DNA from: a bacterium
Lineage (GTDB): Bacteria; Patescibacteriota; Patescibacteriia; Patescibacteriales; GWE2-39-37
DNA length: 64,000 bases
Assembly (NCBI GenBank): GCA_037146995.1
Contig: JBAWWA010000001.1
Coordinates: 9,072 to 73,071, forward strand
Reading direction: 5' to 3'
Shown: piece after piece, positions 1 to 64,000 of the stretch
Position numbering within the stretch: position 1 is the first letter of the stretch
How the letters are laid out: each line of letters opens with the position of its first letter
Made by a program: the position numbers and the translations under genes
The notes under the pieces: model-generated
The model's database searches: none
Told to the model about the DNA's origin: nothing
The model's input: the letters and a program-made list of their open reading frames with translations, nothing else

Positions 1-190
1 ACAACATGTTTTGTGCCAACTCAAAACCAGTTATTTTTTCAGTGCCTAGCCAGTTGCCAATTTCATGTGTAGTACCGGCTAAACCGCCGGTCACAGCCCC
101 GATTACAACAGGTTTTAGGCCATATCGAGCGGCATAAATAGAGGCGTTGAGTCCGGCGGGACCAGCACCGATTATTGCTATATCGTACAT
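1..190 (-). CDS. trxB: Thioredoxin-disulfide reductase, N-terminal fragment (gene runs off the window start)
   Basis: Not in the ORF track because it is truncated. The reverse complement from ATG at 190-188 reads MYDIAIIGAGPAGLNASIYAARYGLKPVVIGAVTGGLAGTTHEIGNWLGTEKITGFELAQNML. This carries the GxGxxG FAD Rossmann motif and a typical TrxB N-terminus. Confidence 0.7.
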   Translation of the reverse strand, partial: MYDIAIIGAGPAGLNASIYAARYGLKPVVIGAVTGGLAGTTHEIGNWLGTEKITGFELAQNML

Positions 191-216
191 ATTTATTTTT
201 TAGAGTAAATTAGCTA

Positions 217-1113
217 CTAACCTCTTTTTAGGTACACCTTAATGAAGCTAGACTTCAGATCTGCACCCTGTTTAGGTAAATCTTCCAACTTATTATTCTT
301 CGCAGAAGTTGTTAAAGTTTCTAAATTGGCACGGATAGTCTGAATTTCAGAATCATTAGCCATCTCTTCAACTATCTTTAATTTTGCATCAACATCTGGG
401 TAAGCTGCAATAACTGCATTAGCATCTTTGGCAGTACCAGCCTCGACAGACACCTCCATAGCATCGTGAAAATCTGATAACGCCATGCCAAGCATTGAGA
501 AGTTATTGCGTTTCAAAATATCCTGAAACTCAGTTCTGATTGGTTCAAGTTCTTTGTGTAAGGTTGGCAGATCGCCATTACTTATTCCGTCTTTAGCCGA
601 TGTAATTTGTCCACTAATCTTTTCTAAATCTTCATCAAATTGACTATCTGAACGAATTACTACTGGCTTGTAAGCCTTGTACTTAGACTGAAAGGCTGAA
701 AATGAAGCTACTAGTTTATCATAGTTAGCAATGCTTTCTGGACGCTTGTTTTGACCAGTATTGAAAAGAGTTTGTTTGTAATTATTGTTCATCGTGTTGA
801 AGTCCTCCACAAAGGTTTTTCTCGTAAAGAAACTACTGGCGTAACTGCCAGCAACAAGACTCACCAAAATCAGAATTGAAAGTGTCCAAATCATAATCTT
901 GCCAGGCTCTGATAATATTTTGTTGGTATCAATACCGAAGATAGCATACAGAGCACAGAAACCAGTGGCCGCAGTAAATAACATCACCGCACCCAATACA
1001 TAAAAAATAATCTGAACCGCACCACCAAACCAATAATATCCACCTAATAAGAGCAATGAGGCAAGTAGACCTCTGAACAATCTGTCTGTTAAATTCTCGT
1101 TTTGTTTAATCAT
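217..1113 (-). CDS. Membrane protein with DUF2892/YgaP-like N-terminal membrane hairpin and helical soluble C-terminal domain
   Basis: 298-aa ORF. The N-terminus LLLLGGYYWFGG...TAATGFCALYAIFGIDT resembles the DUF2892 membrane hairpin. A third TM helix follows, then a long helical region. Function unknown. Confidence 0.6.
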   Translation of the reverse strand: MIKQNENLTDRLFRGLLASLLLLGGYYWFGGAVQIIFYVLGAVMLFTAATGFCALYAIFGIDTNKILSEPGKIMIWTLSILILVSLVAGSYASSFFTRKTFVEDFNTMNNNYKQTLFNTGQNKRPESIANYDKLVASFSAFQSKYKAYKPVVIRSDSQFDEDLEKISGQITSAKDGISNGDLPTLHKELEPIRTEFQDILKRNNFSMLGMALSDFHDAMEVSVEAGTAKDANAVIAAYPDVDAKLKIVEEMANDSEIQTIRANLETLTTSAKNNKLEDLPKQGADLKSSFIKVYLKRG

Positions 1114-1131
1114 ATAATTTTGATTTATTAT

Positions 1132-1395
1132 TTACTTTAAGTAACTTTGTAATAGTTTAATATTTTTATCCAAGTAAGCTTGGTTAAGCTTGTAAACCAC
1201 TTTGGAGCCAATTTTTTCTGACTCGATCAACTTGGCTTGCTTTAGAACTCGGAGATGATGAGAGGTTAGATTTTGTGGCATATCCAACTTTTTCCACAAC
1301 TCTCCAACGCAACATTCTTTTTTTAGGTGATTTAGTATCAGCATCCGCCTTGGCTCTCCAATAGCCTTAATGAAAGAAAATAGTTCTTTATTCAT
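1132..1395 (-). CDS. ArsR/SmtB-family metalloregulatory transcription factor
   Basis: 87-aa ORF with a winged-HTH core RMLILNHLKKECCVGELWKKLDMPQNLTSHHLRVLKQAKLI. The ECCVGEL segment sits where ArsR has its ELCVCDL metal site. Confidence 0.8.
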   Translation of the reverse strand: MNKELFSFIKAIGEPRRMLILNHLKKECCVGELWKKLDMPQNLTSHHLRVLKQAKLIESEKIGSKVVYKLNQAYLDKNIKLLQSYLK

Positions 1396-1489
1396 ATCAA
1401 TTTAAATTATATCAATTTATATTGATATACTATCTTATTATTAAGCCCTCGTCAAGAGGGCTAATAATTTAATAACTTTGGATAAATTT

Positions 1490-2623
1490 TTATTTACCTG
1501 CTTTTCTAATTACTTCTCTGAAATCCTCAGTTTCCAAGACTGCACCGGTAGCATTTTTGAGATTAAATTTTGCACCGATATCTTTTAATAACAATGTCTG
1601 ATCAATATCTTGAGGCAGATTAAGTTCTTTAACAAATACACTGAGCGGTACGCCAGAGTCTTCTACTACTTTTTTAAGTGAATTACTGCCACGGATATTG
1701 GCAACATCAACTTTTCCAGCCGTATTAACAATATTCGAAGGCGCTTTAGTCTCCCAAAGAGGTGTTGCTATAATAACCAGCAATGGAATGAAAAATGTTA
1801 ACATAGCAATTACTCCGAATGCTTTTTTGGTAATAACTTTATCAAAAACCTTGGCCTTCAAACTGCTTTCCGGACAATCACTAACACAATTCAAGCAACT
1901 TATGCAGTCAGCCGAATTAATAACTTGTGCATCCTTAATATTCAAGTTGGCTGGACAGGTCTTATTACATAAACCACAAGAAACACAGGTTGAGCTATCA
2001 CGGACTATCTTAAATGGACTGATTTTTTTTATAATTGCCATAGTTGCACCGAGTGGGCACAAATATCTGCACCACCAGTTTTTTGAAAATAAAGCTGAGA
2101 ACAGTACCACGCCTAAAATAGCATAGGCAATCACTTTTTCTTCATACTCATTACCAAAGTGCATCAAGGCATTATATGGATCATAGTTACGGAAAAATAG
2201 GTCACCAGTCTTATAGGAATAATAGATTATGAATAACAAGATGAAATACTTCAAGTATCTAGCATATTTATCCATAATCGCAGGCAACTCTATGTCTTTC
2301 TTAATGCCAATCTTTCTACCTAGGTCCCTGATCCACTCTTGTATTGCCCCTAGCGGACATAGATAAGAACAAAAAACACGACCAAATACAATGGTAGTTA
2401 AAATGGTTATGATCATTAATATAAATGAACTAGTCCAGATGCGATTTAAGTAGTTACCGGTGGTGACCTTGGTTAGAAAACTTTCAACTGCCCCAAATGG
2501 ACAATAGGCATCGATTGAGGCAGCCTTTTCAATGCCGTACCTCAAATGACTTAATGATAAAAAGGTTAAGATGGCAAAAACGCCGATCTGTACTAATCTT
2601 CTGGTGGTAAATATTTGTTTCAT
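1490..2623 (-). CDS. Membrane-bound 4Fe-4S polyferredoxin (NapH/MauN/YccM-like)
   Basis: 377-aa ORF with multiple TM helices. Two CxxxCPLGA motifs (CSYLCPLGA, CRYLCPLGA) and two ferredoxin cluster motifs (CVSCGLCNKTCP, CISCLNCVSDCP). Confidence 0.8.
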   Translation of the reverse strand: MKQIFTTRRLVQIGVFAILTFLSLSHLRYGIEKAASIDAYCPFGAVESFLTKVTTGNYLNRIWTSSFILMIITILTTIVFGRVFCSYLCPLGAIQEWIRDLGRKIGIKKDIELPAIMDKYARYLKYFILLFIIYYSYKTGDLFFRNYDPYNALMHFGNEYEEKVIAYAILGVVLFSALFSKNWWCRYLCPLGATMAIIKKISPFKIVRDSSTCVSCGLCNKTCPANLNIKDAQVINSADCISCLNCVSDCPESSLKAKVFDKVITKKAFGVIAMLTFFIPLLVIIATPLWETKAPSNIVNTAGKVDVANIRGSNSLKKVVEDSGVPLSVFVKELNLPQDIDQTLLLKDIGAKFNLKNATGAVLETEDFREVIRKAGK

Positions 2624-2666
2624 AAAAAGAGAAATAGCCCCGCTTCCGCAGGGCTATTTATGTATT

Positions 2667-3062
2667 TTATTTTGTAAGTTGCTCCATGTGATCGCAAATA
2701 CCATTATTATTGGCATCTACAAAATTAGCATCTCGTCCTCCGCCATTATGCATAGGACAACCAGCACCCTGACCATTACCGCCATTCATACCACAACCAC
2801 CACTATTGCCTCGTCCTTGGCCCAGTCCGAGTGTAGTACGAATTTTTTGAGCACCAGCATAATCACCATTAGCCATCAGTTGATGCATTTGTGTAAATTG
2901 GTCAAAGTTCTTATCAGTTACCACACTAGCAGCTCGACCTCTGTTATTACCCATTACCGCTTTCCATGAAGCGTAGTTATTGTTTGCAGCGAATGCTACG
3001 GAGGTGGCTGTAATAGCCAAAATGCCAACACCTAAGCCGGCTAAAAGATATTTCTTGTTCAT
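2667..3062 (-). CDS. Small secreted Gly/Asn-rich protein with Cys/Met/His motifs, unknown function
   Basis: 131-aa ORF with a signal peptide (LLAGLGVGILAITATSVAFA). It also has a low-complexity stretch GGCGMNGGNGQGAGCPMHNGGG and GICDHMEQ near the C-terminus. No family recognised. Confidence 0.6.
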   Translation of the reverse strand: MNKKYLLAGLGVGILAITATSVAFAANNNYASWKAVMGNNRGRAASVVTDKNFDQFTQMHQLMANGDYAGAQKIRTTLGLGQGRGNSGGCGMNGGNGQGAGCPMHNGGGRDANFVDANNNGICDHMEQLTK

Positions 3063-3139
3063 ATTCTTTAATTTATTAAATAAGAGTGAAAGTTAAGCCT
3101 TTCACTCTTATTACGCACGCCGTTAAATTTTTCTTTCAC

Positions 3140-3877
3140 TTAACGCATCATACCACAACTGCCAGCACCAACAGGATTTTGCATCATAGCGCAATTACCA
3201 TTACCGATCAATGGTCTAACCTCATCTGTTTTGAAATTATTACCATTGGCAGTGCCAATTAATTTTATCTCTAAGCCAATTTCAGGGATTAAATTATGAC
3301 GCCATAATGCACCACTAGCATCCACCAACCACTCTTTGCCGGCAAAATCCTTTAAGTAAAAACTCTGCTCATTAACTATTTTACTAATTTGTCCAGCGAT
3401 CAAACCATTACTTGGGTTTTGCCATACTTGCATCATGTACATCTGCCGATCTTGATAATATGGAGCTTTGCTAATTACAGAATCTAAGTCTTGGCTTAGG
3501 CCGAGGTAATAAAATAACCAACCAAATAAAATTGCCATGGCTATTAGAACAAGGCTAACCGACTTAATTGATAATCTATAGCCTCGACCAGTATTGCGAA
3601 AATCATAAAGCGCAAAAAGTGCGCCCAATATGAACAGGCTAATCAATATTAATGGCATTCGACCAAAAAGCAACCCAAAACCAAATCTACCACCATGTAA
3701 CCATGGTCCGTCTGACCAAAAATACATTAGTAAACCAACGGAAGCAGTTGCTATTACAATCAATAAACTAAAACCAAGCCATCGACCACTATCACGTAGC
3801 TGAAATTGCCACCTTGGTTTGGGCGCTATCTTCTCTGTTTTGATTTTATTTAATACCTTATCGCTTATTGTATTCAT
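3140..3877 (-). CDS. Membrane protein, putative anti-sigma factor partner of the upstream ECF sigma
   Basis: 245-aa ORF starting 4 nt after the sigma-factor stop. It has a short cytoplasmic N-terminus, about 4 TM helices and an extracytoplasmic C-terminal domain ending NGNCAMMQNPVGAGSCGMMR. Same architecture as 7186..7905. Confidence 0.6.
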   Translation of the reverse strand: MNTISDKVLNKIKTEKIAPKPRWQFQLRDSGRWLGFSLLIVIATASVGLLMYFWSDGPWLHGGRFGFGLLFGRMPLILISLFILGALFALYDFRNTGRGYRLSIKSVSLVLIAMAILFGWLFYYLGLSQDLDSVISKAPYYQDRQMYMMQVWQNPSNGLIAGQISKIVNEQSFYLKDFAGKEWLVDASGALWRHNLIPEIGLEIKLIGTANGNNFKTDEVRPLIGNGNCAMMQNPVGAGSCGMMR

Positions 3878-3881
3878 AATA

Positions 3882-4472
3882 TTAATTTAGTTCTTGCCCC
3901 TCTGCTAATTTAATAAACTGCTTCTTAGCTCGATTGACCAGAGTAGCAATAGTGCCCATGGGCTTTTTCAAAATATCTGACATCTCGCTATAATCCTTTT
4001 CTTCAAAATACTTCAGTACAAGTATCTCCCGATACTTTGGATCGAGCTTGTCTAAAACTAATTTGGTTCTTTTACTTAAAATATCCTGATCAAGCTTCAT
4101 GCTAGGACAACTACTCAAGATTAATTCTTGCCACGGTTCCAAGTCAGTCAATTCAACCGTTGGTCGGACATTGATTTTGCGAAACATACTGATGGTCTGA
4201 TTGTGAGCAATGCGATATATCCAACTAGAAAATTTTAACTTCTTGTCAAAATCATTAAGATGCATGTAGGCATTCAAAAACACTTCTTGCAACACATCAT
4301 CAGTATCTGACTCCCTGCAACCAAGGCGAAAAACATAACGCCGCAAAGCCTCAGTATAGCGATTAACCAGACAGGCGTAATAGTCTGAATTAGCCAAAAC
4401 CAAATCAACTAATGCCTCGTCTCCATGTTTTTCACATTCATCTTCTAAAACCATAAAAAAAGTGTAGCACAC
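3882..4472 (-). CDS. RNA polymerase sigma factor, ECF/sigma-70 family
   Basis: 196-aa ORF with region 2 (FSSWIYRIAHNQTISMFRK) and region 4 HTH (EKDYSEMSDILKKPMGTIATLVNRAKKQF). ATG at 4454 is an alternative start. Confidence 0.85.
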   Translation of the reverse strand: MCYTFFMVLEDECEKHGDEALVDLVLANSDYYACLVNRYTEALRRYVFRLGCRESDTDDVLQEVFLNAYMHLNDFDKKLKFSSWIYRIAHNQTISMFRKINVRPTVELTDLEPWQELILSSCPSMKLDQDILSKRTKLVLDKLDPKYREILVLKYFEEKDYSEMSDILKKPMGTIATLVNRAKKQFIKLAEGQELN

Positions 4473-4567
4473 ATTATACGCATGCTACACTAGTTTTCTT
4501 TCAATGTTTATAAATACCTAGAAATATTAAACCCTCATCATTATTAGCTACGGCATATTTACAAGAG

Positions 4568-6232
4568 TTACTTTCCTGAATTCTCAGTAATGAAAGTTGT
4601 TGGTGCTGTAGTCTGACCAGCCGTACTTGGCATTGTTCCAGTGTCAAAGAAAAAGTCTGTACTTGGAATTTCTGGTGTGCTAACAGGGGTTGAAAAACGA
4701 TATGCACCTTGCGGCACGACTGTAAGATTTCGGAGCTTCACCAAGGCAGTTCTCTGAGTATCAGTCAGTGTTTTATTAACTGCTGCAAACCTCTGAGCAT
4801 AAAGTGCTGACATTTGACCATCCAAGGCACCATAGCGTTCAATTAAACTATATACCTTGGCTTTGTCTGGTGTACCACCAGTCATCGCCTTACGTAGTTC
4901 TGTCGAAACAGTGGTGCGAATCTGAGCAATTTCCGTAAGTGCTGCTTTTTGTTCAGTTATAATGCCAGTGATCAATGCACGTTGCTCAGTATTTAGAACT
5001 TTTAGAAATTCTTGTCCACTATCACCAGTAATCGCTGTACTAATAAAATAACTTGGATTATTCATAGCAGGATAATCTTTCATGTAAAAGCCTCCAAAGT
5101 AAGTCCCATGACGTTCTGGACAGAAATAAACATCTGCCGTTAAACTACCCTTATACCAAGAGAATAACTCACTAGCATATGTCATTAATGCCACGAATTC
5201 ATTGTTGGTCAAATTCTTTTTTAAGGTAGCATCCTCGGATACATCCGGCCAAGTGTTATAATTATTAAATTGCATCTTGGCCAAATAGGCTTTTTGCTCA
5301 TCAGTGAATGAGTTGATTATTTGTCCAACAACGACAGCACGGTTATAGCTTAGATCAGCATCTGATTTATATAGATTGGAGGTGTAAGCTGAAGCCACAG
5401 CTGTATCCAAAGTTTTGGTTGATGATAAGCTTTGTCTAAAAGCACTCATCAAAGGAAACCTATTATAGGCAAAGTTTGAATAAATTGGTGCTTGTTCTTT
5501 AGCCAGTGCAAGTAATTTTGCCTTTTGCTCGTCATTTAATATATATAGCACATTGTTAGCAACTCGCGACAAAAAAGTGGTGTTGTGACCAAAGCCAGCC
5601 ACATCAACATCTCTCATATACTGAAAGCCAAAGAAATCAGCAACCTTTCCCGGAGGAAAAAATGAATCAGCACCAGTACTGCCGGTCAAGAAGGCTAAAC
5701 CACTAAAAGCAATAGTTGAAAGCTGAGCATTATCACTCATGGCTTGTTCAAGTGAGTATTGATTACTACTTGTGGCTTTTGTCTGAATAGGCGCAGTGCT
5801 AGTTGCTTTATTATCAGCTTTTTTTACATCTGCAATTACCTTAAAATCTTTCTTTAGCACTGCCACCCAATCTGCTTTAGACATTGGGAGCTTCTTTACT
5901 GCCTTGTTGAAGGCGATAACCATTTCATAGCGTTTTTGCATCGTCAGTTTTTTTGTACCCTTAGTGCCATAAACTATGAAATTATTTAGCGAATATCTCT
6001 CTGTCTGTTTTACATTCTTAATATTTTTGATCAGCGGTGTTGTGTATTTTGCCATCGCTGAAGCTTGAGCTTTCTTGTTTAGCTTGGTTCCGGTATTTTT
6101 TAATATTACGTTAACATTAGTACCGCTATCAATTATAACCTTTGCCTCACTTTCTTCATTAGCGGCCAACACACTACCAGCCACCGCAAAACAAATGAAA
6201 AGCGAAAGTAATCCTAGATATATCTTTTTCAT
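4568..6232 (-). CDS. Secreted protein, unknown function
   Basis: 554-aa ORF with a clear signal peptide (LLSLFICFAVAGSVLAA). No family recognised. Last gene of the second ECF-sigma module. Confidence 0.75.
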   Translation of the reverse strand: MKKIYLGLLSLFICFAVAGSVLAANEESEAKVIIDSGTNVNVILKNTGTKLNKKAQASAMAKYTTPLIKNIKNVKQTERYSLNNFIVYGTKGTKKLTMQKRYEMVIAFNKAVKKLPMSKADWVAVLKKDFKVIADVKKADNKATSTAPIQTKATSSNQYSLEQAMSDNAQLSTIAFSGLAFLTGSTGADSFFPPGKVADFFGFQYMRDVDVAGFGHNTTFLSRVANNVLYILNDEQKAKLLALAKEQAPIYSNFAYNRFPLMSAFRQSLSSTKTLDTAVASAYTSNLYKSDADLSYNRAVVVGQIINSFTDEQKAYLAKMQFNNYNTWPDVSEDATLKKNLTNNEFVALMTYASELFSWYKGSLTADVYFCPERHGTYFGGFYMKDYPAMNNPSYFISTAITGDSGQEFLKVLNTEQRALITGIITEQKAALTEIAQIRTTVSTELRKAMTGGTPDKAKVYSLIERYGALDGQMSALYAQRFAAVNKTLTDTQRTALVKLRNLTVVPQGAYRFSTPVSTPEIPSTDFFFDTGTMPSTAGQTTAPTTFITENSGK

Positions 6233-6300
6233 ATGCTTATCTTAATTTAATAATTGGGCAAATAAAAAGAGAGGGTTCCGTTCTCTCTTTCTATTTTTAT

Positions 6301-7110
6301 TTATTGTGCAGGTGAATCAGTCGTACTGCCACCATCCTCGATTGCTATAGTATTAGCACTGGTGGTAGTTGTAGTCTGTAATGCAGAGCAACTTTTCAAA
6401 TCAGCATTGTAGGTTGTCCAGTTACTGGTTTTTGTTGCTTCCATTGAGGTATTAATTTCTTCCATTGACGATTTAAAGCTTTCTGCACATATCTTGTTAG
6501 CAGCACCTTGCTCTTTAGCCGTTGTTTTATCAAGTGCGGCCTTTTGACAGGTATTTCTAGCATCAATTGCTGCAAAAACCTTTTCACCTCGACTGGTAAC
6601 AACAGACTTTTCTGCAAGATCTTTTTTATCAATGGCTGCCTTTACACAAGCTAGAGCTTCTGGTGTCACGTAAACTGGTGGCTTTTGTGCTCCACCTTTT
6701 CTAACTCCGTAAAGTGTTGAGCCAATCTTTTGTACTTTTTCAAAGTTCTTTATCTCGTTTGGATGAGAAATTTTTTCCAAGGTTGATGTTCCAACTCCCT
6801 TTGGTGGTTTTTCACCTCTTGGTTTCGTTGATGAAGCATTGGCTGGTTTTTCACCCTTTGGCTTACCTGGATTAGACCCTCTTTGATCTTTTGGTTTGCC
6901 CATCAAAGCATTGCCAACCTTTTTAATATTTTGGAAATTCTTAATCTGATCTGGTGATGGTATTCTTTGCAAATCTTGGTTATCGTTTTGAGGTGGCGGC
7001 GGACCTTGAGTTAGGCCATTTTCATCTTGCGGAACTTCTTGAGCGTAACTGATTCCGCCAAAGGAGAAAACTAGGGCAAAAATCATAAATGCTAGCGAGA
7101 TTTTTTTCAT
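6301..7110 (-). CDS. Secreted Pro/Lys-rich repeat protein, unknown function
   Basis: 269-aa ORF with a signal peptide (FALVFSFGGISYAQE). Internal repeat IPSPDQIKNFQNIKKVGNALMG / ISHPNEIKNFEKVQKIGSTLYG, followed by a Cys-containing helical C-terminal part. Confidence 0.7.
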   Translation of the reverse strand: MKKISLAFMIFALVFSFGGISYAQEVPQDENGLTQGPPPPQNDNQDLQRIPSPDQIKNFQNIKKVGNALMGKPKDQRGSNPGKPKGEKPANASSTKPRGEKPPKGVGTSTLEKISHPNEIKNFEKVQKIGSTLYGVRKGGAQKPPVYVTPEALACVKAAIDKKDLAEKSVVTSRGEKVFAAIDARNTCQKAALDKTTAKEQGAANKICAESFKSSMEEINTSMEATKTSNWTTYNADLKSCSALQTTTTTSANTIAIEDGGSTTDSPAQ

Positions 7111-7185
7111 ACTTTTAATTTAATTTATTAGTTTGAGTACTCTCTGCATATTACTACAATATTTATTTCGGTTTATATCACAATA

Positions 7186-7905
7186 TTATGGCTTACCACC
7201 TAGGGGTGCATTATCAATAGCCTCCGCCTCGATAACACCATCAATAACTTTACCTAATACTAATAATCTCCCACCTTTGAATATTTTAAAATTTTTACCA
7301 ACCTGAGTTTTGGCTGTAATTTTAATGCTTGTTGTTGATCTATCTCTATTTTCCAAAACAAAACCGTTATCTATTACTTCAATGACAGTGCCGGGATGAA
7401 AATCAACAGAATTCGGTCTAGTGTATTCATCATAAAACATTTTGGCATAGCCGGGATTATTTTTCTTTATCGCTTTATATATTGATTCATGAATTGCAGT
7501 TTGCCGCACAGCAAAACTCACGGCTAAGACAATTACAATGATACCAACAGCAGAATATAATAACGGCTTGCGATACACAAAGCTATAGCGGCTAACCAGC
7601 GCTTCAAGGGTTATTATCAATATTAAAGCTAGAAAAATCAAAAACCACGGGAAATTGCTCAACAACAATTCAACACCCTTAATGCCAAACATTGGCAAAT
7701 ACCACAACTCGGATGCCTGTAAGGCATAAATAACAAAGCTTAATAAAAATAACACAAAAGCAATGACTACTGTTATGGCTAATATATACAGCGCCCCTCG
7801 CATAACAAAAACGGCCTTAGGGGTTTTTTTAATTTCTCCTTTGGATATCTTAGATAAGACAACGTCTTTAATGTTACTAGCGTGATTACTCATATATTTA
7901 CTCAT
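7186..7905 (-). CDS. Membrane protein, putative anti-sigma factor partner of the upstream ECF sigma
   Basis: 239-aa ORF whose start overlaps the sigma-factor stop by 8 nt. N-terminal cytoplasmic segment, about 4 TM helices and a C-terminal beta-rich domain. Architectural paralogue of 3140..3877. Confidence 0.6.
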   Translation of the reverse strand: MSKYMSNHASNIKDVVLSKISKGEIKKTPKAVFVMRGALYILAITVVIAFVLFLLSFVIYALQASELWYLPMFGIKGVELLLSNFPWFLIFLALILIITLEALVSRYSFVYRKPLLYSAVGIIVIVLAVSFAVRQTAIHESIYKAIKKNNPGYAKMFYDEYTRPNSVDFHPGTVIEVIDNGFVLENRDRSTTSIKITAKTQVGKNFKIFKGGRLLVLGKVIDGVIEAEAIDNAPLGGKP

Positions 7906-8479
7906 TGGTCATGAATTTTCGTAACAACTTTTTTCCCCTACTCAGGCGAATGCCTACGGCCGGAACTGGAATATGTAAAACGTCAGCAATCTCTTTGTAA
8001 TTTAATTCTTGAAAATAATACAAAACTAAAACTTCGCGGTATTTAATATCAACTTTACTAATACTGTCATCTAGAGATGCTCGCAGTTCATTATCAATAA
8101 TTTCTCGATCAGGCTCATCTTTAGAAAATAGCTCGGGAAAAAAGACATCGACACTAACCACAAACGAACGCTCCCTAGTAGTCTTTTTTATTTCATTAAT
8201 AAAACAATTGTGGGCGATCCGATAAAGCCAAGGTGAGAATTTTTTGGACAAATCAAAACTAGCGATATTAACATACGCCTTTATAAAGACTTCCTGAACC
8301 ATGTCCTTGGCGTTTTCAGAGTCAAACAAGAACTTGCGAGCGTAACTCAACATCTTGGCCTCATAACGTTCAACAAGGTGACCAAATTGCTCATTATCAC
8401 CATCTTGGACAAGTTTTACTAAATTTTCATCAGTAATATTTTCCACGGCTCTACTTATTATTACAATTTTTTTAAACAC
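7898..8479 (-). CDS. RNA polymerase sigma factor, ECF/sigma-70 family
   Basis: 193-aa ORF with region 2 (FSPWLYRIAHNCFINEIKK) and region 4 HTH (ELNYKEIADVLHIPVPAVGIRLSRGKKLL). Confidence 0.85.
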   Translation of the reverse strand: MFKKIVIISRAVENITDENLVKLVQDGDNEQFGHLVERYEAKMLSYARKFLFDSENAKDMVQEVFIKAYVNIASFDLSKKFSPWLYRIAHNCFINEIKKTTRERSFVVSVDVFFPELFSKDEPDREIIDNELRASLDDSISKVDIKYREVLVLYYFQELNYKEIADVLHIPVPAVGIRLSRGKKLLRKFMTNE

Positions 8480-8628
8480 TTATATCATGTTTATTAGTAT
8501 ATACTAAATTATGTAAAAAAAATAAGGCCAATTTTAACCTTATTTTTCCTTATCCTCCTCTTTAAAATATTGGCCAGGATTAATTCTTTGGTCTATTTTG
8601 AGTAATAGACGAAAAAACTAAACTAGAG

Positions 8629-10461
8629 TCATGATTTCATTAAACTAACAGACCAGGAATTAACAATATTCTGTGTATTTACAACCCAGTCATCGGAGTT
8701 GCTAATACTATTTGCACTTTCAGCAATATCGCTAATTAAATTTTCCAAACTGTTGTGCGTGAATTTTTTATTCGCCTCACGGACTTGTTTGAGTGTTTTT
8801 AATAATTCAACAAATTGTTTTATTGTCAGCGGTGCAATTTTTTGTTTACTACCTTTATAACCAACTGTGTTGGCTACATAGAAAGTTTCAGCACTGTCAG
8901 TATGGATTGTTGGTGCAATGAAAATACAATAAGCGTTGGAATGTGAATTTTCAAACTCACGTAAATGTCGCATAACTGGCTGTCCTTCATTAAACCATTG
9001 ATCACGCCCATTCAACATTGTAACTTCACAGATCATATTAAAGTTATCATAAAAACATTCTATATCAGCCATACCGCCAGGGGCAGTAGATGTCGGTTCA
9101 TTATCATCTCCAACTGGGTAATTAGGTTTAATTTCCTTCGCATCATTAAGAGCATGAAGTCCCATTGTTGATAGATATTCAAGCATTAAGGCACGATTTT
9201 CAAATTCAAAAATGCCTTCCAATTGCTCAATGTACTGAGCAATTGATGAAACAGGTTGAGATTTGATATGATTGTCTTTTTCTTGCAACTCCTTACGAGT
9301 TTCTCGCAAACCATTAATGTATAACCCTATATCATTTTCAGACATTACTGATATGTCTTCCTCGCTTTTAATTGCCAAACCAAGGTTATTCTGCAATTCA
9401 ATTACATCTTTATAGACATCACGAGCAATTTTAGATAATTTATCCTTTGTTTGCCAAGGCAATATAGGCAAATTATCGTCAGACATATAGGAAACATATT
9501 CGCTTCTATCTGCAAAATGCTTTGGTTTATAAAATTCACTTTCAAACAAAGCTTCGATCTCAGTGCGACGATTTGACTCCAAGTCAATATAAAAACCATT
9601 GCCACGAATACGGATAAACTTTGTTAGACGGAAATATCTAATTGCGTTGTCTCCATAATCCTTCAGATTTTTGAGCAGTTTATCGATTGCAGCCTGTTTG
9701 CTTGTGCCTAAAAAGTTAGTTGCGAATTGATTACGATAATTATCTCGAATCTCTTTTCTTTCTTGCTTTGTTTTTCCTTTTTGTAAAGCTCGCAATTCAA
9801 CAATTTTCTCTGCATAGTTTTCAATATCCGCATACTTAACCAATGATGGAACAAATAATGAGAACTCTCGTTTACTAATTCCAACTACATTATTTCCTTT
9901 GCCTGCTTCAATTCTATTAACTTCACTTATTAACTTAAGAGTTGCAACAAAAGGAACGATACCGTAATCGCCTTCATCAGGAAAATCATTACTGGCCGGG
10001 TTTGGTATCTGCCATTTTATAAACGACTTTAGAAATACATCACCAGCGTCTTTTTCGCTAGCTATGAGCTTCTTTCCAAGATCTGTTATTTTAACTATGC
10101 CATTATCTATAATTACAAATCCAAATTTTGTTAGAGGATTTATTGATTGACGACCACGCATTGCAAATTCCGTATAATTCTTCAATTTTATAATCTTATC
10201 TACCGTATTGTCATCAATTTCTCTGTCAGTATCATTTATCAATTTTACAATATCTGCGGTTAACCCATTATAAAATTGTGTATTACCAAAACCATATAGA
10301 CGATTCTTGATTAAAAGTTTTTGATAATTTTCCTGATTAGCATTGTCCCAAGTTTTATCTTCAAGAGGTTTTAAGGCAACCAAAAAATCCCTCAGACGCT
10401 CTGGGTTTCTAACAGTTGTTGTAATTGACCATGCTTTCAACATAATTTCAGTATGCCACAA
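8629..10461 (-). CDS. Type IIS restriction endonuclease, AlwI/PleI/MlyI/N.BstNBI family
   Basis: 610-aa ORF. From memory it is collinear with N.BstNBI: DVFLKSFIKWQIPNP (cf. DVFLKQLVKWQYPSF), AIRYFRLTKFIRIRGNG (cf. TRYFRYTGLFVARGNQ), and the catalytic part ADIECFYDNFNMICEVT...YCIFIAP (cf. DMEIIYEDFIVLGEVT...YCLFIAP). It starts 3 nt after the methyltransferase stop. Confidence 0.8.
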   Translation of the reverse strand: MWHTEIMLKAWSITTTVRNPERLRDFLVALKPLEDKTWDNANQENYQKLLIKNRLYGFGNTQFYNGLTADIVKLINDTDREIDDNTVDKIIKLKNYTEFAMRGRQSINPLTKFGFVIIDNGIVKITDLGKKLIASEKDAGDVFLKSFIKWQIPNPASNDFPDEGDYGIVPFVATLKLISEVNRIEAGKGNNVVGISKREFSLFVPSLVKYADIENYAEKIVELRALQKGKTKQERKEIRDNYRNQFATNFLGTSKQAAIDKLLKNLKDYGDNAIRYFRLTKFIRIRGNGFYIDLESNRRTEIEALFESEFYKPKHFADRSEYVSYMSDDNLPILPWQTKDKLSKIARDVYKDVIELQNNLGLAIKSEEDISVMSENDIGLYINGLRETRKELQEKDNHIKSQPVSSIAQYIEQLEGIFEFENRALMLEYLSTMGLHALNDAKEIKPNYPVGDDNEPTSTAPGGMADIECFYDNFNMICEVTMLNGRDQWFNEGQPVMRHLREFENSHSNAYCIFIAPTIHTDSAETFYVANTVGYKGSKQKIAPLTIKQFVELLKTLKQVREANKKFTHNSLENLISDIAESANSISNSDDWVVNTQNIVNSWSVSLMKS

Positions 10462-10464
10462 AAA

Positions 10465-12453
10465 TCAGTAATTTGTAATAAGCACCTCTATTGTTTTATT
10501 GTTTTTTGCAGTAGAGTGATAATTTGAATTTTTGTAGTCATAGTTTAATTGATGAACCCTATAACCATTCTTTTTTGCCCAATTTTTCATTATTTCATTA
10601 GTTTTGCCTTTATGATCTAATACATTTGATAAAGCAAATCTAATCCCTTTCTTGTCCAGTCTCGTTAAGAGTGCATATAAATCCTTCTCGTCCTTCTCCT
10701 TCCATCCTCCCATTTCGTTATAACTAGCGAGTCCTAGTAAATATGGTGGGTCAAGATAAACAAAGTCATCCTTTTTTAATGACATTTTTTCAACATCACG
10801 GAAATCGCAATTTTTGAATGCTATTCTTTTCTCATTTGATACTTGATTGAAAGCGACAACGTTTTTCCTTGAGCTTCCATTATAGTCACGTTTTCCTACT
10901 GGTAAATTAAAATCACCATTGGAATTAAATCTAATTTGATTATTGAAAGAATATAAAACAAGCACCAACAACAAATCAATTCTTGTTTTTTCTTTATTAA
11001 ATTCGCTACGAAGCCTTAGGAAAGCATTTTTATTATATTGTCCAAGACCAGATGAGCTATCAACGTTGTAATACTCATAGCCCTTTATATAGCTTTGACT
11101 TAAACCAAATTTATCTATGATGTCAATAACTTTTTGATTCAAATCTTCAAAATTATCATTTTGTATTAACTTCAATAGACTTACTACATATCGATTTTTT
11201 TCAATGCAAACTATATTTTTTGCTGTTGCATTAATCCCAACATTTGCACCACCAGAAAAAACATCATAAAAAGTTTTTATCTCTTTTGGGAATAGTTTTG
11301 CTATTTGTGGTAAAAGTTTATGTTTTCCACCTGTATAGTTTAGTGGGGATTTTACAAAGCCAACTTGGACAGGATTATTTTTTGAAGCAATTACAGACTT
11401 ATTGCTTTTAGAGACAATATTCACTTTACACAAAAATATACGCTCTTTTAGATCATCTTTACTTGATTTCCCAGTAGTAAACTGCTTAAAATTAGTCTCG
11501 AAAATCTTCACTTCACCTCGCCGTTTTAATGCAGACAAAATTTCGTGATCACTGATACGTGATTGCGATCGAGCATTACCAGACGTCCCCATATCATTAT
11601 AGGAAACAAGGATGTATTTTGCATTAATGTTGTCTATCAAATCGCCAAATGCAACACCTGCTGATTTCATGTTGTATTTACTCTTGATATGAGAGCGGTC
11701 AATCTTTTTTGCAACACCAAAAACCTTTTCCTTTTTCCAGCTAGCGATGTTTTCTAGCAAATGATAAGCATCCGAGTACTGTCTAGAATTATATGGCGGA
11801 TCAATATAAACAACGTCTGCCTTTATTTTTTTTACCAATTCATTAGCGTCATCTTTATAAATTTCAGCAGAATAGCGAGAGTTTGTTATATCAAGGGGGA
11901 GTAGGAATAGTTTTTTATTTGGAATATCGATTTTTCTATATGCGTCATAGTGGCCAACCGTGTTGGCAATTTTATCAAATGCGTAAATCAGAGATGTTAG
12001 TAAATAAGATTTTTCTCTCTGGGTAATTATTTTTTCTTCAAATAATTTTTCAATATCATCTCTTATAATCCCTATCTTTTTAGCATTTTCTGCGTCAAAA
12101 TAAGTATCTGAAAAATTTTTTGAAAAATAATTTTCACCGTATTTTTTGATTTCAATCTCGTTATAGTGCTTTAATCGTTCTTTTAACTTTTCCTCCCTGA
12201 TCAAATCCTTTCCAAAGAAAGCTGTATATACGTGAGAATTCGAATCTAAAATATCATTTACAATAATCTTTGATCGATTATAAAAATGATTTGCAACAGT
12301 GCCAGTTCCAGCAAAAATATCAGCAAAAGAATTAAACTCCACATTCTCAACCTCAAGTATACTATCTATAAATGATAGCAACTTAGTTTTAGAGCCAAGA
12401 TAGCGTCTTTGAGTTATACAAATTTTTTTATTTCCAAAGTATGCATCGTTCAT
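10465..12453 (-). CDS. Fused two-domain N6-adenine DNA methyltransferase (two Dam-like/D12-class halves), cognate of the Type IIS endonuclease
   Basis: 662-aa ORF. Each half has its own SAM-binding motif (FADIFAGTGTV; FYDVFSGGANVG) and its own DPPY catalytic motif (VVYIDPPYNS; FVYLDPPYLL). This fits an enzyme that must methylate both strands of an asymmetric site. Confidence 0.85.
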   Translation of the reverse strand: MNDAYFGNKKICITQRRYLGSKTKLLSFIDSILEVENVEFNSFADIFAGTGTVANHFYNRSKIIVNDILDSNSHVYTAFFGKDLIREEKLKERLKHYNEIEIKKYGENYFSKNFSDTYFDAENAKKIGIIRDDIEKLFEEKIITQREKSYLLTSLIYAFDKIANTVGHYDAYRKIDIPNKKLFLLPLDITNSRYSAEIYKDDANELVKKIKADVVYIDPPYNSRQYSDAYHLLENIASWKKEKVFGVAKKIDRSHIKSKYNMKSAGVAFGDLIDNINAKYILVSYNDMGTSGNARSQSRISDHEILSALKRRGEVKIFETNFKQFTTGKSSKDDLKERIFLCKVNIVSKSNKSVIASKNNPVQVGFVKSPLNYTGGKHKLLPQIAKLFPKEIKTFYDVFSGGANVGINATAKNIVCIEKNRYVVSLLKLIQNDNFEDLNQKVIDIIDKFGLSQSYIKGYEYYNVDSSSGLGQYNKNAFLRLRSEFNKEKTRIDLLLVLVLYSFNNQIRFNSNGDFNLPVGKRDYNGSSRKNVVAFNQVSNEKRIAFKNCDFRDVEKMSLKKDDFVYLDPPYLLGLASYNEMGGWKEKDEKDLYALLTRLDKKGIRFALSNVLDHKGKTNEIMKNWAKKNGYRVHQLNYDYKNSNYHSTAKNNKTIEVLITNY

Positions 12454-12749
12454 ATTTTTAGAATAGCATAATTTTGCAATTTATGTAAATTAACTAGGTT
12501 AAATTCAGATAAAAATGTATCGATAAAAAGACCGATTCCCTGACGGTGGGGTCGATCTCTTGAACTTTTTCACTCGTGCTTCCACAAACCCTTGTTTTAA
12601 GAATTTAAATACCCTACAATAAATAAACAAAAACTACCGCTGTGTCTCCGTATTGCTCAAATCTGGGATGTAAAATACCTCCCCAGACTCCCGAATTGCA
12701 GTTCCAACGTCCATCACGATGGTGCACATTTATTTTCGTTAGCAAGGCC

Positions 12750-12779
12750 TTGCATATTACTCATCAATAATTGTATAAT
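12750..12779 (+). promoter_or_regulatory. Sigma-70-type promoter upstream of hsp20
   Basis: TTGCAT (12750-12755), an 18-nt spacer, then TATAAT (12774-12779). It lies 25 nt upstream of the hsp20 ATG. Confidence 0.5.
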
Positions 12780-12804
12780 ATAAAAGTAGTTTTAAATTTT
12801 AAAC

Positions 12805-13227
12805 ATGAGTTTTCTAAAAAAATCTAACAAAAAAAATAGTGAACTTCTAAATAATGCCTCGACCGATCAAGGTGAGTGGCTCAAAGATGATTTCGAGGAG
12901 GGGCAGTTATCTGTTGATGTCTATCAAGACGAGGATCACCTATATGTAAAATCAACGATAGCTGGGGTAAAGCCAGAAAATATCGACATCGCCATTAATT
13001 ACGACATGTTAACAATTCGTGGCACGCGTGAAGAACAGTCTGTGGTGAGCGAGGAAAGCTATCTATATAAGGAGTGCTACTGGGGCTCTTTTTCCAGATC
13101 AATAATTCTACCATTTGACGTTAGAACGGAAAAAATTGACGCGACACTTGAAAACGGCATCCTAACAATCATGTTACCTAAGGCCAAGAAAAATAAACAA
13201 ATCTCCATCAAGGTAAAAGAAATATAA
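12805..13227 (+). CDS. Small heat-shock protein, Hsp20/alpha-crystallin family
   Basis: 140-aa ORF with an alpha-crystallin domain: LSVDVYQDEDHLYVKSTIAGVKPENIDI...GSFSRSIILPFDV...ATLENGILTIMLPK. Confidence 0.9.
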   Translation: MSFLKKSNKKNSELLNNASTDQGEWLKDDFEEGQLSVDVYQDEDHLYVKSTIAGVKPENIDIAINYDMLTIRGTREEQSVVSEESYLYKECYWGSFSRSIILPFDVRTEKIDATLENGILTIMLPKAKKNKQISIKVKEI

Positions 13228-13439
13228 TGGATATCAAAATAACTGTTGAAAAAATAAACAACGATTTTACTTCACTCAAAACTGAAGATGGACTACTTAT
13301 AAACTGGCCAACCAATAGACTGCCAAAAAGTATTCAGCTTGGTCAATTTTTAGTTTTTAATATCACTGATCACGGTCAAAAAGCAGAACCAGAAAAACTA
13401 GCCAAAGAATTATTAAACGAAATCCTCAATATAGAATAA
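13227..13439 (+). CDS. Small hypothetical protein, translationally coupled to hsp20
   Basis: 70-aa ORF whose ATG overlaps the hsp20 stop (TAATG). No confident family. Confidence 0.55.
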   Translation: MDIKITVEKINNDFTSLKTEDGLLINWPTNRLPKSIQLGQFLVFNITDHGQKAEPEKLAKELLNEILNIE

Positions 13440-13441
13440 AT

Positions 13442-15322
13442 ATGTTACGTCGAATCATTCGCCACGAACCGCCGGCCTGGTTGCTAATAACAGCAATCAT
13501 TTTTTTTATTTCAATTTTAAGCCTTTCTGGCCTAATCGTGGCCTTTGAAAATAACTACAAAGATAAATCTTATCCGGGAGTATTTATCGGACTTGTAAGT
13601 GTTGGGGGGCTAACCGAAGATGAGGTTAGACAAAAAATTAACAATCAAATCGATAAAATTAATACCGAAGGTATTGAATTTTCTTACAATCAAAAAAACT
13701 ATAAATTCTACCCCCTTACCATTTCAAACGACGCTGATGTCGCCAATAATTCAATCGATTTCGACGTCGACAACATGGTAAATGGCGCAATGTCAAAGGG
13801 TAGAAATCAGAACTTTGCTCAAAATTTACTCGTACAAATGACTGGGCTTATTTCCAACGTTGTAATTGAGCCAACCTACACAATCAATAATAACGACGTT
13901 GAGGCCTTTATTAGGCAAAATTTTGCTAAAGACTTTAGTCAAAGCCAAGATGCAAAGTTGAAATATAGTAATAATCGATTCATTATCGAACCAGAAAAAA
14001 TCGGAGACGACATTGATCTCAGTAATGCGCTAAATAGCCTAGACAAATCATTGCTAAATTTTGAAAACCAAAAAATAACAATCTCCAAAATCATAAGCGC
14101 ACCGCAAATCAAATCAACCGATCTCGCTGAAAACCTAACCTTGGCCAATCAGTATCTAGATCTTGCACCGATAAAATTAACTTATCTCAAAAAAAATTGG
14201 CCGATAGATAAATCAGAGCTAGGCAAATGGCTTGCATTCGAAAAGCACAACGGCCTAATACAAATAACTCTCAATGCCAGTACGACGGAAAATTTTTTAA
14301 AGAAAAAAATCAATCCAGAAATTGAGGTTAAGATGAGCGAAGCCCGCTTTGATCTCAAGAACGGCAAAGCAACCGCCTTTTCAACCGCCAAAAATGGTTT
14401 AGAAGTAAATGCAACTGCTACACGAGCCAAAATCGAGACAGATTTTTTAATGAATAAACTTACTTCGATAGAAATCATCACCAAGATTATTGAGAGCTCC
14501 GTAAGCTCGAGCACAAGCGCGCTTGACCTCGGTTTGAAAGAAGTTGTCGGCACCGGTAAATCAAATTTTTCCGGCTCATCAGCAAGCAGGCGAACAAATA
14601 TCCGAGTTGGCATGAGCTATTTAAATGGCCTACTCATTGCCCCAGGGGAAACATTTTCAGTCATGAAGAAATTAGGCAATATTGACGGCTCTAAAGGCTA
14701 TCTTGAGGAATTAGTTATCAAGGGTAATGAAACCAAAAAAGAATACGGTGGTGGCTTATGTCAGATTGGCACAACCATGTTCAGGGCAGCCTTAGCTTCT
14801 GGCTTACCAATCGTTGAAAGACGTAGCCACTCTTATCGTGTTGCATATTATGAACCAGCTGGCACGGACGCGACAATTTACGATCCATCCCCTGATCTAA
14901 AATTCTTAAACGATACTGGAAATTACCTACTAATCCAAGGCAAGATGAGCGGCAATAATTTGTCATTTGATTTTTATGGCACCAAGGATGGTCGTAAAAT
15001 TGAACAAACCTATCCAAGAATCTACAATATCGTCAAGCCTGCTCCTGGCAAGCTAATAGAAACCCTAACCCTTCCAGTTGGTCAAAAAAAATGCACAGAG
15101 AAAGCTCACAATGGCGCTGACGCGTCTTTCGACTACAAGGTCACGTATTCAGGCGGTGAAATAAAATCAAAAAAATTCTCATCTCATTATGTGCCCTGGC
15201 AAGAAGTGTGCTTGATCGGTGTGAGTAAGTTAAGCACGGCTAGCTCGACAGGTAACAGTACTGGCTCCATAAGCACTTCAACAAATACCACCAACAGTCT
15301 TGCGACTACGACCAAAAAATAA
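13442..15322 (+). CDS. VanW-domain protein, membrane-anchored
   Basis: 626-aa ORF with an N-terminal TM anchor (WLLITAIIFFISILSLSGLIVAF). C-terminal VanW core GGGLCQIGTTMFRAALASGLPIVERRSHSYRVAYYEPAGTDATIY, then a Ser/Thr-rich tail. Confidence 0.85.
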   Translation: MLRRIIRHEPPAWLLITAIIFFISILSLSGLIVAFENNYKDKSYPGVFIGLVSVGGLTEDEVRQKINNQIDKINTEGIEFSYNQKNYKFYPLTISNDADVANNSIDFDVDNMVNGAMSKGRNQNFAQNLLVQMTGLISNVVIEPTYTINNNDVEAFIRQNFAKDFSQSQDAKLKYSNNRFIIEPEKIGDDIDLSNALNSLDKSLLNFENQKITISKIISAPQIKSTDLAENLTLANQYLDLAPIKLTYLKKNWPIDKSELGKWLAFEKHNGLIQITLNASTTENFLKKKINPEIEVKMSEARFDLKNGKATAFSTAKNGLEVNATATRAKIETDFLMNKLTSIEIITKIIESSVSSSTSALDLGLKEVVGTGKSNFSGSSASRRTNIRVGMSYLNGLLIAPGETFSVMKKLGNIDGSKGYLEELVIKGNETKKEYGGGLCQIGTTMFRAALASGLPIVERRSHSYRVAYYEPAGTDATIYDPSPDLKFLNDTGNYLLIQGKMSGNNLSFDFYGTKDGRKIEQTYPRIYNIVKPAPGKLIETLTLPVGQKKCTEKAHNGADASFDYKVTYSGGEIKSKKFSSHYVPWQEVCLIGVSKLSTASSTGNSTGSISTSTNTTNSLATTTKK

Positions 15323-15343
15323 GCTAATAATTATATACAAAAA

Positions 15344-15371
15344 ACCTCACAAATAAATGTGAGGTTTTTTG
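15344..15371 (+). terminator. Rho-independent terminator after the VanW gene
   Basis: Hairpin CCTCAC-aaataaat-GTGAGG followed by TTTTTT. Confidence 0.75.
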
Positions 15372-15386
15372 CTTGAGGTCAACAAA

Positions 15387-15481
15387 AGCGGGTAGGCAAG
15401 AAAATTTTCGTTAGGGGAAACTCAGTTCGCACCAAATTAAACCTAACGATAAATCCCCATGCTTGTCGTGCCTAGCCCGCT
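15387..15481. ncRNA. Candidate structured RNA of unknown class (strand undetermined)
   Basis: A locally GC-rich element in an AT-rich intergenic region. An 11-bp closing helix gcgggtaggca (15388-15398) pairs with tgcctaGcccgc (15469-80, one bulged G). An inner 7-bp helix cgttagg (15409-15) pairs with cctaacg (15442-48). GGGGA/TCCCC offers an alternative or pseudoknot pairing. I could not match it to SRP, tmRNA, RNase P or a riboswitch class by eye. Confidence 0.3.
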
Positions 15482-15731
15482 CCTGGTGAGCTCTAATTAC
15501 TCGTCTCTTGAAAAACGATTTTATACCTTATCACACCTATAAGTTTTTGTCAAGAGTGGTAGACAATTAAAAATTAAAATAGCTAATATTAAATAAAAAA
15601 TTTAGTATAAAAACCGCTTTTAATAGTTTACTACTAGCCCGAGCCGTTTTTCTACATAAATAAAACACCAAATTCAGTCTATTGCGTGTAAACTATTTTT
15701 CAGATATACTAAGCTTATTACTAAAAGAGTT

Positions 15732-15938
15732 GTGAAATCAAAATCGATGGCCAGCAAACACAAACCAGCAACCAAAAAAGTTACGGTCAAGGGTTCAGTT
15801 AAAAAAACCATCAAAAAGGCCATTAAAAAGGCTGCCGAAAAAACTACGGCCAGAAAAATTTCAGTTAACAAAATAGTAAAAAAATTAAATTTACAAAAAT
15901 CAACCAAAAGAAGCAATTCTATTGCAGTAAAAAAATAA
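15732..15938 (+). CDS. Small Lys/Ala-rich basic protein (histone H1-like composition)
   Basis: 68-aa ORF from GTG at 15732 (ATG at 15747 gives a shorter form): ...KHKPATKKVTVKGSVKKTIKKAIKKAAEKTTARK.... A strong bidirectional terminator follows it. Preferred over the antisense ORF 15674..15916. Confidence 0.5.
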   Translation: MKSKSMASKHKPATKKVTVKGSVKKTIKKAIKKAAEKTTARKISVNKIVKKLNLQKSTKRSNSIAVKK

Positions 15939-15995
15939 GACTATATTTGCGTTTAACTTCCCGTACACAAATATAATATTTTATAGATAATAAAA

Positions 15996-16021
15996 AACCT
16001 GATCATGATCAGGTTTTTTTG
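15996..16021. terminator. Bidirectional rho-independent terminator (Lys-rich ORF on +, endonuclease Q on -)
   Basis: Palindrome AACCTGATC-at-GATCAGGTT flanked by an A-run on the left and a T-run on the right. Confidence 0.75.
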
Positions 16022-16038
16022 ATTCAAAAGTGACGCAT

Positions 16039-17253
16039 TTAACAAACTCTGACCTCACCATACTGTCCATCATAACCAGATGTAAGTCTCACATCACCCA
16101 TTCTAACCCTTGAAATACTGCGAGCAACGTCTTTGCCGGCGATTGCCTCAATCGATTTCAATTCACTGTTTAATAAAATCTCCAGCTCCGGTCCGAGCAC
16201 TTCAATCATGTTCAGATAAATTCGCTGCACTCGAAGGCTTTGCCGGCTTTTTATTTTCAACGTCTGTGCGATTATCTTATCAAGACTCACTATTTTATTA
16301 AACATGGGCACTGCTGTCTTATTGCCAACTTGGCGATCAGATAATTCAGCAACTCGACTTGCCACGCCCACAACCACAGGTTTACCACAAACCTTGCAAA
16401 TTCCCCTGTTTTCTTTGCTTACGACTGGATCATAACAAACACCACAGGTCCGATGACCATCAAAATGATACATTCCCTCTTCTGGATAAAACTCAATCGT
16501 GCCAACCAACTTGGTTTTGTCATTAACTTCTAGCGCTTCGTATATTTTATCGTAGGTCACGTTATCAATTTCTAAAATATTAGCCTCCCTGCCGATATTA
16601 TCAAGCGAATGAGCATCTGAATTAGAAATTACCGAGTAATCATCCAACATAGTCACTTGAGAATTCATCAACGGATCACTGGATAAGCCCGTCTCATAAC
16701 TATGAATATGGATAATTTCATTCTCGAAGCATTCCGCTAATGAATCGAAACCCGACTTTGAGCCAAGCGCTGAAAACCAAGGCGTCCAGATATGAGCAGG
16801 ATAAATGATGAATTTTGGATCAATTTTTTTAACCAACCTCACAAAATCAGGGGCAGACATACCCAAGATCGGACGTCCATCACTGTGCAAATTAAATTTC
16901 TTCGAAAGCTCTGCATTTAATGCGTTCGCTGAAACCAAGCTCGGTGCATGCAACACAAGATGAATACGCCTGACGCGCACTTGATCTTTATAGATTAGGG
17001 AAACCTCAGTGGTAAGCGTGAATTTAACTGTATCATTAGCACGCTTCTTAAGTCTAAAAAGTCCAGAATTTTTCTCTGTCTCAGTTAAATTATTTTTAAT
17101 CTCCTTGATCCATGCCGGGTGAGTGAAATCACCTGTTCCCAAAATACTCACCCCTTTAGTACGCGCTGCCGTCTCTAAATTATCCAGGTTTAAATTTTTT
17201 GAACACGATCGCGAAAACCTAGAATGTATATGAAAATCTGCAAATAGACGCAT
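16039..17253 (-). CDS. Endonuclease Q (PHP-domain, zinc-finger DNA repair endonuclease)
   Basis: 404-aa ORF. From memory it is collinear with Pyrococcus EndoQ: DFHIHSRFS (cf. DLHIHSHYS), ILGTGDFTHPAWIKEI (cf. LVGTGDSLNPHWEKEL), PAHIWTPW, SNSDAHSLDNIGRE, Cys4 finger CGVCY...CKVCG, and the C-terminal SGYDGQYGEVRV. Confidence 0.85.
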   Translation of the reverse strand: MRLFADFHIHSRFSRSCSKNLNLDNLETAARTKGVSILGTGDFTHPAWIKEIKNNLTETEKNSGLFRLKKRANDTVKFTLTTEVSLIYKDQVRVRRIHLVLHAPSLVSANALNAELSKKFNLHSDGRPILGMSAPDFVRLVKKIDPKFIIYPAHIWTPWFSALGSKSGFDSLAECFENEIIHIHSYETGLSSDPLMNSQVTMLDDYSVISNSDAHSLDNIGREANILEIDNVTYDKIYEALEVNDKTKLVGTIEFYPEEGMYHFDGHRTCGVCYDPVVSKENRGICKVCGKPVVVGVASRVAELSDRQVGNKTAVPMFNKIVSLDKIIAQTLKIKSRQSLRVQRIYLNMIEVLGPELEILLNSELKSIEAIAGKDVARSISRVRMGDVRLTSGYDGQYGEVRVC

Positions 17254-17954
17254 TATTTTATTTTAAATTCCTGAGGTAATCGACTTTCGCCCTGCTTTTC
17301 ATTGATTAAACCATTAAAGGCTTGAAAATCGCCCATATATTTTATTTTATCTGCAAATTTCTCATCAACATGTTGACTGTATGGCCCCTTAATTATAACA
17401 ACTGAACATTGTGCACCTAGAGCCTCGATCGCATGCTTCATGGACAGACTTTCCTCAATCTTGTCATTGACAATTACAATCTCATCTTGCCTTTTTAAAC
17501 TATTCATAAAATACTGATTTTGTGATTTGTCTACCGTTTCAATAATCTTCTCCTGAAAATATTTATGTAAAATTTGTGAACCATCGATCTTCATCTTTTG
17601 CCATTCATAATCACCGTAAGACATTAAAACCAATTTATTGCCGTTCTCAAACAACTTAACAACCAATTCCTCTGCCCCAGGCTTAAGGTAATGATCAATG
17701 TTTAAAAGCAATAACTTCATCTCTGTTAATGCCCGCTCAGCGCGAGACTTAGAAATAGCTCCACAACCTATTAAATACTCTAAATGATCTGACAAATTAT
17801 AATGCTTTCCTTGAGACTTAAAACAACTGTCAGTGTCACGCTTAAATCTAGCATCGACGTCTCCATTATTTAGCCCGTAAATAACTACGGCCATGTCTTT
17901 TTTCAATTCATCAGAGTCGATGAGCGTATAATCCAAATCAAATAAATACATCAT
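17253..17954 (-). CDS. HAD-superfamily hydrolase
   Basis: HAD motif I right at the N-terminus (MMYLFDLDYTLIDS). I place the start at ATG 17954, whereas the ORF track begins at an upstream TTG at 17975. The stop overlaps the EndoQ ATG (TAATG). Confidence 0.7.
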   Translation of the reverse strand: MMYLFDLDYTLIDSDELKKDMAVVIYGLNNGDVDARFKRDTDSCFKSQGKHYNLSDHLEYLIGCGAISKSRAERALTEMKLLLLNIDHYLKPGAEELVVKLFENGNKLVLMSYGDYEWQKMKIDGSQILHKYFQEKIIETVDKSQNQYFMNSLKRQDEIVIVNDKIEESLSMKHAIEALGAQCSVVIIKGPYSQHVDEKFADKIKYMGDFQAFNGLINEKQGESRLPQEFKIK

Positions 17955-17990
17955 ATAAAAAAATAAAACCCCCAATCTTACTTGGGGGTT
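17955..17990 (-). terminator. Rho-independent terminator overlapping the end of the YvcK-like gene
   Basis: On the minus strand: AACCCCCAA-gtaaga-TTGGGGGTT followed by TTTTATTTTTT. The YvcK stop codon lies in the loop. Confidence 0.6.
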
Positions 17991-18949
17991 GCAAATAATT
18001 CACTGAAAAGCTCAAATAACTTTTCATCAGAATGTCTTAAAACATCGCCTTGATCATCAAGTAAGTCTGCTTTAATAGTACGACTAATGTACATGGCTGG
18101 CAAGTCTGCTTCAACTAAACTAGCCTCTTCAGCAGCATAACTAGCTACAAATTTACTACAAGGTCGCCTGTCATTTACTATCAATAGATCAACACTGCGC
18201 CTGATGTTTTTTTCGAGCTCCCTTATAAACATTTCCAAATCATAACCATCAGTTTCCCCGAATTTTGTCATAATATTTGAAATGTAAACAATTTTGGCGC
18301 GAGTTTGTTCAAGGGCTTGAGCTACGCCAGGTACCATTAAATTTGGTAAAATACTCGTAAACAAATCACCTGGCCCAATTATAATATAGTCAGCCATGGC
18401 TATTGCCCCGAGTACCGGCTGATAAACTTCAACTCGATCAGAATGATGTGGTACGATAAAAACTTCTTTAATCTTACTTCGCAGTCTCCCGCGTGGCTGA
18501 TCAATCGCTGCCTCACCATAAATTCGCTCCCCATCCTCAAGCATCGCCACTAACGTGGTACGATCCGTGGTAACTGGTATGACCGTACCATTAATCCTTA
18601 ACATCTCCGACAAAGCCTTTACGCCTTCCCCAAATTTTCCAGTATGTTGAGAAAAATAAGACAATAACAGGTTTCCGGCATTATGCCCTGAAAGCTTTGA
18701 ATCACCACTGAAACGCATTTGAAATATTTCACGAGCCATATCTCGATAAGGCGATAAGGCAATAATACATTTCAAAATATCACCCGGCGGTAAAACCCCG
18801 AGTTCGTCACGCAATCGGCCTGTAGACCCACCTGAATCAGTCATAGAGACGATGGCTGTCACATCAACAGACTTAACATCGCGCAGACTAGATAGTAAAA
18901 CATAGTGACCCGAGCCACCACCCACCGTAACTACCTTAAATTTTCCCAT
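17978..18949 (-). CDS. YvcK/CofD-family protein (UPF0052, gluconeogenesis factor-like)
   Basis: 323-aa ORF with VVTVGGGSGHYVLLSSLRD...IVSMTDSGGSTGRLRDELGVLPPGD, typical of the family. An AAGGAG Shine-Dalgarno sits 9 nt upstream. Confidence 0.85.
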   Translation of the reverse strand: MGKFKVVTVGGGSGHYVLLSSLRDVKSVDVTAIVSMTDSGGSTGRLRDELGVLPPGDILKCIIALSPYRDMAREIFQMRFSGDSKLSGHNAGNLLLSYFSQHTGKFGEGVKALSEMLRINGTVIPVTTDRTTLVAMLEDGERIYGEAAIDQPRGRLRSKIKEVFIVPHHSDRVEVYQPVLGAIAMADYIIIGPGDLFTSILPNLMVPGVAQALEQTRAKIVYISNIMTKFGETDGYDLEMFIRELEKNIRRSVDLLIVNDRRPCSKFVASYAAEEASLVEADLPAMYISRTIKADLLDDQGDVLRHSDEKLFELFSELFATPK

Positions 18950-19264
18950 TACATATTCTCCTTTTTAAAAGATCATCTCATTTGACGCCTTTATATATTC
19001 CATTACCGAGTGTTAATTGTCAATATTCTTATAATTTTAAATAAAAAAAAGAGAACTTGTAAAAGTTCTCGGGGGTATTGAAAGGTGCGAGTAAAAGGTT
19101 TGTAGGTGGTGTTGAAAATGAATTCAACGATTTTTTGACCTACTGGCCTTTTTTATAATGTGCTGATATTTTGTATCTATTATTACTATAGCACATTCTG
19201 GATATTTGTCAAGTGTAATCACAAATTGCAAATCTATAGTCAATAAAACAGCTAAAATAAAATA

Positions 19265-19297
19265 AAAAAGCACTTAATAATTATTAAGTGCTTTTTT
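19265..19297 (-). terminator. Terminator downstream of 5S rRNA
   Basis: Perfect palindrome GCACTTAATAATTATTAAGTGC flanked by an A-run and a T-run, immediately 3' of the 5S gene on the minus strand. Confidence 0.7.
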
Positions 19298-19320
19298 GGG
19301 TAAAAAAATAGATTGCAATG

Positions 19321-19436
<116 letters not shown>

Positions 19437-19456
19437 CGCTGCAATCTATTTCTTGC

Positions 19457-19559
19457 CCCGCATAGCTTTACGCGACGTGGGGTAGCCTGAGCGAATTGAG
19501 TAGTCTTTTTATAATCCAAATGCGATAGCATTTGTCCCGCATAGCTTTACGCGACGTGG
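19457..19559. repeat. Two identical 24-nt direct repeats in the 23S-5S spacer
   Basis: cccgcatagctttacgcgacgtgg occurs at 19457-19480 and again at 19536-19559 (79-nt period). In RNA sense each copy contains a small hairpin GCGUA-aagc-UAUGC. Confidence 0.8.
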
Positions 19560-19615
19560 AACTGCTATTAAAAACAACTGAACATCTCCAGACATTTGAG
19601 TTGAAAACACAAATG

Positions 19616-22693
<3,078 letters not shown>

Positions 22694-23105
22694 CCACATT
22701 TTTGCTTTCAAAAATGTGACTGACATACAATTTATGTATGTTCAATAAGATGCTCAATTGCTTTTACTTACATTGACTTTTTTCATAGAAAGTCTGAGTT
22801 AACTATGAAATTTGCCCCGCCTCGAGCGGGGACTTTTTATACAGAGCATAAACTCTATATATTTGCCTTGGATCAGAAACTTGCTTCGGCTAGGAAGCAA
22901 AATTTCAGACTATTCAATTGTGAATGTTCAAAGCATTCACTGCTCAATTCTTTTGAGAAGTTAAAACTTTAAGGTGTAAGAAACAAAAAACCGCTCCGGG
23001 GCGGTATCAAGGCAACTTAAAAATTTAAGTAAGACCTAACCGCATTTATACTTAGTAAACTCAATTGATTTACACATAATATACATATCACGAAACAGTG
23101 TTTTT

Positions 23106-23133
23106 ATTATATAGTATTTTACTATAATGTCAA
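23106..23133 (-). promoter_or_regulatory. Consensus sigma-70 promoter, probable rRNA (23S-5S) promoter
   Basis: On the minus strand: TTGACA (23133-23128), a 16-nt spacer, then TATAAT (23111-23106). It lies ~410 nt upstream of the 23S 5' end, and the leader contains several GC hairpins (e.g. ccccgc-tcga-gcgggg at ~22815). Confidence 0.6.
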
Positions 23134-23196
23134 GAGGTGTAGTGAAACACCTCTAATTACCCCCAAAATACTTAATTTTAGCCCTTTTAATTATGA

Positions 23197-24246
23197 CTAG
23201 GCTTTAAGGGTTTCAGGATTCTCTGCATAGTTCATGGCCACATCCCTAGTTATCAACCCTTGCTTTAATAATAACAAGAGATTCTGGTCCATCGTTTGCA
23301 TGCCAATTTTGGAATTAGTCTCAATAATACTTTTAATTTGTGGGATTTTATTCTCTCGAATCATGTTAGCAACCGCTGGCGTGTTAATTAACAATTCTCG
23401 AACGGCTACGCGGCCATCTACACCATTCTTTGGTAATAAGCGCTGAGAGATAACACAAGCCAGTGAAGCGGACAATTGCATACGGACCTGATTTTGCTGA
23501 TAGGGTGGGAAAATATCTATTATACGATCAATAGTTTGAGCTGCGCTATAAGTATGCAAGGTGGCGAATACTAGATGCCCAGTTTCTGCGAGCGTGACTG
23601 TAGCAGCCATACTCTCAAGGTCTCGCATCTCTCCAACCATAATAACATTGGGATCCTGACGCATGGCACATTTTAGACCGTCAGCAAATGAAATCATGTC
23701 ATCACCGAGCTGTCTTTGCATAAACATGCTCTTTTTTGGCTGAAAAACATACTCAATTGGATCTTCTAGGGTAATTATATTAGCTCTACGGTTCAAATTA
23801 ATATGATTAATCATGGCTGCCAAGGTTGTGGACTTGCCAGAACCAGTTGGACCAGTTACTAATATCAAACCTTGCCTCAAATTTAAGATATCTAAAACAA
23901 CTGGCGGAAGGCCCAAGGCCTTAATATCAGGAATAATATCAGAGATCAGACGAGCGACTAGACCACGATTCTTTTTTTCAAAAAAAACATTCACGCGATA
24001 ACGACTACCATCGGCCAATTGATAGCCAAAATCAAGATTTCTATCCTTAATAAAAGCAAAGCGCTGCTCTGCCGTTAGCATCGAATCAATCAAAACCTCG
24101 ATTTCTTTCTCCTCAAGGACTTTTTTACTGCCTGGCATTTCTAATAAATGCCCATCAATTCTGAGCATCGGCACATAGCCGACCAACAAATGAACGTCTG
24201 AGGCCTTTTCGGTTACGGCAATTGAAAATATTTCTTTTATTGTCAT
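23197..24246 (-). CDS. pilT: Type IV pilus retraction ATPase PilT
   Basis: 349-aa ORF with Walker A GPTGSGKSTT, Walker B/Asp box IIMVGEMRD, His box and the typical N-terminus ASDVHL. The size fits PilT/PilU rather than PilB. Confidence 0.9.
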   Translation of the reverse strand: MTIKEIFSIAVTEKASDVHLLVGYVPMLRIDGHLLEMPGSKKVLEEKEIEVLIDSMLTAEQRFAFIKDRNLDFGYQLADGSRYRVNVFFEKKNRGLVARLISDIIPDIKALGLPPVVLDILNLRQGLILVTGPTGSGKSTTLAAMINHINLNRRANIITLEDPIEYVFQPKKSMFMQRQLGDDMISFADGLKCAMRQDPNVIMVGEMRDLESMAATVTLAETGHLVFATLHTYSAAQTIDRIIDIFPPYQQNQVRMQLSASLACVISQRLLPKNGVDGRVAVRELLINTPAVANMIRENKIPQIKSIIETNSKIGMQTMDQNLLLLLKQGLITRDVAMNYAENPETLKA

Positions 24247-24272
24247 CTCCTTTTTTAATATTTTTAAACTAT

Positions 24273-26021
24273 TTAATCGATCTTTACTTTGATTTTATCC
24301 AAATCAGTATTAGTAATGCCGTTGCCTAATTTTCGCATAACCGCGAAAGCGTCAGTTGGTCGACCCAAATAATATGCCTTATGATCCTTTGGATTTATAA
24401 AATACGCTTTCCCACCATCTTCTACGTCCAACAATATCCTGCCAGAAAACCTATCTGGATACAATTTTTTGCTATATTGTGTAATTATACTATGTTTAAC
24501 TCCCATACCAAGTTTGCGCATCACCGCAAACGCATCCGTCGGCTTGCCTAAATAATACCTCGACAAATTTAACGGATTAACATACCACGCCTCACCTTTA
24601 CTTTGAACTTGTAGCAAAATCTTGCCAGCATTTTTTGCAGAAAAGGCTAAATTAAAAAACAATTTACCCTTGCCTTTAGGATTATTATCCGAGATAATCT
24701 CAGTCCTGTCATTATAGCCATCGCCGTCAGAGTCTTTTTTATTAGCGTTCAGACCAAGGGCCACCTCCAGCGAATCAACCAAACCATCGCCATCAGAATC
24801 TGTATTTTTTTCGGCCACAGATGGCTTTACTGGATTACTAGTGCTAGGCCTGGTTGAGGTTGCCACTGAACTTGAAGCAATTATTGATCCACACGTCTGT
24901 GTTAATATTGGCGCCCCACCACTACAACCACCTGGCAAGCTAGTCAAAATTGTCCTTGCTTGCTTGCCAGCAACACAACTAGTCCAAACTGAATAAGTCC
25001 AGCTAGTACAGGCTGCCGCTGTAAAGCTGCCACCACCAGAGCCACCAGACCCTCCAGGACTCACAACTGGCGTAACCACGGCCGCCTGCGTTGTCGCTGA
25101 TGAAGTAGCAGATAAGGCGGAATCGTTACCAGCTGCATCATATGCAGACACTCTGTAGCTATAAAGAGTCGCGGCGGATAAACCGGTATTAGAATATGAA
25201 TTTGTAGCTGTCTGAGCCAAGAAAACATTGTTTCTATAAATTTTGTAACCCAAAACTGCAATATTGTCAATTGATGGGGTCCAGGTGAGACTAATCTGAG
25301 TAGAGGAATTTACTGTCGCTTGTAAATTCGTAGGCACGGATGGCAAGGTAAGATCAGAACCACTACCAACACCAAACATTATTGTGTAATCAGAGTTATT
25401 AACATTTCCCGCCTCATCAGCGCAACGAACGTAATAATGATAAGTTTGACTATCAGTTAGACCTGTAACCACAACTGTATGCGAAGTGCTGGCGACAGCC
25501 TCGAAGACTTTTGTCATACTAGAATATACAACTCCCGTTGATGTAGAATATTTACAAATTGCTTTCTCATCCGTTATCAAGGTTAGAGTTGTCTGAGTTG
25601 TGCCCGTAGCTAACAAACCAGAGGGCGCCCCAGCTGAAAGGACTGGCGGAGCAATGAGCTTGCTTTGCTCTGACGAACAAACACTTTCATTATTTGAGGT
25701 ATCATAAGCCGTTACTGCAAAATAATATGTTAAATTATCAGTCAATGAACTAAAAGTATGAGTTGTCGAGGTGGTACCTACCATGTGATAACTAAAGGTG
25801 TACCCCGCTGGTGAAGTGCTAGCCCGACTTACCGTATCATAATAAATATTATAGCCCGCCAAGTCTGGCTCAGTGTTCGCATTCCACGAAACAATCGCCG
25901 TTCCAGCCATGACTGGCAGGGCAAAAAAAGCACCAATGAGAATCGCATAAATCTCAATTAGAAAAACTTTTAACAAACGTCTAATCATACATTTTATAAA
26001 ATTTATTTTTATTATCATCAA
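24273..26021 (-). CDS. P13: secreted/anchored multi-Fn3 protein with TSP3-like Ca-binding repeats and duplicated C-terminal domain
   Basis: 582-aa ORF; the likely start is ATG 25988 (MIRRLLKVFLIEIYAILIGAFFALPVMA|G). The first Fn3 starts directly at strand B (TAIVSWNANTEPDLAGYNIYY). Two more Fn3 modules follow, then a Gly/Ser linker and DSDGDGLVD...DSDGDGYND. The C-terminus carries two copies of a ~55-aa module (...YYLGKPTDAFAVMRKLGMG / ...YYLGRPTDAFAVMRKLGNG). Confidence 0.85.
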   Translation of the reverse strand: MMIIKINFIKCMIRRLLKVFLIEIYAILIGAFFALPVMAGTAIVSWNANTEPDLAGYNIYYDTVSRASTSPAGYTFSYHMVGTTSTTHTFSSLTDNLTYYFAVTAYDTSNNESVCSSEQSKLIAPPVLSAGAPSGLLATGTTQTTLTLITDEKAICKYSTSTGVVYSSMTKVFEAVASTSHTVVVTGLTDSQTYHYYVRCADEAGNVNNSDYTIMFGVGSGSDLTLPSVPTNLQATVNSSTQISLTWTPSIDNIAVLGYKIYRNNVFLAQTATNSYSNTGLSAATLYSYRVSAYDAAGNDSALSATSSATTQAAVVTPVVSPGGSGGSGGGSFTAAACTSWTYSVWTSCVAGKQARTILTSLPGGCSGGAPILTQTCGSIIASSSVATSTRPSTSNPVKPSVAEKNTDSDGDGLVDSLEVALGLNANKKDSDGDGYNDRTEIISDNNPKGKGKLFFNLAFSAKNAGKILLQVQSKGEAWYVNPLNLSRYYLGKPTDAFAVMRKLGMGVKHSIITQYSKKLYPDRFSGRILLDVEDGGKAYFINPKDHKAYYLGRPTDAFAVMRKLGNGITNTDLDKIKVKID

Positions 26022-26152
26022 CTAACTTAATACAAATTAATTATAGCCTAATTCTTGAAAAATGTCATAAATTTTATATTTTTTTGCGCGATAGTCTATA
26101 ATTAAACATCACAACGCTAGTTGCAATTAACTATTTGCATTTTACATTCAAG

Positions 26153-28501
26153 CTAAAACACACTCAAACCACTTGGCGCGCCTGGGGCAACGATATCAAC
26201 AGCCGACCCGACCTCATAAGCACCCCAATCAATACCTGCGCCGAATGGACGAGAATTTCCTAAAATATCAACTGCTGGAATTGTCACTGCGCCAAACACG
26301 GTGCTGCCTGCAATTGAACTTGCCATGTCTATAGCAGGACTTCCAATTTGAGGAACAACATCCCAGCGCTCGCCATATGTATAAATATCATTATAGGCCG
26401 TATAAGGTGGAACATTTTGCAGTAATGGATTCACGCACAAAACATTATTTGGCACAGAACAAAGATTGAATTTTGAGTTAAAAACAATTGAATCTTTGTT
26501 GTCAAATAAAACTGGATTAGTGGCAGCGCAGGAGCCATCCCCATTGCCACTCCAACCATCCAAATAAAAAGTGTCAGCATAAGTTCCCGGAACGATGCCA
26601 ACCTGAGAAGCACTCCACCATTCCATGCCAGCAAAAATGTTGTTTCGGGAATAGACTTTTTGATTTCCATCGCAAACGCCAGAATGAGTTAATGAATTAA
26701 ATGCATAAAACCCATCAGTTTGAGATCCAATTCCCGTCATGTGATAAATTCCATTACCATCAGCAATCCATGTTCCGGTGAGTGTTTTTTTGGTATTGTA
26801 ATTATTGTATTGCAAAACAATATCAAAAGTATTTGGATCTTGATTGCCAGGCAAACGCAACCAAATAGAGTCGACTGATAAATTTACAGCATATTGATTA
26901 TCAGAAACAATTGTTGCTGCAGAGCCATCAACTGAAGTGTAATAAACTGCATTAAAAATATAGTTACTACCTGTTATAGCTCCAATTCCTGTCATGTGAT
27001 AAATTCCATTGCCATCAGAAATCCATGAATTTGGCAAGACATAACTAGTCGTGCCAACTCTTGGTAAAATTTGAGCCGTATTAGCATCAGCACTGCCAGA
27101 AAGCTTAACCCACATGGTGTCACTAGCTTGATCAATAATATACTGCCCAACGGCAGTAATTGAAGAAACATTTGTTAGTGAGCCACTAAGGCCAGCCTGT
27201 GTAGCTCCACCGCCAGTACCAATTTCAATAAAAACTTTATTAGGACCAATAATGGTTGAATTGACTATTGAACTTTCTCGTCCGCTTCTCCAATTTGAAA
27301 GCATGATTGGGGTTCCTGCTGCCCGACAATTTGGAAATCCAGTTTGAAATGCAATAGGATTATTGAAAAAATAATTACAATCACCAATAATAACACTGTT
27401 TTCAACAAAAGAATTTCCTCCAAATTTAATTTGTTGACCAACATTCCCTTCCGCTCTAATTCTATTTGCTTTAATTGAGCCAGTGGTTCCAATGTGATAT
27501 AACAAGTCAATTCCATCTTGGGTGTTATGCATAAACTCACTATCTTCAAAAATCCAATCACCCGCAGTGAAATACATACCAAGGCCATCACCATAACCAC
27601 CTTGACCTTGACCATAGCAGCCGCCAGTTGCTATGTCGGGATACACACCTGTCAAAGGATAATTTTCCACACAACCAGTATAATTAATTTTACTATTTTT
27701 AAATAAAATAGTGCCGTGCATTGAACTATCAGTCCCCGAGCCAAAAGCTCCATGTCCAACATCACCATTCCAGCCACTAAAAGCATTACCATGAATATTA
27801 ACCCCATCAAAAGTCCAGTCCGTCAATCTCCCTGCCCAAATTGCCCCATTTGAAAGACCATGAATTTTAATATCCTTCAATAAAACATTGGCACTATCCT
27901 TGGCATATATTCCATAATCAGCTTGATCACCATATGGCGCAACACTTCTATTACAAAGTAATGTTGGATTTGAGGTGAAATTATATCCACATTGCAAATG
28001 ATCAGTAATATCGAGATACATTAATTCAACATTTGAACTTCCAACCAAGCTCAAAATTTGCGTAGCTCGACCTGATCCCCAAAGCTCAGGAGCTGAAGTT
28101 GATTTTGTGTCCCAATTTTGACCAATAATTCTGGTTGGATGCAATGCATCAGGACCAGAAGGGATTGAAGGCGTAACACATTGATAAGTCCAAGCAGCGT
28201 TGCAGGCTGACATTCCGGTGTTCGGCGCACCTGCCCCCATTTTATATGAACCATTTCCAATCATTACCGTATCACCACCAGCAATAACAGCTACGTCACC
28301 TGGCGGCAAAAGCCAAAAAGGATGATTTACAGCACAAGCCTGAGCAGTTCCACTGCCTGGATATGCAGCATCAGCAAGTCCAGTGCACTCCGTCAATGTA
28401 CCACCATCAGTTCGCACATACCAAGTTGCTGCGCTAGCAAAATTTGGCAGCGCAAAAAATATTACCAAAATAAAAAATGATTTTATATTAATTATATTCA
28501 T
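26153..28501 (-). CDS. P12: secreted right-handed beta-helix (pectate-lyase-like) protein with internal 85-aa duplication; C-terminal tag VDIVAPGAPSGLSVF
   Basis: 782-aa ORF with signal peptide FFILVIFFALPNFASAA. It has Gly/Asn-rich beta-helix coils, a repeated W[IS][AS]DGNGIYHMTGIG module and the conserved C-terminal tag. The enzymatic assignment is tentative. Confidence 0.85.
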   Translation of the reverse strand: MNIINIKSFFILVIFFALPNFASAATWYVRTDGGTLTECTGLADAAYPGSGTAQACAVNHPFWLLPPGDVAVIAGGDTVMIGNGSYKMGAGAPNTGMSACNAAWTYQCVTPSIPSGPDALHPTRIIGQNWDTKSTSAPELWGSGRATQILSLVGSSNVELMYLDITDHLQCGYNFTSNPTLLCNRSVAPYGDQADYGIYAKDSANVLLKDIKIHGLSNGAIWAGRLTDWTFDGVNIHGNAFSGWNGDVGHGAFGSGTDSSMHGTILFKNSKINYTGCVENYPLTGVYPDIATGGCYGQGQGGYGDGLGMYFTAGDWIFEDSEFMHNTQDGIDLLYHIGTTGSIKANRIRAEGNVGQQIKFGGNSFVENSVIIGDCNYFFNNPIAFQTGFPNCRAAGTPIMLSNWRSGRESSIVNSTIIGPNKVFIEIGTGGGATQAGLSGSLTNVSSITAVGQYIIDQASDTMWVKLSGSADANTAQILPRVGTTSYVLPNSWISDGNGIYHMTGIGAITGSNYIFNAVYYTSVDGSAATIVSDNQYAVNLSVDSIWLRLPGNQDPNTFDIVLQYNNYNTKKTLTGTWIADGNGIYHMTGIGSQTDGFYAFNSLTHSGVCDGNQKVYSRNNIFAGMEWWSASQVGIVPGTYADTFYLDGWSGNGDGSCAATNPVLFDNKDSIVFNSKFNLCSVPNNVLCVNPLLQNVPPYTAYNDIYTYGERWDVVPQIGSPAIDMASSIAGSTVFGAVTIPAVDILGNSRPFGAGIDWGAYEVGSAVDIVAPGAPSGLSVF

Positions 28502-28553
28502 AAACTTTCAGTCAAAAACTGATCAATTTTTTGACTGATTTTTAATATTTTAA

Positions 28554-31013
28554 TTACAATACACTTAGGCCACTTGGGGCACTTGGGGCTATAACATCAC
28601 CTGAAAAATATTCGAAAGCTCCAAGATCCATAGCACTACCATTTACAACTCTTAACGCCTGTAATTGTGGATCGCTATACGACATTTGAACTGGTAAAAA
28701 ATCTGCTGGCATTGCAGCACCTTGATCGATATTTTGCGATGTTGCCAATAAATTAAAATTAAGTGATCCAGTAGTTGTAGAAATAAACCCAGCATTTCTT
28801 TGTGGATTATTAATAAAATTTGCAGTCCCGGCAATATGCCCGGTAAAAATACCATCTGAACGATTTCTAGTCCAGGTAGAATTGACCCAGTTTTTTCCAA
28901 AATAAGCAACGCCTTCATTTGACAGTAAGTCCTGATCTGGAACCGTTTGGGTATTCACTGGAATAAAATTAACAATATTATTACGAGCGTCCAAGCTCTC
29001 TCCCGCGCTAGACATGTCAAAAACATTAACTCGCCATGCCTGTGACTGGTCAGCAATATTTACCAGCGTGTTGTGATAAAATGCCAAGATGCCTTTACGA
29101 TAACTCGGTGTCACACCACCATCTCCACCATAATGAATAGGTGTTGCAGCTCCGCCAGGAAATTGATTATAAAAAATATTTCCATAAACAAAAGTCTTAT
29201 TATAAGAATCCAAATAAACTTCAGATGCTTGATAATTTTGTGACTCAACCAAATCTATTAAATGTCCACCTCCTTGAAACCAGTTATAGCGAATAATTGT
29301 TCCTGCGCCGCGATCTTTTAATCCGCCACCGACTGATAACGCCCGAAGTGGTCCATATTTATTATATTGATATATAACATTTATGCCTTCAACATATGAA
29401 TTATGCTGTTGACTACTGCTGACTGTGCCATTGCCATAAATATAATTTGATTCAAAAATAATATCCTCTAAGTTTCGCTGATCCCCCTGCCCAGCACCAA
29501 AAATACCGTCGTTATTGCCATGTATAATATTATTTTTAAAAGTAATATGATCACCTTTTTCAATATAAATACCACATCCGTGACCATAAGTTCTAACCAA
29601 GCCATTAAAGTCGGTGTATGTTGTTGGGAAACCGGGGTCGCCACCATACCCGTTTGTTATTTCAAAATTATTAAAATTAAAATACCCAGGACTCCAGCCA
29701 GAATCATTTTGCGTCGGACGATAACTAATCAAAACAAGCGCCACGTCATGAAGTGGCATGTAGCTACGATTCCACTGGGAATTTTCAATGGCATTGGATC
29801 CGTCAATGATCGGAAGTTTACCCGTTGTCGGATCTGCTATGCCCTGAATTATAATAGGAGCTACAGCCGTGCCACGCACTGAAATCATGGGCTTTTCATA
29901 ATATGGCACGACGTCACCATTTCCGTTTTTATTTGGATAAACATTAACAGTATCCCCGGGACCTAGTAATGACCAATTCAGAGCACCTAACGATGTATAA
30001 GTTTTTCCTGGACCGATCTCATAAACCTTCGCAGAGCCCGTGCCAGAACTTGCACTGCGAATTTTTATAGTATTAGAATAGCCAGAATTTCCGTTCACAT
30101 TTTTTGCGCGCACGCGTACGTAATAAAATTTTTCGGCTAAAGTTGTAAGATTATAATTTGTAGCACCTGATGCAGTTTCTGCCACTTGCGTCCAAGTTGG
30201 CAGTGTTGGTGCCCAGGCAAAAGGAGCTGTTTCTATTAGATAGCTAGAAGCTCCGGTATTTGTATCATTCCAAGATAAAGTTGTTTGTACGGAACTATTC
30301 ACCACGCCAGACAAATTTGTCGGCTCAATGGGCAAATTAACTGCTTTACTTTGGGTAATCGCACTTACAGGCAGTGTGTAATCACTATAATTAGAGCCAG
30401 TAACCAATCTGATACGATAGTAATAAGTTGTTGCAGGAATTAGCGGTGTATCAATAAAGTTAAGGCCAACGCCGCCACTACCTACAACTGAAACTATTGA
30501 ATATGAAACATTGTCCATCGATCTTTCCAAAAACCAGCTGCGAGACATAGTGTTATTGTCATTCCAATTCAAGGTAATTGAATACGGCGAAGTTGCTGTT
30601 GCTTTAAAGCTTTCTGCTGGCAAAGCAGTTACAGCACCACTTACTTTTGTTGTCGTGGCAATGCTTTGCACTGGAGCAGAGCTACCATTAATATTATCGG
30701 CTGTTATCTGATAAAGATACGAAGTTGCAGGATAAAGAGAGGTGTCAGTAAAAATATTCGAACCGGCTGGTAAGATTTTAACTTTTTTATATATTCCGCT
30801 GTCAAATCTCCAGATCGTAATTGACGTTTCTCCGCCTCCTACTCTTTCCCATGTTAAATTTATTTCAGTGTCAGAGACTGGCATCACTTCTAAATTAATT
30901 GGAGATGATGGCTCGCCCGCAGCCTTTGAAAAACCTGGCAAAATTAAAAGCAAAATCAAACAAATATATATTTTAAATTGTATTTTAAGACAACTCATTA
31001 ATTTTTCAATCAA
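28554..31013 (-). CDS. P11: secreted protein with three N-terminal Fn3 domains and a beta-helix (NosD/pectate-lyase-like) domain; C-terminal tag GDVIAPSAPSGLSVL
   Basis: 819-aa ORF. The track start is TTG, and ATG at 30998 (MSCLKIQFKIYICLILLLILPGFSKAAG) is more likely. It has three complete Fn3 modules (SSPINLEVMPVSDTEINLTW...), beta-helix repeats (NNIIHGNNDGIFGAG...) and the conserved tag. Confidence 0.85.
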   Translation of the reverse strand: MIEKLMSCLKIQFKIYICLILLLILPGFSKAAGEPSSPINLEVMPVSDTEINLTWERVGGGETSITIWRFDSGIYKKVKILPAGSNIFTDTSLYPATSYLYQITADNINGSSAPVQSIATTTKVSGAVTALPAESFKATATSPYSITLNWNDNNTMSRSWFLERSMDNVSYSIVSVVGSGGVGLNFIDTPLIPATTYYYRIRLVTGSNYSDYTLPVSAITQSKAVNLPIEPTNLSGVVNSSVQTTLSWNDTNTGASSYLIETAPFAWAPTLPTWTQVAETASGATNYNLTTLAEKFYYVRVRAKNVNGNSGYSNTIKIRSASSGTGSAKVYEIGPGKTYTSLGALNWSLLGPGDTVNVYPNKNGNGDVVPYYEKPMISVRGTAVAPIIIQGIADPTTGKLPIIDGSNAIENSQWNRSYMPLHDVALVLISYRPTQNDSGWSPGYFNFNNFEITNGYGGDPGFPTTYTDFNGLVRTYGHGCGIYIEKGDHITFKNNIIHGNNDGIFGAGQGDQRNLEDIIFESNYIYGNGTVSSSQQHNSYVEGINVIYQYNKYGPLRALSVGGGLKDRGAGTIIRYNWFQGGGHLIDLVESQNYQASEVYLDSYNKTFVYGNIFYNQFPGGAATPIHYGGDGGVTPSYRKGILAFYHNTLVNIADQSQAWRVNVFDMSSAGESLDARNNIVNFIPVNTQTVPDQDLLSNEGVAYFGKNWVNSTWTRNRSDGIFTGHIAGTANFINNPQRNAGFISTTTGSLNFNLLATSQNIDQGAAMPADFLPVQMSYSDPQLQALRVVNGSAMDLGAFEYFSGDVIAPSAPSGLSVL

Positions 31014-31097
31014 AATTTATTAGCATGTCACAAGATTACTAATTATTAATTATAGCACGCAACGAGTTTTTTTAAATAAAAACAGCTTAATAAATCT

Positions 31098-33389
31098 TTA
31101 TAGCACTCTTAGTCCGCTTGGAGCAACTGGTGCTATGAAATCAGCAAGTGGTGCCTCCCCTGTTTTTACAACTTCAAATACACCGCCCCCGGTTGCGCTG
31201 AAATTTAAAACGCCTTGCGATGAAGCAACTGTTGCTGTGATAATTTTTATTCCATCACGATATACATCGTATAAAGCTGGCTCAATGTCCACTAAAATAT
31301 GATTACCCACTGAAGAATATACTGCAGTGTAGGTCACAGCATTTTGCTGCACTGTTTGATATGTTGTTTTGCCTGTTATTTGATCAACTCCCTGACTCAT
31401 TTGTTTTGAAAACATCACAATCTTTGGATTTAACTGTTCAATAAGAACGCCAGACATTGCAACAGTATCTATGCTGTAGGTCTTTGGCATAATATCAGTA
31501 CTTGAACCAGCAATAATAACAGTTAATGGATTCCAATCAGTAACACCGATCGCTGGAAACAATTTTATTCTTGGAAGAACAGATGGAGCGTCAGAAACAT
31601 CAATTGTCATAGTTCCATCAAAAGCAATTGGTTTAATGAATAATCGAGATTGGCCAACCGTAGATTCTATAATTCCATTAGAATTAATATTTGTTGACTG
31701 TTTATTCAAATGAAAACGTAATTCTTTTGTATAAGTTGCAAGCTTTGCTTTTATTTTGTCATACAAGACAATTGTTGTTCCTCCAATATTTACATAATTT
31801 CTATGGAAATATCTAAGGGTGCGATTTGCGTCATTTTGCAAATAAGGTTGAATTTCATATGCTGAAGTGTGATCACTTTTCATATAGACAAAATTTGTAC
31901 CAATTTCATGCTTCAAATTTGTATTTGTCCCATAGCCCTCTTGACCACCAGTGTAGGCAGGATTAGAAATATTATTATAGACACCACCATCATTCCAAAA
32001 TAATGTATTATTTCCATCGCCTCTCATGTCATCAGCTTCTGGAGTTCCACTGATGCCGTCAGCGCCTTTCCATATCCACGCATTAGCCAAAAGTTGATCA
32101 GGGCCTCGAGACAAAAGAATGCTGCCAGCGGCTTTTGATTGGTGGTCAGACCAATTCCACGAACCTCCATTGTATGATGACCAAACAGCATTGTCACTCC
32201 AGTCGGACCTAGCGAAAACATGCTGATCTGGAATTGAATGATATATTAGTGGTTGAATATTTCTGTAATCAGTTTGTGTTCTTGATGTGTCTTGAAAAAG
32301 TGCAGCAATAAATTTTGGATTATCTTGTCCAACACGTCCACTTGGTCCAATTGCCATATGATTAACAAAATATGCCATTTGATCGCCTAGCGTTCCATTT
32401 AATGTTGTAGTAAGCATCATTGCCAATTCAGGAGATAGTTGGCCCTTATATGGAAATGGCCAATTTCCCTCATCAGGAGCTTGCCATCTATTCGGCATTA
32501 AATTATATATCAATGATGTGGCCATTGCCTCAACAGCACCTGACGGCATAATGTCGACGTCAGTGTTGGTTGTTATTTTCTTGAAATTTTTATATGCGAA
32601 TGCAAACTGATTAAGTCTTGAATAGTGCTCAGGGCCATAACTAAAACCTTGTTGTGGCCAACCACTGGATTGAGAACCGCCAGCCGCAAAATCAATTGCA
32701 ACAGTAGAATCCCAAAGTGATTTCATGTATGGCAAAAATTTAATTCCATCGCCTCTGATGTTGTCATCATCCATTGCCATTCCAGCCAATCCAAAACCAA
32801 GTAGATGTCCACCAAAATAATTACTCAGTGCTGGACCAGTGCTTTCATATACTGGATGATTTTTGTAATAATCAAACCAAGTATTTACTTGTGATATCAG
32901 TGCTGCCTTACGACCATTTTGATTCAATGCTGGATAGTCATACAGCCAATCATAAATAATAGCAGTAGCTGTAACAACATTTCTGGTTGGATAGCCATTG
33001 TCAACTGAAATACATGTCAAAGGAGCTGCAATAATAACATCAGCTATTTGAATAAGTTTATCAGCATAAATAGTATTACCGGTAACTTTCCAAGCAAGTG
33101 CCAGTGCTTCAGTGGCTTCAAGCCAACTTTGACCCTGATAGCTATATGGTATAGAACCATTTGGCCAAGCATATGGATCATAGGCAGGAACATTTTTTGC
33201 AGCATATGCATCAGCATCAGCTTTTAATGCCAACCAAGTTGGATCATTAGATACCATTTTAGATTGAATCCTTGTCTCTATTTCTGCATTCAGAAAAATC
33301 AAAGGCGTTCCCGTTCTGGCCTGAACAAAAATTGGCGCAATAAAAAATAACGTGAAAATAAAAAATAATTTCAATAACTTATTTTGCAT
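31098..33389 (-). CDS. P10: secreted heparinase II/III-like (alginate-lyase-fold) protein; C-terminal tag ADFIAPVAPSGLRVL
   Basis: 763-aa ORF with a signal peptide. It has an alpha/alpha-toroid-like N-terminal half (IIYDWLYDYPAL) and a beta-sandwich C-terminal half. Paralogue of 48754..51087. Fold assignment by motif recognition only. Confidence 0.85.
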   Translation of the reverse strand: MQNKLLKLFFIFTLFFIAPIFVQARTGTPLIFLNAEIETRIQSKMVSNDPTWLALKADADAYAAKNVPAYDPYAWPNGSIPYSYQGQSWLEATEALALAWKVTGNTIYADKLIQIADVIIAAPLTCISVDNGYPTRNVVTATAIIYDWLYDYPALNQNGRKAALISQVNTWFDYYKNHPVYESTGPALSNYFGGHLLGFGLAGMAMDDDNIRGDGIKFLPYMKSLWDSTVAIDFAAGGSQSSGWPQQGFSYGPEHYSRLNQFAFAYKNFKKITTNTDVDIMPSGAVEAMATSLIYNLMPNRWQAPDEGNWPFPYKGQLSPELAMMLTTTLNGTLGDQMAYFVNHMAIGPSGRVGQDNPKFIAALFQDTSRTQTDYRNIQPLIYHSIPDQHVFARSDWSDNAVWSSYNGGSWNWSDHQSKAAGSILLSRGPDQLLANAWIWKGADGISGTPEADDMRGDGNNTLFWNDGGVYNNISNPAYTGGQEGYGTNTNLKHEIGTNFVYMKSDHTSAYEIQPYLQNDANRTLRYFHRNYVNIGGTTIVLYDKIKAKLATYTKELRFHLNKQSTNINSNGIIESTVGQSRLFIKPIAFDGTMTIDVSDAPSVLPRIKLFPAIGVTDWNPLTVIIAGSSTDIMPKTYSIDTVAMSGVLIEQLNPKIVMFSKQMSQGVDQITGKTTYQTVQQNAVTYTAVYSSVGNHILVDIEPALYDVYRDGIKIITATVASSQGVLNFSATGGGVFEVVKTGEAPLADFIAPVAPSGLRVL

Positions 33390-33395
33390 TTGTTA

Positions 33396-33404
33396 ATTTT
33401 AACA
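33396..33404 (-). promoter_or_regulatory. Extended -10-like element (TGTTAAAAT) 6 nt upstream of the P10 ATG
   Basis: Minus strand reads tgttaaaat-taacaa-ATG. No Shine-Dalgarno is visible, and the spacing would place the transcription start at or near the ATG (leaderless). Confidence 0.35.
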
Positions 33405-33427
33405 CACTAATTATTTTATCTTCTTAT

Positions 33428-35056
33428 TCACAACACGGAAAGACCACTTGGTGCGCTTGGTGCGACGCCATCACTTATTTCATAAATATTGGCAGCTGTC
33501 ATTGTTGGCGAAGAACCTTGGTAATTCCAAATATAGTCGGTGAGTGGTGTCGCAGTTGATCCAGCGAGATGTGCAAAGCCGCGATCACCACCAGGTCCAG
33601 AAGAGCCATACATCTTCATCTTCATGGCCCAAATTGCTTCATTTGGCAGAGGCCATATTGGTGTTGTGGTAATATTATTCCAGTCCGTTTCACCATACAA
33701 AGACCCGCTTTTACCTATTTGATACAAAATATTGGCCCCAATATCTCCACCATCGCTAGCTATACCACTTAATTGTGAGCCGTTCTCGATTCTGGGCAAA
33801 TATTTAAGTGAATCTATGAATGGATTTATACTATTACCATTCGTAACCGTTGTTCCAAGAATTGAACCAACAATATTTCCAAAATTATTAATGTAGGAGG
33901 CATTTCGCGTATAATATAGTCCGTATCTTACATTATTTACCACTATGGAATTAGTAACATCTAAAAATCCGGTAACATAGCCAGGATTACTATTAAAGCC
34001 ATCGCGATAAGTGCTAGCTCCAACAGTTAAATGCTCAGACGATGTGGTTCCGACCGTATTACTGCTAAGAGTTACGCCATTTAAATTTCCCCACAAGACC
34101 GTATCTTTGAGCGTGAAGGTATTAATATTTTCTTGAGGAAAAAATCCACTATACTTTTCGTTATTTAGACCGATTGAGCCAATCACCAAATGATTTAAAG
34201 TTGTCGGAGCGCTAAGTGGATAGTTAGCAGTTGCCGCAAAGGCCCCATAATGCTCGCTAATACTAGAATCTGTTCCATCTAAGACAATGCAATTTTGACA
34301 AACATTATCGTGGCCATTATAAAACATGATCCCACTAACCGGTCCTTGAGCAGCATCATCTTGTCTAACTATTACCCGACGAAAAATTGAATGATCCGCG
34401 CCAGGAGTATTGCCACCAAAGTAGAGACCATAACGTCCACGACCCCACGCCCAGTCATCTTCAAACAAATTGTAAGTCGAAGGAACTGGATTATTAGTGT
34501 CACCATTACCACCCACCAAATCAGCGATTGGGCATTGACCAGTACTTGAAGCGCTTTGACCATCTTCGAATCCACAGTTGGTGATTTTATTATAACTACC
34601 CTTAATTGAAAAAACACCACAATTACCATTTCTGAAATGAATACCATCGACATGCAAATACTCAGAAGCTGGCATTGCTTGGTTACTATTGTCAAAAGGA
34701 GCCATGAGATATTGACCATCAATAATTGTTTGCCCAATATTACGAGCTTTTATTGTAGAATAACTATCTAATACGCCTGATTTTGGGAAAAAACTAGTCG
34801 AAAAATTAATCATATTGGCAACACCAATATATACGCCATCATTTATGACAATTGTATCACCAGCGCCTGCTGTCATTTTTTTTATTGCATCAGCTATGTT
34901 GCCATAACAATTTGAATCACTCCAGTCATCTACAATACTACTTCCAACTGTTTTTGTGCCAGTAAGGGAAACATTAAAAGTTGCAGCACTGGCAAAATTT
35001 GGCAACACTAAAAATGCCACCAAAACAAGAATTAACTTTAATGTTTGCTGTTTCAT
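33428..35056 (-). CDS. P9: secreted right-handed beta-helix protein; C-terminal tag SDGVAPSAPSGLSVL
   Basis: 542-aa ORF. Signal peptide MKQQTLKLILVLVAFLVLPNFASAA is identical to that of P8. It has beta-helix-type repeats and the conserved tag (stop TGA). Confidence 0.85.
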   Translation of the reverse strand: MKQQTLKLILVLVAFLVLPNFASAATFNVSLTGTKTVGSSIVDDWSDSNCYGNIADAIKKMTAGAGDTIVINDGVYIGVANMINFSTSFFPKSGVLDSYSTIKARNIGQTIIDGQYLMAPFDNSNQAMPASEYLHVDGIHFRNGNCGVFSIKGSYNKITNCGFEDGQSASSTGQCPIADLVGGNGDTNNPVPSTYNLFEDDWAWGRGRYGLYFGGNTPGADHSIFRRVIVRQDDAAQGPVSGIMFYNGHDNVCQNCIVLDGTDSSISEHYGAFAATANYPLSAPTTLNHLVIGSIGLNNEKYSGFFPQENINTFTLKDTVLWGNLNGVTLSSNTVGTTSSEHLTVGASTYRDGFNSNPGYVTGFLDVTNSIVVNNVRYGLYYTRNASYINNFGNIVGSILGTTVTNGNSINPFIDSLKYLPRIENGSQLSGIASDGGDIGANILYQIGKSGSLYGETDWNNITTTPIWPLPNEAIWAMKMKMYGSSGPGGDRGFAHLAGSTATPLTDYIWNYQGSSPTMTAANIYEISDGVAPSAPSGLSVL

Positions 35057-35155
35057 TTGTTAATTATAGCACAAGAAACTTATTCAAATTTACTCCGATC
35101 CAGTTATAATTTTATTATAACACACTCAAACCGCTTGGTGCACTTGGAGCAATCA
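34992..35155. repeat. 164-bp perfect direct repeat, copy A (P8 C-terminus + spacer + P9 signal peptide)
   Basis: By manual alignment it is identical base for base to 38077-38240. It spans the last 14 codons of one gene, the 58-nt spacer and the first ~22 codons of the next gene. Confidence 0.85.
35063..35071 (-). promoter_or_regulatory. Extended -10 element (TGCTATAAT) 6 nt upstream of the P9 ATG
   Basis: Minus strand reads tgctataat-taacaa-ATG with no Shine-Dalgarno. The same element sits before P8 (38148-38156). Confidence 0.4.
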
Positions 35156-38141
35156 AATCAGATACTGAGTTTTTTACAATTTCAAAATTAGCAAGACCAA
35201 CACCAGTGGATTCAAAACTAAGTACACCATTTGAAGATGAATTCAAACTCGCTATTATAGATCCATTCTTTTTTACTAAAAATTCCACATTGGGTTCAAT
35301 CTCGGTAATTAAATGATGCGTATCAGCAGTAGATATTGCTGCATCATAACTAAAATTATCAGCTGTAATTGAACCAAATTTATTTTTATTTAACACAACA
35401 ACCTCGTTTTTATTTTGGTCTTGAATCAAAACTCCTATCCTAGTTGAATCTGAGGTATTTATCAAACTAGAATCAGCCACTGACTCACCAGTATTGCCCA
35501 TATATATAACGTTAAGAAAGAAATCTCGCTGTTGTTGTGATGTCGGCATTATTTCTAATCTATATTTTCCAATTTCTTCCATTGGTCCTCCAGTATTAGC
35601 CTCACCAGTTGCCTTCCAATAGGCCCAATCTATCGGAAATGATTTGCCAAACAAACCAGCATTGTCGGTTACAGTTGTGCCATCATCCATCCAAAATGCA
35701 AAATCAGTTGAATATTGAACGCCCACATTCCATTGATCATTAACACCTATCATGACCCAATAAGTGTGCCAATTGGCGCCAATACCTGGTTCATTATTTG
35801 CAGCAGCGGTATGATTCGCAAGTGCACTATAAAGAAGCCCATTATGATTAACAATACTTCTATATATATTATTATAAGCTGCTCCCAACGACCATTCAGT
35901 ATAGGCCCCGCGATAAAACCATTTGTCATTATTGTTTAAATTCCCTGAAGGACCATTAAGTGCTGTTGAAAAATTATCCTGTCTTGCGATATAAACATTA
36001 TTGTTCATGGTAACAATTGACTGAACTCCTCCACCAACTTTTCTGGTTTTATGATTTTCTGGTAATAATATTTTTCCATACATAGCGGAGTTTCCCTGTA
36101 GATTGCTTGCCGACCAATTATTGCCATTATTCGTTTCAATTTTTCCTGCTATCTCTGTGTTTGTAATATTTCCATCAGAAAAAACTGGTTCGGTTACTGT
36201 ATGAATTATCCATTTTTTACTGTATGATGCATTTGTTGAATTTGTTTTATCAAAAATAATTGAATATGCCTTATCGTTTTGTCTTGGGACAAAGATGAAT
36301 GATCTAGTATATTCATTTAAGCGATTGTCATTTTGCGACCAGGACCCAGAAGTTAAATCAACAACGCCACAACCATAAGCCATGCATCCATCATTTACAG
36401 CGTAAGTAAAATTATTATTTATTTCATTAGCTAAATTACTGGACCAATTGGAGGCCTGCTTCAATAAAAAGGTCGAGCCATTAGAGACACTTCCATTGGT
36501 ATTTGGAGTTGGGGCTGAGAGCGTCTTGTTCGAAACACTTCTCACTCCTCCACTGTTTAAATTTGGATAAAGACCATATGGCCAAAGTGGATTGGCAGGG
36601 TCAACTACTAGCAAATTATTATGAGCAACTGTGCCTATTTTATAACTTGCAGAATTGAATTGTGGACCAGCACCAGCGTCATATATTCCTGTTTCCGGCG
36701 AAAGGTTTCCCTTTCTATAAAGCATAAAAGTATTGATAGCATAATTTCCATGTGATGTTTTTGTAAATTCCGGAGGAGACTTAAAAACAGCCCTAGCCGC
36801 ATCATCACTCCAACTTGAACGCATATTCATCTCTCTTGTAGCTGGAAAATATGCACTGACTGGTAATGATGAGCTTCTTGGATTTTGAGCAACAAGTGCA
36901 TTATCATAAAAAAGCAGATGTGCAATATTTGAGGTGCTATTGTCTGGATCAGAATAGCCATTCATGTTTATAATCCAGTGAGATGGAGTTCTTCCACCAT
37001 TCCATGAGGATGTGGCTTGTGCTTGATTATCTAGGACATACTTGTAATACGGAGCAAACATATTGCCTGCATCGAGTGTCATGGCTACTGGCAAAGATTC
37101 TGAAAAATACGTTCTTATCTTCCAATTTGTTCCATCACCAACGACAGGATCAGAAAATTGCCAATTACCACCGCCATTCAGCAAGGAGCCGTTGTGAAAA
37201 ATCATTCTATTCAAGCCAAAATCTATATTATAAAAAAGATATTTTGCGTTATTTTTCACATAAGAAACATCAGGTCCATCAATCAAGTTTATACCCGTGG
37301 CGGATTTTAGATCATTAAACCAACCCATTCCTTCTGTACTAACAGCATACCCTTCCATGCCAGTTCCATCGTTTATATAGGCCCAAAGACGAGCCGCATC
37401 CCCCCAAACCCAATTATATTTCCATCTTTCCTTGTATGCATAATCAGCATCAGGAACATCACCAGACAAGGCAAGCTCTGGCCAAGCTTTCCAAGAATAA
37501 TAAATCCACTCTTCCCGATGAAATGTTTCAGAATATGGAGGAGTTGCAGCTGGATAATTTGCTGGCATATTTCCAGCTCTAATCCAGTCAGCATGAGCCA
37601 CGATATTAGAACTGATTTTTATCTTTTCAATCAAATCTATTCGCTGTTGAGATGTTAATCCATCATACACCCAGTCATAAGCAAGCGCCCAATTGGCAAC
37701 TGTCTGATTTAATCCAGTAGTGGCTCCATCTTGAGCACTTGTCCAAGTTACTGCAGATGCTGCCATAATTAAGGAATACACACTATTAGCATAAATATTG
37801 GCTTGTGCTGAATCGCTAACAGCCAACATTTGATAACCAAAAGCCGTACTAACCAAATCTCCTGCTATAATTCGTGCCTGTATGTCAGCCCATGCTGAAC
37901 TGCCAGCCATAATTCTATTTCTTCCAATAGAAATAAGTTCTGGCGTCAAAAATATTCTAGGATGCGAACTTTTGATTGTTAGATTGTGAAGTTCTGATTC
38001 AATAGATTCAATTCTAGCAATGCCATCCTGATCACCATATACCATCCCATTAACTGCACCATCAATAGCGGCGCTTGCAAAATTTGGCAACACTAAAAAT
38101 GCCACCAAAACAAGAATTAACTTTAATGTTTGCTGTTTCAT
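35115..38141 (-). CDS. P8: secreted heparinase II/III-like protein, large; C-terminal tag SDLIAPSAPSGLSVL
   Basis: 1008-aa ORF with a signal peptide and an N-terminal toroid-like region (SSHPRIFLTPE..., LAYDWVYDGL). It shares a ~50-aa pre-tag module (EPNVEFLVKKNGSIIASL..GVLSFES...FEIVK) with P3/P10, and carries the conserved tag. Confidence 0.85.
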   Translation of the reverse strand: MKQQTLKLILVLVAFLVLPNFASAAIDGAVNGMVYGDQDGIARIESIESELHNLTIKSSHPRIFLTPELISIGRNRIMAGSSAWADIQARIIAGDLVSTAFGYQMLAVSDSAQANIYANSVYSLIMAASAVTWTSAQDGATTGLNQTVANWALAYDWVYDGLTSQQRIDLIEKIKISSNIVAHADWIRAGNMPANYPAATPPYSETFHREEWIYYSWKAWPELALSGDVPDADYAYKERWKYNWVWGDAARLWAYINDGTGMEGYAVSTEGMGWFNDLKSATGINLIDGPDVSYVKNNAKYLFYNIDFGLNRMIFHNGSLLNGGGNWQFSDPVVGDGTNWKIRTYFSESLPVAMTLDAGNMFAPYYKYVLDNQAQATSSWNGGRTPSHWIINMNGYSDPDNSTSNIAHLLFYDNALVAQNPRSSSLPVSAYFPATREMNMRSSWSDDAARAVFKSPPEFTKTSHGNYAINTFMLYRKGNLSPETGIYDAGAGPQFNSASYKIGTVAHNNLLVVDPANPLWPYGLYPNLNSGGVRSVSNKTLSAPTPNTNGSVSNGSTFLLKQASNWSSNLANEINNNFTYAVNDGCMAYGCGVVDLTSGSWSQNDNRLNEYTRSFIFVPRQNDKAYSIIFDKTNSTNASYSKKWIIHTVTEPVFSDGNITNTEIAGKIETNNGNNWSASNLQGNSAMYGKILLPENHKTRKVGGGVQSIVTMNNNVYIARQDNFSTALNGPSGNLNNNDKWFYRGAYTEWSLGAAYNNIYRSIVNHNGLLYSALANHTAAANNEPGIGANWHTYWVMIGVNDQWNVGVQYSTDFAFWMDDGTTVTDNAGLFGKSFPIDWAYWKATGEANTGGPMEEIGKYRLEIMPTSQQQRDFFLNVIYMGNTGESVADSSLINTSDSTRIGVLIQDQNKNEVVVLNKNKFGSITADNFSYDAAISTADTHHLITEIEPNVEFLVKKNGSIIASLNSSSNGVLSFESTGVGLANFEIVKNSVSDLIAPSAPSGLSVL

Positions 38142-38240
38142 TTGTTAATTATAGCACAAGAAACTTATTCAAATTTACTCCGATCCAGTTATAATTTTAT
38201 TATAACACACTCAAACCGCTTGGTGCACTTGGAGCAATCA
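38077..38240. repeat. 164-bp perfect direct repeat, copy B (P7 C-terminus + spacer + P8 signal peptide)
   Basis: Identical to 34992-35155. The copies lie 3085 bp apart in direct orientation and flank the whole P8 gene. Confidence 0.85.
38148..38156 (-). promoter_or_regulatory. Extended -10 element (TGCTATAAT) 6 nt upstream of the P8 ATG
   Basis: Minus strand reads tgctataat-taacaa-ATG. It is part of the 164-bp repeat. Confidence 0.4.
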
Positions 38241-41115
38241 CGTCAGTAGGGGTCACAATTCCACTTTCATTACCTTGGAAGTCAACTGAAGTGACGAGAT
38301 ATTGAGTACTGGCATCAGGATTTCCTGCCCAATCAATATACTTAAAACTTCCTGAATTAGTATAATCTGAAGTGGCTGGAATTGAAGCAATGCGTCTTTG
38401 CTGAACGGCTGTTGGCAAAGATCCATCAGAAGCGTAAATGTTGTAATACCTGATCAGCTCTTTATTGGCTGGAGCATTCCAATTAATTGTATATTGCATT
38501 CCTGCATTATGTACAAATGCAATATTCATTGGAGCATCAGGACTTATTGGAAAGAAAGTTGTCCTCCCTCCTGGATCAGCTGGATAAGAGTTTTGTTCAA
38601 TATTTTCAATGATATTTCCATTATTGTCAGTTGCCACTTTCCAAGTATTAGAAAGTGTGTGACTTTCAAGACCTGAATGTTCCAAGGATGTGATGGCATA
38701 ATACTTTGTAGTGTTGCTTGCTTGAGTAGCATTAAAATTCCATGAATTCTCTGTCCACATTCCACATTCATTAGTACCTTTGCAATTGTTGTATGCCGCA
38801 ATTCCAATAGGAGTCCAATTCAAATTATTATCACTACTCCAAATTCTGAAATCTTTAATTTCTCGAGGAGATGGAGCGCAATCCAAGGCTTCATGAGGCC
38901 AACCGCGTGTGGCATATGTTCTTGGGTAAATTCCATTTACCTCTGGAAGATTTGGGGTTGGACCAGTGCGCGGAGTTGTGCCAGCGTCATTTGAACAATT
39001 TAAGCCTTGATTGAAATCCCAAACTAAATTCACATTAGCACCGTTTTTACTGGCTGATTTAATTTCTGGAGCATATGGATAATATGCAACAGCCCAAAAA
39101 AGTTGAGTTTGATCATCCACCGCATTAGTGAAAGTTGAACTAAATAATATCTTAGTGCCATCAGGACTCTCGGTTGGTCTTGCATTGGCTTCGTAGGTGG
39201 TCGCGTTACCATTCTCTCTTGTGTGCACTGAGGCAATTGACCTTTGAGAATCAGGATTTCTGTAATTTTGACTAGTGACTTTATAGCCCAAATAGTTACC
39301 GGAATTCGGACCACCAGATGAAGTGCTCCAGTCAGACCAACCCTCCCAATCATGATGCGAAACAAACAGGACCGTTCTGGTGGCGCCTTCATAAAAACAA
39401 AGTTGGTTAGTTCCCAAAAAACTTCCCAGAGCATCCCAATAATTATGCGTTCTCGTGTCAGCTAATGAGGTTTCGTAATCAGCCTTATCCAAAGGATTAA
39501 GAGGATTATTATTTGATTTTGAAAATATGATATATCTGCCCCACCTATCAACAGTAAAATGACTAGGATAACCTAAGATATTCCAAGGATCTTTTAACGT
39601 TGTTGCGCCGCCTGTATACGTCACCACTGGCTCAATTTCGCCTCCCCAAGAGTATGGCACTGAGTGATCGGGTGCATGTGTCGGTTCTCCGTTGGGACCA
39701 CTGCCAGTTGTTCTAGCTCTCCACCAATCACCACTCGTATTTTCTGGCATTAGGTAATACCAAATACCATCTTCACCATTAGTGGCTCCTGCCAAAAATT
39801 GATCATGATAATTAGCCCAATTTCTAACAGCATTCGAAGCAACAGTTTCAGTCCCATTCTCAACAGCCGTGATAATATACCAATAAATAACTCCAGTACT
39901 TATTCCAGCGTGCACAAATGGTGAAGTTACGTCGGAAATCAATGTTCCATTTGCTTTTGTTATACTGCCACTGTTAGCCCAATACACATTATACGTTGTG
40001 CCAGCTGGATAATACCTATAAATTATAGGCATTGTAGTGGGCGTGCCAGTGCCTGCAGCTAGGTATGTAAATGTTAATGAATCAACAACAGTAACTGAAA
40101 CATTATCTGCATTATATCCAGCGATATTAGCATTAGTTGTTTTTATTAAATCGCCATCGGTCAAATTATGAGCAGTTTTAGTAATAACAGTAACAACTGC
40201 ACCATTGCCAGAAACAGAATTAATGTCAGCCGCTTTTAATCTGAGTGCCGAATTTGACCATGCTACAGTATTTTGTCCAGCAGCAGATGTTAATGATGGC
40301 GTTGGTACAGCATAAATTTCACTAGTTCCACCATCTGGACCCTTGCCCCAATACCAATCATAATCCAACATGGTTGAATAACCATTAGCAGAATCTAATG
40401 CTTTTGCTGATTCAGGATAAACAGAAGCTGGATAAAATTTATCATTATTAGCATCTTTAATCATGATCTTTCTACCATCACCAGAAATTGATTTTCGCAA
40501 AGTTATGCGCTGATTACTACCAGGAATTGTCAGAAATGACTGACGATCGACAGTATTATCACCCACCAACATTCGATACAAAGTATCAAATCTAGTACCA
40601 GATTGCCCATCATTGGAAGCTGGTTGATACAAAACATCATCCAAAATCGGAGACCACATGGCATATAAATCCCAAGTTGGAGTTAACGCTGAAGCACCTA
40701 TTGGAGGTCTAAGATGAGATCCATCAGTATTGGTCAACATCCAACCAAGTCCAGATCCATTATAAATCCAGAAAGCGCCAGATTTTCTGACTGATTGAAA
40801 TATTAATCTATTTCCGCTGGCTGACCAGTGAGTTGTACTAATATCCTGTGTTTGGTTTTTGCCTGATGGAGTGTTGGTTAATTTCCAAACTTCGCTACCA
40901 TATAAAACGTCTTTATATGACAAGGTTTCTGGTTGCCAAATATAAGCATTACTAGGGTCCTCCAAAATTGTATTGTCCCAAATAACACTTGCATGTCTGG
41001 ACTTGCGAGCAACAGTTTCATCCAAATTTTCCGATGCTGCCAAGGAAAAATTTGGCCAAGCAAAAAGCATGATAATTAAAAATAATATAGTTATTTTTTT
41101 TAATATTTGCATCAT
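38200..41115 (-). CDS. P7: secreted beta-propeller protein (TolB/PD40-like, oligogalacturonide-lyase-like architecture) with Fn3-like modules; C-terminal tag TDVIAPSAPSGLSVL
   Basis: 971-aa ORF with signal peptide LFLIIMLFAWPNFSLAA. It has propeller-type motifs (WSASGNRLIFQSVR, SPDGTKILFSSTF) and the conserved tag. Only 8 nt separate it from the P6 stop. Function tentative. Confidence 0.85.
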   Translation of the reverse strand: MMQILKKITILFLIIMLFAWPNFSLAASENLDETVARKSRHASVIWDNTILEDPSNAYIWQPETLSYKDVLYGSEVWKLTNTPSGKNQTQDISTTHWSASGNRLIFQSVRKSGAFWIYNGSGLGWMLTNTDGSHLRPPIGASALTPTWDLYAMWSPILDDVLYQPASNDGQSGTRFDTLYRMLVGDNTVDRQSFLTIPGSNQRITLRKSISGDGRKIMIKDANNDKFYPASVYPESAKALDSANGYSTMLDYDWYWGKGPDGGTSEIYAVPTPSLTSAAGQNTVAWSNSALRLKAADINSVSGNGAVVTVITKTAHNLTDGDLIKTTNANIAGYNADNVSVTVVDSLTFTYLAAGTGTPTTMPIIYRYYPAGTTYNVYWANSGSITKANGTLISDVTSPFVHAGISTGVIYWYIITAVENGTETVASNAVRNWANYHDQFLAGATNGEDGIWYYLMPENTSGDWWRARTTGSGPNGEPTHAPDHSVPYSWGGEIEPVVTYTGGATTLKDPWNILGYPSHFTVDRWGRYIIFSKSNNNPLNPLDKADYETSLADTRTHNYWDALGSFLGTNQLCFYEGATRTVLFVSHHDWEGWSDWSTSSGGPNSGNYLGYKVTSQNYRNPDSQRSIASVHTRENGNATTYEANARPTESPDGTKILFSSTFTNAVDDQTQLFWAVAYYPYAPEIKSASKNGANVNLVWDFNQGLNCSNDAGTTPRTGPTPNLPEVNGIYPRTYATRGWPHEALDCAPSPREIKDFRIWSSDNNLNWTPIGIAAYNNCKGTNECGMWTENSWNFNATQASNTTKYYAITSLEHSGLESHTLSNTWKVATDNNGNIIENIEQNSYPADPGGRTTFFPISPDAPMNIAFVHNAGMQYTINWNAPANKELIRYYNIYASDGSLPTAVQQRRIASIPATSDYTNSGSFKYIDWAGNPDASTQYLVTSVDFQGNESGIVTPTDVIAPSAPSGLSVL

Positions 41116-41123
41116 TTTTATAC

Positions 41124-43400
41124 TTATAAAACATTTAGTCCAGCTGGCGCAGATGGCGCAACAACATCAGATGAAAGTAATACTGTTTTTATTTTTTCAG
41201 CAAAATTTTTCCTAACTTGAGCAAGAGCCAATGGATCAGCTGTGAAGACTTGAACATTGGACATTATTGTTGATAGCTCAACATTGACATAGTTTTGCTC
41301 CCCTAACTGATCAAGAATATTCATATATTCATAATTCTGCATTCCATTTCTAATAAGCTTCAGCCGCAAAGATTCGAGTGGAATATCAAGACTGCCGCCA
41401 ATTTTGTCTGGGCGACCAGGATAAAAAAGTTGTCCATCACCATTTACTCCAAAATTATAGCTCGTGTCCCATGGATCAAGATTTTGAGAAGCATATTTAT
41501 TCCATGCATCTGTTACGTCATAATAAAGATCACCATGATAATCATAATATCTTGTTAACCATGGACGTATCACATTCTGCAAAGCAGTTGAATCTATCGC
41601 ACTAATATTTGCAAAATTATTATAAAAAGTTCCACCAGGATTTCCACAACCACCAGCTTCAAAACAAGCAGAATACCACCACACATCTTTCTTTGGCGTC
41701 GAAATCAAATCAATAAATGAACTGTAATTGGATTTTGTATATCTCCAATTTGGCGCCTCTGGATTATTCGCCGCTATTTCCTGCCTAGAAACAGAAACGT
41801 AGTCATCAACAAGAGATGCTGCACCAGCCGTGGTAGCATTGTCCATTCTGCCCGTAACCATTAGTGGCACATCCGAAGCAGCTGAACGCCAAGCACTGCC
41901 ATATGCAATAATCCCATTCCAAAGTGATTGATTACTGCCAGGTTCATCCATAGTATTATTGTATATATAAAAACGATCAAACCAGCCTTTTGTTTTTAAA
42001 TGAGTAACAAAATCAGCCCTAACTCGCTGCAAATATAGACTAGCATTAGCATTAGCACATCCGGCTATAGTAAAGTTTGGCTCCATTATGCTAGTAAATT
42101 TTCCTGAGAATACTGCTCCTCCAAAATATGTAGTGCCAGTACCATCCATAAATGGAGTCATATAATTATCGTAAGATGAATAGTCCATAACTAAATTACC
42201 AGTATCTTCTTCATATGAACTACAAGACACTGTCGTCACACCATTAGCATTCATATTAATTGAGCGTGACATACTAATTCTATGACGCAATCCATCGGCA
42301 ACATATAATTGATCAATATGATTATTGCGGTTCAATTTATGCCCATCTGGAATATCATTACCATAACCATAAAAAATATTCTTAAGACTTGAAGTGTCTG
42401 GCAATATAAAATTATCGACTGTCAGATTAATTGGCATTATTAAAGCCTCTTTACCATCAGCACTAATATTTATTGAACCACTATAGACGCCAGCAGAAAT
42501 ATTTTTAGGTATATATATATCTACCCACACTGGCTGATTCCTTGTTGCGGCAACATAAAAAATCCATTCATCATTCAGCGCAAAGTCTGACGATAGTCCT
42601 GCTCCAGCAAAAGAAACATTAATGCCATTACCCAAAGATATTGGAGCTATTGAGGTTGTGACACCAGCAGTAAAAGTAGCACCATTGTCAGCAGACCATT
42701 TAAATGTTGCCACCCCAACAGCTCCAGCAGAATCTATAACAACAATATATCTAGATTTAGCACTACCAGTGTATGTTCCTGAAGTAATAACCTTACCAGT
42801 TCCAATATTATGCACATATGACAATCCAGTGGCTTGTTGCATGCCATCATAGGGCCACACGAAACCAGAATCAGGAATTTTCTTTGAAATATAAAATTCA
42901 CTAGTATCCCAACCATAACCCCCAGATGGACCGTAAGTATGATCAGGTGCAGCATTAATAAAAGGATAGGCCTGTGAAATATTGTTAATTGTTGTTGGAA
43001 ATGCATTTCTTGTTTGACCATAAAAAGCATCCACCTTTGGAATCATGATATCGGGCCATTCACCAGTATCCCCTTGTCTGTTAGATGGAGTAATGACATG
43101 CATAAAACCTTCACGATAAATTGTCGAAACAAATCCACCCTGCAATGAAACGCTCACATCAACATTATTTAATGTTTCAGCTATTGGAGATATGGCAAAT
43201 TGCAATGACACTGTTTCATTTCTTGCTCCTTCAATGGCAAATGATTGCCCAGAACCTTGTCCTGCTTGTGGTCTTATTTTCACATTAGCATCAACAACCC
43301 ACCCGTTGATAGTGCCGGTAGCTCGTGCTATATTGAAAAAATTTAACGACAACAGACATATAAGAAAAAGAGAATATAATTTTATTTTATTTCTTTGCAT
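41124..43400 (-). CDS. P6: secreted DUF4091/GH123-like putative glycoside hydrolase; C-terminal tag SDVVAPSAPAGLNVL
   Basis: 758-aa ORF with a signal peptide. The C-terminal half has MDEPG, VWWYSAC, HGDLYYDVTDAW and GDGQLFYPG, resembling DUF4091-type hydrolases (from memory, tentative). It carries the conserved tag. Confidence 0.8.
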   Translation of the reverse strand: MQRNKIKLYSLFLICLLSLNFFNIARATGTINGWVVDANVKIRPQAGQGSGQSFAIEGARNETVSLQFAISPIAETLNNVDVSVSLQGGFVSTIYREGFMHVITPSNRQGDTGEWPDIMIPKVDAFYGQTRNAFPTTINNISQAYPFINAAPDHTYGPSGGYGWDTSEFYISKKIPDSGFVWPYDGMQQATGLSYVHNIGTGKVITSGTYTGSAKSRYIVVIDSAGAVGVATFKWSADNGATFTAGVTTSIAPISLGNGINVSFAGAGLSSDFALNDEWIFYVAATRNQPVWVDIYIPKNISAGVYSGSINISADGKEALIMPINLTVDNFILPDTSSLKNIFYGYGNDIPDGHKLNRNNHIDQLYVADGLRHRISMSRSINMNANGVTTVSCSSYEEDTGNLVMDYSSYDNYMTPFMDGTGTTYFGGAVFSGKFTSIMEPNFTIAGCANANASLYLQRVRADFVTHLKTKGWFDRFYIYNNTMDEPGSNQSLWNGIIAYGSAWRSAASDVPLMVTGRMDNATTAGAASLVDDYVSVSRQEIAANNPEAPNWRYTKSNYSSFIDLISTPKKDVWWYSACFEAGGCGNPGGTFYNNFANISAIDSTALQNVIRPWLTRYYDYHGDLYYDVTDAWNKYASQNLDPWDTSYNFGVNGDGQLFYPGRPDKIGGSLDIPLESLRLKLIRNGMQNYEYMNILDQLGEQNYVNVELSTIMSNVQVFTADPLALAQVRKNFAEKIKTVLLSSDVVAPSAPAGLNVL

Positions 43401-43406
43401 GAGTTA

Positions 43407-43415
43407 GTTATAACA
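43407..43415 (-). promoter_or_regulatory. Extended -10-like element (TGTTATAAC) 6 nt upstream of the P6 ATG
   Basis: Minus strand reads tgttataac-taactc-ATG with no Shine-Dalgarno. Confidence 0.3.
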
Positions 43416-43462
43416 TGGAAAAATTTATTTTTGCGAGCGACTTAATTTCAAGTACAAAATTT

Positions 43463-45916
43463 TTACAACACACTCAAGCCACTTGGCGCGTTCGGTGCAA
43501 TCATGTCAGGAGCAGATGGTGTTATTGAATAATGAGATGCTCCAGCTACATTGGTAAACTCAATAATACCAGCAGCAGTTGCGGCTTGCATTATAGTAGG
43601 GCCACCGTTGATTTGAATGTTATAATTCTTATTCGGAGTTAAGCTAGTGATGATATTTTTAACTGGAGTTGAGGTTGTAGCATCATAAGTTAAATTTATA
43701 ATGTCAGCGCCATTTTGATCATCAGTAAACATGGCAATAATATTTTCTGCTGGACTCTCAATCAAGGCTCCTCTGCCACCAGTGCCGGTTATTAAGGTTG
43801 AGGTTGTTTGAGAATCAGTGAAGCCAGTTGCCTCAATGACATGCAAGAATTGGTCGTATTCCTGGGTAATGGCAGGTGTGTATTTCACTCGATAAGATCC
43901 AGAATACGGATTCGTGGTTGTAAAACTCCCCCCAGACGGCAACAAAGTTTTAACAAAGACTTTTGAGGTTCCAGTAGCTGCTGAAATGGTATTAATTCCA
44001 TCATTAGTAGGGTTTACAGTATACTGAGTATACCAATCCTTAATATTTCCCAAGACTGGATTGCTTCTGGTGACATCACTAACAACAATAAATCCTGGAA
44101 ATATATGCAAAATTGATCTGCGAAATAACAATGCACTGTCAGGATTCCATGCCCGTTTATATGCATTAGTAATGTCGCCTGAAACATATGAATAACTTGC
44201 GTTTCCCTGCTCAATGCGATCAATGGCTGGCTTAGTCAGAACTGGATTTGTTGATTGAGAATTTGCATTATTAAAAACAACCGTATTAAAGGAAACTGCT
44301 GGCGGTGAATCACCTGCCGCATTTGAATGCTCCAAAAGCTTATCAGCCCCTCTTGCCAATGAAAAATGTCCTTGACTATAGCCTTCATGGTCAGCCTGAG
44401 CGGCTATGCCTTTCATAATCGTTAAAAGATGAACCGCATTAGGATCGCTCCAACTTGAACGCGAAGTGAAAATTCCACTGCCTTTTGCAAGATATGATAA
44501 TGGCAAAGTTGATGGTGAAAGTTCGACAATATCAGACCTCAGCCAAAACATCTTATCAAACCTGTCAAAAGCATCCTGCCATGAAAAATTCTTAACCATG
44601 TATTGACCAACTTTCGATAAATTTAAATTTGGATTCAGTCGTTGTAAGGCGCCAACAAAAGGCATAGCAAAGGTGATCCTATTAACTCCCATTGGTGTAC
44701 CAGTCCAATACCCCCAATATGGCACATTCGATAAATTACCCTGAAGTCTGTGCAACATGGCATTAACCAATCCTGCTGGCCAGGTCATTGACGAAATCAA
44801 TGTATCACCAGTTCCAGTATAATAGGCATACAAACTTGGCATTAAATACATATAACCACTTCCATAATTCCAACCCTCAATAGATTCACCGCCACTTTGT
44901 GACAAATCACTTTCGAGCTCAGCAACGCCAGTTATTAACCTATTTTTAGTTTCTGACATGTAGCCCGGGATATCAGCATTGTCACCATAGAGAACAACTG
45001 GAATCAATGACATTAATGATTCATGCCCACCCTCAAAGTTATTATACATTTTTGAATAGGCATAGCCTTGTGTGCCTGCTCCACCATTAGCAGGGTTAAC
45101 ATTTGTAGCATCCCCAACGCCACCAAAATCTTCATAATATCTAATGCCATTAATCAAGACACCATTGTTATAGGCACTTCTTTTTCCTTGAATCCAGTCA
45201 TACCAACGAAGCATCATTGTTGATAAAATATCTTTATCACTTTGTGATAAAGTTTCATAAATCCAATCATAAGAAAGTGGCACGCATGACAAAAATCTTG
45301 ATGAATAACCCAACTTATATCCAATCACCGATGCTTGGCCAGGAAGTGATTCAGTTGTTGCTTTCAAAGCAGTAACCTCAGCAGAATTTACTGAAACATC
45401 AGCCAAGTCAGCCACACGAATCGCTCTTAAACCATTTGGCTCTTCACCGACATTTAAACTTTTTGCAATTCCATCAATCAACAATGTTCTTGCTCTAGCA
45501 GCATATGTGGCTGCTTTAACTAAATTTTGACCACTACCAGGTTGCTTAAGTACCTGATAAGCTAAGGCGTAATTTTTTAAATGCTCGCTAAAACCAGACA
45601 TGCGATAGCCATAATAATTTGTGCCACTCCAATTTGCAAGTCCATTGGCAATATTGCCACCATAACCAATTGTTACTGGCTGAACATTATAACCAGTATC
45701 ATTAATGTGCGTGTCACACCATACTTGTAGATCAATCCATTCAGCAGTATTAGTGTCCCTTTTCACTGCTAACCTGTTCAACTCTGCCACATCAAGCATA
45801 AGCCTTGGATGAGGACCATCTGGCAAAAAATCTGGCGCCCCATAAGCACTGGCAAAACTTGGAAACATCAAAAATAGCACCAAGAGAAAAAATAATTTTA
45901 ATATTTGTTTTTGCAT
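43463..45916 (-). CDS. P5: secreted heparinase II/III-like protein; C-terminal tag PDMIAPNAPSGLSVL
   Basis: 817-aa ORF with signal peptide FFLLVLFLMFPSFASAYG. It has YGAPDFLPDGPHPRLML, LSYDWIYETL and HEGYSQGHFS. It is the intact paralogue of the split gene 51116..53746. Confidence 0.85.
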   Translation of the reverse strand: MQKQILKLFFLLVLFLMFPSFASAYGAPDFLPDGPHPRLMLDVAELNRLAVKRDTNTAEWIDLQVWCDTHINDTGYNVQPVTIGYGGNIANGLANWSGTNYYGYRMSGFSEHLKNYALAYQVLKQPGSGQNLVKAATYAARARTLLIDGIAKSLNVGEEPNGLRAIRVADLADVSVNSAEVTALKATTESLPGQASVIGYKLGYSSRFLSCVPLSYDWIYETLSQSDKDILSTMMLRWYDWIQGKRSAYNNGVLINGIRYYEDFGGVGDATNVNPANGGAGTQGYAYSKMYNNFEGGHESLMSLIPVVLYGDNADIPGYMSETKNRLITGVAELESDLSQSGGESIEGWNYGSGYMYLMPSLYAYYTGTGDTLISSMTWPAGLVNAMLHRLQGNLSNVPYWGYWTGTPMGVNRITFAMPFVGALQRLNPNLNLSKVGQYMVKNFSWQDAFDRFDKMFWLRSDIVELSPSTLPLSYLAKGSGIFTSRSSWSDPNAVHLLTIMKGIAAQADHEGYSQGHFSLARGADKLLEHSNAAGDSPPAVSFNTVVFNNANSQSTNPVLTKPAIDRIEQGNASYSYVSGDITNAYKRAWNPDSALLFRRSILHIFPGFIVVSDVTRSNPVLGNIKDWYTQYTVNPTNDGINTISAATGTSKVFVKTLLPSGGSFTTTNPYSGSYRVKYTPAITQEYDQFLHVIEATGFTDSQTTSTLITGTGGRGALIESPAENIIAMFTDDQNGADIINLTYDATTSTPVKNIITSLTPNKNYNIQINGGPTIMQAATAAGIIEFTNVAGASHYSITPSAPDMIAPNAPSGLSVL

Positions 45917-45923
45917 GTTTCAA

Positions 45924-48746
45924 TCATAACACGGCCAACCCACTCGGTGCAGTTGGTGGCGTAACGTCAGGAGCTATCTTCGATGCAACACCCATGGCGT
46001 ATGGCTCATTCCAAAACAGTGCCGCACCTTGATAGCCGGTATTATCGCCTGGCAAGTTGAAATTCAACGAGCTTATATTTAAACTAAGATTGGCAATGCT
46101 TCTAAATTTTGCTTGAATTTGTGACCATTTAGACTGCCAAATAGACGGGAAAAGCAAATTAGCAGGATCTATGGTTGAAGCATACAGCAAAGGAAATGGT
46201 AATTGATTCCCCCCATCGGTCGAATTCGGGCTTGATAATATTCTTTCAGGGCTAACTGAATATGCCCACAAATTATTGCCAATATTATTCATCCATGGAA
46301 ATACACTTGAATGGTCTGGATATCCCATAAAATTATGATCAGCCAAGACATTAACGGTCTGCACAATCATTTCATTTATTGTCTTATCGTCAACTGATAT
46401 TGACTGATTTGACCCTCTGTAATTGATTGACTTAGAATAACTTCCTCCAATTTTTTTTAGATCTTCTAGATACCTAATAATATCTGTCTCAAAATATGCC
46501 GCCATCCAAGAAACTGGCACATGATTTTGATAAACCCAAGTTGAGGAATTACCACTTATTGGAACGTTGGTGGATTGAGTATTGTCAGTTTTCATCGTTG
46601 ATAAAAAATAACCGTTACCATTAGTCCAATCCATCGGTTCGTAATAAAGTGCCTGTGACTGTAACGATTGCAATGGGTCAACATCTGTCTTATTTGGATC
46701 GAAAACAACAATTGGTTGTGGAAATTTCCACCAATCAATACTATTTTTCATGGCCACAGTGGCAGCATCCCAGTACTTAGTATCATTAGTTGATTCAAAG
46801 GTTTTTAAAACTGTATACAATGACCATGCTTGAGCACGCTCATATTCTATGCCTTGAATCGAGTCACCTTGAAATTCAGGTACAATACGCATATCTCCTG
46901 CCAAAATTTTGCAAGTCAAAAAATCACCTTGTTCTTTTGAAACATCCAATGCACGAGGGTCGCCAGTGAGCAAGAAATATTCGTCGATTCCACCAGGCAC
47001 CACATGTCCACCTTCAGTTGCCGATCTTTCATGGTCACCACCACCATGCCAATGAATTAACCCTGCCGGACAAGTTGAATATCCAGGCCACGTTGTGTGC
47101 ATCACATCAAGATCATAATGGTGCTTCGCATAATTTTCAGACCAATTGAAATATTTTTTACGACCCAAGCGAAGATATTGTAAGATCCAACCGTGTGCAT
47201 CCTCATAGTGCTGATTAGCATAGTTGTATGGATGATTACCCATAATATAATCGCCATAATCACGTTTGCCGTAGGTTATATTATAGATAGAGCAGTTACT
47301 CCTATTCAATGAGCATGTAAATTGATTTTCAATTTGAGTATCCCAGCGACTCGAATTCGCGTCTGGAACGGAAATTAGACCAAAAACGTCAGACTGCACG
47401 TACCATGCAGGTTCAGCATAGATCAAAGGCTTTTCCTGAAAAAGCTTGAACTTTTTTACTGAAGAAGCTGAATCAGTACCAACATGAAAATTAAGAAAAA
47501 TATCATGTGTTTTGCCAACACCTGGCGCCCATGAATACATGCCGTTTATTGATTCATCTGGTTGAACAAAAATTTGCAGTAAACCCTGATCATTAATGGA
47601 TAATTTGTTTGGGAAATTTTGCCAAAAATCTCTAATGCCAGCAGTAACGCCTGTCACACCCCTATTAATATCCATCCAACCTTGAGCTTTTCCACCAACC
47701 TGATCAGGACTAACACCTCCAATAGCCCCAGTCGCAACTTGATTTCCAACCCCCGAATAATTAAACAAATATTCAAAACCACCAGCATACCCCTTGGTTA
47801 TTTCGGTATCAGTGACCGTCGCATCCTGTAAAAGATAATTGGTGCCACTTACGCTTCCAGTATAATTTGTAGCATTGCCACCAAATTCAAAAGTTGAAGT
47901 AGTGGCAACTAAGGGCAAATCCAGGTGATTACTTTTAATATCAACATATTTTGTTATTCCATTCCAATTATTTGTCGCATTAACTCTTGCGTTGTCATCA
48001 ATCCAAGTGTATTTTATTTCTACCTGACCAGAGTTTGCAAAAAATGTTAACCACATTTTAACCGTAACCAAAGTATTTTCACCAAAATTATTATTACCAG
48101 CAACAGCCTTAGCCTTACCAGTCAATAAAATTGTTGTTTTCAATGGACCTGCTTCAACAGTGTTTAATGTGTAATTTTGAGATAAAGAAGTTTTAAAGGT
48201 GTTATTAGTTAAATTGTCTAAAAACACTAAATCACCCGGTGACTGCAATTGATTAACGCCTCCAATTTTTACTTGATCAAAAATAGTAAAAGCTGTTTTG
48301 TTGACATAAAAAGTTGAAACTCCATTATCAATAACTATTTGAGATCCATTATCACTAGTGACTATCGGATTAACAACTGCAGGGGCCGTGATACCGGCCG
48401 TATTTTGATATACTATTTTATAATTTTCATAACTAGTCCCATTTGCAGCAACTGCTGGAACAAATGAAACCAACGCCACTTTCACTGAATTATCTGGCCA
48501 AGAAACCAATTTAGTAAACTGTGCCGCGACTGGATTATCATTAGAATCAACAACTCTTAAAATATTAACATCACTCAGTTGGCCAATAGCAAAAGGCACT
48601 CCTGAGCTAACAGTGTAACCAGGAGTTGACAAGGTTGTGCCGATATTTATTGTCATGGGTATTTCGCCATTAGCAGCTAAGGCAAAATTTGGTAATACAA
48701 AAATCACTACCAAAATAAAAAATAACTTTAATAATAACTGTTTCAT
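45924..48746 (-). CDS. P4: large secreted protein of unassigned catalytic fold; C-terminal tag PDVTPPTAPSGLAVL
   Basis: 940-aa ORF with signal peptide FFILVVIFVLPNFALAA. It has an N-terminal beta-rich region and a central His/Trp-rich region (HYEDAHGWILQYLRLG...HWHGGGDHERSATEGGHVVPGGIDEYFLLTGD). Conserved tag, stop TGA. No confident family. Confidence 0.8.
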   Translation of the reverse strand: MKQLLLKLFFILVVIFVLPNFALAANGEIPMTINIGTTLSTPGYTVSSGVPFAIGQLSDVNILRVVDSNDNPVAAQFTKLVSWPDNSVKVALVSFVPAVAANGTSYENYKIVYQNTAGITAPAVVNPIVTSDNGSQIVIDNGVSTFYVNKTAFTIFDQVKIGGVNQLQSPGDLVFLDNLTNNTFKTSLSQNYTLNTVEAGPLKTTILLTGKAKAVAGNNNFGENTLVTVKMWLTFFANSGQVEIKYTWIDDNARVNATNNWNGITKYVDIKSNHLDLPLVATTSTFEFGGNATNYTGSVSGTNYLLQDATVTDTEITKGYAGGFEYLFNYSGVGNQVATGAIGGVSPDQVGGKAQGWMDINRGVTGVTAGIRDFWQNFPNKLSINDQGLLQIFVQPDESINGMYSWAPGVGKTHDIFLNFHVGTDSASSVKKFKLFQEKPLIYAEPAWYVQSDVFGLISVPDANSSRWDTQIENQFTCSLNRSNCSIYNITYGKRDYGDYIMGNHPYNYANQHYEDAHGWILQYLRLGRKKYFNWSENYAKHHYDLDVMHTTWPGYSTCPAGLIHWHGGGDHERSATEGGHVVPGGIDEYFLLTGDPRALDVSKEQGDFLTCKILAGDMRIVPEFQGDSIQGIEYERAQAWSLYTVLKTFESTNDTKYWDAATVAMKNSIDWWKFPQPIVVFDPNKTDVDPLQSLQSQALYYEPMDWTNGNGYFLSTMKTDNTQSTNVPISGNSSTWVYQNHVPVSWMAAYFETDIIRYLEDLKKIGGSYSKSINYRGSNQSISVDDKTINEMIVQTVNVLADHNFMGYPDHSSVFPWMNNIGNNLWAYSVSPERILSSPNSTDGGNQLPFPLLYASTIDPANLLFPSIWQSKWSQIQAKFRSIANLSLNISSLNFNLPGDNTGYQGAALFWNEPYAMGVASKIAPDVTPPTAPSGLAVL

Positions 48747-48752
48747 TTGTTA

Positions 48753-48761
48753 ATTATAACA
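48753..48761 (-). promoter_or_regulatory. Extended -10 element (TGTTATAAT) formed by the Val-Leu-stop codons of P3, 6 nt upstream of the P4 ATG
   Basis: Minus strand reads ATT GTG TTA TAA ttaacaa ATG. The string tgttataat overlaps the GTG-TTA-TAA codons plus the next T. The intergenic gap is only 7 nt. Confidence 0.4.
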
Positions 48762-51087
48762 CAATAAGACCGCTTGGTGCACTTGGAGCTATAATATCAC
48801 TCACTGGAATTTCTCCAGTTTTTACAATTTGAAAAGCTCCGCCACCATTTGCCTCAAAATTCAACACACCCTGAGGGGAGGCGACCACTGCTGTAATAAT
48901 TTTTACTCCATCTCGGTAAACGTCATAGATTGCCGGCTCCATATCTACCAAAAGATGATTTCCAGTTGAAGAATATGCCACCGTGTAAGTCACAGCATTT
49001 TGTTGAATGGTTTGATATGATTCGTCTGACGCAATTGGATCTATTATTTGATTAATCTGCTTAGAAAACAACACAACTTGCGGCACACTTGTTTCGATAA
49101 TACTCCCAATCATGGCTCCAGTGTCTATTCCTGTAATTGCTGGGGTTGTTGATCCACTGGCAGTTGTTAACATGACAGTTAAGGGATTAAAATCTATGGA
49201 AGGCGGAGCAGTAACTTCAACACGCGGATTATAAAAAGTCTTATATGGGGCAATAACTGGATGACTTATCAGGCTAATACTTGTTGTTGCATTTAAAGGG
49301 TAGACAGTTTTTAAATGAAATTTTGATGAACCAGCCGTTGTTGTTACTAGGGAGTCAGATTGAACAGGCGCATTGACGTTGGTCAAATACCATTGAAAAC
49401 GGCGATTATAATCCACACTCTTCTGCTTAGTAATATCATAAACGACAACGATGGCGCCACCACCAACAGATATATAGTTTCTATAAAATAATCTTAACGA
49501 TCTGTATTTAGGCGGGGTCAAATATTTATCACAATAATATGCACTTGTTAAATCAGCCTTTTCATAAACAAAATTTGAATTACCCTCATAATTTAAAATA
49601 GTATTTACACCGAGATGAGACTGGCCACCTTCATATTCGGTTGATTCTGGCAGTTTGCAATATGCTCCACCATCATCAATCCAAAAAGTATTAGCAGCCA
49701 CGCTGGTTTGTACCTGACCAGTGCTCGAGGAATAACCAGGAAAAATCACATTAGAATCTCTCCATTGACCTGCATTAACTAACAAATAATCATTACCACG
49801 TTGAATAGTTACATGGCCAGCCAATTTAGCAGACTGCGGAGCAAAAAAACCGGCGCCACCAGACATCATTGACCAAACGGCGTCAGTATTCCAGCTTGAT
49901 CTAGAAAATATTTTTTCCGTACCGACCTCTCTATAATAAGTTGGCAATGTAATATTGTAATTTATTGGTACCACAGTATTGTCATTCCACAAAAATCTGG
50001 TTATATCATCTGATGCCGGTCTTTGAATTGATGGAGAGGGCGAAGCTCCGACATTATCAATATAATATCTAGCCTTTCCAGCTGCGGTTATATCATTAGA
50101 CGCCACCAATCTTGTTACTATGCCCAAATCAAGAACCCAGTTTACAGAACCGCTCTGAGTACCAAAATCTGTCATCTGCCACCTATTGGGTTTTGTATTA
50201 TAAATTATGCCATCAATGATTTTATTAGCATTTGAACCTAAATAATCTTGACCACTGGCAGATTTTTCTGCATAAAACAAATCTATTAAAAAATTATACA
50301 CTTCAGCTCCATAACTAGTATAACTTTCTACTGCCTGCCCACCAGAAAATGCCCCTGTTTGAAATAATGGAATAGTTGTTGAAGATATTTTTGATCGTAT
50401 CGCCGACAACTGTGTTGCAGCTGCGCTATTATCACCATACATAGCTAAAGCCTGGATACCTAAACCCCTGAGATGGCCGTTATGATAGTTTCCTGACGTA
50501 TACAAGGAATCGCCATAATATAACCCGCTGGCACTGACCCAATTATAATATGAATTTGCCAAGGTTATCATATTAGCCTTACGCGTATTATCCAAATAAT
50601 CATATAACCAATCATAAGCGATACCCAAGGCACCGGGAAGATACCTAGAAGGATAACCGGAATCAATCTGCATGGCAGACATATCAAAGGTCAACATCAC
50701 ATCGACCAAATCCCTGGCTTTTGCAGCATATGCTACATTGCCTGTCATCTTGTACGCAAGACATAAAACATTCATGGCATCCCACCAGCCGGCACCTTGA
50801 TAACCATAATGCATGTTTCCATAATCAGTACCTCCGGGATTCAAGGTATTTCCATTTTGTTGAATTGACTGAGTCAAAAAAGAGTCAGCCCTTGCTTTCA
50901 TTGCCAACCAATCAACATCATTAGCTGCAACTTTCGCTTGAAGTTGTGTTATTTTTTCCGGCGACAGCCAAATCCTTGGATGTGGTCCATCTGGTAAATA
51001 ATCTGGTCCACCGAAGGCATAAACAAATTTTGGCAAAATTACAAATATTGCCAGCAGTAAGAATAATCTTGAATTATGTTTAAACAT
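48754..51087 (-). CDS. P3: secreted heparinase II/III-like protein; C-terminal tag SDIIAPSAPSGLIVL
   Basis: 777-aa ORF with signal peptide LFLLLAIFVILPKFVYAFG. It has FGGPDYLPDGPHPRIWLSPE and IAYDWLYDYL. Its C-terminal ~90 aa are nearly collinear with P10. Confidence 0.85.
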   Translation of the reverse strand: MFKHNSRLFLLLAIFVILPKFVYAFGGPDYLPDGPHPRIWLSPEKITQLQAKVAANDVDWLAMKARADSFLTQSIQQNGNTLNPGGTDYGNMHYGYQGAGWWDAMNVLCLAYKMTGNVAYAAKARDLVDVMLTFDMSAMQIDSGYPSRYLPGALGIAYDWLYDYLDNTRKANMITLANSYYNWVSASGLYYGDSLYTSGNYHNGHLRGLGIQALAMYGDNSAAATQLSAIRSKISSTTIPLFQTGAFSGGQAVESYTSYGAEVYNFLIDLFYAEKSASGQDYLGSNANKIIDGIIYNTKPNRWQMTDFGTQSGSVNWVLDLGIVTRLVASNDITAAGKARYYIDNVGASPSPSIQRPASDDITRFLWNDNTVVPINYNITLPTYYREVGTEKIFSRSSWNTDAVWSMMSGGAGFFAPQSAKLAGHVTIQRGNDYLLVNAGQWRDSNVIFPGYSSSTGQVQTSVAANTFWIDDGGAYCKLPESTEYEGGQSHLGVNTILNYEGNSNFVYEKADLTSAYYCDKYLTPPKYRSLRLFYRNYISVGGGAIVVVYDITKQKSVDYNRRFQWYLTNVNAPVQSDSLVTTTAGSSKFHLKTVYPLNATTSISLISHPVIAPYKTFYNPRVEVTAPPSIDFNPLTVMLTTASGSTTPAITGIDTGAMIGSIIETSVPQVVLFSKQINQIIDPIASDESYQTIQQNAVTYTVAYSSTGNHLLVDMEPAIYDVYRDGVKIITAVVASPQGVLNFEANGGGAFQIVKTGEIPVSDIIAPSAPSGLIVL

Positions 51088-51115
51088 GTTATTATTTTAT
51101 CTAATATGCATTTAA

Positions 51116-52573
51116 TTATAGCACGGAAAGACCGCTTGGCGCATTTGGCGCCACAATATCACCAGAAATAGAATAACTATGCAAACCACTGCTAGAATTA
51201 ATAAATTCAATAATCCCAGCCAAGTTTGCGGTATATAAAGTATTTATGCCAGAATCAATACTTACATTATAATTTTTATTTGGAGTCAAGCTTGTGACAA
51301 TATTTCTTGACTGGGTAGTAGTAGTTGCACTATAGGCCAAATCAATGATATCGTTTCCGTCTTGATTATCAGTAAACATTACAATTAAATTTTCTAATTG
51401 ATTTTCAATTAATGCGCCCCTGCCACCAGTGCCAGCAATTAGCACTGCCGGAGTTTGCGAATCGGTTGAACCGGTGGCTTCAATAACGTGAAGGAACTGA
51501 TCATACTCCTGAGTGACAGTTGGCTCATATTTAACACGATGAAAAACAGCAGACATGTTACTGTTATTTGTCATAGACGTGTCAGTATAGCCACCGCTTT
51601 GCGGATATAAACCTTTTAAGTATATTTTTGACGAACCCACTGTAGCAAAAATATTTCTATTTAATGAATCTATTATTGGCACCGCCTCAAATTGCATGTA
51701 CCAAGATTTTTTATTACTCTTTGCTGAATTTGAACGTGTCACATCATAAATCACAAAAATATTTGGCCTTAAATGTAAAAATGTTCTACGAAAATTTTTA
51801 GCAAGATTTGTATTGCCAATTCCATCAAAAATATTATGGACATCACCACTGACGTAGGCATAATTAGCGTTATTATCGATTCTATCAATAACAGGGGTTA
51901 GAAGTGTTTGTGAAGAAGGAGACCCACCAGTCATGCCGCTATTGTTACTTTGTGTTGTAATTAATCCATTACCATCAGAAATACCATCACCAAAAACTAT
52001 AGAATTCTGACCTTGCGATGTTTCATCACTATTAGAGGATGAATCCATATAGCGTGAAAGAAGCCTGTCAAGGCCTCGATTAATAATGATTGCACCCTGA
52101 TCTTGGGCTTGATGATCTACGTTGAAAATTCCACCCAAAACAAGTTGTGCGGTCACGCTGTTAGTGGCAGTCTTACTCCAGGACGATCGTGTCGTCACTA
52201 CACCGCTCCCAATGGAATGATATATTAGTGGCTCAGCTGAAAAATCTTTTGTTGCTGCAGCGCTATCTCTAAACAAAAATCTCTGCCAATCCATATCAAG
52301 ACGAGGAGTTAATGAGGCGTTATTTAAAAAATATTGCAATTGTTTTGCTTCATCAGACGCAGGATAATAGTTTCGCAAAATATGGGAAAAAGTATTCATA
52401 GCATATTCGCTTGGATGAAGCCAAAAAGATAGATTTTGAGGTTTATTTATAGCACCCCTTTGAAGTTGTACCGTTAATGTTGGGTCAGTGTTGTGGATAT
52501 AATTTTTAGCCACCTCCTTGGGAAAATCAAAAGCTGTCCACGTGTCCAGCCCTGTGGCTGTATTTAATCCCAA
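51116..52573 (-). CDS. P2b: C-terminal part of a heparinase II/III-like gene interrupted by an in-frame TAG; C-terminal tag GDIVAPNAPSGLSVL
   Basis: 485-aa ORF (the track start is an internal TTG). It has no signal peptide of its own and is collinear with the C-terminal 60 percent of P5 (TQEYDQFLHVIEATG...TSLTPNKNYN...). It lies in frame with 52619..53746 across a single TAG. Confidence 0.75.
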   Translation of the reverse strand: MGLNTATGLDTWTAFDFPKEVAKNYIHNTDPTLTVQLQRGAINKPQNLSFWLHPSEYAMNTFSHILRNYYPASDEAKQLQYFLNNASLTPRLDMDWQRFLFRDSAAATKDFSAEPLIYHSIGSGVVTTRSSWSKTATNSVTAQLVLGGIFNVDHQAQDQGAIIINRGLDRLLSRYMDSSSNSDETSQGQNSIVFGDGISDGNGLITTQSNNSGMTGGSPSSQTLLTPVIDRIDNNANYAYVSGDVHNIFDGIGNTNLAKNFRRTFLHLRPNIFVIYDVTRSNSAKSNKKSWYMQFEAVPIIDSLNRNIFATVGSSKIYLKGLYPQSGGYTDTSMTNNSNMSAVFHRVKYEPTVTQEYDQFLHVIEATGSTDSQTPAVLIAGTGGRGALIENQLENLIVMFTDNQDGNDIIDLAYSATTTTQSRNIVTSLTPNKNYNVSIDSGINTLYTANLAGIIEFINSSSGLHSYSISGDIVAPNAPSGLSVL

Positions 52574-52618
52574 AATGCCTTGAAAAAGCTCTTGCCAATC
52601 AGAAAAATAAGCTAAACC

Positions 52619-53746
52619 CTATAAAGAATCGCCGCCCTTATAAACGATTGAACTGGATAATGCATCATAGTGACGTTGCCACAAACTCTTGGCATAATTC
52701 AAATAATGATCAGCATCGACTTGAGGTGCATCACCATAGGCCGCCACCGCATTTAGCATGGCCAGGCCAACGAATGGTTCATAAAAATTTGAACCTATTC
52801 TGCCAACTCCACCAGGATTTGCATAGCCATATTGCTTATACGTATTGGCCGCGGCGATCGGCGACAGATTGCAATTATTAGGCGCACTGCATGCACCAGC
52901 AATAATATTCCCATTAGCATCTTTGCCGAATTGATCCTCATGATAATAAGTGCCACCAATAAGAATGCCATTATTATAACTACTTCGGACTGCATTATAC
53001 CAATCAATATGTCGATACATCATTTTATATAAAGTGGTTTTAAGCTCTAATGTCATGTGCGAATCATTATAAAACCAATCATAAAACAATGGAATCGTTT
53101 GTGCCAAGGCTCTGGCTGCATAGCCACTCTTAAATGACATGTTGCCATTAGTAGTATAGATAAATCCATTGGCATGATTCAATGCAGCCTCATCCGCATT
53201 TAAGGTCACCAATTGACTACTCTTGTCATCACTGAGGCGAATAAACTCTATTCCGTCTTTTTCCTCGCCGGCAGAATAAAGCGTGATAACTCGATTCATC
53301 AGGTCAAATGCATGTGCAGCATAGGTAGCCGCCTTAATATCATCAGCCGTAGCACCAGCCGTGCCGTAATTCACACCCTTTAGAGTTTGATATGCGATGC
53401 CCCAGGAAATTATCGCCTCCTGAATACCGCTTCCAACATAACCATCACCGTCCGGCCAGGTATAAATACCAAGAGCCGATGTACTGCTAGTGCTAATTTT
53501 TTTACTTGGTATGTTATCAAAATAAATAAAATAATTATCACAGCGATTTATTAAAGCTTGATATTCTGAAGTATTAGCAGTTTTTTTGGCTTTCATTTGA
53601 AAAATAACGTCAGGCGTTAACCATATCCTTGGATGCGGGCCGTCAGGTAAATAATCAGGGCCACCATAAGCAAGTGTAAAACTTGGCGCAACTAAAAAAA
53701 ACATTAAAATTAAAATTAAATTTATCTTTAATGTTTTTTTAATCAT
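52619..53746 (-). CDS. P2a: N-terminal part (signal peptide + toroid domain) of the interrupted heparinase II/III-like gene
   Basis: 375-aa ORF with signal peptide LILILMFFLVAPSFTLAYG, YGGPDYLPDGPHPRIWLTPD and LFYDWFYND. It ends at TAG 52621-52619 with no C-terminal tag. Confidence 0.75.
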   Translation of the reverse strand: MIKKTLKINLILILMFFLVAPSFTLAYGGPDYLPDGPHPRIWLTPDVIFQMKAKKTANTSEYQALINRCDNYFIYFDNIPSKKISTSSTSALGIYTWPDGDGYVGSGIQEAIISWGIAYQTLKGVNYGTAGATADDIKAATYAAHAFDLMNRVITLYSAGEEKDGIEFIRLSDDKSSQLVTLNADEAALNHANGFIYTTNGNMSFKSGYAARALAQTIPLFYDWFYNDSHMTLELKTTLYKMMYRHIDWYNAVRSSYNNGILIGGTYYHEDQFGKDANGNIIAGACSAPNNCNLSPIAAANTYKQYGYANPGGVGRIGSNFYEPFVGLAMLNAVAAYGDAPQVDADHYLNYAKSLWQRHYDALSSSIVYKGGDSL

Positions 53747-53818
53747 TGATGAGCCTTAGTTGAACTTTAAGCTTATCGACTTTTTATTACCTCTTGAATT
53801 TGCAATAAAATAATTATT

Positions 53819-54241
53819 TTATTTTTGCCGCGTAAAAAAATATTTTACGCGGTCCCTAAATGAAACAGACAGTTTCTTATTAACCTCTGCCGAAAAACAG
53901 CTTTCCTTGCCAGCATTATTGTACGAAGTAACAGAAAAAAAGTAAGTCGACTTGTTGTCTAAATTTTTAAACAAGTATGTGGTTGTTGTGCCCGTGTCAA
54001 CCCACTTTTCATAGCCGCCATCCTTAGGGCAATCACCCTTGCGACTCACTGTGCCATAGTAAACTTTATATCCAGCTATATTGGATTCAATATTTTTATT
54101 CCAAGTCAATGTTGCCTGGCCGATTGAATGAGTTTTTGTTAAAAATACGTACATCAACGCAAAGACAATAATCACCACAACAGCCACTGCCGTCCACGTT
54201 AAATTAATTCTCGACTTTATAGCTTCTACAAATTTATGCAT
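53819..54241 (-). CDS. P1: N-terminally membrane-anchored single Fn3-like domain protein lacking strand A
   Basis: 140-aa ORF and first gene of the array. It has a signal-anchor helix WTAVAVVVIIVFALMYVFL with no obvious signal-peptidase site. The Fn3 core begins ~8 residues later at GQATLTWNKNIESNIAGYKVYYG...TYFFSVTSYNNAGKES, and is homologous to the first Fn3 of P13. Confidence 0.8.
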   Translation of the reverse strand: MHKFVEAIKSRINLTWTAVAVVVIIVFALMYVFLTKTHSIGQATLTWNKNIESNIAGYKVYYGTVSRKGDCPKDGGYEKWVDTGTTTTYLFKNLDNKSTYFFSVTSYNNAGKESCFSAEVNKKLSVSFRDRVKYFFTRQK

Positions 54242-54263
54242 ATATTTTATTAATTATTAACAT

Positions 54264-54272
54264 TATTATAGC
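54264..54272 (-). promoter_or_regulatory. Extended -10 promoter element (TGCTATAAT) upstream of P1, probable array promoter
   Basis: Minus strand reads gagtaTGCTATAATaatg..., between the rnc terminator and the P1 ATG (~22 nt from the end of the element to the ATG). Confidence 0.5.
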
Positions 54273-54287
54273 ATACTCATCGCCAAA

Positions 54288-54311
54288 CAAAAAAACAGGA
54301 CTAAATCCTGC
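54288..54311 (-). terminator. Rho-independent terminator after rnc
   Basis: Minus strand reads GCAGGA-tttag-TCCTGT followed by TTTTTTTG. Confidence 0.6.
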
Positions 54312-54329
54312 TTTAAGTGATTATAAGAG

Positions 54330-55022
54330 TTACCAACCCTTCTTTTTAATGCCCTTGGCCGCGGCGTCGACTTGCGCCTCTTGCTTGGACAGTCCTTTAC
54401 CCTTGGCAACCAATTCATCGTTCAAATAAACCCCGACTTCAAACATCTTATTATGATCAGGTCCAACTTCACTCATAATCTTGTAATGAGGCGTAACTTT
54501 GTAATACTCTTGTGATTTTTCTTGAAATTTTGATTTTGGGTCCAGATACAACTGCTCTGCTAAAATTCCTTCGAGCCTAAACAGAATAAATTTATTAACA
54601 AATTCAGTTGATTTCTTGATGCCCTGATCAAGATAAATAGCCCCGATAATCGCCTCCATGGCGTTAGCCAAAATATATTGACGAGCCTTGGATTTTGCGT
54701 CTTTTGATTCACCTTTCGATAAATACAAGTACTCCTCAATCTCCATTTCATTGGCTACGTGAGCTAACATCTTGGCGTTAACTAAGCTGGCACGCCAATT
54801 GGTCAGGTCACCTTCTGGCGTCTCAGGATAATTATGATACAAATTCTCGGTAACAATAATTTCTAACACCGCGTCACCCAAAAACTCCAATCGCTCATTG
54901 TGGTGAAGTTCAAATTCTGGATGCTCGTTAATGTATGAACGATGCACCATGGCCTGACGTAAATAGTCAGGATTTTTAAAATTAACGCCAACAATTTTTT
55001 CAAGTTGTGAAATTTCTTTCAT
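54330..55022 (-). CDS. rnc: Ribonuclease III
   Basis: 230-aa ORF with the RNase III signature HNERLEFLGDAVLE and a C-terminal dsRNA-binding domain (GPDHNKMFEVGVYLNDELVAKGKGLSKQEAQVDAA). Confidence 0.95.
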   Translation of the reverse strand: MKEISQLEKIVGVNFKNPDYLRQAMVHRSYINEHPEFELHHNERLEFLGDAVLEIIVTENLYHNYPETPEGDLTNWRASLVNAKMLAHVANEMEIEEYLYLSKGESKDAKSKARQYILANAMEAIIGAIYLDQGIKKSTEFVNKFILFRLEGILAEQLYLDPKSKFQEKSQEYYKVTPHYKIMSEVGPDHNKMFEVGVYLNDELVAKGKGLSKQEAQVDAAAKGIKKKGW

Positions 55023-55099
55023 CTTTTATTAATTGCTAAATTATTGGATTGTTAAATCAAAAAATATTTAACAATCGGAACAATTGAACAATGGTTATT

Positions 55100-55618
55100 T
55101 TATAGCTCTTCCGTAGACTTGGCTTCAATCAATTCATTTACCTCGGTTGCCTTATCTTCAGTTTTTTCCTTGGGGGCAATTGGATTTTTTTTAATCAACC
55201 CCTTTGAGTCTAAGTCTTTATAGATTGCCCCCAATACTCCATTTACGAACCTACCGGATGCCTCACCGCCAAATTTTTTGGCAATTTCAATCGCCTCATT
55301 AATAGCAACTTTGGCCGGAATATCTTCATTATAAATTAATTCAAAAACTCCGACACGTAGTACATTCCGATCAACCAAGGTGATTTGATCCAGAGGCCAC
55401 TCGGTGGCATACCTAATTATATAGTCATTTATACTGGCGACATTTTCAATTACACCATTTACAATATTTTCCGTAAATGAGTGATCAGTCATGTTTTGCG
55501 CAAAATTAGCAAAACTACTGGCTACGACTTCTTTAACATTAATTTGTGGCTGTTCATTAAAATCCCACAAAAAAAGTGTTTGCATGGCAATGGTCCTGGC
55601 CAAGTGTCTATTTGACAT
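55100..55618 (-). CDS. nusB: Transcription antitermination factor NusB
   Basis: NusB-like helices (ARTIAMQTLFLWDF, DRNVLRVGVFELIY, AINEAIEIAKKFGG...FVNGVLG). I place the start at ATG 55618, whereas the track starts at an upstream TTG at 55627. Confidence 0.85.
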   Translation of the reverse strand: MSNRHLARTIAMQTLFLWDFNEQPQINVKEVVASSFANFAQNMTDHSFTENIVNGVIENVASINDYIIRYATEWPLDQITLVDRNVLRVGVFELIYNEDIPAKVAINEAIEIAKKFGGEASGRFVNGVLGAIYKDLDSKGLIKKNPIAPKEKTEDKATEVNELIEAKSTEEL

Positions 55619-55641
55619 AAGGTGCAAAATAAAAAAGCCGG

Positions 55642-55839
55642 TTAAGCTTTTTTAGGTGTTTTAGTTTTTAGAGTTAAAACTTGTTTGCCGTTATAATAAC
55701 CGCAAAAGGCACAAGCGGTGTGTGGCAAAATATCTTTTGCACATTTAGGGCACTTAGCTGTTGATGTTTTCTTTAAAGCTTGATGTGAACGACCGCGGCG
55801 CGCCTCTGAGGTTGGCCTTCTTTTTGCTGGTACTGGCAT
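55642..55839 (-). CDS. rpmF: 50S ribosomal protein L32
   Basis: 65-aa ORF with MPVPAKRRPTSEARRGRSHQAL and a CPKC...CAFCG zinc ribbon, typical of bL32. Confidence 0.9.
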   Translation of the reverse strand: MPVPAKRRPTSEARRGRSHQALKKTSTAKCPKCAKDILPHTACAFCGYYNGKQVLTLKTKTPKKA

Positions 55840-55929
55840 ATTATCTTAGATATTAGAGATTATATATTAGGGCAAACCGCCCCATACAAACCTTTTTTTA
55901 AATTATTAATCGCTCTTTATTTAAACAAA

Positions 55930-55938
55930 ATTATAACA
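55930..55938 (-). promoter_or_regulatory. Extended -10 element (TGTTATAAT) upstream of rpmF
   Basis: Minus strand reads attgTTATAATtttg, ~90 nt upstream of the rpmF ATG. It shows that TGnTATAAT promoters are used outside the array too. Confidence 0.4.
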
Positions 55939-55975
55939 ATAAGTCAATAGACAATACCTGCTAAGTGCTAATTCT

Positions 55976-57163
55976 TTATTTATACCTTAGCGCATCTAAT
56001 GGATTTATCTTGGCCGCCTTGCGGGCTGGATAAAAACCGGTCAATAAACCAATCACGCTAGAAAAAACAATAATAACTACCACAAACCAGGTTGGACTAT
56101 AAAACAAATTCAAGCTTTGACCACCAAAATTACTTGCCAACAGGTTAAGGCCTAAATTAGCAAGCAAACCACCTGAATAACCTATAATAACCCCGCCTAA
56201 ACCGCCAAGAAAGCCCATTAAAAAAGCCTCAATCAAAAACATTACCATAATATCAACCTTTGAGGCGCCGATCGATCGCATAATACCGATCTCATTAATT
56301 CTTTCGAGTAAAGTGATTGTCATTGTGTTAAACATACCAATAGCTGAAACAATCAAAGCGACAAAACCAAATAAAGCTAGAACAATTTGTAAAACTCGAA
56401 AAACCTTGTCAGCCTGCTCTAAAGTGTCTGACAACGATGAAACCACAAAACCCTGATCAATGACAGCTGTACGCACTTGCTCAATCTCAGTTTTTTGTCC
56501 AACTTTAATTTTTAATTGATTAAAGCTTGTTAGCCCAAGATCTTTCATGGTATCCATGGGCACAAAAGCGTAGCTCGTAGCGTCATCAGCGATAACCCCC
56601 ACAATAACATATTTGTCATTCCTTTTTTCAGAATCTGCCTCGTTCGAACCCGTCTTATTTAAAAACAAAGAAAAAGAAATATCCTTACCAATAGCATCTG
56701 CTGGACTAATACTGAATAACTTTGTTACTGCAGTTGAAATAACAACTTCATGCGCATCCTTGCTTTGAAACAATTTGCCTGTTTCCGCTACAATACTACC
56801 AAGACGAAAAAAAGATGGTTCGGCCAAATATACCAAACCGTCACCTGTCAAATTATTAAAAGATATTTGTGCCCCCACGCTCATCATTGGACTGACCTCA
56901 GCCACACCCTTAATACCAGCAATTTTTTGCACCGAATCATTTGATAAGGTAATAGCGCTTGACCCCGGACTCACATCAAGACTTAATAAAGCATCATCGC
57001 TGCCTATTTTTTGCGAGATTACTTTTTCAAGACCATAACCTAGCGAAACTAGAAATAACACGGTACCGATGCCCACACCCACACCTAAAACCGTAAGAAA
57101 AGTACGCATCTTACGGGTTTTAAACATTCTCGTGGAAAGTGATAATGTATCTGTGAATTTCAT
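55976..57163 (-). CDS. ABC transporter permease, FtsX/MacB-like
   Basis: 395-aa ORF with an N-terminal TM helix, a large extracytoplasmic domain and three C-terminal TM helices ending YPARKAAKINPLDALRY (FtsX-family signature). Confidence 0.85.
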   Translation of the reverse strand: MKFTDTLSLSTRMFKTRKMRTFLTVLGVGVGIGTVLFLVSLGYGLEKVISQKIGSDDALLSLDVSPGSSAITLSNDSVQKIAGIKGVAEVSPMMSVGAQISFNNLTGDGLVYLAEPSFFRLGSIVAETGKLFQSKDAHEVVISTAVTKLFSISPADAIGKDISFSLFLNKTGSNEADSEKRNDKYVIVGVIADDATSYAFVPMDTMKDLGLTSFNQLKIKVGQKTEIEQVRTAVIDQGFVVSSLSDTLEQADKVFRVLQIVLALFGFVALIVSAIGMFNTMTITLLERINEIGIMRSIGASKVDIMVMFLIEAFLMGFLGGLGGVIIGYSGGLLANLGLNLLASNFGGQSLNLFYSPTWFVVVIIVFSSVIGLLTGFYPARKAAKINPLDALRYK

Positions 57164-57164
57164 T

Positions 57165-58496
57165 TTATTTATACTTACCCAATATCAATAACTCAAAACG
57201 CCTGCCAATCTTTCTCGCCGTTCGCATATTAATCGCGGATCCTCCCTTTTTAAGGGAACCGTGAATCTTTTTCACAAAAAGGTCGCGATCAATCATTAAT
57301 GCTAAACGTTCCTTAATTGCCTGATCAAAAACCTCAAGCGCTATAAATGATTTAAAATGTACATCAAACTCTTCGAGCAGATAATGCCTAATCTCTGTAA
57401 CTTCACTATCTTGATTCGGCACAATATTTTCCTTGATTTTGCGATCCTCCTCCTCAAGCTCCTTAATTTCTTTAACGATCCCAGAGACCATTTCAGCAAT
57501 GCGAGATGCCCTTCGACTATCAAGTCCTAGGCCGCCCTTGTCAGGTGATTGATCAATAAAGCTTTCAAAAGACTCATCTTCATAAATGCCCGATATCAAC
57601 ATGTTTTCAACCTTTTTCTCAAGACCACTCAACTCATCAATAGTCATACCTATCATAACCTCTGACACAATCTGCTTAGCCTTAAATGGAATCAAGAGAT
57701 TGCCTACTTGGTCGGGCGACAAGCTTGAATATGTATTAATCAATAGCTCAAGTTCTTTAGAAATATCACGCTTGATAACAACCTGCGAAACGCCTTCAAC
57801 CTGGCGGTTAACTTTGACGTCAACGACCCTACCGTCTCTGATAAAAAAAACACGATGAGCGATGCTCAAATATGAAGGGTCGTGAGTAACAAGTATAACA
57901 GTTTTCTTTTGCTTTTCATTTAAATTGCGTAAAATATCCATTACATCTTGCGAAGACTTTGAGTCAAGATTACCAACTGGCTCGTCGGCCATAATGATTT
58001 CTGGATCGTTAATCAAAGCACGTGAAATTGAAATTCGCTGCTGTTGACCTCCAGACAGTTCCGTCGGTAATTTGTTGGCCTGAGCTCGAACGCCAAAATA
58101 TTCAAGCAAATCAAGGGCTTTCTTGCGTCTAATACCCTTATTTTCATTTAAAAAAACCTGAGGCAAGGTAACATTACCAGCAACGGTCAAGGATGGTATC
58201 AAATAAAAAGCCTGAAAAATCATGCCAATCGTCTTGCGATGAAAATTAAGATTCTCCTGATTATTAAATTGGGTGATGTTTTTGTCATGAACATAGATAT
58301 TGCCTTGAATATTATGTTCTAGACCAGAGATGGCATATAGCAAGGTGGATTTACCGCAACCAGAAGGACCAAAGAAGATAATGAACTCCTCTGGAAATAT
58401 CTCAATATTTATATCATTTAGTGCCCTTACCTCGTTAGCCTTGCCCAAATTATACGCAACATTAAGTCCCTCAACTTTAATTATTGGATTTGCCAT
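57165..58496 (-). CDS. ABC transporter ATP-binding protein (MacB/LolD-like) with long C-terminal extension
   Basis: 443-aa ORF with Walker A GPSGCGKST, signature LSGGQQQR and Walker B IIMADEPVGNLD. After the ATPase core, roughly 200 further residues have no family I recognise. Confidence 0.85.
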   Translation of the reverse strand: MANPIIKVEGLNVAYNLGKANEVRALNDINIEIFPEEFIIFFGPSGCGKSTLLYAISGLEHNIQGNIYVHDKNITQFNNQENLNFHRKTIGMIFQAFYLIPSLTVAGNVTLPQVFLNENKGIRRKKALDLLEYFGVRAQANKLPTELSGGQQQRISISRALINDPEIIMADEPVGNLDSKSSQDVMDILRNLNEKQKKTVILVTHDPSYLSIAHRVFFIRDGRVVDVKVNRQVEGVSQVVIKRDISKELELLINTYSSLSPDQVGNLLIPFKAKQIVSEVMIGMTIDELSGLEKKVENMLISGIYEDESFESFIDQSPDKGGLGLDSRRASRIAEMVSGIVKEIKELEEEDRKIKENIVPNQDSEVTEIRHYLLEEFDVHFKSFIALEVFDQAIKERLALMIDRDLFVKKIHGSLKKGGSAINMRTARKIGRRFELLILGKYK

Positions 58497-59047
58497 GTAA
58501 AGAAAATGTTATGAAGATATTATAACAATTTTTACAATATTCCACAATAACAAAAAAACCCTATTCAATAAGGTTTAAAACAAAATAAAAGGGGCCCAGA
58601 AGGTCCACTTGATATATATTAATGAAAATAAATTTATTGGTCCTATACTGAGCCCCATCCCTAAATGCTGATTATCTACCTTCCTCCTCGGATAGTACAT
58701 AATATTTTAGCCCTCAGGGAGAGTGCTTGTTCATTCCAACTTATGAACGTATTTTTACCAATTTTTTGGCTTTCGATCTTTTTTATATTTTAGATCTAGT
58801 TGCCTAGTTTTGTAAAACCAGTTGGTTTGGTTTTAAAAAATTAGTAAAAATAAAAACTTTTTTCCAAATTACTTTATGAAATTTGGGAATGTGTTTCTTT
58901 TGTTTTTGTTTTTGTAGAAGGTGCGATTTCTTTTTTTTGAAAGATGTTTTGTTTCAACTTTCTGAATTAATCATAACACGGATTTTGACTTTTAGCAATA
59001 CCTGTTGTTTAGTATATTTACTAGATTAAATATTGCTAACATTAAAT

Positions 59048-59305
59048 CAAAAAATTTTATCAAAAAATTTTATCCACACTTAAGTCCACATAAATGTGGA
59101 CTTAAATAAATCTTATCCACAGCTCTTAAGTCCACAGAAATGTGGACTTAAGTACAATAGCTTCTTTTAAGAAGAAGTATGCACCACCAGCGCACCTTCA
59201 TTAAGCCAGTGCCTACTGCAAATTTAGCTACTTAATAGCAATATGCTTAAATGAAAATATTCCCAATAGGATCTACCACTACTTTAGTCCACAAAAATGT
59301 GGACT
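59048..59305. promoter_or_regulatory. DnaA-box / palindrome cluster (candidate oriC-like or DnaA-regulated region)
   Basis: Tandem AT-rich 13-mer caaaaaattttat x2 at 59048-59073. Perfect DnaA boxes TTATCCACA at 59070-59078 and 59113-59121. Palindromes AAGTCCACA-n-AAATGTGGACTT at 59082-59103 and 59128-59149, and AGTCCACAAAAATGTGGACT at 59286-59305. Confidence 0.4.
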
Positions 59306-59348
59306 TAAAACAAAAAAAAGACCAAAGGTCCTTTTTTTATTGATAATG

Positions 59349-59419
59349 AGGTGACGGTGGGAATCGAACCCACGATAAGAGTTTTGCAGACTCATGCCTT
59401 ACCACTTGGCCACGTCACC
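59349..59419 (-). tRNA. tRNA-Cys (anticodon GCA)
   Basis: The reverse complement is GGTGACGTGGCCAAGTGGTAAGGCATGAGTCTGCAAAACTCTTATCGTGGGTTCGATTCCCACCGTCACCT. It has a 7-bp acceptor stem, T arm GTGGG-TTCGATT-CCCAC, anticodon loop CTGCAAA and discriminator U. CCA is not encoded. Confidence 0.9.
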
Positions 59420-59490
59420 TAATTGAAATGCGCCCTCATCAGGCGCATTTCTATATTATCAAATCTTCAGTTTTATGACAAGCAGCTGCT

Positions 59491-60213
59491 TTATTTTACC
59501 ACAACTACCCTCAAAGTCCTGACTCCAAACTGCATGGCTGCCGGTTTTTCTTTAAACCACACATCCACACGTTGTGAATAGCGCCGATTCATACGGTCTC
59601 TAACCACAAAAACTCTCTCACCAAACATTTCAGGCATTTTAACCTTGGTACCAAAAGGCAAAAAATTTGCGGCCACGGTGTCCTCTACCCCGTGTTCACA
59701 AACATTAAAACCATTTGCCGTCACACATGGTGAAGCATCGGTCTGAGCCGCTTCAGATGTATAGGCAGTCATGGAGTGATAACCATGATCAATCGCACTT
59801 GAACTTGAGACAATGCTCATATTTATATCATCCTGAACATCCACCAAGTCATCAACACGATTTGTTTTTGTAAAAGTTGCAGCCCTGACTTTTTTCAAAT
59901 TATCAGGCACTAGAGATTTAGTTACTTCGCTTTTTTCCGCGTTTTCGCTAGCCTTAATCGTGTTCTCCACGATCAAGGTTTGATTAACAGTCTTGTCCGT
60001 GCCTAAACTTTCAGGCACACACTGAGCATCTGAATAATCCTGATTGGCAGCAAAAATTGGCAAAGGAAATAACAAATAATCAAAAATAATCACGCAAAAC
60101 AAAAAATAAGCATACTTGCGCTGATTAACATTCTTTAGGGAATAGCCCATATTAAATTTAGTCATTCTGAGTACAACGTAAAATCTGGGGATCAGAAATA
60201 AAAACGTTGCCAA
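59491..60213 (-). CDS. 3D-domain (MltA/RlpA-like double-psi beta-barrel) cell-wall protein
   Basis: 240-aa ORF. The more likely start is ATG 60150 (MGYSLKNVNQRKYAYFLFCVIIFDYLLFPLPIFAA signal/anchor). C-terminal 3D domain: MTAYTSEAAQTDASPCVTANG...FGTKVKMPE...VVRDRMNRRY...VDVWF. Confidence 0.75.
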   Translation of the reverse strand: MATFLFLIPRFYVVLRMTKFNMGYSLKNVNQRKYAYFLFCVIIFDYLLFPLPIFAANQDYSDAQCVPESLGTDKTVNQTLIVENTIKASENAEKSEVTKSLVPDNLKKVRAATFTKTNRVDDLVDVQDDINMSIVSSSSAIDHGYHSMTAYTSEAAQTDASPCVTANGFNVCEHGVEDTVAANFLPFGTKVKMPEMFGERVFVVRDRMNRRYSQRVDVWFKEKPAAMQFGVRTLRVVVVK

Positions 60214-60501
60214 GTTTAGCGTTTATGGAGATTTGAAGATTTCAAGCCCCCTGCGTTCAGAATAACCGCACTGAGACAAAATAAGTTATGACAGTGTTGT
60301 CATAACTTAAAATTAATCTCAAGTTAATTTAATGATAGCACATATATCTAATTTAGTCAATGTATTTGACGCAAAAAATCATGTTTTTTGACTAACACTA
60401 GCGTTAATTAGGCCTCACTCTATTGACAAATATCAACAAAAATGCTAGTCTGGTAATTATCACTTACGTTCATTCAAACCACACATAAAAGGAGAGTAAA
60501 A

Positions 60502-61002
60502 ATGCGAATTCTCAAAGTTTTTGGCCCAATTCTCTTGGCAGTGCTATTTAACGGCTGCGCCCTACTTCAACCTCCGACTGCTGGCTGGTCAACTACAAAA
60601 ATAGTCAAAGACGCCAAAGGCGAGATTGTAGAATCCCAATACACCAGAAAAGTCTTTGGTGGCATACCCGACAAGGAAGACGTTGGCACATGGTCTAGCG
60701 CTGATGACATTTCACGATCTAGTCTTGGAAAATCCACCATAAACAGCCGAACTCTTTACCCAGGCATTGTCGAAAACAAGTCACGGCGACCTATAAGTAT
60801 TAAAATTACTGGTCCTGTAACTCGAAGTTACATGCTCGATGCCCGAGAAAAGATTGACGATGAATTGCCGGCTGGTGCCTACAATGCCACCGCCTGGGAT
60901 GGTGAGCGCAAAGTTGGTTGGCACGACTTCAGGGTTGTGCCAGGAACTGAGCATTTTTACAACAAACAAAAGGTGAGTTGGTATTATTACCAAGCTCGCT
61001 AA
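60502..61002 (+). CDS. Lipoprotein, unknown function
   Basis: 166-aa ORF with a strong Shine-Dalgarno (AAAGGAG, 7 nt upstream) and a lipobox signal peptide MRILKVFGPILLAVLFNGC. Confidence 0.75.
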   Translation: MRILKVFGPILLAVLFNGCALLQPPTAGWSTTKIVKDAKGEIVESQYTRKVFGGIPDKEDVGTWSSADDISRSSLGKSTINSRTLYPGIVENKSRRPISIKITGPVTRSYMLDAREKIDDELPAGAYNATAWDGERKVGWHDFRVVPGTEHFYNKQKVSWYYYQAR

Positions 61003-61004
61003 AC

Positions 61005-61038
61005 AAAAAAGCCTCGACTCAAAAGTCGAGGCTTTATT
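61005..61038. terminator. Bidirectional rho-independent terminator
   Basis: A-run, then GCCTCGAC-tcaaaa-GTCGAGGC, then TTTATT. It lies between the convergent lipoprotein gene and the last pilin-like gene. Confidence 0.75.
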
Positions 61039-61043
61039 ATTGA

Positions 61044-61529
61044 TTATGGAGAAGGTGAGCCACCGCCATTATTAACCGGATCACCCACAGAATTCAAGGT
61101 ATCAAGCTGATTAAAGACAAAGTAAGTAATTGAATAAGCCGAGATGACAATAACCAGGCCAACCACAGCGCGTGTAATCTTGTCCCTGGCTTCTTCGATT
61201 TTTTTGGCATCACCTCCAGCCATAAACCATTGGTAACCGGCCGACATAATCAAAACCACAAATATAACACCCAGCATGCCTAAAAAGATTTTAATCAATG
61301 AAGCAATATTAGCTTGCAATTGATCATCGGCCGACTGAGCAAAACCAGTTTCAGTAAAAAAATCTTTTTCCTCTTCCGTGTTACCGTCTAAAGCGTTTGA
61401 ATTTATCAAATTCATCGCTGCATTTACCTTATTAGCAGTAATACTTACAGACATTAAAATTACAAAAGATAGTATAGCTAGTATTTTTTTATAGTTGACC
61501 AAAAACATAAGATTGAATTGTATAAGCAC
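61044..61529 (-). CDS. T4SS-pilin-like (TrbC/VirB2-like) small membrane protein, paralogue 6
   Basis: 161-aa ORF (a later Met start is possible). Core: IFVVLIMSAGYQWFMAGGDAKKIEEARDKITRAVVGLVIVISAYSITYFV. Gly/Pro-rich C-terminal tail. Confidence 0.75.
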   Translation of the reverse strand: MLIQFNLMFLVNYKKILAILSFVILMSVSITANKVNAAMNLINSNALDGNTEEEKDFFTETGFAQSADDQLQANIASLIKIFLGMLGVIFVVLIMSAGYQWFMAGGDAKKIEEARDKITRAVVGLVIVISAYSITYFVFNQLDTLNSVGDPVNNGGGSPSP

Positions 61530-61809
61530 TAACCGTAATAATTAAACCGATAACCGCTCGCCAAATTGTATCTTTTGACTCTTCGATTTTTTTGGCGTCG
61601 CCTCCGGCCATCATCCACTTGTAACCGGCCGAGATAATCAAAATCACAAAAATAACGCCAAGTATCCCCAAAAAAACACTAACTAAATAACCCAAGACAC
61701 CGGCTGGAGTTAAGGCGCTGGCCGATGTGTCAAAATTTTTATCTCCGACATTCTTCATGCGCTCGGTAATACTGACCGCTTGAGCAACTTTTATTTCAAA
61801 AAAAGACAT
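61489..61809 (-). CDS. T4SS-pilin-like small membrane protein, paralogue 5 (no clear signal peptide)
   Basis: 106-aa ORF with core IFVILIISAGYKWMMAGGDAKKIEESKDTIWRAVIGLIITVSAYTI. It lacks the N-terminal hydrophobic leader of its neighbours, and its 3' end overlaps the next ORF. Confidence 0.65.
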   Translation of the reverse strand: MSFFEIKVAQAVSITERMKNVGDKNFDTSASALTPAGVLGYLVSVFLGILGVIFVILIISAGYKWMMAGGDAKKIEESKDTIWRAVIGLIITVSAYTIQSYVFGQL

Positions 61810-61813
61810 AAAC

Positions 61814-62239
61814 TTAGGGATTACCGATAGTGCCAGCGTCTAAACCTTGGCTAGCAAATTTAGTAATTACGTATGAACTTAGAGTATAAGACGAGACGAC
61901 GATTATCAAACCAATAACGGCTCGAGTCAAGATATCTTTTGCCTGTTCAACTTTTTTGGGGTCACCCTGAGCCGTCATCCACAGATAACCGGCATAAATA
62001 GTCAAGATCAAAAAAATAACCCCCAAGAATGATAATATAATCGAGATTACATTTTGGATGATTGGATCAACATCGCTCTTAGTATTGTCATAGCCGGCTT
62101 CAACAGCCACACTGTCTAGCGGGTTATTACTATTTCCCCCAGTTGGGTCAAATGCATCCTTCAAATTAGCAGCCAAAACTATGTTTGTAGCAAAAAATGC
62201 TACGGTGAAAAAAACTAAGATTTTTTTTAATATTTTCAT
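61814..62239 (-). CDS. T4SS-pilin-like small membrane protein, paralogue 4
   Basis: 141-aa ORF with a signal peptide. Core: IFLILTIYAGYLWMTAQGDPKKVEQAKDILTRAVIGLIIVVSSYTL. Confidence 0.75.
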   Translation of the reverse strand: MKILKKILVFFTVAFFATNIVLAANLKDAFDPTGGNSNNPLDSVAVEAGYDNTKSDVDPIIQNVISIILSFLGVIFLILTIYAGYLWMTAQGDPKKVEQAKDILTRAVIGLIIVVSSYTLSSYVITKFASQGLDAGTIGNP

Positions 62240-62258
62240 TGATTATTTAAATATTAAC

Positions 62259-62639
62259 TTAGGCACTTGGTGTGGTCACCCCGGAAGCAAAATCACCAAC
62301 AAAAGCCGTGATAGCATAGGCCGAGACGACAATTATCAAACCAATAACTGCTCGCTTGATTATATCCTTGGCCTCAGCGACTTTTTTTTCTTCCCCCTGT
62401 GCTGTCATCCAAAGATAGCCACCGTATATAGCCAGACATAAAAAAATCACCCCCAAAAAACTCACTGCTACGCCCATATACTGACCGATGCGCTCTGATA
62501 TAGTCGTCTCAGTAGATGCCGTTTCAAAACCCATCCCCTTGCCAGTACTCTGCAAGCCACCATCAAAAGCCATAGCAACAGAAGCAAAAATCGACTGAAT
62601 AATTATTAACATCAAATATAATGACCTCATTATCTTCAT
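62259..62639 (-). CDS. T4SS-pilin-like small membrane protein, paralogue 3
   Basis: 126-aa ORF with a signal peptide. Core: IFLCLAIYGGYLWMTAQGEEKKVAEAKDIIKRAVIGLIIVVSAYAI. Confidence 0.75.
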   Translation of the reverse strand: MKIMRSLYLMLIIIQSIFASVAMAFDGGLQSTGKGMGFETASTETTISERIGQYMGVAVSFLGVIFLCLAIYGGYLWMTAQGEEKKVAEAKDIIKRAVIGLIIVVSAYAITAFVGDFASGVTTPSA

Positions 62640-62643
62640 GGTA

Positions 62644-63033
62644 TTATTGCGCTATCCCGCCAGGATTCTGGGCCATATCACCAATAAAGGCGGTTATGGC
62701 GTAAGCTGAAAAGATAATTATCAAACCTAGTGCTGCTCTAACCATTATGTCTCGAGCTTCCTCAGCCTGCTTGGCATTACCTTGAGCAGTCATCCATTTG
62801 AAACCTCCATAAAGAATAAGAGCAAAAAATATCACACCAACGAAGGCCAAAACTTGACCGATTAAAGTACCAGCCAAAACTGAAATATCCGTTTCTTTAC
62901 CTCTTATGGGCGAGCTTGCCGGAGCTGAAGCATCAAGGCCATAGCACGCCTTGTCCCCAACACAATCAACCGCCAAAACAACCTGTCCCGAAAGAATATA
63001 GATAAAACTGAATAATAAAATTATCTTTTTCAT
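62644..63033 (-). CDS. T4SS-pilin-like small membrane protein, paralogue 2
   Basis: 129-aa ORF with a signal peptide. Core: IFFALILYGGFKWMTAQGNAKQAEEARDIMVRAALGLIIIFSAYAI. Confidence 0.75.
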   Translation of the reverse strand: MKKIILLFSFIYILSGQVVLAVDCVGDKACYGLDASAPASSPIRGKETDISVLAGTLIGQVLAFVGVIFFALILYGGFKWMTAQGNAKQAEEARDIMVRAALGLIIIFSAYAITAFIGDMAQNPGGIAQ

Positions 63034-63134
63034 AACTAAATAGCACTAATTTTGAAGATAATCTGCATTGTTATAAGAATAAAAACATCTCATTCACATA
63101 ACAATGCAGAGTATAAAACTCTGCATTATAAAAA

Positions 63135-63548
63135 CTAAGCAGTACCCTTGGTACTGGTTAAAATTTGATCGATTACAAAAGTGGCAATTGCCCAAGCTGA
63201 CAAGATGATAACTAAACCAACTACACCAGCGACTAACAATTTTTTAGCTTCTTCGATTTTGTCTTCAGCACCTGCAGCAGTCATCCATTTGAAACCACCG
63301 AAAAGGATGATCACAACAGCTACTAGACCCAAGAAACCCATTAAAACGTTGATTACACCTGCAGCGATCTGCTGAGGATTCTTATCTCCACCAAAGGCAC
63401 CAGTTTTTAAGGCAGCTGAATTTTCCTCACCACCCAAAAGAGCTGTACCATCCTCACTCAAAGCGTGAACTGGTAGCGCCATAAAGCTTGGCAAAGCAAT
63501 CAAAGCCGTAAAAGCTAAAGAGATTACGTATTTATTAAATTTATTCAT
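63135..63548 (-). CDS. T4SS-pilin-like small membrane protein, paralogue 1
   Basis: 137-aa ORF with signal peptide (ALIALPSFMALPVHA). Core: VVIILFGGFKWMTAAGAEDKIEEAKKLLVAGVVGLVIILSAWAI. Confidence 0.75.
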   Translation of the reverse strand: MNKFNKYVISLAFTALIALPSFMALPVHALSEDGTALLGGEENSAALKTGAFGGDKNPQQIAAGVINVLMGFLGLVAVVIILFGGFKWMTAAGAEDKIEEAKKLLVAGVVGLVIILSAWAIATFVIDQILTSTKGTA

Positions 63549-63806
63549 TGTTCACCTCCTCTCCAATATAATGCATAAACATTAGAATTTAACTTGCAAA
63601 AAACAAGGTTAGACCGTGCCTTTTATTAAAGCAAGTAAGTTATTAACACTTGGCTATATTTTAGCATAAAAACAATAAAGCGACAAAAATGTCAAAAATA
63701 ATTTTAACCATTTTAATTTAAAAAATATTAATCGATATTTTAAATATCTATCATATTAAAATCTGCAAAAATCAACTACATTAGCCCCAACATTGCACCT
63801 TTTACC

Positions 63807-63835
63807 TTGACTTTTATTGCATTTTCTTGTAAATT
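63807..63835 (+). promoter_or_regulatory. Sigma-70-type promoter upstream of the infB-like gene
   Basis: TTGACT (63807-12), a 17-nt spacer, then TAAATT (63830-35). Confidence 0.4.
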
Positions 63836-63849
63836 TAAAGTAAATATCA

Positions 63850-63871
63850 GGACCCAAAGGTCCATTTTTTT
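63850..63871 (+). terminator. Terminator-like hairpin inside the infB leader (possible attenuator)
   Basis: GGACC-caaa-GGTCC, then A, then TTTTTTT. It lies ~15 nt downstream of the putative -10 and ~55 nt upstream of the ATG. Confidence 0.3.
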
Positions 63872-63924
63872 ACATAAATCACCCACAGCACTCAATTACG
63901 TGGGAAAAGTCCAAAAAATTACTT

Positions 63925-64000
63925 ATGAATGTAACCGAACTTGCCAGAAAACTTAGAGTTACGCCAAAAGAGCTGCTTGAAAAATTACCGCTCATGGGCT
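63925..64000 (+). CDS. infB: Translation initiation factor IF-2, N-terminal fragment (gene runs off the window end)
   Basis: Not in the ORF track because it is truncated. The ATG at 63925 opens MNVTELARKLRVTPKELLEKLPLMG, which resembles the IF2_N domain (xxVxELAxxLxVxxxELIxxL). Confidence 0.45.
   Translation, partial: MNVTELARKLRVTPKELLEKLPLMG

Follow-up and report, generated by a model that had tools for sequence, protein, structure and literature searches.

Ig-like beta-sandwiches without one edge strand can obtain it from another polypeptide, as happens in chaperone-usher pili, type V pili and archaeal threads. Archaeal threads are the subject of bioRxiv 10.1101/2022.04.26.489512. Pilus subunits lack the C-terminal G strand; each is completed by an N-terminal extension that the following subunit donates, and a polymer is built with the help of a chaperone and an usher. 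In the man-made SpyTag/SpyCatcher pair, a peptide of about 13 residues rebuilds an Ig-like domain with a larger fragment and an isopeptide bond forms. High-affinity complementation of FN3 fragments was reportedly described by Dutta, Batori, Koide and Koide in Protein Sci in 2005. In the literature that we searched, no split FN3 of natural origin was described as a means of enzyme display.

We analyzed a 64-kb stretch of DNA (the window) that contains 14 co-directional ORFs on the minus strand at 23197-53746, separated by gaps of 7-131 nt (Table 1). The 11 enzyme genes among them occupy 26153-53746 on that strand, in agreement with the single co-directional block of secreted enzymes described in the first-pass annotation; secretion is predicted from their Sec signal peptides. 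The array is made up of five heparinase-II-type lyases, one PcRGLX-like protein, one GH123-like protein, three predicted right-handed beta-helices and one all-beta protein, and is bracketed by the membrane-anchored FN3 proteins G00 and G13. Most of the 11 genes apparently have a promoter of their own. We propose, with a probability of about 0.5, that these glycan-degrading enzymes, a shuffling set, are tethered to the cell surface by a split-FN3 docking system.

Table 1. Positions of the array genes, their neighbors and the junction cassette in the window
Feature	Coordinates	Strand	Description
G00	53819..54241	-	140-aa membrane-anchored FN3 without strand A; candidate tail receptor
G01/G02	51116..53746	-	Single HepII-type lyase gene; signal peptide at start, tail at end
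G03	48754..51087	-	HepII/PL35-like toroid lyase, 777 aa, signal peptide and tail; weak DUF4962 and HepII_C matches
G04	45924..48746	-	PcRGLX-like three-domain protein, 940 aa, signal peptide and tail
G05	43463..45916	-	HepII-type toroid lyase paralogue, 817 aa, signal peptide and tail; in profile A5
G06	41124..43400	-	GH123-like beta-N-acetylgalactosaminidase-type hydrolase, 758 aa, signal peptide and tail
G07	38200..41115	-	All-beta protein, 971 aa; one PD40 repeat, C-terminal FN3-like domain, signal peptide and tail
G08	35115..38141	-	Heparinase II-like lyase, 1008 aa, signal peptide and tail; NF045571 1e-26, PDB 2fuq 2e-14
G09	33428..35056	-	Right-handed beta-helix, PL6/PL9-like, 542 aa, signal peptide and tail
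G10	31098..33389	-	HepII/PL35-like toroid lyase, 763 aa, signal peptide and tail; in profile A5
G11	28554..31013	-	Two FN3 domains and large beta-helix-type module, 819 aa, signal peptide and tail; fn3 4e-12
G12	26153..28501	-	Beta-helix-like, 782 aa; choice-of-anchor Q domain directly precedes tail
G13	24273..26021	-	582-aa membrane or signal-anchored protein, no tail; second candidate receptor or scaffold
G14	23197..24246	-	PilT/PilU type IV pilus retraction ATPase; TIGR01420 439 bits (cut-off 319), PF00437 2.6e-47
Junction cassette	34983..35161	-	Last ~45 nt of G08 including tail, 58-nt spacer, first ~70 nt of G09 (signal peptide)

The organism looks like a tiny-genome CPR/Moranbacteria-like bacterium, as had been supposed of its type, based on 23S and 5S rRNA genes without an adjacent 16S gene, the presence of T4SS-pilin paralogues, and Moranbacteria/Parcubacteria MAGs as its closest relatives.

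The five HepII-type toroids counted previously are all retained. A profile of G03, G10 and G05 (A5) matched heparinase II (PL21; 2fuq, 5.8e-16) and a PL35 lyase (8khw, 5e-7). G10 is a paralogue of G03 (37% identity, E 5e-143), and G05 matched G03 at 6e-34 and G02 at 4e-94 by BLAST. G01 and G02 are split by one in-frame TAG at 52619-52621 (codon 376), probably reflecting a pseudogene or a sequencing error; their read-through product shares 36% identity with G05 residues 19-817 (E 6e-134). The DUF4091-like hydrolase was recovered in G06, which matched GH123/DUF4091 (PF13320 at 37.2 bits, cut-off 23; PDB 8k2f, 5e-19). The catalytic D-E dyad is kept, with NNTMDEPGS aligning to ADEP/ADEI, in this, the only protein checked for catalytic residues. 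G04 scored above threshold for two of three Pfam domains (PF21345, 29.1 bits, cut-off 23.5; PF21346, 24.3, cut-off 23.8; PF19501, 18.6, cut-off 22.1) and had no match in a PDB sequence search.

Three beta-helices had also been named, and G09 has a confident model (AF2 pLDDT 86.5) in which only the tail, residues 528-542, falls below 50 and is disordered. Its best Foldseek matches were PL6 chondroitinase B and PL9 Pel9A (7o78, 2.7e-6; 1ru4, 3.4e-6). Weaker, indirect evidence points to beta-helices in G11 and G12. The C-terminal 500 aa of G11 match 1,400 representative clusters whose members reach 33.9 bits for Beta_helix, while G12 matched NF041518 (33.4 bits, cut-off 25) and, weakly, Beta_helix, and has an N-terminal cap resembling the G09 family (hhalign 72%). 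The oligogalacturonide-lyase-like propeller assigned to G07 was not confirmed, as this protein has a single PD40 repeat (PF07676, 24.1 bits), an AF2 model with a pLDDT of 45 and no PDB match in a family-profile search. Overall, 9 of the 11 enzymes have a sequence or fold match to known enzyme families, G12 on subthreshold evidence only; identities to these families are low (10-30%), and most Pfam matches lie near or under threshold. Profile, PDB and Foldseek matches agree with the previous description of the proteins as mostly glycan lyase- or hydrolase-like. The first-pass annotation did not include the in-frame stop of G01/G02, the PcRGLX-like name for G04, the common signal peptide, the C-terminal tail, or G00.

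All 11 enzymes start with a near-identical signal peptide (M-K-Q-x-L-K-L-F-F-x-L-x-x-F-x-x-L-P-N-F-A-S-A) and end with a common 14-residue tail (D-x-[IV]-A-P-x-A-P-S-G-L-x-V-L*). The tail is equivalent to strand A of the Pfam fn3 model (positions 1-15); its DNA pattern has 9 matches in the window versus 0 expected. Pairwise codon differences at the core positions of the tail are mostly synonymous (248 synonymous versus 30 nonsynonymous), indicating selection on the peptide. Moranbacteria, Parcubacteria and one Saccharibacteria MAG also have long ORFs with a terminal tail, which encode many unrelated proteins.

In both G00 and G13, the outermost FN3 domain begins at strand B. G00 has an N-terminal TM helix followed by GQATLTWNKNIESNIAGYKVYYG... 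and a conserved Cys pair, a layout that recurs in family P0002-P0005. The first FN3 of G13, without strand A, is followed by two intact FN3 domains, a Gly/Cys-rich linker, TSP3 Ca-binding repeats, and two C-terminal repeats. The fn3 HMM aligned to G00 over positions 16-80 (33.9 bits), and to tail plus G00 over positions 1-80 (38.6 bits); with a reversed-tail control, the match again covered positions 16-80 only (33.8 bits). G13 domain 1 matched at positions 16-72 only, and adding the tail acted as it did for G00. The gain from tail addition was small, at 2.6-4.7 bits. A signal peptide with an FN3 beginning near strand B is also a common layout outside CPR, in many bacteria whose loci are free of tail genes; thus, such FN3 domains may be stable without a donated strand.

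Homologues place the two parts in one polypeptide. Non-CPR orthologues of G09 run on past the end of G09 into an intact FN3, which, among the window's 7 FN3 domains, matched best to G00 or G13 domain 1 in 8/8 cases (E 1e-9 to 1e-14), with alignments that begin after the homologue's own strand A. G11 homologues continue into FN3 at the same point, though the fused domain is of a generic type rather than G00-type. At metagenome loci, a G00-type gene was found beside a tail gene in 5/8 versus 4/72 (Fisher p = 2.6e-4). On independent metagenome contigs, G00-type genes adjoin tail-ending genes in L022, L023, L025, L026, and L031 and lie within 7 kb of one in L032; three G00-type loci had no tails nearby, and in the relative ELA218 the array is not preceded by a G00 gene. 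In a Saccharibacteria locus (L019), a gene for FN3 without strand A plus PG_binding_1 directly precedes one for a beta-helix tail protein. Strand-A-less FN3 domains of relatives are anchored in other ways, by a peptidoglycan-binding domain or by a dockerin next to a cohesin scaffold.

In the split-FN3 docking that we propose, the disordered tail of each enzyme would insert, after export, as the missing edge strand of the incomplete FN3 in G00 or G13. This would be beta-strand complementation, comparable to donor-strand complementation of pili or to an engineered split domain, and would hold the enzymes on the surface of a cell without an outer membrane. The outcome would be akin to a minimal cellulosome, with split FN3 in place of cohesin-dockerin. 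HepII/PL35-type and PL6/PL9-type lyases and the PcRGLX-like and GH123-like enzymes would then cleave acidic or amino-sugar polysaccharides in the vicinity of the cell, either glycans of a host envelope or polymers from the environment. The tail and partner proteins offer indirect support for surface display, and the enzyme set may plausibly serve in host attack. If true, this would be an undescribed way to snap enzymes onto a cell surface.

As in donor-strand complementation, an Ig-like sandwich without one edge strand would receive it from another polypeptide. Unlike in pili, it is the N-terminal strand A that is missing, the putative donor is the C-terminal tail of the enzymes, and chaperone and usher genes are absent here. 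Engineered split Ig-like and FN3 domains likewise use a short peptide to reconstitute a domain with a larger fragment, but nothing here indicates the isopeptide chemistry of SpyTag/SpyCatcher. Cellulosomes share the variety of secreted polysaccharide-degrading enzymes, the one common C-terminal docking module, and the surface-anchored scaffold, with docking at this locus being predicted; in the related loci L029 and L032, FN3 without strand A even occurs together with true Dockerin_1 and Cohesin domains. However, Pfam scans found no cohesin or dockerin in the window's block. The proposed docking element is a strand of 11-14 residues rather than a Ca-binding dockerin of ~70 aa, and in place of a long scaffoldin with many cohesins there is an incomplete FN3 as the candidate receptor, with a single site each or no more than three FN3 domains.

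LPXTG/sortase, PEP-CTERM/exosortase, the T9SS CTD, and Haft's choice-of-anchor systems also give numerous unrelated secreted proteins within a lineage one C-terminal tag. The tail could accordingly be a sorting or attachment signal for other machinery (for example, a transpeptidase, a factor for S-layer or wall attachment, or a secretion step linked to pili), in which case G00 and G13 would be accessory factors or surface FN3 proteins unrelated to it, although we consider this unlikely. Consistent with such a signal, and also with the docking that we propose, other homologues have a T9SS domain, PG_binding_1, a dockerin, or a Gly/Cys-TM signal at the tail's position, and the tail of G12 comes after a choice-of-anchor domain. 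Most tail genes lack a nearby partner: starting from tail genes, one was found within 8 kb in only 1/11 CPR loci. Two loci have pilus genes close to the system, with PilT in the window and PilC plus prepilin in L025, the only other locus with a G00-type gene beside pilus genes. However, the tail has no TM or other hydrophobic helix, no basic cluster at its end, and no ~80-aa CTD, unlike LPXTG, PEP-CTERM and similar signals, and Pfam scans of the window found no sortase- or exosortase-like gene or other cognate sorting enzyme. A sorting signal would also leave unexplained both the exact complementarity of fn3 positions 1-15 and 16-80 and the fusion of G00-type FN3 in orthologues.

We also consider it unlikely that the array is an ordinary CAZyme cluster for nutrition, whose enzymes would be freed into the medium to act on environmental polysaccharides (plant or algal pectin-, alginate-, or glycosaminoglycan-like), with no host attack and no pilus link. 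In its favor, such enzyme families typically belong to saprophytic degraders, and the array of ELA218 adjoins glycosyltransferases rather than PilT. PilT adjacency is weak evidence of a pilus link: G14 is a genuine PilT, as first reported, but does not follow the enzyme block immediately, since G13 intervenes; it starts 26 nt past G13 and has its own Shine-Dalgarno sequence (upstream AAAGGAG). Against a nutritional role, and as noted before for sugar transporters, kinases, and isomerases, we found no transporter, kinase, isomerase, or SusC/D-like gene among ORFs of at least 150 aa in the window and flanks of ~3 kb total. The universal tail, moreover, points to retention rather than free release.

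Array content varies between close relatives, and the order in ELA218 is unlike that in the window. The junction cassette is duplicated at 38068-38246 (the G07|G08 junction) as a 179-nt direct repeat with 97% identity, and at 7-nt junctions the last codons and stop, GTG TTA TAA T, double as a TGnTATAAT box of the gene that follows. These features would fit a tail that is the leftover start of a truncated FN3 without a protein-level role, kept via the next promoter or as a homology handle for cassette shuffling, but this is highly improbable given the excess of synonymous changes, the presence of the tail on unrelated protein families, its retention in distant lineages with other stop contexts and intergenic sequences, and a promoter overlap that accounts for 2-3 codons at most. 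The 58-nt spacer of the G08|G09 junction cassette contains a TGCTATAAT box.

All 11 enzymes of the array (G01 to G12 in transcription order, G01 and G02 being one gene) open with a near-identical signal peptide, which is identical in G08 and G09, and all 11 end in D-x-[IV]-A-P-x-A-P-S-G-L-x-V-L plus a stop codon, as in NSVSDLIAPSAPSGLSVL. A degenerate DNA pattern for this tail and its stop matched the window nine times, against zero matches expected. At the core positions, pairwise comparison of the 11 copies gave 248 synonymous versus 30 nonsynonymous codon changes, and the tail peptide itself is therefore under purifying selection. The tail resembles the linker and strand A of an FN3 domain (compare D-L-T-L-P-S-V-P-T-N-L-Q-A-T in an intact FN3 of the downstream protein G13), is disordered in the AF2 model of G09, and is covered by no NCBIfam model. 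Stop-codon recoding was ruled out as its origin, because all three stop codons (TAA, TGA, and TAG) terminate tails and a new signal peptide follows each of them.

We scanned the tail DNA pattern across 185,579 species genomes. About nine matches were chance-like, lying in short frames or carrying a TGG codon instead of the stop. All matches that closed a long ORF fell in CPR genomes: two Moranbacteria/Moraniibacteriota metagenome-assembled genomes (MAGs), the close relative ELA218, one Parcubacteria MAG, and one Saccharibacteria MAG. Neighboring genes in these loci encode many unrelated proteins with the same type of signal peptide and variant tails (…SVQ, …SVN, …SVM, and …AVI).

Two membrane-anchored FN3 proteins, G00 and G13, bracket the array and are candidate receptors for the tail. 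G00, a 140-aa ORF directly upstream of G01, has a transmembrane (TM) helix and, about 8 residues beyond it, GQATLTWNKNIESNIAGYKVYYG…, an FN3 domain starting at strand B. G13, directly downstream of G12, begins like G00 and continues into two intact FN3 domains, TSP3 repeats, and two C-terminal repeats. Against the Pfam fn3 HMM, G00 alone matched profile positions 16-80 (33.9 bits); joining the tail to it in silico extended the match to positions 1-80 (38.6 bits), and a reversed tail, used as a control, left it at 16-80 (33.8 bits). Likewise, domain 1 of G13 matched positions 16-72 alone (25.2 bits) and 1-72 with the tail (27.8 bits). The bit-score gain on adding the tail is small. When the chimera of tail and G00 was aligned with fused homologues by MAFFT, gap placement around strand A was ambiguous, and we therefore used the HMM coordinates in place of a spacing argument. 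In non-CPR bacteria, an FN3 domain that begins near strand B right behind a signal peptide is a common layout where no tail genes are close by; absence of strand A is by itself no proof of a receptor role. The two C-terminal repeats of G13 (residues ~440 to 582) are copies of a ~55-residue unit, …GEAWYVNP…YYLGKPTDAFAVMRKLGxG…, which has no Pfam or NCBIfam match and may serve a scaffold protein as a module that binds the cell wall or envelope.

Orthologues of the array enzymes carry the FN3 domain undivided. In non-CPR homologues of G09, a complete FN3 follows the point where the conserved catalytic module ends (…PLTDYVWGYLGN), and the CPR homologues break off just after strand A. In 8/8 fused homologues, the best match of this FN3 among the seven FN3 domains of the window is G00 or domain 1 of G13 (E values of 1e-9 to 1e-14), and the alignment starts only past the homologue's own strand A. 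Homologues of G11 also run on into an FN3 where G11 ends, this one of a generic type. Where G09 has its tail, further homologues instead have a T9SS domain, PG_binding_1, a dockerin-like end, or a Gly/Cys-TM signal.

The tag and the strand-A-less FN3 proteins are also associated in other genomes, where the latter are anchored at the membrane, at the wall, or through a dockerin. Scanning metagenomes with the G00 family as seed gave 80 loci, eight of which hold the narrow G00 type (short, TM-anchored, and with a Cys pair). Tail-ending ORFs occur in 5 of these 8 loci versus 4 of the 72 others (Fisher P = 2.6e-4). On the same strand, they lie immediately upstream of the G00-type gene in L023, L025, and L026 and ~0.8 kb upstream in L031; in L032 the distance is ~6 kb. 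Locus L022, reached by another route, has the same arrangement. In the Saccharibacteria locus L019, a gene for strand-A-less FN3 plus PG_binding_1 directly precedes a beta-helix tail protein, and in L029 and L032 the strand-A-less module is fused to Dockerin_1, with a Cohesin protein adjoining in L032. Seen from the tail side, a partner lies within 8 kb in only 1 of 11 CPR loci; a strict partner-protein regular expression found none in the genome loci, and a relaxed version found L019 only. Such low linkage is compatible with a few receptors that each serve many clients (the ratio is 2 to 11 in the window), but it weakens the argument from linkage.

We give roughly even odds (about 0.5) to the reading in which strand complementation lets the tail dock into G00 or G13, which would display the enzymes on the cell. 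More broadly, the tail is likely to be a signal for anchoring or sorting. A further generalization, which we hold tentatively and rate somewhat below the docking itself, is that surface docking in CPR bacteria (Moranbacteria, Parcubacteria, and at least one Saccharibacterium) generally works through a naturally split FN3. Strand A would be the ~14-residue C-terminal tag on dozens of unrelated secreted proteins per genome. Strands B to G would be supplied by a few receptors, held by a TM helix, a peptidoglycan-binding domain, or a dockerin, and rapidly shuffling enzyme cassettes would be displayed at the interface with the host.

Among known systems, donor-strand complementation and the engineered split FN3/SpyTag pair are mechanistically closest to the proposed tail docking. 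As in donor-strand Ig-like systems, there is an incomplete domain (fn3 positions 16-80) whose profile match the tail extends to 1-80 and to which the reversed tail adds nothing, and the orthologues have it intact. The choice-of-anchor Q proteins account for one member of the array: G12 scores above the cutoff of NF041518 just before its putative C-terminal anchor (33.4 bits versus 25, residues 716 to 764 of 782), and the G11 match is weak (17.1 bits). The cellulosome, in which enzymes are displayed through a common docking tag, is functionally closest, yet neither Dockerin_1 nor Cohesin matched in G00 to G13, both being found only in the related loci L029 and L032. Sortase, exosortase, and rhombosortase signals consist of a motif, a hydrophobic helix, and basic residues, and the array proteins stop at ...APSGLSVL without a helix. 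The locus is a candidate case of enzyme display by a common docking tag that lacks the defining features of cohesin-dockerin and sortase-type systems.

If strand complementation holds, it would be a new anchoring principle for organisms without an outer membrane and would explain how a cell of this kind retains costly secreted enzymes. It would also be a natural counterpart of SpyTag-like split domains, and the peptide/domain pair would be of potential use in protein engineering. A signal peptide combined with a C-terminal ...D-x-T-A-P-x-A-P-S-G-L-x-V-x and stop would then identify the surface-displayed proteome of whole CPR lineages, now mostly "hypothetical." A large part of bacterial diversity belongs to CPR/Patescibacteria, and their surface organization and dealings with hosts and polymers are little understood, the main exception being type IV pili. 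We found no description of the tail in the literature searched on CPR lyase arsenals, CPR cohesin-dockerin systems, FN3 strand complementation, and Moranbacteria CAZymes, which is not proof that it is unpublished; the docking principle as such stands a substantial chance of being new.

Two further groups of loci touch on these comparisons. In L033, L040, and L093/L096 (GC content of 0.47 to 0.63), which are probably non-CPR, proteins ending …APAPPTNFKVN, …PPSPPSNLTVQ, and …DSTPPSAPTGLKVQ before the stop lie within a few kilobases of signal-peptide or lipoprotein FN3 proteins whose first strand is B, and the split-FN3 arrangement may therefore reach beyond CPR. Genuine Cohesin and Dockerin_1 modules are encoded in a CPR-like subgroup (L024 and L027 to L032). 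Among them are small proteins that combine a signal peptide with a strand-A-less FN3 and a dockerin, and several of the neighboring proteins have the dockerin-like motif DGxVNxxDxxIMMSQW at their C terminus; these loci suggest that cellulosome-like assemblies exist outside Firmicutes.

Positions of features in the window and in two comparison loci
Feature	Sequence	Positions (nt)	Strand
Restriction-modification gene pair	Window	8629-12453	
rRNA genes	Window	19321-22694	
Block of 14 ORFs (G01 to G14)	Window	23197-53746	-
G13	Window	24273-26021	-
C-terminal repeats of G13	Window	24273-24700	-
Enzyme array (G01 to G12)	Window	26153-53746	-
-10 boxes at starts of G03 to G10	Window	26153-51087	
Direct repeat, one copy	Window	34983-35161	
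Direct repeat, other copy	Window	38068-38246	
In-frame TAG between G01 and G02	Window	52619-52621	
G00	Window	53819-54241	
T4SS-pilin-like paralogues	Window	61044-63548	
Genes preceding the ELA218 array	L103	1-7503	
Tail variant, G00-type gene, and pilus genes	L025	622-3342	

The array is variable between close relatives. In ELA218 (GCA_037140955.1) the order is homologues of G05 (75% identity), G09 (85%), and G03 (85%), a new 644-aa beta-helix protein, a G11-like (27%) and a G10-like (43%) protein, and a homologue of G12 (95%), every member having the signal peptide and the tail. The order thus differs from that in the window, and G04, G06, G07, and G08 are missing. The upstream genes, too, are others: where the window has RNase III and G00, the ELA218 array is preceded by two GT4 glycosyltransferases, TerC, and a 913-aa DUF4012 protein, and its genomic surroundings therefore differ. 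Within the window, a 179-nt direct repeat of 97% identity spans a tail, a 58-nt spacer, and the start of signal-peptide coding, making the first 25 residues of G08 and G09 identical; it points to recombination or gene conversion having occurred recently where cassettes meet. Given the differences in order and content and the duplicated junction, the array behaves as a set of shuffling cassettes. Its mosaic differences, with orthologues 75 to 95% identical between genomes, are a candidate marker of host or substrate specificity.

Each array gene may have its own promoter. A generic scan for promoters and terminators was uninformative (87 promoter-like sites versus 70 expected), and we replaced it with a position-specific -10 test. 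A hexamer matching TATAAT at 5/6 positions or more and ending 6 to 7 nt before the ATG was found in 8 of 11 array genes versus 1 of 24 others (P = 6e-5). Most of these boxes read TGnTATAAT, and the genes have no Shine-Dalgarno sequence, unlike the PilT gene (G14), which has one. At 7-nt junctions, the box is made of the last codons and stop of the preceding gene (GTG TTA TAA T). The pattern suggests one promoter per array gene and leaderless mRNAs.

The enzymes are mostly glycan-lyase- or hydrolase-like. The first-pass annotation had listed toroids, beta-helices, a propeller, and a hydrolase; at the fold level this inventory is correct for 10 of the 11 proteins, and the propeller could not be verified. 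G08 matches heparinase II (NCBIfam HepB NF045571, 1e-26; PDB 2fuq, 2e-14). The paralogues G03, G10, and G05, as a joint profile, match heparinase II 2fuq (5.8e-16 over ~400 residues), PL35 DUF4962 lyases (8khw, 5e-7), and, weakly, PL15. G01 and G02 are one G05-like gene split by a single in-frame TAG, and the read-through aligns end to end with G05; the TAG could reflect a pseudogene, a strain polymorphism, or a sequencing error. TAG also serves as the ordinary stop of G12. By sequence, these five (G08, G03, G05, G10, and G01/G02) are predicted lyases of the heparinase II/PL21 type, with a toroid and a beta-sandwich. N200, H205, and Y259 (G03 numbering) are invariant within the G03 family in a region unaligned to HepII, and G03 has no consensus His opposite the HepII "NHQHQDAG" segment.

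For G04 we sought a PcRGLX-like architecture of RIFT barrel, beta-sandwich, and alpha/alpha toroid. The three domains score near threshold (domain 2, 29.1 versus 23.5; domain 3, 24.3 versus 23.8; domain 1, 18.6, below 22.1), and no PDB sequence matched. G06 appears to be a GH123 enzyme, with a domain match (PF13320, 37.2 bits versus 23.1; PDB 8k2f, 5e-19) and the catalytic Asp-Glu dyad retained, "TMDEP" aligning to "ADEP/ADEI." G09 matched no family in HMM searches. Its AF2 model, built from 31 homologues (pLDDT 86.5, pTM 0.88), has a predicted PL6/PL9-like right-handed beta-helix fold, closest by Foldseek to PL6 chondroitinase B, PL9 Pel9A, and PL9 rhamnogalacturonan lyase (7o78, 2.7e-6; 1ru4, 3.4e-6; probability 1.0, TM only 0.35 to 0.43), a fold shared also by hydrolases, epimerases, and tailspikes. 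The C-terminal 500-residue module of G11 belongs to a family of 1,400 clusters whose members score for Beta_helix; hhalign found nothing in common between G11 and the G09 family beyond FN3. G12 has a weak Beta_helix match and an N-terminal cap resembling that of G09. The putative propeller, G07, had been likened to oligogalacturonide lyases, but neither a seven-bladed propeller fold nor sequence similarity to PL22 was found: it has a single PD40 repeat (24.1 bits), its AF2 model from only 10 homologues is unusable (pLDDT 45), and its family profile has no match in the PDB.

The ORF that follows the enzymes and G13 had been called a pilus retraction ATPase, and G14 is a true PilT/PilU, matching TIGR01420 over its full length above the curated cutoff (439 bits versus 319.1) and the T2SSE core PF00437 (2.6e-47). 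Besides the window, only L025 ties the system to type IV pilus genes, and adjacency in these two loci makes a weak link. In L025, the G00-type gene comes after a tail-variant protein (…DTTPPAPPTGVTVS and stop) and immediately before PilC (T2SSF, 4e-60) and a prepilin that has an N-methylation motif.

A nutritional role for the array would lead us to expect a linked SusC/D or ABC sugar importer, a regulator, and catabolic enzymes, as in a PUL or CAZyme operon. None of these was found in the window or the short flanks, where the sole ABC system is of the MacB/FtsX type. No sugar transporter, kinase, or isomerase was found in the scanned window ORFs or in the short flanks recovered past each end, which bears out the first-pass annotation for that span. 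Even without the docking idea, a CPR genome devotes ~28 kb to glycan-cleaving enzymes with no uptake genes linked.

Assignment of the window (G+C content of ~38%) to CPR/Patescibacteria is well supported, based on 23S and 5S rRNA genes without a 16S gene beside them, six tandem paralogues of small T4SS-pilin/TrbC-VirB2-like proteins (PF18895), and Moranbacteria/Parcubacteria MAGs as the closest relatives of its proteins. Such pilin paralogues are reported for the Patescibacteria type IV secretion system. Insertions are probable in the 23S gene, since 3,079 nt of it align to a model of 2,925 positions; the PilT gene starts ~500 nt upstream of this rRNA gene. Elsewhere in the window, which also has housekeeping genes, an AlwI-family restriction endonuclease (PF09491, 4e-89) adjoins a fused D12-class N6-adenine methyltransferase, and the pair is a type IIS-like restriction-modification system.

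What the first reader, a model, noticed from the sequence alone, without database searches (positions are those of the whole stretch)
24273..26021. Second strand-A-less Fn3 protein closes the array and contains the tag sequence as a genuine internal domain-leading strand
After its signal peptide (ALPVMA|G), P13 begins directly with TAIVSWNANTEPDLAGYNIYY. This is homologous to the P1 Fn3 and likewise lacks an A strand. Inside P13, the junction into its second sandwich domain reads KLIAPPVLSAGAPSGLLATGTTQTTLTL. There the A-P-S-G-L motif is followed by the rest of a domain. This supports reading the enzymes' C-terminal tag as a truncated domain-leading strand. The two acceptor-like genes sit at the two ends of the tagged-enzyme array (54241 and 24273).
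Basis: partly seen in the sequence, partly recalled or inferred. Interest (0 to 1): 0.6.

Follow-up and report, generated by a model that had tools for sequence, protein, structure and literature searches.

The report
Split Fn3 docking module for enzymes
P13 is a secreted surface protein whose first fibronectin-type domain lacks its first beta-strand, and the 11 neighbouring enzymes each end in a 14-residue tail that matches that missing strand, so this ultra-small bacterium probably hangs many enzymes on a shared anchor by strand complementation, which has not been tested by binding.

Summary
P13 (24273..26021, minus strand) has a signal peptide followed directly by an Fn3 domain that starts at strand B. 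Pfam aligns it from profile position 15, and AlphaFold2 gives a confident six-stranded sandwich. Its internal GAPSGLLA segment is modelled as strand, not linker. P1 and P13 flank 11 secreted enzymes that all end in D-x-x-A-P-x-A-P-S-G-L-x-V-L-COOH.

In 670 internal copies of this Fn3 subtype the consensus is DTTPPAAPTGLxATAGD|G.A.L.W. The tag is therefore the linker plus strand A, cut three residues before the point where P13 and P1 begin. AlphaFold2 models the tag on an enzyme as the only disordered segment. Tagged proteins lay next to, or within 3.5 kb of, strand-A-less Fn3 proteins in nine further independent loci, including a Saccharibacteria operon and one with a dockerin and a cohesin gene.

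Caveats:
- The internal APSGL belongs to a different Fn3-like family with a shifted register, so it is weak evidence.
- Strand-A-less first domains also occur without tags (Manganitrophus).
- Binding is inferred, not shown.

Best reading: a split-Fn3, donor-strand docking system. I found no description of it in the searchable literature.

The parts
24273..26021 (-). P13: a secreted 582-aa multidomain protein. I propose it is a surface-associated acceptor and scaffold.
   Evidence: ORF. Identical database protein P0001. AlphaFold2 model with mean pLDDT 82.5. The N-terminal 300 residues match three tandem FnIII domains in the PDB.
25905..26021 (-). P13 signal peptide, with predicted cleavage at VMA|G. 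The true start is probably the ATG at 25988.
   Evidence: Modelled as a helix. Eighteen homologues have A-x-A|G or V-F-A|G at the same place, directly before the module. Sequence verified. No dedicated signal-peptide predictor was available.
25650..25904 (-). P13 domain 1: the strand-A-less Fn3 module (GTAIVSWNANTEPDLAGY...SKLIA), the proposed acceptor of the tag.
   Evidence: Pfam fn3 aligns from profile position 15. Six strands at pLDDT of about 90. 38% identical to the P1 module.
25608..25640 (-). Internal LSAGAPSGLLA: the leading (A/A') strand of P13 domain 2.
   Evidence: Modelled as strands 117-121 and 124-126 (P0001 numbering) at pLDDT above 90. The family consensus DTTPPVRSNGSPSGxLSSGTTQTT shows a different register from the tag.
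25365..25649 (-). P13 domain 2: an Fn3-like, Pur_ac_phosph_N-type sandwich.
   Evidence: Pfam PF16656. AlphaFold2 model.
25089..25349 (-). P13 domain 3: a canonical seven-strand Fn3 with its own strand A (LPSVPTNLQATV).
   Evidence: Pfam fn3, residues 229-307 aligned to profile positions 2-81. AlphaFold2 model.
24804..25088 (-). Low-confidence linker containing a four-Cys motif (CTSWTYSVWTSC...C...C).
   Evidence: pLDDT below 50. Sequence.
24672..24803 (-). Bacterial TSP3-type repeats (DSDGDG), a family described as calcium-binding.
   Evidence: Pfam PF18884 at 24.6 bits, just under the 25-bit gathering cut-off. Sequence.
24273..24671 (-). Two C-terminal alpha/beta repeats (GKILLQVQSKGEAWYVNP...YYLGKPTDAFAVMRKLG). 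I presume they attach to the wall or surface.
   Evidence: AlphaFold2 model, pLDDT 82-94. Many Patescibacteria proteins share these repeats. P13-like proteins carry PG_binding_1 in the same position. The attachment function is inferred.
53819..54241 (-). P1: a 140-aa protein with a membrane helix (54137..54202) and a strand-A-less Fn3 module (53867..54121). It is the other proposed acceptor.
26153..28501 (-). Tagged enzyme 11: a beta-helix protein with a choice-of-anchor Q domain. Tag DIVAPGAPSGLSVF at 26153..26197.
   Evidence: In the AlphaFold2 model only residues 769-782, which are the tag, fall below pLDDT 50.
28554..31013 (-). Tagged enzyme 10, with a complete N-terminal Fn3. Tag DVIAPSAPSGLSVL.
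31098..33389 (-). Tagged enzyme 9, heparinase II-like. Tag DFIAPVAPSGLRVL.
33428..35056 (-). Tagged enzyme 8, no Pfam match. Tag DGVAPSAPSGLSVL.
35115..38141 (-). Tagged enzyme 7, heparin lyase-like. Tag DLIAPSAPSGLSVL.
38200..41115 (-). Tagged enzyme 6. Tag DVIAPSAPSGLSVL.
41124..43400 (-). Tagged enzyme 5, GH123-like. Tag DVVAPSAPAGLNVL.
43463..45916 (-). Tagged enzyme 4. Tag DMIAPNAPSGLSVL.
45924..48746 (-). Tagged enzyme 3, PcRGLX-like lyase. Tag DVTPPTAPSGLAVL.
48754..51087 (-). Tagged enzyme 2, heparinase II/III-like. Tag DIIAPSAPSGLIVL.
51116..53746 (-). Tagged enzyme 1, interrupted by an in-frame TAG at 52619..52621. Tag DIVAPNAPSGLSVL.

Best explanation
P13 is the surface-associated 'acceptor' half of a split fibronectin type III domain, and the 11 upstream enzymes carry the 'donor' half.

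Proposed mechanism:
1. After Sec export and signal-peptide cleavage, mature P13 begins at strand B of its first Fn3 domain. The B-E sheet then lacks strand A.
2. Each enzyme ends in a flexible 14-residue tail, D-x-x-A-P-x-A-P-S-G-L-x-V-L-COOH. This is the linker plus strand A of that same Fn3 subtype, cut at the A/B hairpin turn.
3. The tail inserts antiparallel to strand B of P13, or of the membrane-anchored P1, and completes the sandwich.
4. The non-covalent complex has the layout enzyme-Fn3-Fn3-Fn3-linker-surface-binding repeats. One anchor gene can then serve many enzymes, which is economical for a reduced genome.

Shown here:
- The missing strand in P13 domain 1.
- Sequence complementarity in exact register.
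- The free tail on an enzyme model.
- Selection on the tag at the peptide level.
- Recurrent gene linkage between tagged proteins and strand-A-less Fn3 proteins.

Inferred:
- That the two halves physically bind.
- That the C-terminal repeats of P13 attach it to the cell surface.
For: 1. Missing strand. Pfam fn3 aligns from profile position 15 or 16. AlphaFold2 gives six strands at pLDDT of about 90.

2. Exact complementarity. Of 670 internal copies of this Fn3 subtype, 595 have a P..P leader. The modal consensus is TTPPAAPTGLxATAGD|G.[AV].L.W. The consensus of 36 tags is DTTAPSAPSGLSVL-COOH, with P-9, P-6 and G-4 invariant in the 36 tags, L-3 and V-1 present in 35 of 36, and D-13 used as the anchor of each 14-residue slice. 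Only the three-residue turn is absent between the end of the tag and the start of the acceptor.

3. The tag sits on at least five unrelated catalytic folds. It is the only segment below pLDDT 50 in an enzyme model with pTM 0.88.

4. Peptide-level selection. Codons vary synonymously, and the degenerate pattern gives 9 matches against 0 in shuffles.

5. Gene linkage. P1 and P13 flank the array. Adjacent pairs were found in:
- a Saccharibacteria operon, strand-A-less Fn3 with PG_binding followed by a tagged beta-helix protein (L018);
- L021;
- L024, L025 and L026/L027;
- L028, where the second strand-A-less Fn3 carries a dockerin-like tail and a cohesin gene follows;
- L032, with tagged genes on both sides.
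Variant tails lay 2-3.5 kb from strand-A-less Fn3 proteins in L029 and L030. Nine control loci had none.

6. A choice-of-anchor Q domain sits directly before the tag. That is the position where other homologues carry different anchors.

7. Donor-strand exchange has been demonstrated in CPR bacteria for other proteins (bioRxiv 10.64898/2026.03.03.709456).
Against: - No binding test was possible.
- AlphaFold2 folds domain 1 confidently without strand A, so it may be stable alone.
- Strand-A-less first domains are common in lineages where no tag was found: FCB-type tandem arrays and two Manganitrophus proteins with no tagged neighbour within 10 kb.
- A 24-kb Moraniibacteriota stretch holds 5 tagged genes and no acceptor.
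- P1-like and P13-like genes are also an adjacent pair on their own. This could mean that they bind each other instead.
- No solved homologue exists by sequence.
Confidence: 0.6

Rival explanations
1. P13 domain 1 is a self-sufficient six-stranded Fn3 variant. In this reading it is simply how the first copy after a signal peptide is built in this subfamily. P13 is an ordinary surface or adhesin protein. The tag is read by a different receptor, such as a sorting factor or a binder of C-terminal peptides. Gene adjacency only reflects a shared role in surface glycan processing.
For: AlphaFold2 is confident without strand A. The same strand-A-less first copy occurs in FCB-type tandem arrays and in Manganitrophus, with no tags nearby. 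P0190 has internal strand-A-less copies after Gly-rich linkers. A tagged array was found with no acceptor within 24 kb.
Against: This reading does not explain why the tag is exactly the leader plus strand A of this subtype, ending in the same register in 36 cases. It does not explain why tagged genes are immediate neighbours of strand-A-less Fn3 genes in nine independent loci. No alternative receptor, such as a PDZ domain or a sortase-like enzyme, is encoded in the window.
Confidence: 0.2
2. The two strand-A-less modules pair with each other, edge to edge through their exposed B strands. Membrane-anchored P1 would then hold P13-like proteins at the cell. The tag would bind elsewhere or serve a different purpose.
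For: P1-like and P13-like genes are directly adjacent in L022, L023, L026/L027 and L028. The two modules are homologous.
Against: This leaves the tag unexplained. L018, L024, L025 and L032 have a P13-like protein and tagged proteins without a P1-like gene in the fetched stretch. The reading is compatible with the main explanation, and both could be true.
Confidence: 0.1
3. The tag is a substrate motif for covalent attachment. A transpeptidase would join the enzyme to the N-terminal Gly of mature P13-like proteins or to the cell wall.
For: Mature P13-like proteins almost always begin with Gly. The tag sits where homologues carry sorting signals, directly after a choice-of-anchor Q domain.
Against: The tag has no hydrophobic helix or basic tail after the motif. 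No sortase- or exosortase-like gene lies in the window. The same Gly is conserved in uncleaved P1-family proteins and in complete internal domains (GDG turn), so it is structural. No energy source for ligating a free carboxylate outside the cell is evident.
Confidence: 0.07
4. The tag is a functionless relic of truncated Fn3 domains left by gene fission or cassette recombination.
For: Two junctions are identical at the DNA level across the tag, the intergenic spacer and the next signal peptide (downstream of 35115 and 38200). This shows recent recombination.
Against: The other junctions differ at synonymous sites while the peptide is kept. The tag is conserved across several Patescibacteria lineages and always ends three residues after G-L.
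Confidence: 0.03

Closest known systems
Donor-strand complementation in chaperone-usher pili (Pap/Fim)
   Same: An Ig-like sandwich lacks one strand. It is completed by a short strand supplied by another polypeptide.
   Different: There the missing strand is the C-terminal G strand, and the donor is an N-terminal extension of the next pilin. A chaperone and an usher are needed, and the product is a polymer. Here the missing strand is the N-terminal A strand of an Fn3, and the donor is a C-terminal tail on enzymes. No chaperone or usher gene is present. The acceptors carry no donor tail, so no filament is expected.
Type V pili of Bacteroidia (FimA/Mfa1), protease-mediated strand exchange (PMC13655056)
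   Same: An N-terminal segment is removed by a protease, and the extreme C-terminal strand of a partner then fills a groove. The C-terminus itself is essential.
   Different: Those are transthyretin-like pilin domains, cleaved by gingipain, that form a polymer. Here the only N-terminal processing proposed is signal-peptide removal, the fold is Fn3, and the partners are enzymes and an anchor.
Pam pili of CPR bacteria (bioRxiv 10.64898/2026.03.03.709456)
   Same: Donor-strand exchange with truncated Ig-like domains in Patescibacteria that have no outer membrane. The components are membrane-anchored.
   Different: Different proteins: PamA/PamB pilins with a linker strand and PapD-like chaperones. 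They build filaments and do not dock enzymes. No sequence relationship was seen here.
Cohesin-dockerin cellulosomes
   Same: Many secreted glycan-active enzymes carry one short C-terminal module that docks on a shared, cell-attached scaffold. In L028 a strand-A-less Fn3 is fused to a dockerin-like tail next to a cohesin gene.
   Different: A dockerin is a folded, calcium-binding domain of about 70 aa that binds the face of a complete cohesin. Here the tag is 14 residues and would complete an incomplete fold. The window has no PF00404 or PF00963 match.
C-terminal sorting signals (LPXTG, PEP-CTERM, T9SS CTD and others) that follow 'choice-of-anchor' domains
   Same: Position at the extreme C-terminus of secreted proteins, directly after a choice-of-anchor Q domain. 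Restricted to particular lineages.
   Different: No transmembrane helix or basic tail, no 80-aa CTD, and no match to any NCBIfam sorting-signal model.
Engineered split-domain tag/catcher pairs such as SpyTag/SpyCatcher (from my own knowledge, not checked here)
   Same: A short peptide strand completes a truncated Ig-like domain.
   Different: Those are engineered from CnaB2 and lock with an isopeptide bond. Here the split is natural, the fold is Fn3, and no covalent chemistry is indicated.

Membership tests
Fibronectin type III domain (Pfam PF00041) | Sequence match above the Pfam gathering score | tested here: met
   P13 scores 62.9 bits against a cut-off of 25. Domain 1 alone scores 25.7 bits and P1 scores 33 bits.
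Fibronectin type III domain (Pfam PF00041) | Complete seven-strand sandwich (A-B-E / C'-C-F-G) | tested here: not met
   For P13 domain 1 and P1 the profile match starts at position 15 or 16, and the model has six strands. Domain 3 of P13 does meet this feature.
Donor-strand complementation systems (chaperone-usher, type V and Pam pili) | Acceptor domain with an incomplete Ig-like fold | tested here: met
   This rests on sequence and model only, not on an experimental structure.
Donor-strand complementation systems (chaperone-usher, type V and Pam pili) | A partner carries a strand that fits the missing position | tested here: met
   The tag equals the leader plus strand A of the same Fn3 subtype, in register. 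It is a free tail on the enzyme model.
Donor-strand complementation systems (chaperone-usher, type V and Pam pili) | Physical insertion of the donor strand into the acceptor | not testable with these tools
No multimer prediction tool was available.
Donor-strand complementation systems (chaperone-usher, type V and Pam pili) | Dedicated chaperone and usher, or a processing protease, encoded nearby | tested here: not met
   No PapD-like, usher-like or protease gene was found in the window.
Donor-strand complementation systems (chaperone-usher, type V and Pam pili) | Subunits carry both donor and acceptor and polymerise | tested here: not met
   P1 and P13 have no tag. The enzymes have no strand-A-less module.
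Cohesin-dockerin cellulosome | Dockerin (PF00404) on the enzymes and cohesin (PF00963) on the scaffold | tested here: not met
   Neither domain matches in P13, P1 or the 11 enzymes. A cohesin gene is present only in the related locus L028.
Known C-terminal sorting signals (LPXTG, PEP-CTERM, GlyGly-CTERM, T9SS CTD) | Motif followed by a hydrophobic helix and basic tail, or a CTD of about 80 aa, plus a cognate sorting enzyme | tested here: not met
   The proteins end three residues after G-L. No NCBIfam sorting-signal model matches. No sortase or exosortase gene lies in the window.
Peptidoglycan-binding surface proteins (PG_binding_1, PF01471) | A PG_binding_1 domain | tested here: not met
   Absent from P13. 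Present at the equivalent C-terminal position in P13-like proteins P0012, P0074 and P0037 and in the L018 protein. P13 instead has two repeats of an unnamed domain common in Patescibacteria.

The most novel reading that the evidence does not exclude
Patescibacteria, and in variant form some other phyla, use a natural 'tag and catcher' made by splitting an Fn3 domain at its A/B turn. A 14-residue C-terminal strand on many secreted enzymes would complete a strand-A-less Fn3 on a few membrane- or wall-anchored proteins. This would be a class of enzyme display that has not been described, distinct from cohesin-dockerin and from sortase anchoring. P1-like and P13-like genes would be its conserved core, and it could be layered onto cohesin-dockerin, as L028 suggests.
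Probability: 0.55. Interest if true: 0.85.

Novelty: new variant of a known kind. Interest (0 to 1): 0.78.

Why it matters
If true, it explains how bacteria with very small genomes display a large and changeable set of glycan-degrading enzymes on the cell using one or two anchor genes.

It would add a third natural principle of enzyme docking, beside cohesin-dockerin and sortase anchoring.

It gives annotators a simple rule: a protein ending D-x-x-[AP]-P-x-A-P-[ST]-G-L-x-V-x-COOH is surface-displayed.

It offers a compact, natural, probably non-covalent peptide-and-domain pair that protein engineers could test.

It would also assign a function to a very common but unexplained architecture, in which the first Fn3 after a signal peptide lacks strand A.

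Tried and rejected
1. I submitted an AlphaFold2 job for a fused construct (P13 domain 1, linker, tag) to test docking.

Co-occurrence therefore rests on 12 single look-ups and one genome-collection scan.

3. A motif and HMM search for strand-A-less modules in the tag-selected Moranbacteria, Moraniibacteriota and Parcubacteria loci found none. Most of those loci are 8-kb slices of long arrays, so this is weak negative evidence. The largest joined stretch is 24 kb.

4. NCBIfam returned no known C-terminal sorting signal. The PDB sequence search with domain 1 gave no hit at E <= 0.01. A full-text search for six tag-like strings found no paper.

5. I considered reading the tag as an integral strand of each enzyme's own fold. 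I rejected this because the tag sits on unrelated folds and is the only disordered segment in the enzyme model.

6. I considered stop-codon recoding or readthrough joining the tag to a downstream Fn3. I rejected this because all three stop codons are used, the gaps are short, and each next gene has its own signal peptide.

7. I considered treating the internal APSGL of P13 as a copy of the tag. I rejected this because the family consensus shows a different register.
Full report
**What is at the coordinates**

The window is a low-GC contig (about 38% G+C) with nearly all genes on the minus strand. The tag-bearing relatives found in the genome collection are Moranbacteria, Moraniibacteriota, Parcubacteria and Saccharibacteria MAGs, so the organism is a member of the Patescibacteria (CPR).

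The ORF 24273..26021 (-) encodes 582 aa from a TTG start. The public version, P0001, starts at the ATG at 25988 and is annotated only as 'fibronectin type III domain-containing protein'.

Upstream lie 11 genes for large secreted proteins (26153..53746). They include heparinase II/III-like, PcRGLX-like, GH123-like and beta-helix enzymes. Every one ends in D-x-x-[AP]-P-x-A-P-[SA]-G-L-x-V-[LF]-stop.

Upstream of the array is P1 (53819..54241), a 140-aa protein with a membrane helix and an Fn3 domain. Downstream of P13 are pilT and then a 23S-5S rRNA pair.

**Checking the observation**

The N-terminus reads ...AFFALPVMA|GTAIVSWNANTEPDLAGYNIYY. Pfam fn3 aligns domain 1 only from profile position 15 of 84, and P1 from position 16. 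The region of strand A and the A-B loop is therefore absent.

I predicted the structure of P13 with AlphaFold2 from 63 aligned homologues. Mean pLDDT is 82.5. In the numbering of P0001 the model shows:
- a signal-peptide helix at residues 2-21;
- six strands at 29-34, 43-51, 65-70, 76-82, 86-96 and 108-112, at pLDDT of about 90;
- nothing in the strand-A position.

The internal segment LSAGAPSGLLA is modelled as two short strands, 117-121 and 124-126, at pLDDT above 90, leading into domain 2. It is strand, not linker. Domain 3 is a canonical Fn3. Foldseek against the PDB matches the first 300 residues to three tandem FnIII domains.

P13 domain 1 and the P1 module are 38% identical over 85 residues without gaps (E = 8e-20). 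Both begin at the same Gly.

One qualification applies: AlphaFold2 folds domain 1 confidently without an added strand, so whether the domain is 'complete' cannot be settled by a model.

**The tag is real and under selection**

A degenerate DNA pattern for the tag plus a stop codon matches 9 times in the window and never in 100 shuffles. The codons differ synonymously between genes, including AGT against TCC for Ser. Selection therefore acts on the peptide. Only two junctions are DNA-identical (downstream of 35115 and 38200), which points to a recent duplication.

In the AlphaFold2 model of the beta-helix enzyme (pLDDT 89.8, pTM 0.88), the only segment below pLDDT 50 is residues 769-782. That is exactly the 14-residue tag. 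The tag follows a choice-of-anchor Q domain. This is the position where distant homologues end or carry other C-terminal tails.

**What the tag corresponds to**

A search of 1.8 billion representative proteins with P13 domain 1 found 8390 relatives. This Fn3 subtype often forms long tandem arrays. In those arrays the first copy after the signal peptide is strand-A-less, for example ...AMAGELLVTWDANTESDLSGY. Internal copies have a leader and a strand A.

Among 670 internal copies, 595 have a P..P leader. The commonest spacing gives the consensus TTPPAAPTGLxATAGD|G.[AV].L.W. The consensus of 36 tags collected here is DTTAPSAPSGLSVL-COOH. P-9, P-6 and G-4 are invariant in the 36 tags, and L-3 and V-1 are present in 35 of 36; each tag was taken as the 14 residues beginning at D-13.

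The tag is therefore the linker plus strand A of this very subtype. It stops three residues (the 'AGD' turn) before the residue at which mature P13 and the P1 module begin. Together the two halves reconstitute one Fn3 split at the A/B hairpin.

The geometry is sensible. The enzyme would sit at the pole of domain 1 opposite to domain 2. On P1 it would sit at the membrane-distal pole. This is inferred from standard Fn3 topology.

**The internal GAPSGLLA argument is weak**

P13 domain 2 belongs to a different Fn3-like family (Pur_ac_phosph_N type). In 58 copies its leader is DTTPPVRSNGSPSGxLSSGTTQTT|LSLTTNENATCKY. The conserved Leu is G-x-L, and the position directly after Gly is variable (T, V, S or N).

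The APSGL identity in P13 is therefore partly coincidental and one residue out of register with the tag. The segment is a genuine leading strand, but it is not 'the tag sequence'. The internal copies of the domain-1 subtype are the proper comparison.

**Co-occurrence**

Starting from the acceptor side:
- L024: two tagged proteins (...DTTPPAAPTGVSVQ and ...DTTPPVAPTGLVVI) lie directly upstream of P13-like P0003.
- L025: P0012, a strand-A-less Fn3 with PG_binding_1, is directly followed by a protein ending ...DTTPPLAPSGLSVD.
- L026/L027: two tagged proteins, then a P1-like gene, then P13-like P0074.
- L032: P0037 has tagged genes on both sides.
- L021: a protein ending ...DTTPPSAPSGLSIS lies directly upstream of a P1-like gene.

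Starting from the tag side:
- L018 (Saccharibacteria): a gene for a strand-A-less Fn3 with a peptidoglycan-binding domain is followed after 6 nt by a beta-helix protein ending ...APKAPTGLAVF.
- L028: tagged P0280, then a P1-like gene, then a strand-A-less Fn3 with a dockerin-like tail, then a cohesin gene.
- L029 and L030: exopolysaccharide loci, one of them with exosortase genes. Variant tails (...APVGLRIIKK and ...SAPARVRFK) lie 2.2-3.4 kb from strand-A-less Fn3 proteins.

Nine control loci, which were chance pattern hits totalling 65 kb, contain no such module. If tagged genes make up about 2% of a genome, as I assume, adjacency in five of six acceptor-selected loci has a probability of roughly 1e-6. 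This is my estimate, not a tool result.

Two further points. P1-like and P13-like genes are themselves an adjacent pair in L022, L023, L026/L027 and L028. In the window the enzyme array sits between the two members of that pair.

**Counter-evidence**

- Two Manganitrophus proteins with strand-A-less first domains have no tagged neighbour within 10 kb.
- FCB-type arrays with T9SS tails show the same strand-A-less first copy.
- P0190 has internal strand-A-less copies after Gly-rich linkers.
- A 24-kb Moraniibacteriota stretch holds five tagged genes and no acceptor.

The module is therefore wider than the tag system, and the linkage is frequent but not universal in the DNA I could see.

**Mechanism proposed**

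I propose donor-strand complementation of a split Fn3.
- Shown: a strand-A-less acceptor, an in-register donor tail that is free on the enzyme model, peptide-level selection, and recurrent linkage.
- Inferred: physical insertion of the tail next to strand B, non-covalent binding, and surface attachment of P13 through its two C-terminal repeats.

P13-like proteins carry PG_binding_1 at the position of those repeats, and P1 is membrane-anchored.

The rivals are:
- a self-sufficient six-stranded domain, with an unknown receptor for the tag;
- P1-P13 edge pairing;
- transpeptidation onto the N-terminal Gly;
- a relic of gene fission.

None of them explains both the register and the linkage.

**Comparison with known systems**

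The principle matches donor-strand complementation in chaperone-usher pili. It also matches type V pili, where a C-terminal strand fills a groove after N-terminal proteolysis (PMC13655056). Donor-strand exchange has now been shown in CPR Pam pili (bioRxiv 10.64898/2026.03.03.709456).

This case differs in fold (Fn3 strand A), polarity (a C-terminal donor on enzymes), the absence of chaperone, usher or protease genes, and the absence of polymerisation. Functionally it resembles cohesin-dockerin, but no such domains occur in the window. It is not a known sorting signal.

No paper in the searchable library contains the six tag-like strings searched. I rate it a new variant of a known kind.

**Limits**

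- I had no multimer modelling and no access to model coordinates.
- One metagenome scan was lost to a tool error.
- No signal-peptide predictor was available. The cleavage site is inferred from the A-x-A|G pattern shared by 18 homologues.

Noticed in passing
window 51116..53746 (-), stop at 52619..52621: The first enzyme of the array appears as two ORFs (375 aa and 485 aa) in the same frame, separated by a single in-frame TAG. It could be a pseudogene, a sequencing error or a recoded stop. The downstream part still carries an intact tag.
   Followed up: partly
window 19321..22694 (-): A 23S rRNA (19616..22694) and a 5S rRNA (19321..19435) lie directly downstream of pilT, with no 16S gene next to them. 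The 23S match spans 3079 nt against a model of 2925, so it may contain an insertion.
   Followed up: partly
window 24804..25088 (-), within P13: The low-confidence linker holds a four-Cys motif, CTSWTYSVWTSCVAGKQARTILTSLPGGCSGGAPILTQTC. It recurs in one to three copies in homologues P0002, P0007 and P0012. It resembles a thrombospondin type 1-like repeat, which is a resemblance from memory. No Pfam match was found.
   Followed up: no
window about 35057..35160 and 38142..38245 (-): The last 11 codons of the tag, the stop codon, the 57-nt spacer and the next signal peptide are identical in DNA downstream of two different enzymes, which suggests recent duplication or gene conversion at the junction. 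A TATAAT box lies only 6 nt before the next ATG, which suggests leaderless transcripts.
   Followed up: no
L028 2430..3841: A 197-aa protein has a signal peptide, a strand-A-less Fn3 and two dockerin-like repeats. It is followed by a gene with a Pfam Cohesin domain. The split-Fn3 system may be stacked onto a cohesin-dockerin system.
   Followed up: partly
L029 10001..12112 and L030 10001..12073; proteins P0279, P0287, P0291, P0292 and P0299: Close homologues of the beta-helix enzyme from exopolysaccharide loci, one with exosortase genes, end in variant strand-A-like tails (APVGLRIIKK, APLNLKRQ, APANLRIKDK, SAPARVRFK, APTNLRIMSQ). The device may extend beyond Patescibacteria with a different tail ending.
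   Followed up: partly
window 53819..54241 (-) and proteins P0122-P0125: The P1 family (126-150 aa) has an invariant Cys pair (GDCP...ESCFS), probably a disulfide. It also has a short amphipathic C-terminal segment after strand G, whose role is unknown.
   Followed up: no
window 8629..12453 (-): An AlwI-type restriction endonuclease lies next to a fused D12-class adenine methyltransferase. Two ECF-type sigma factor genes lie nearby (3882..4472 and 7898..8479).
   Followed up: no
window 61044..61529 (-): A small protein matches the T4SS pilin / TrbC family. Together with pilT at 23197..24246, it shows other surface-filament genes on the same contig.
   Followed up: no
window 26040..26068 (-): A near-consensus sigma-70-type promoter match (ATGACA, 17 nt, TATAAT; 11 of 12) lies about 19 nt upstream of the P13 start. 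P13 may therefore be transcribed independently of the enzyme array. This is a consensus match only.
   Followed up: no
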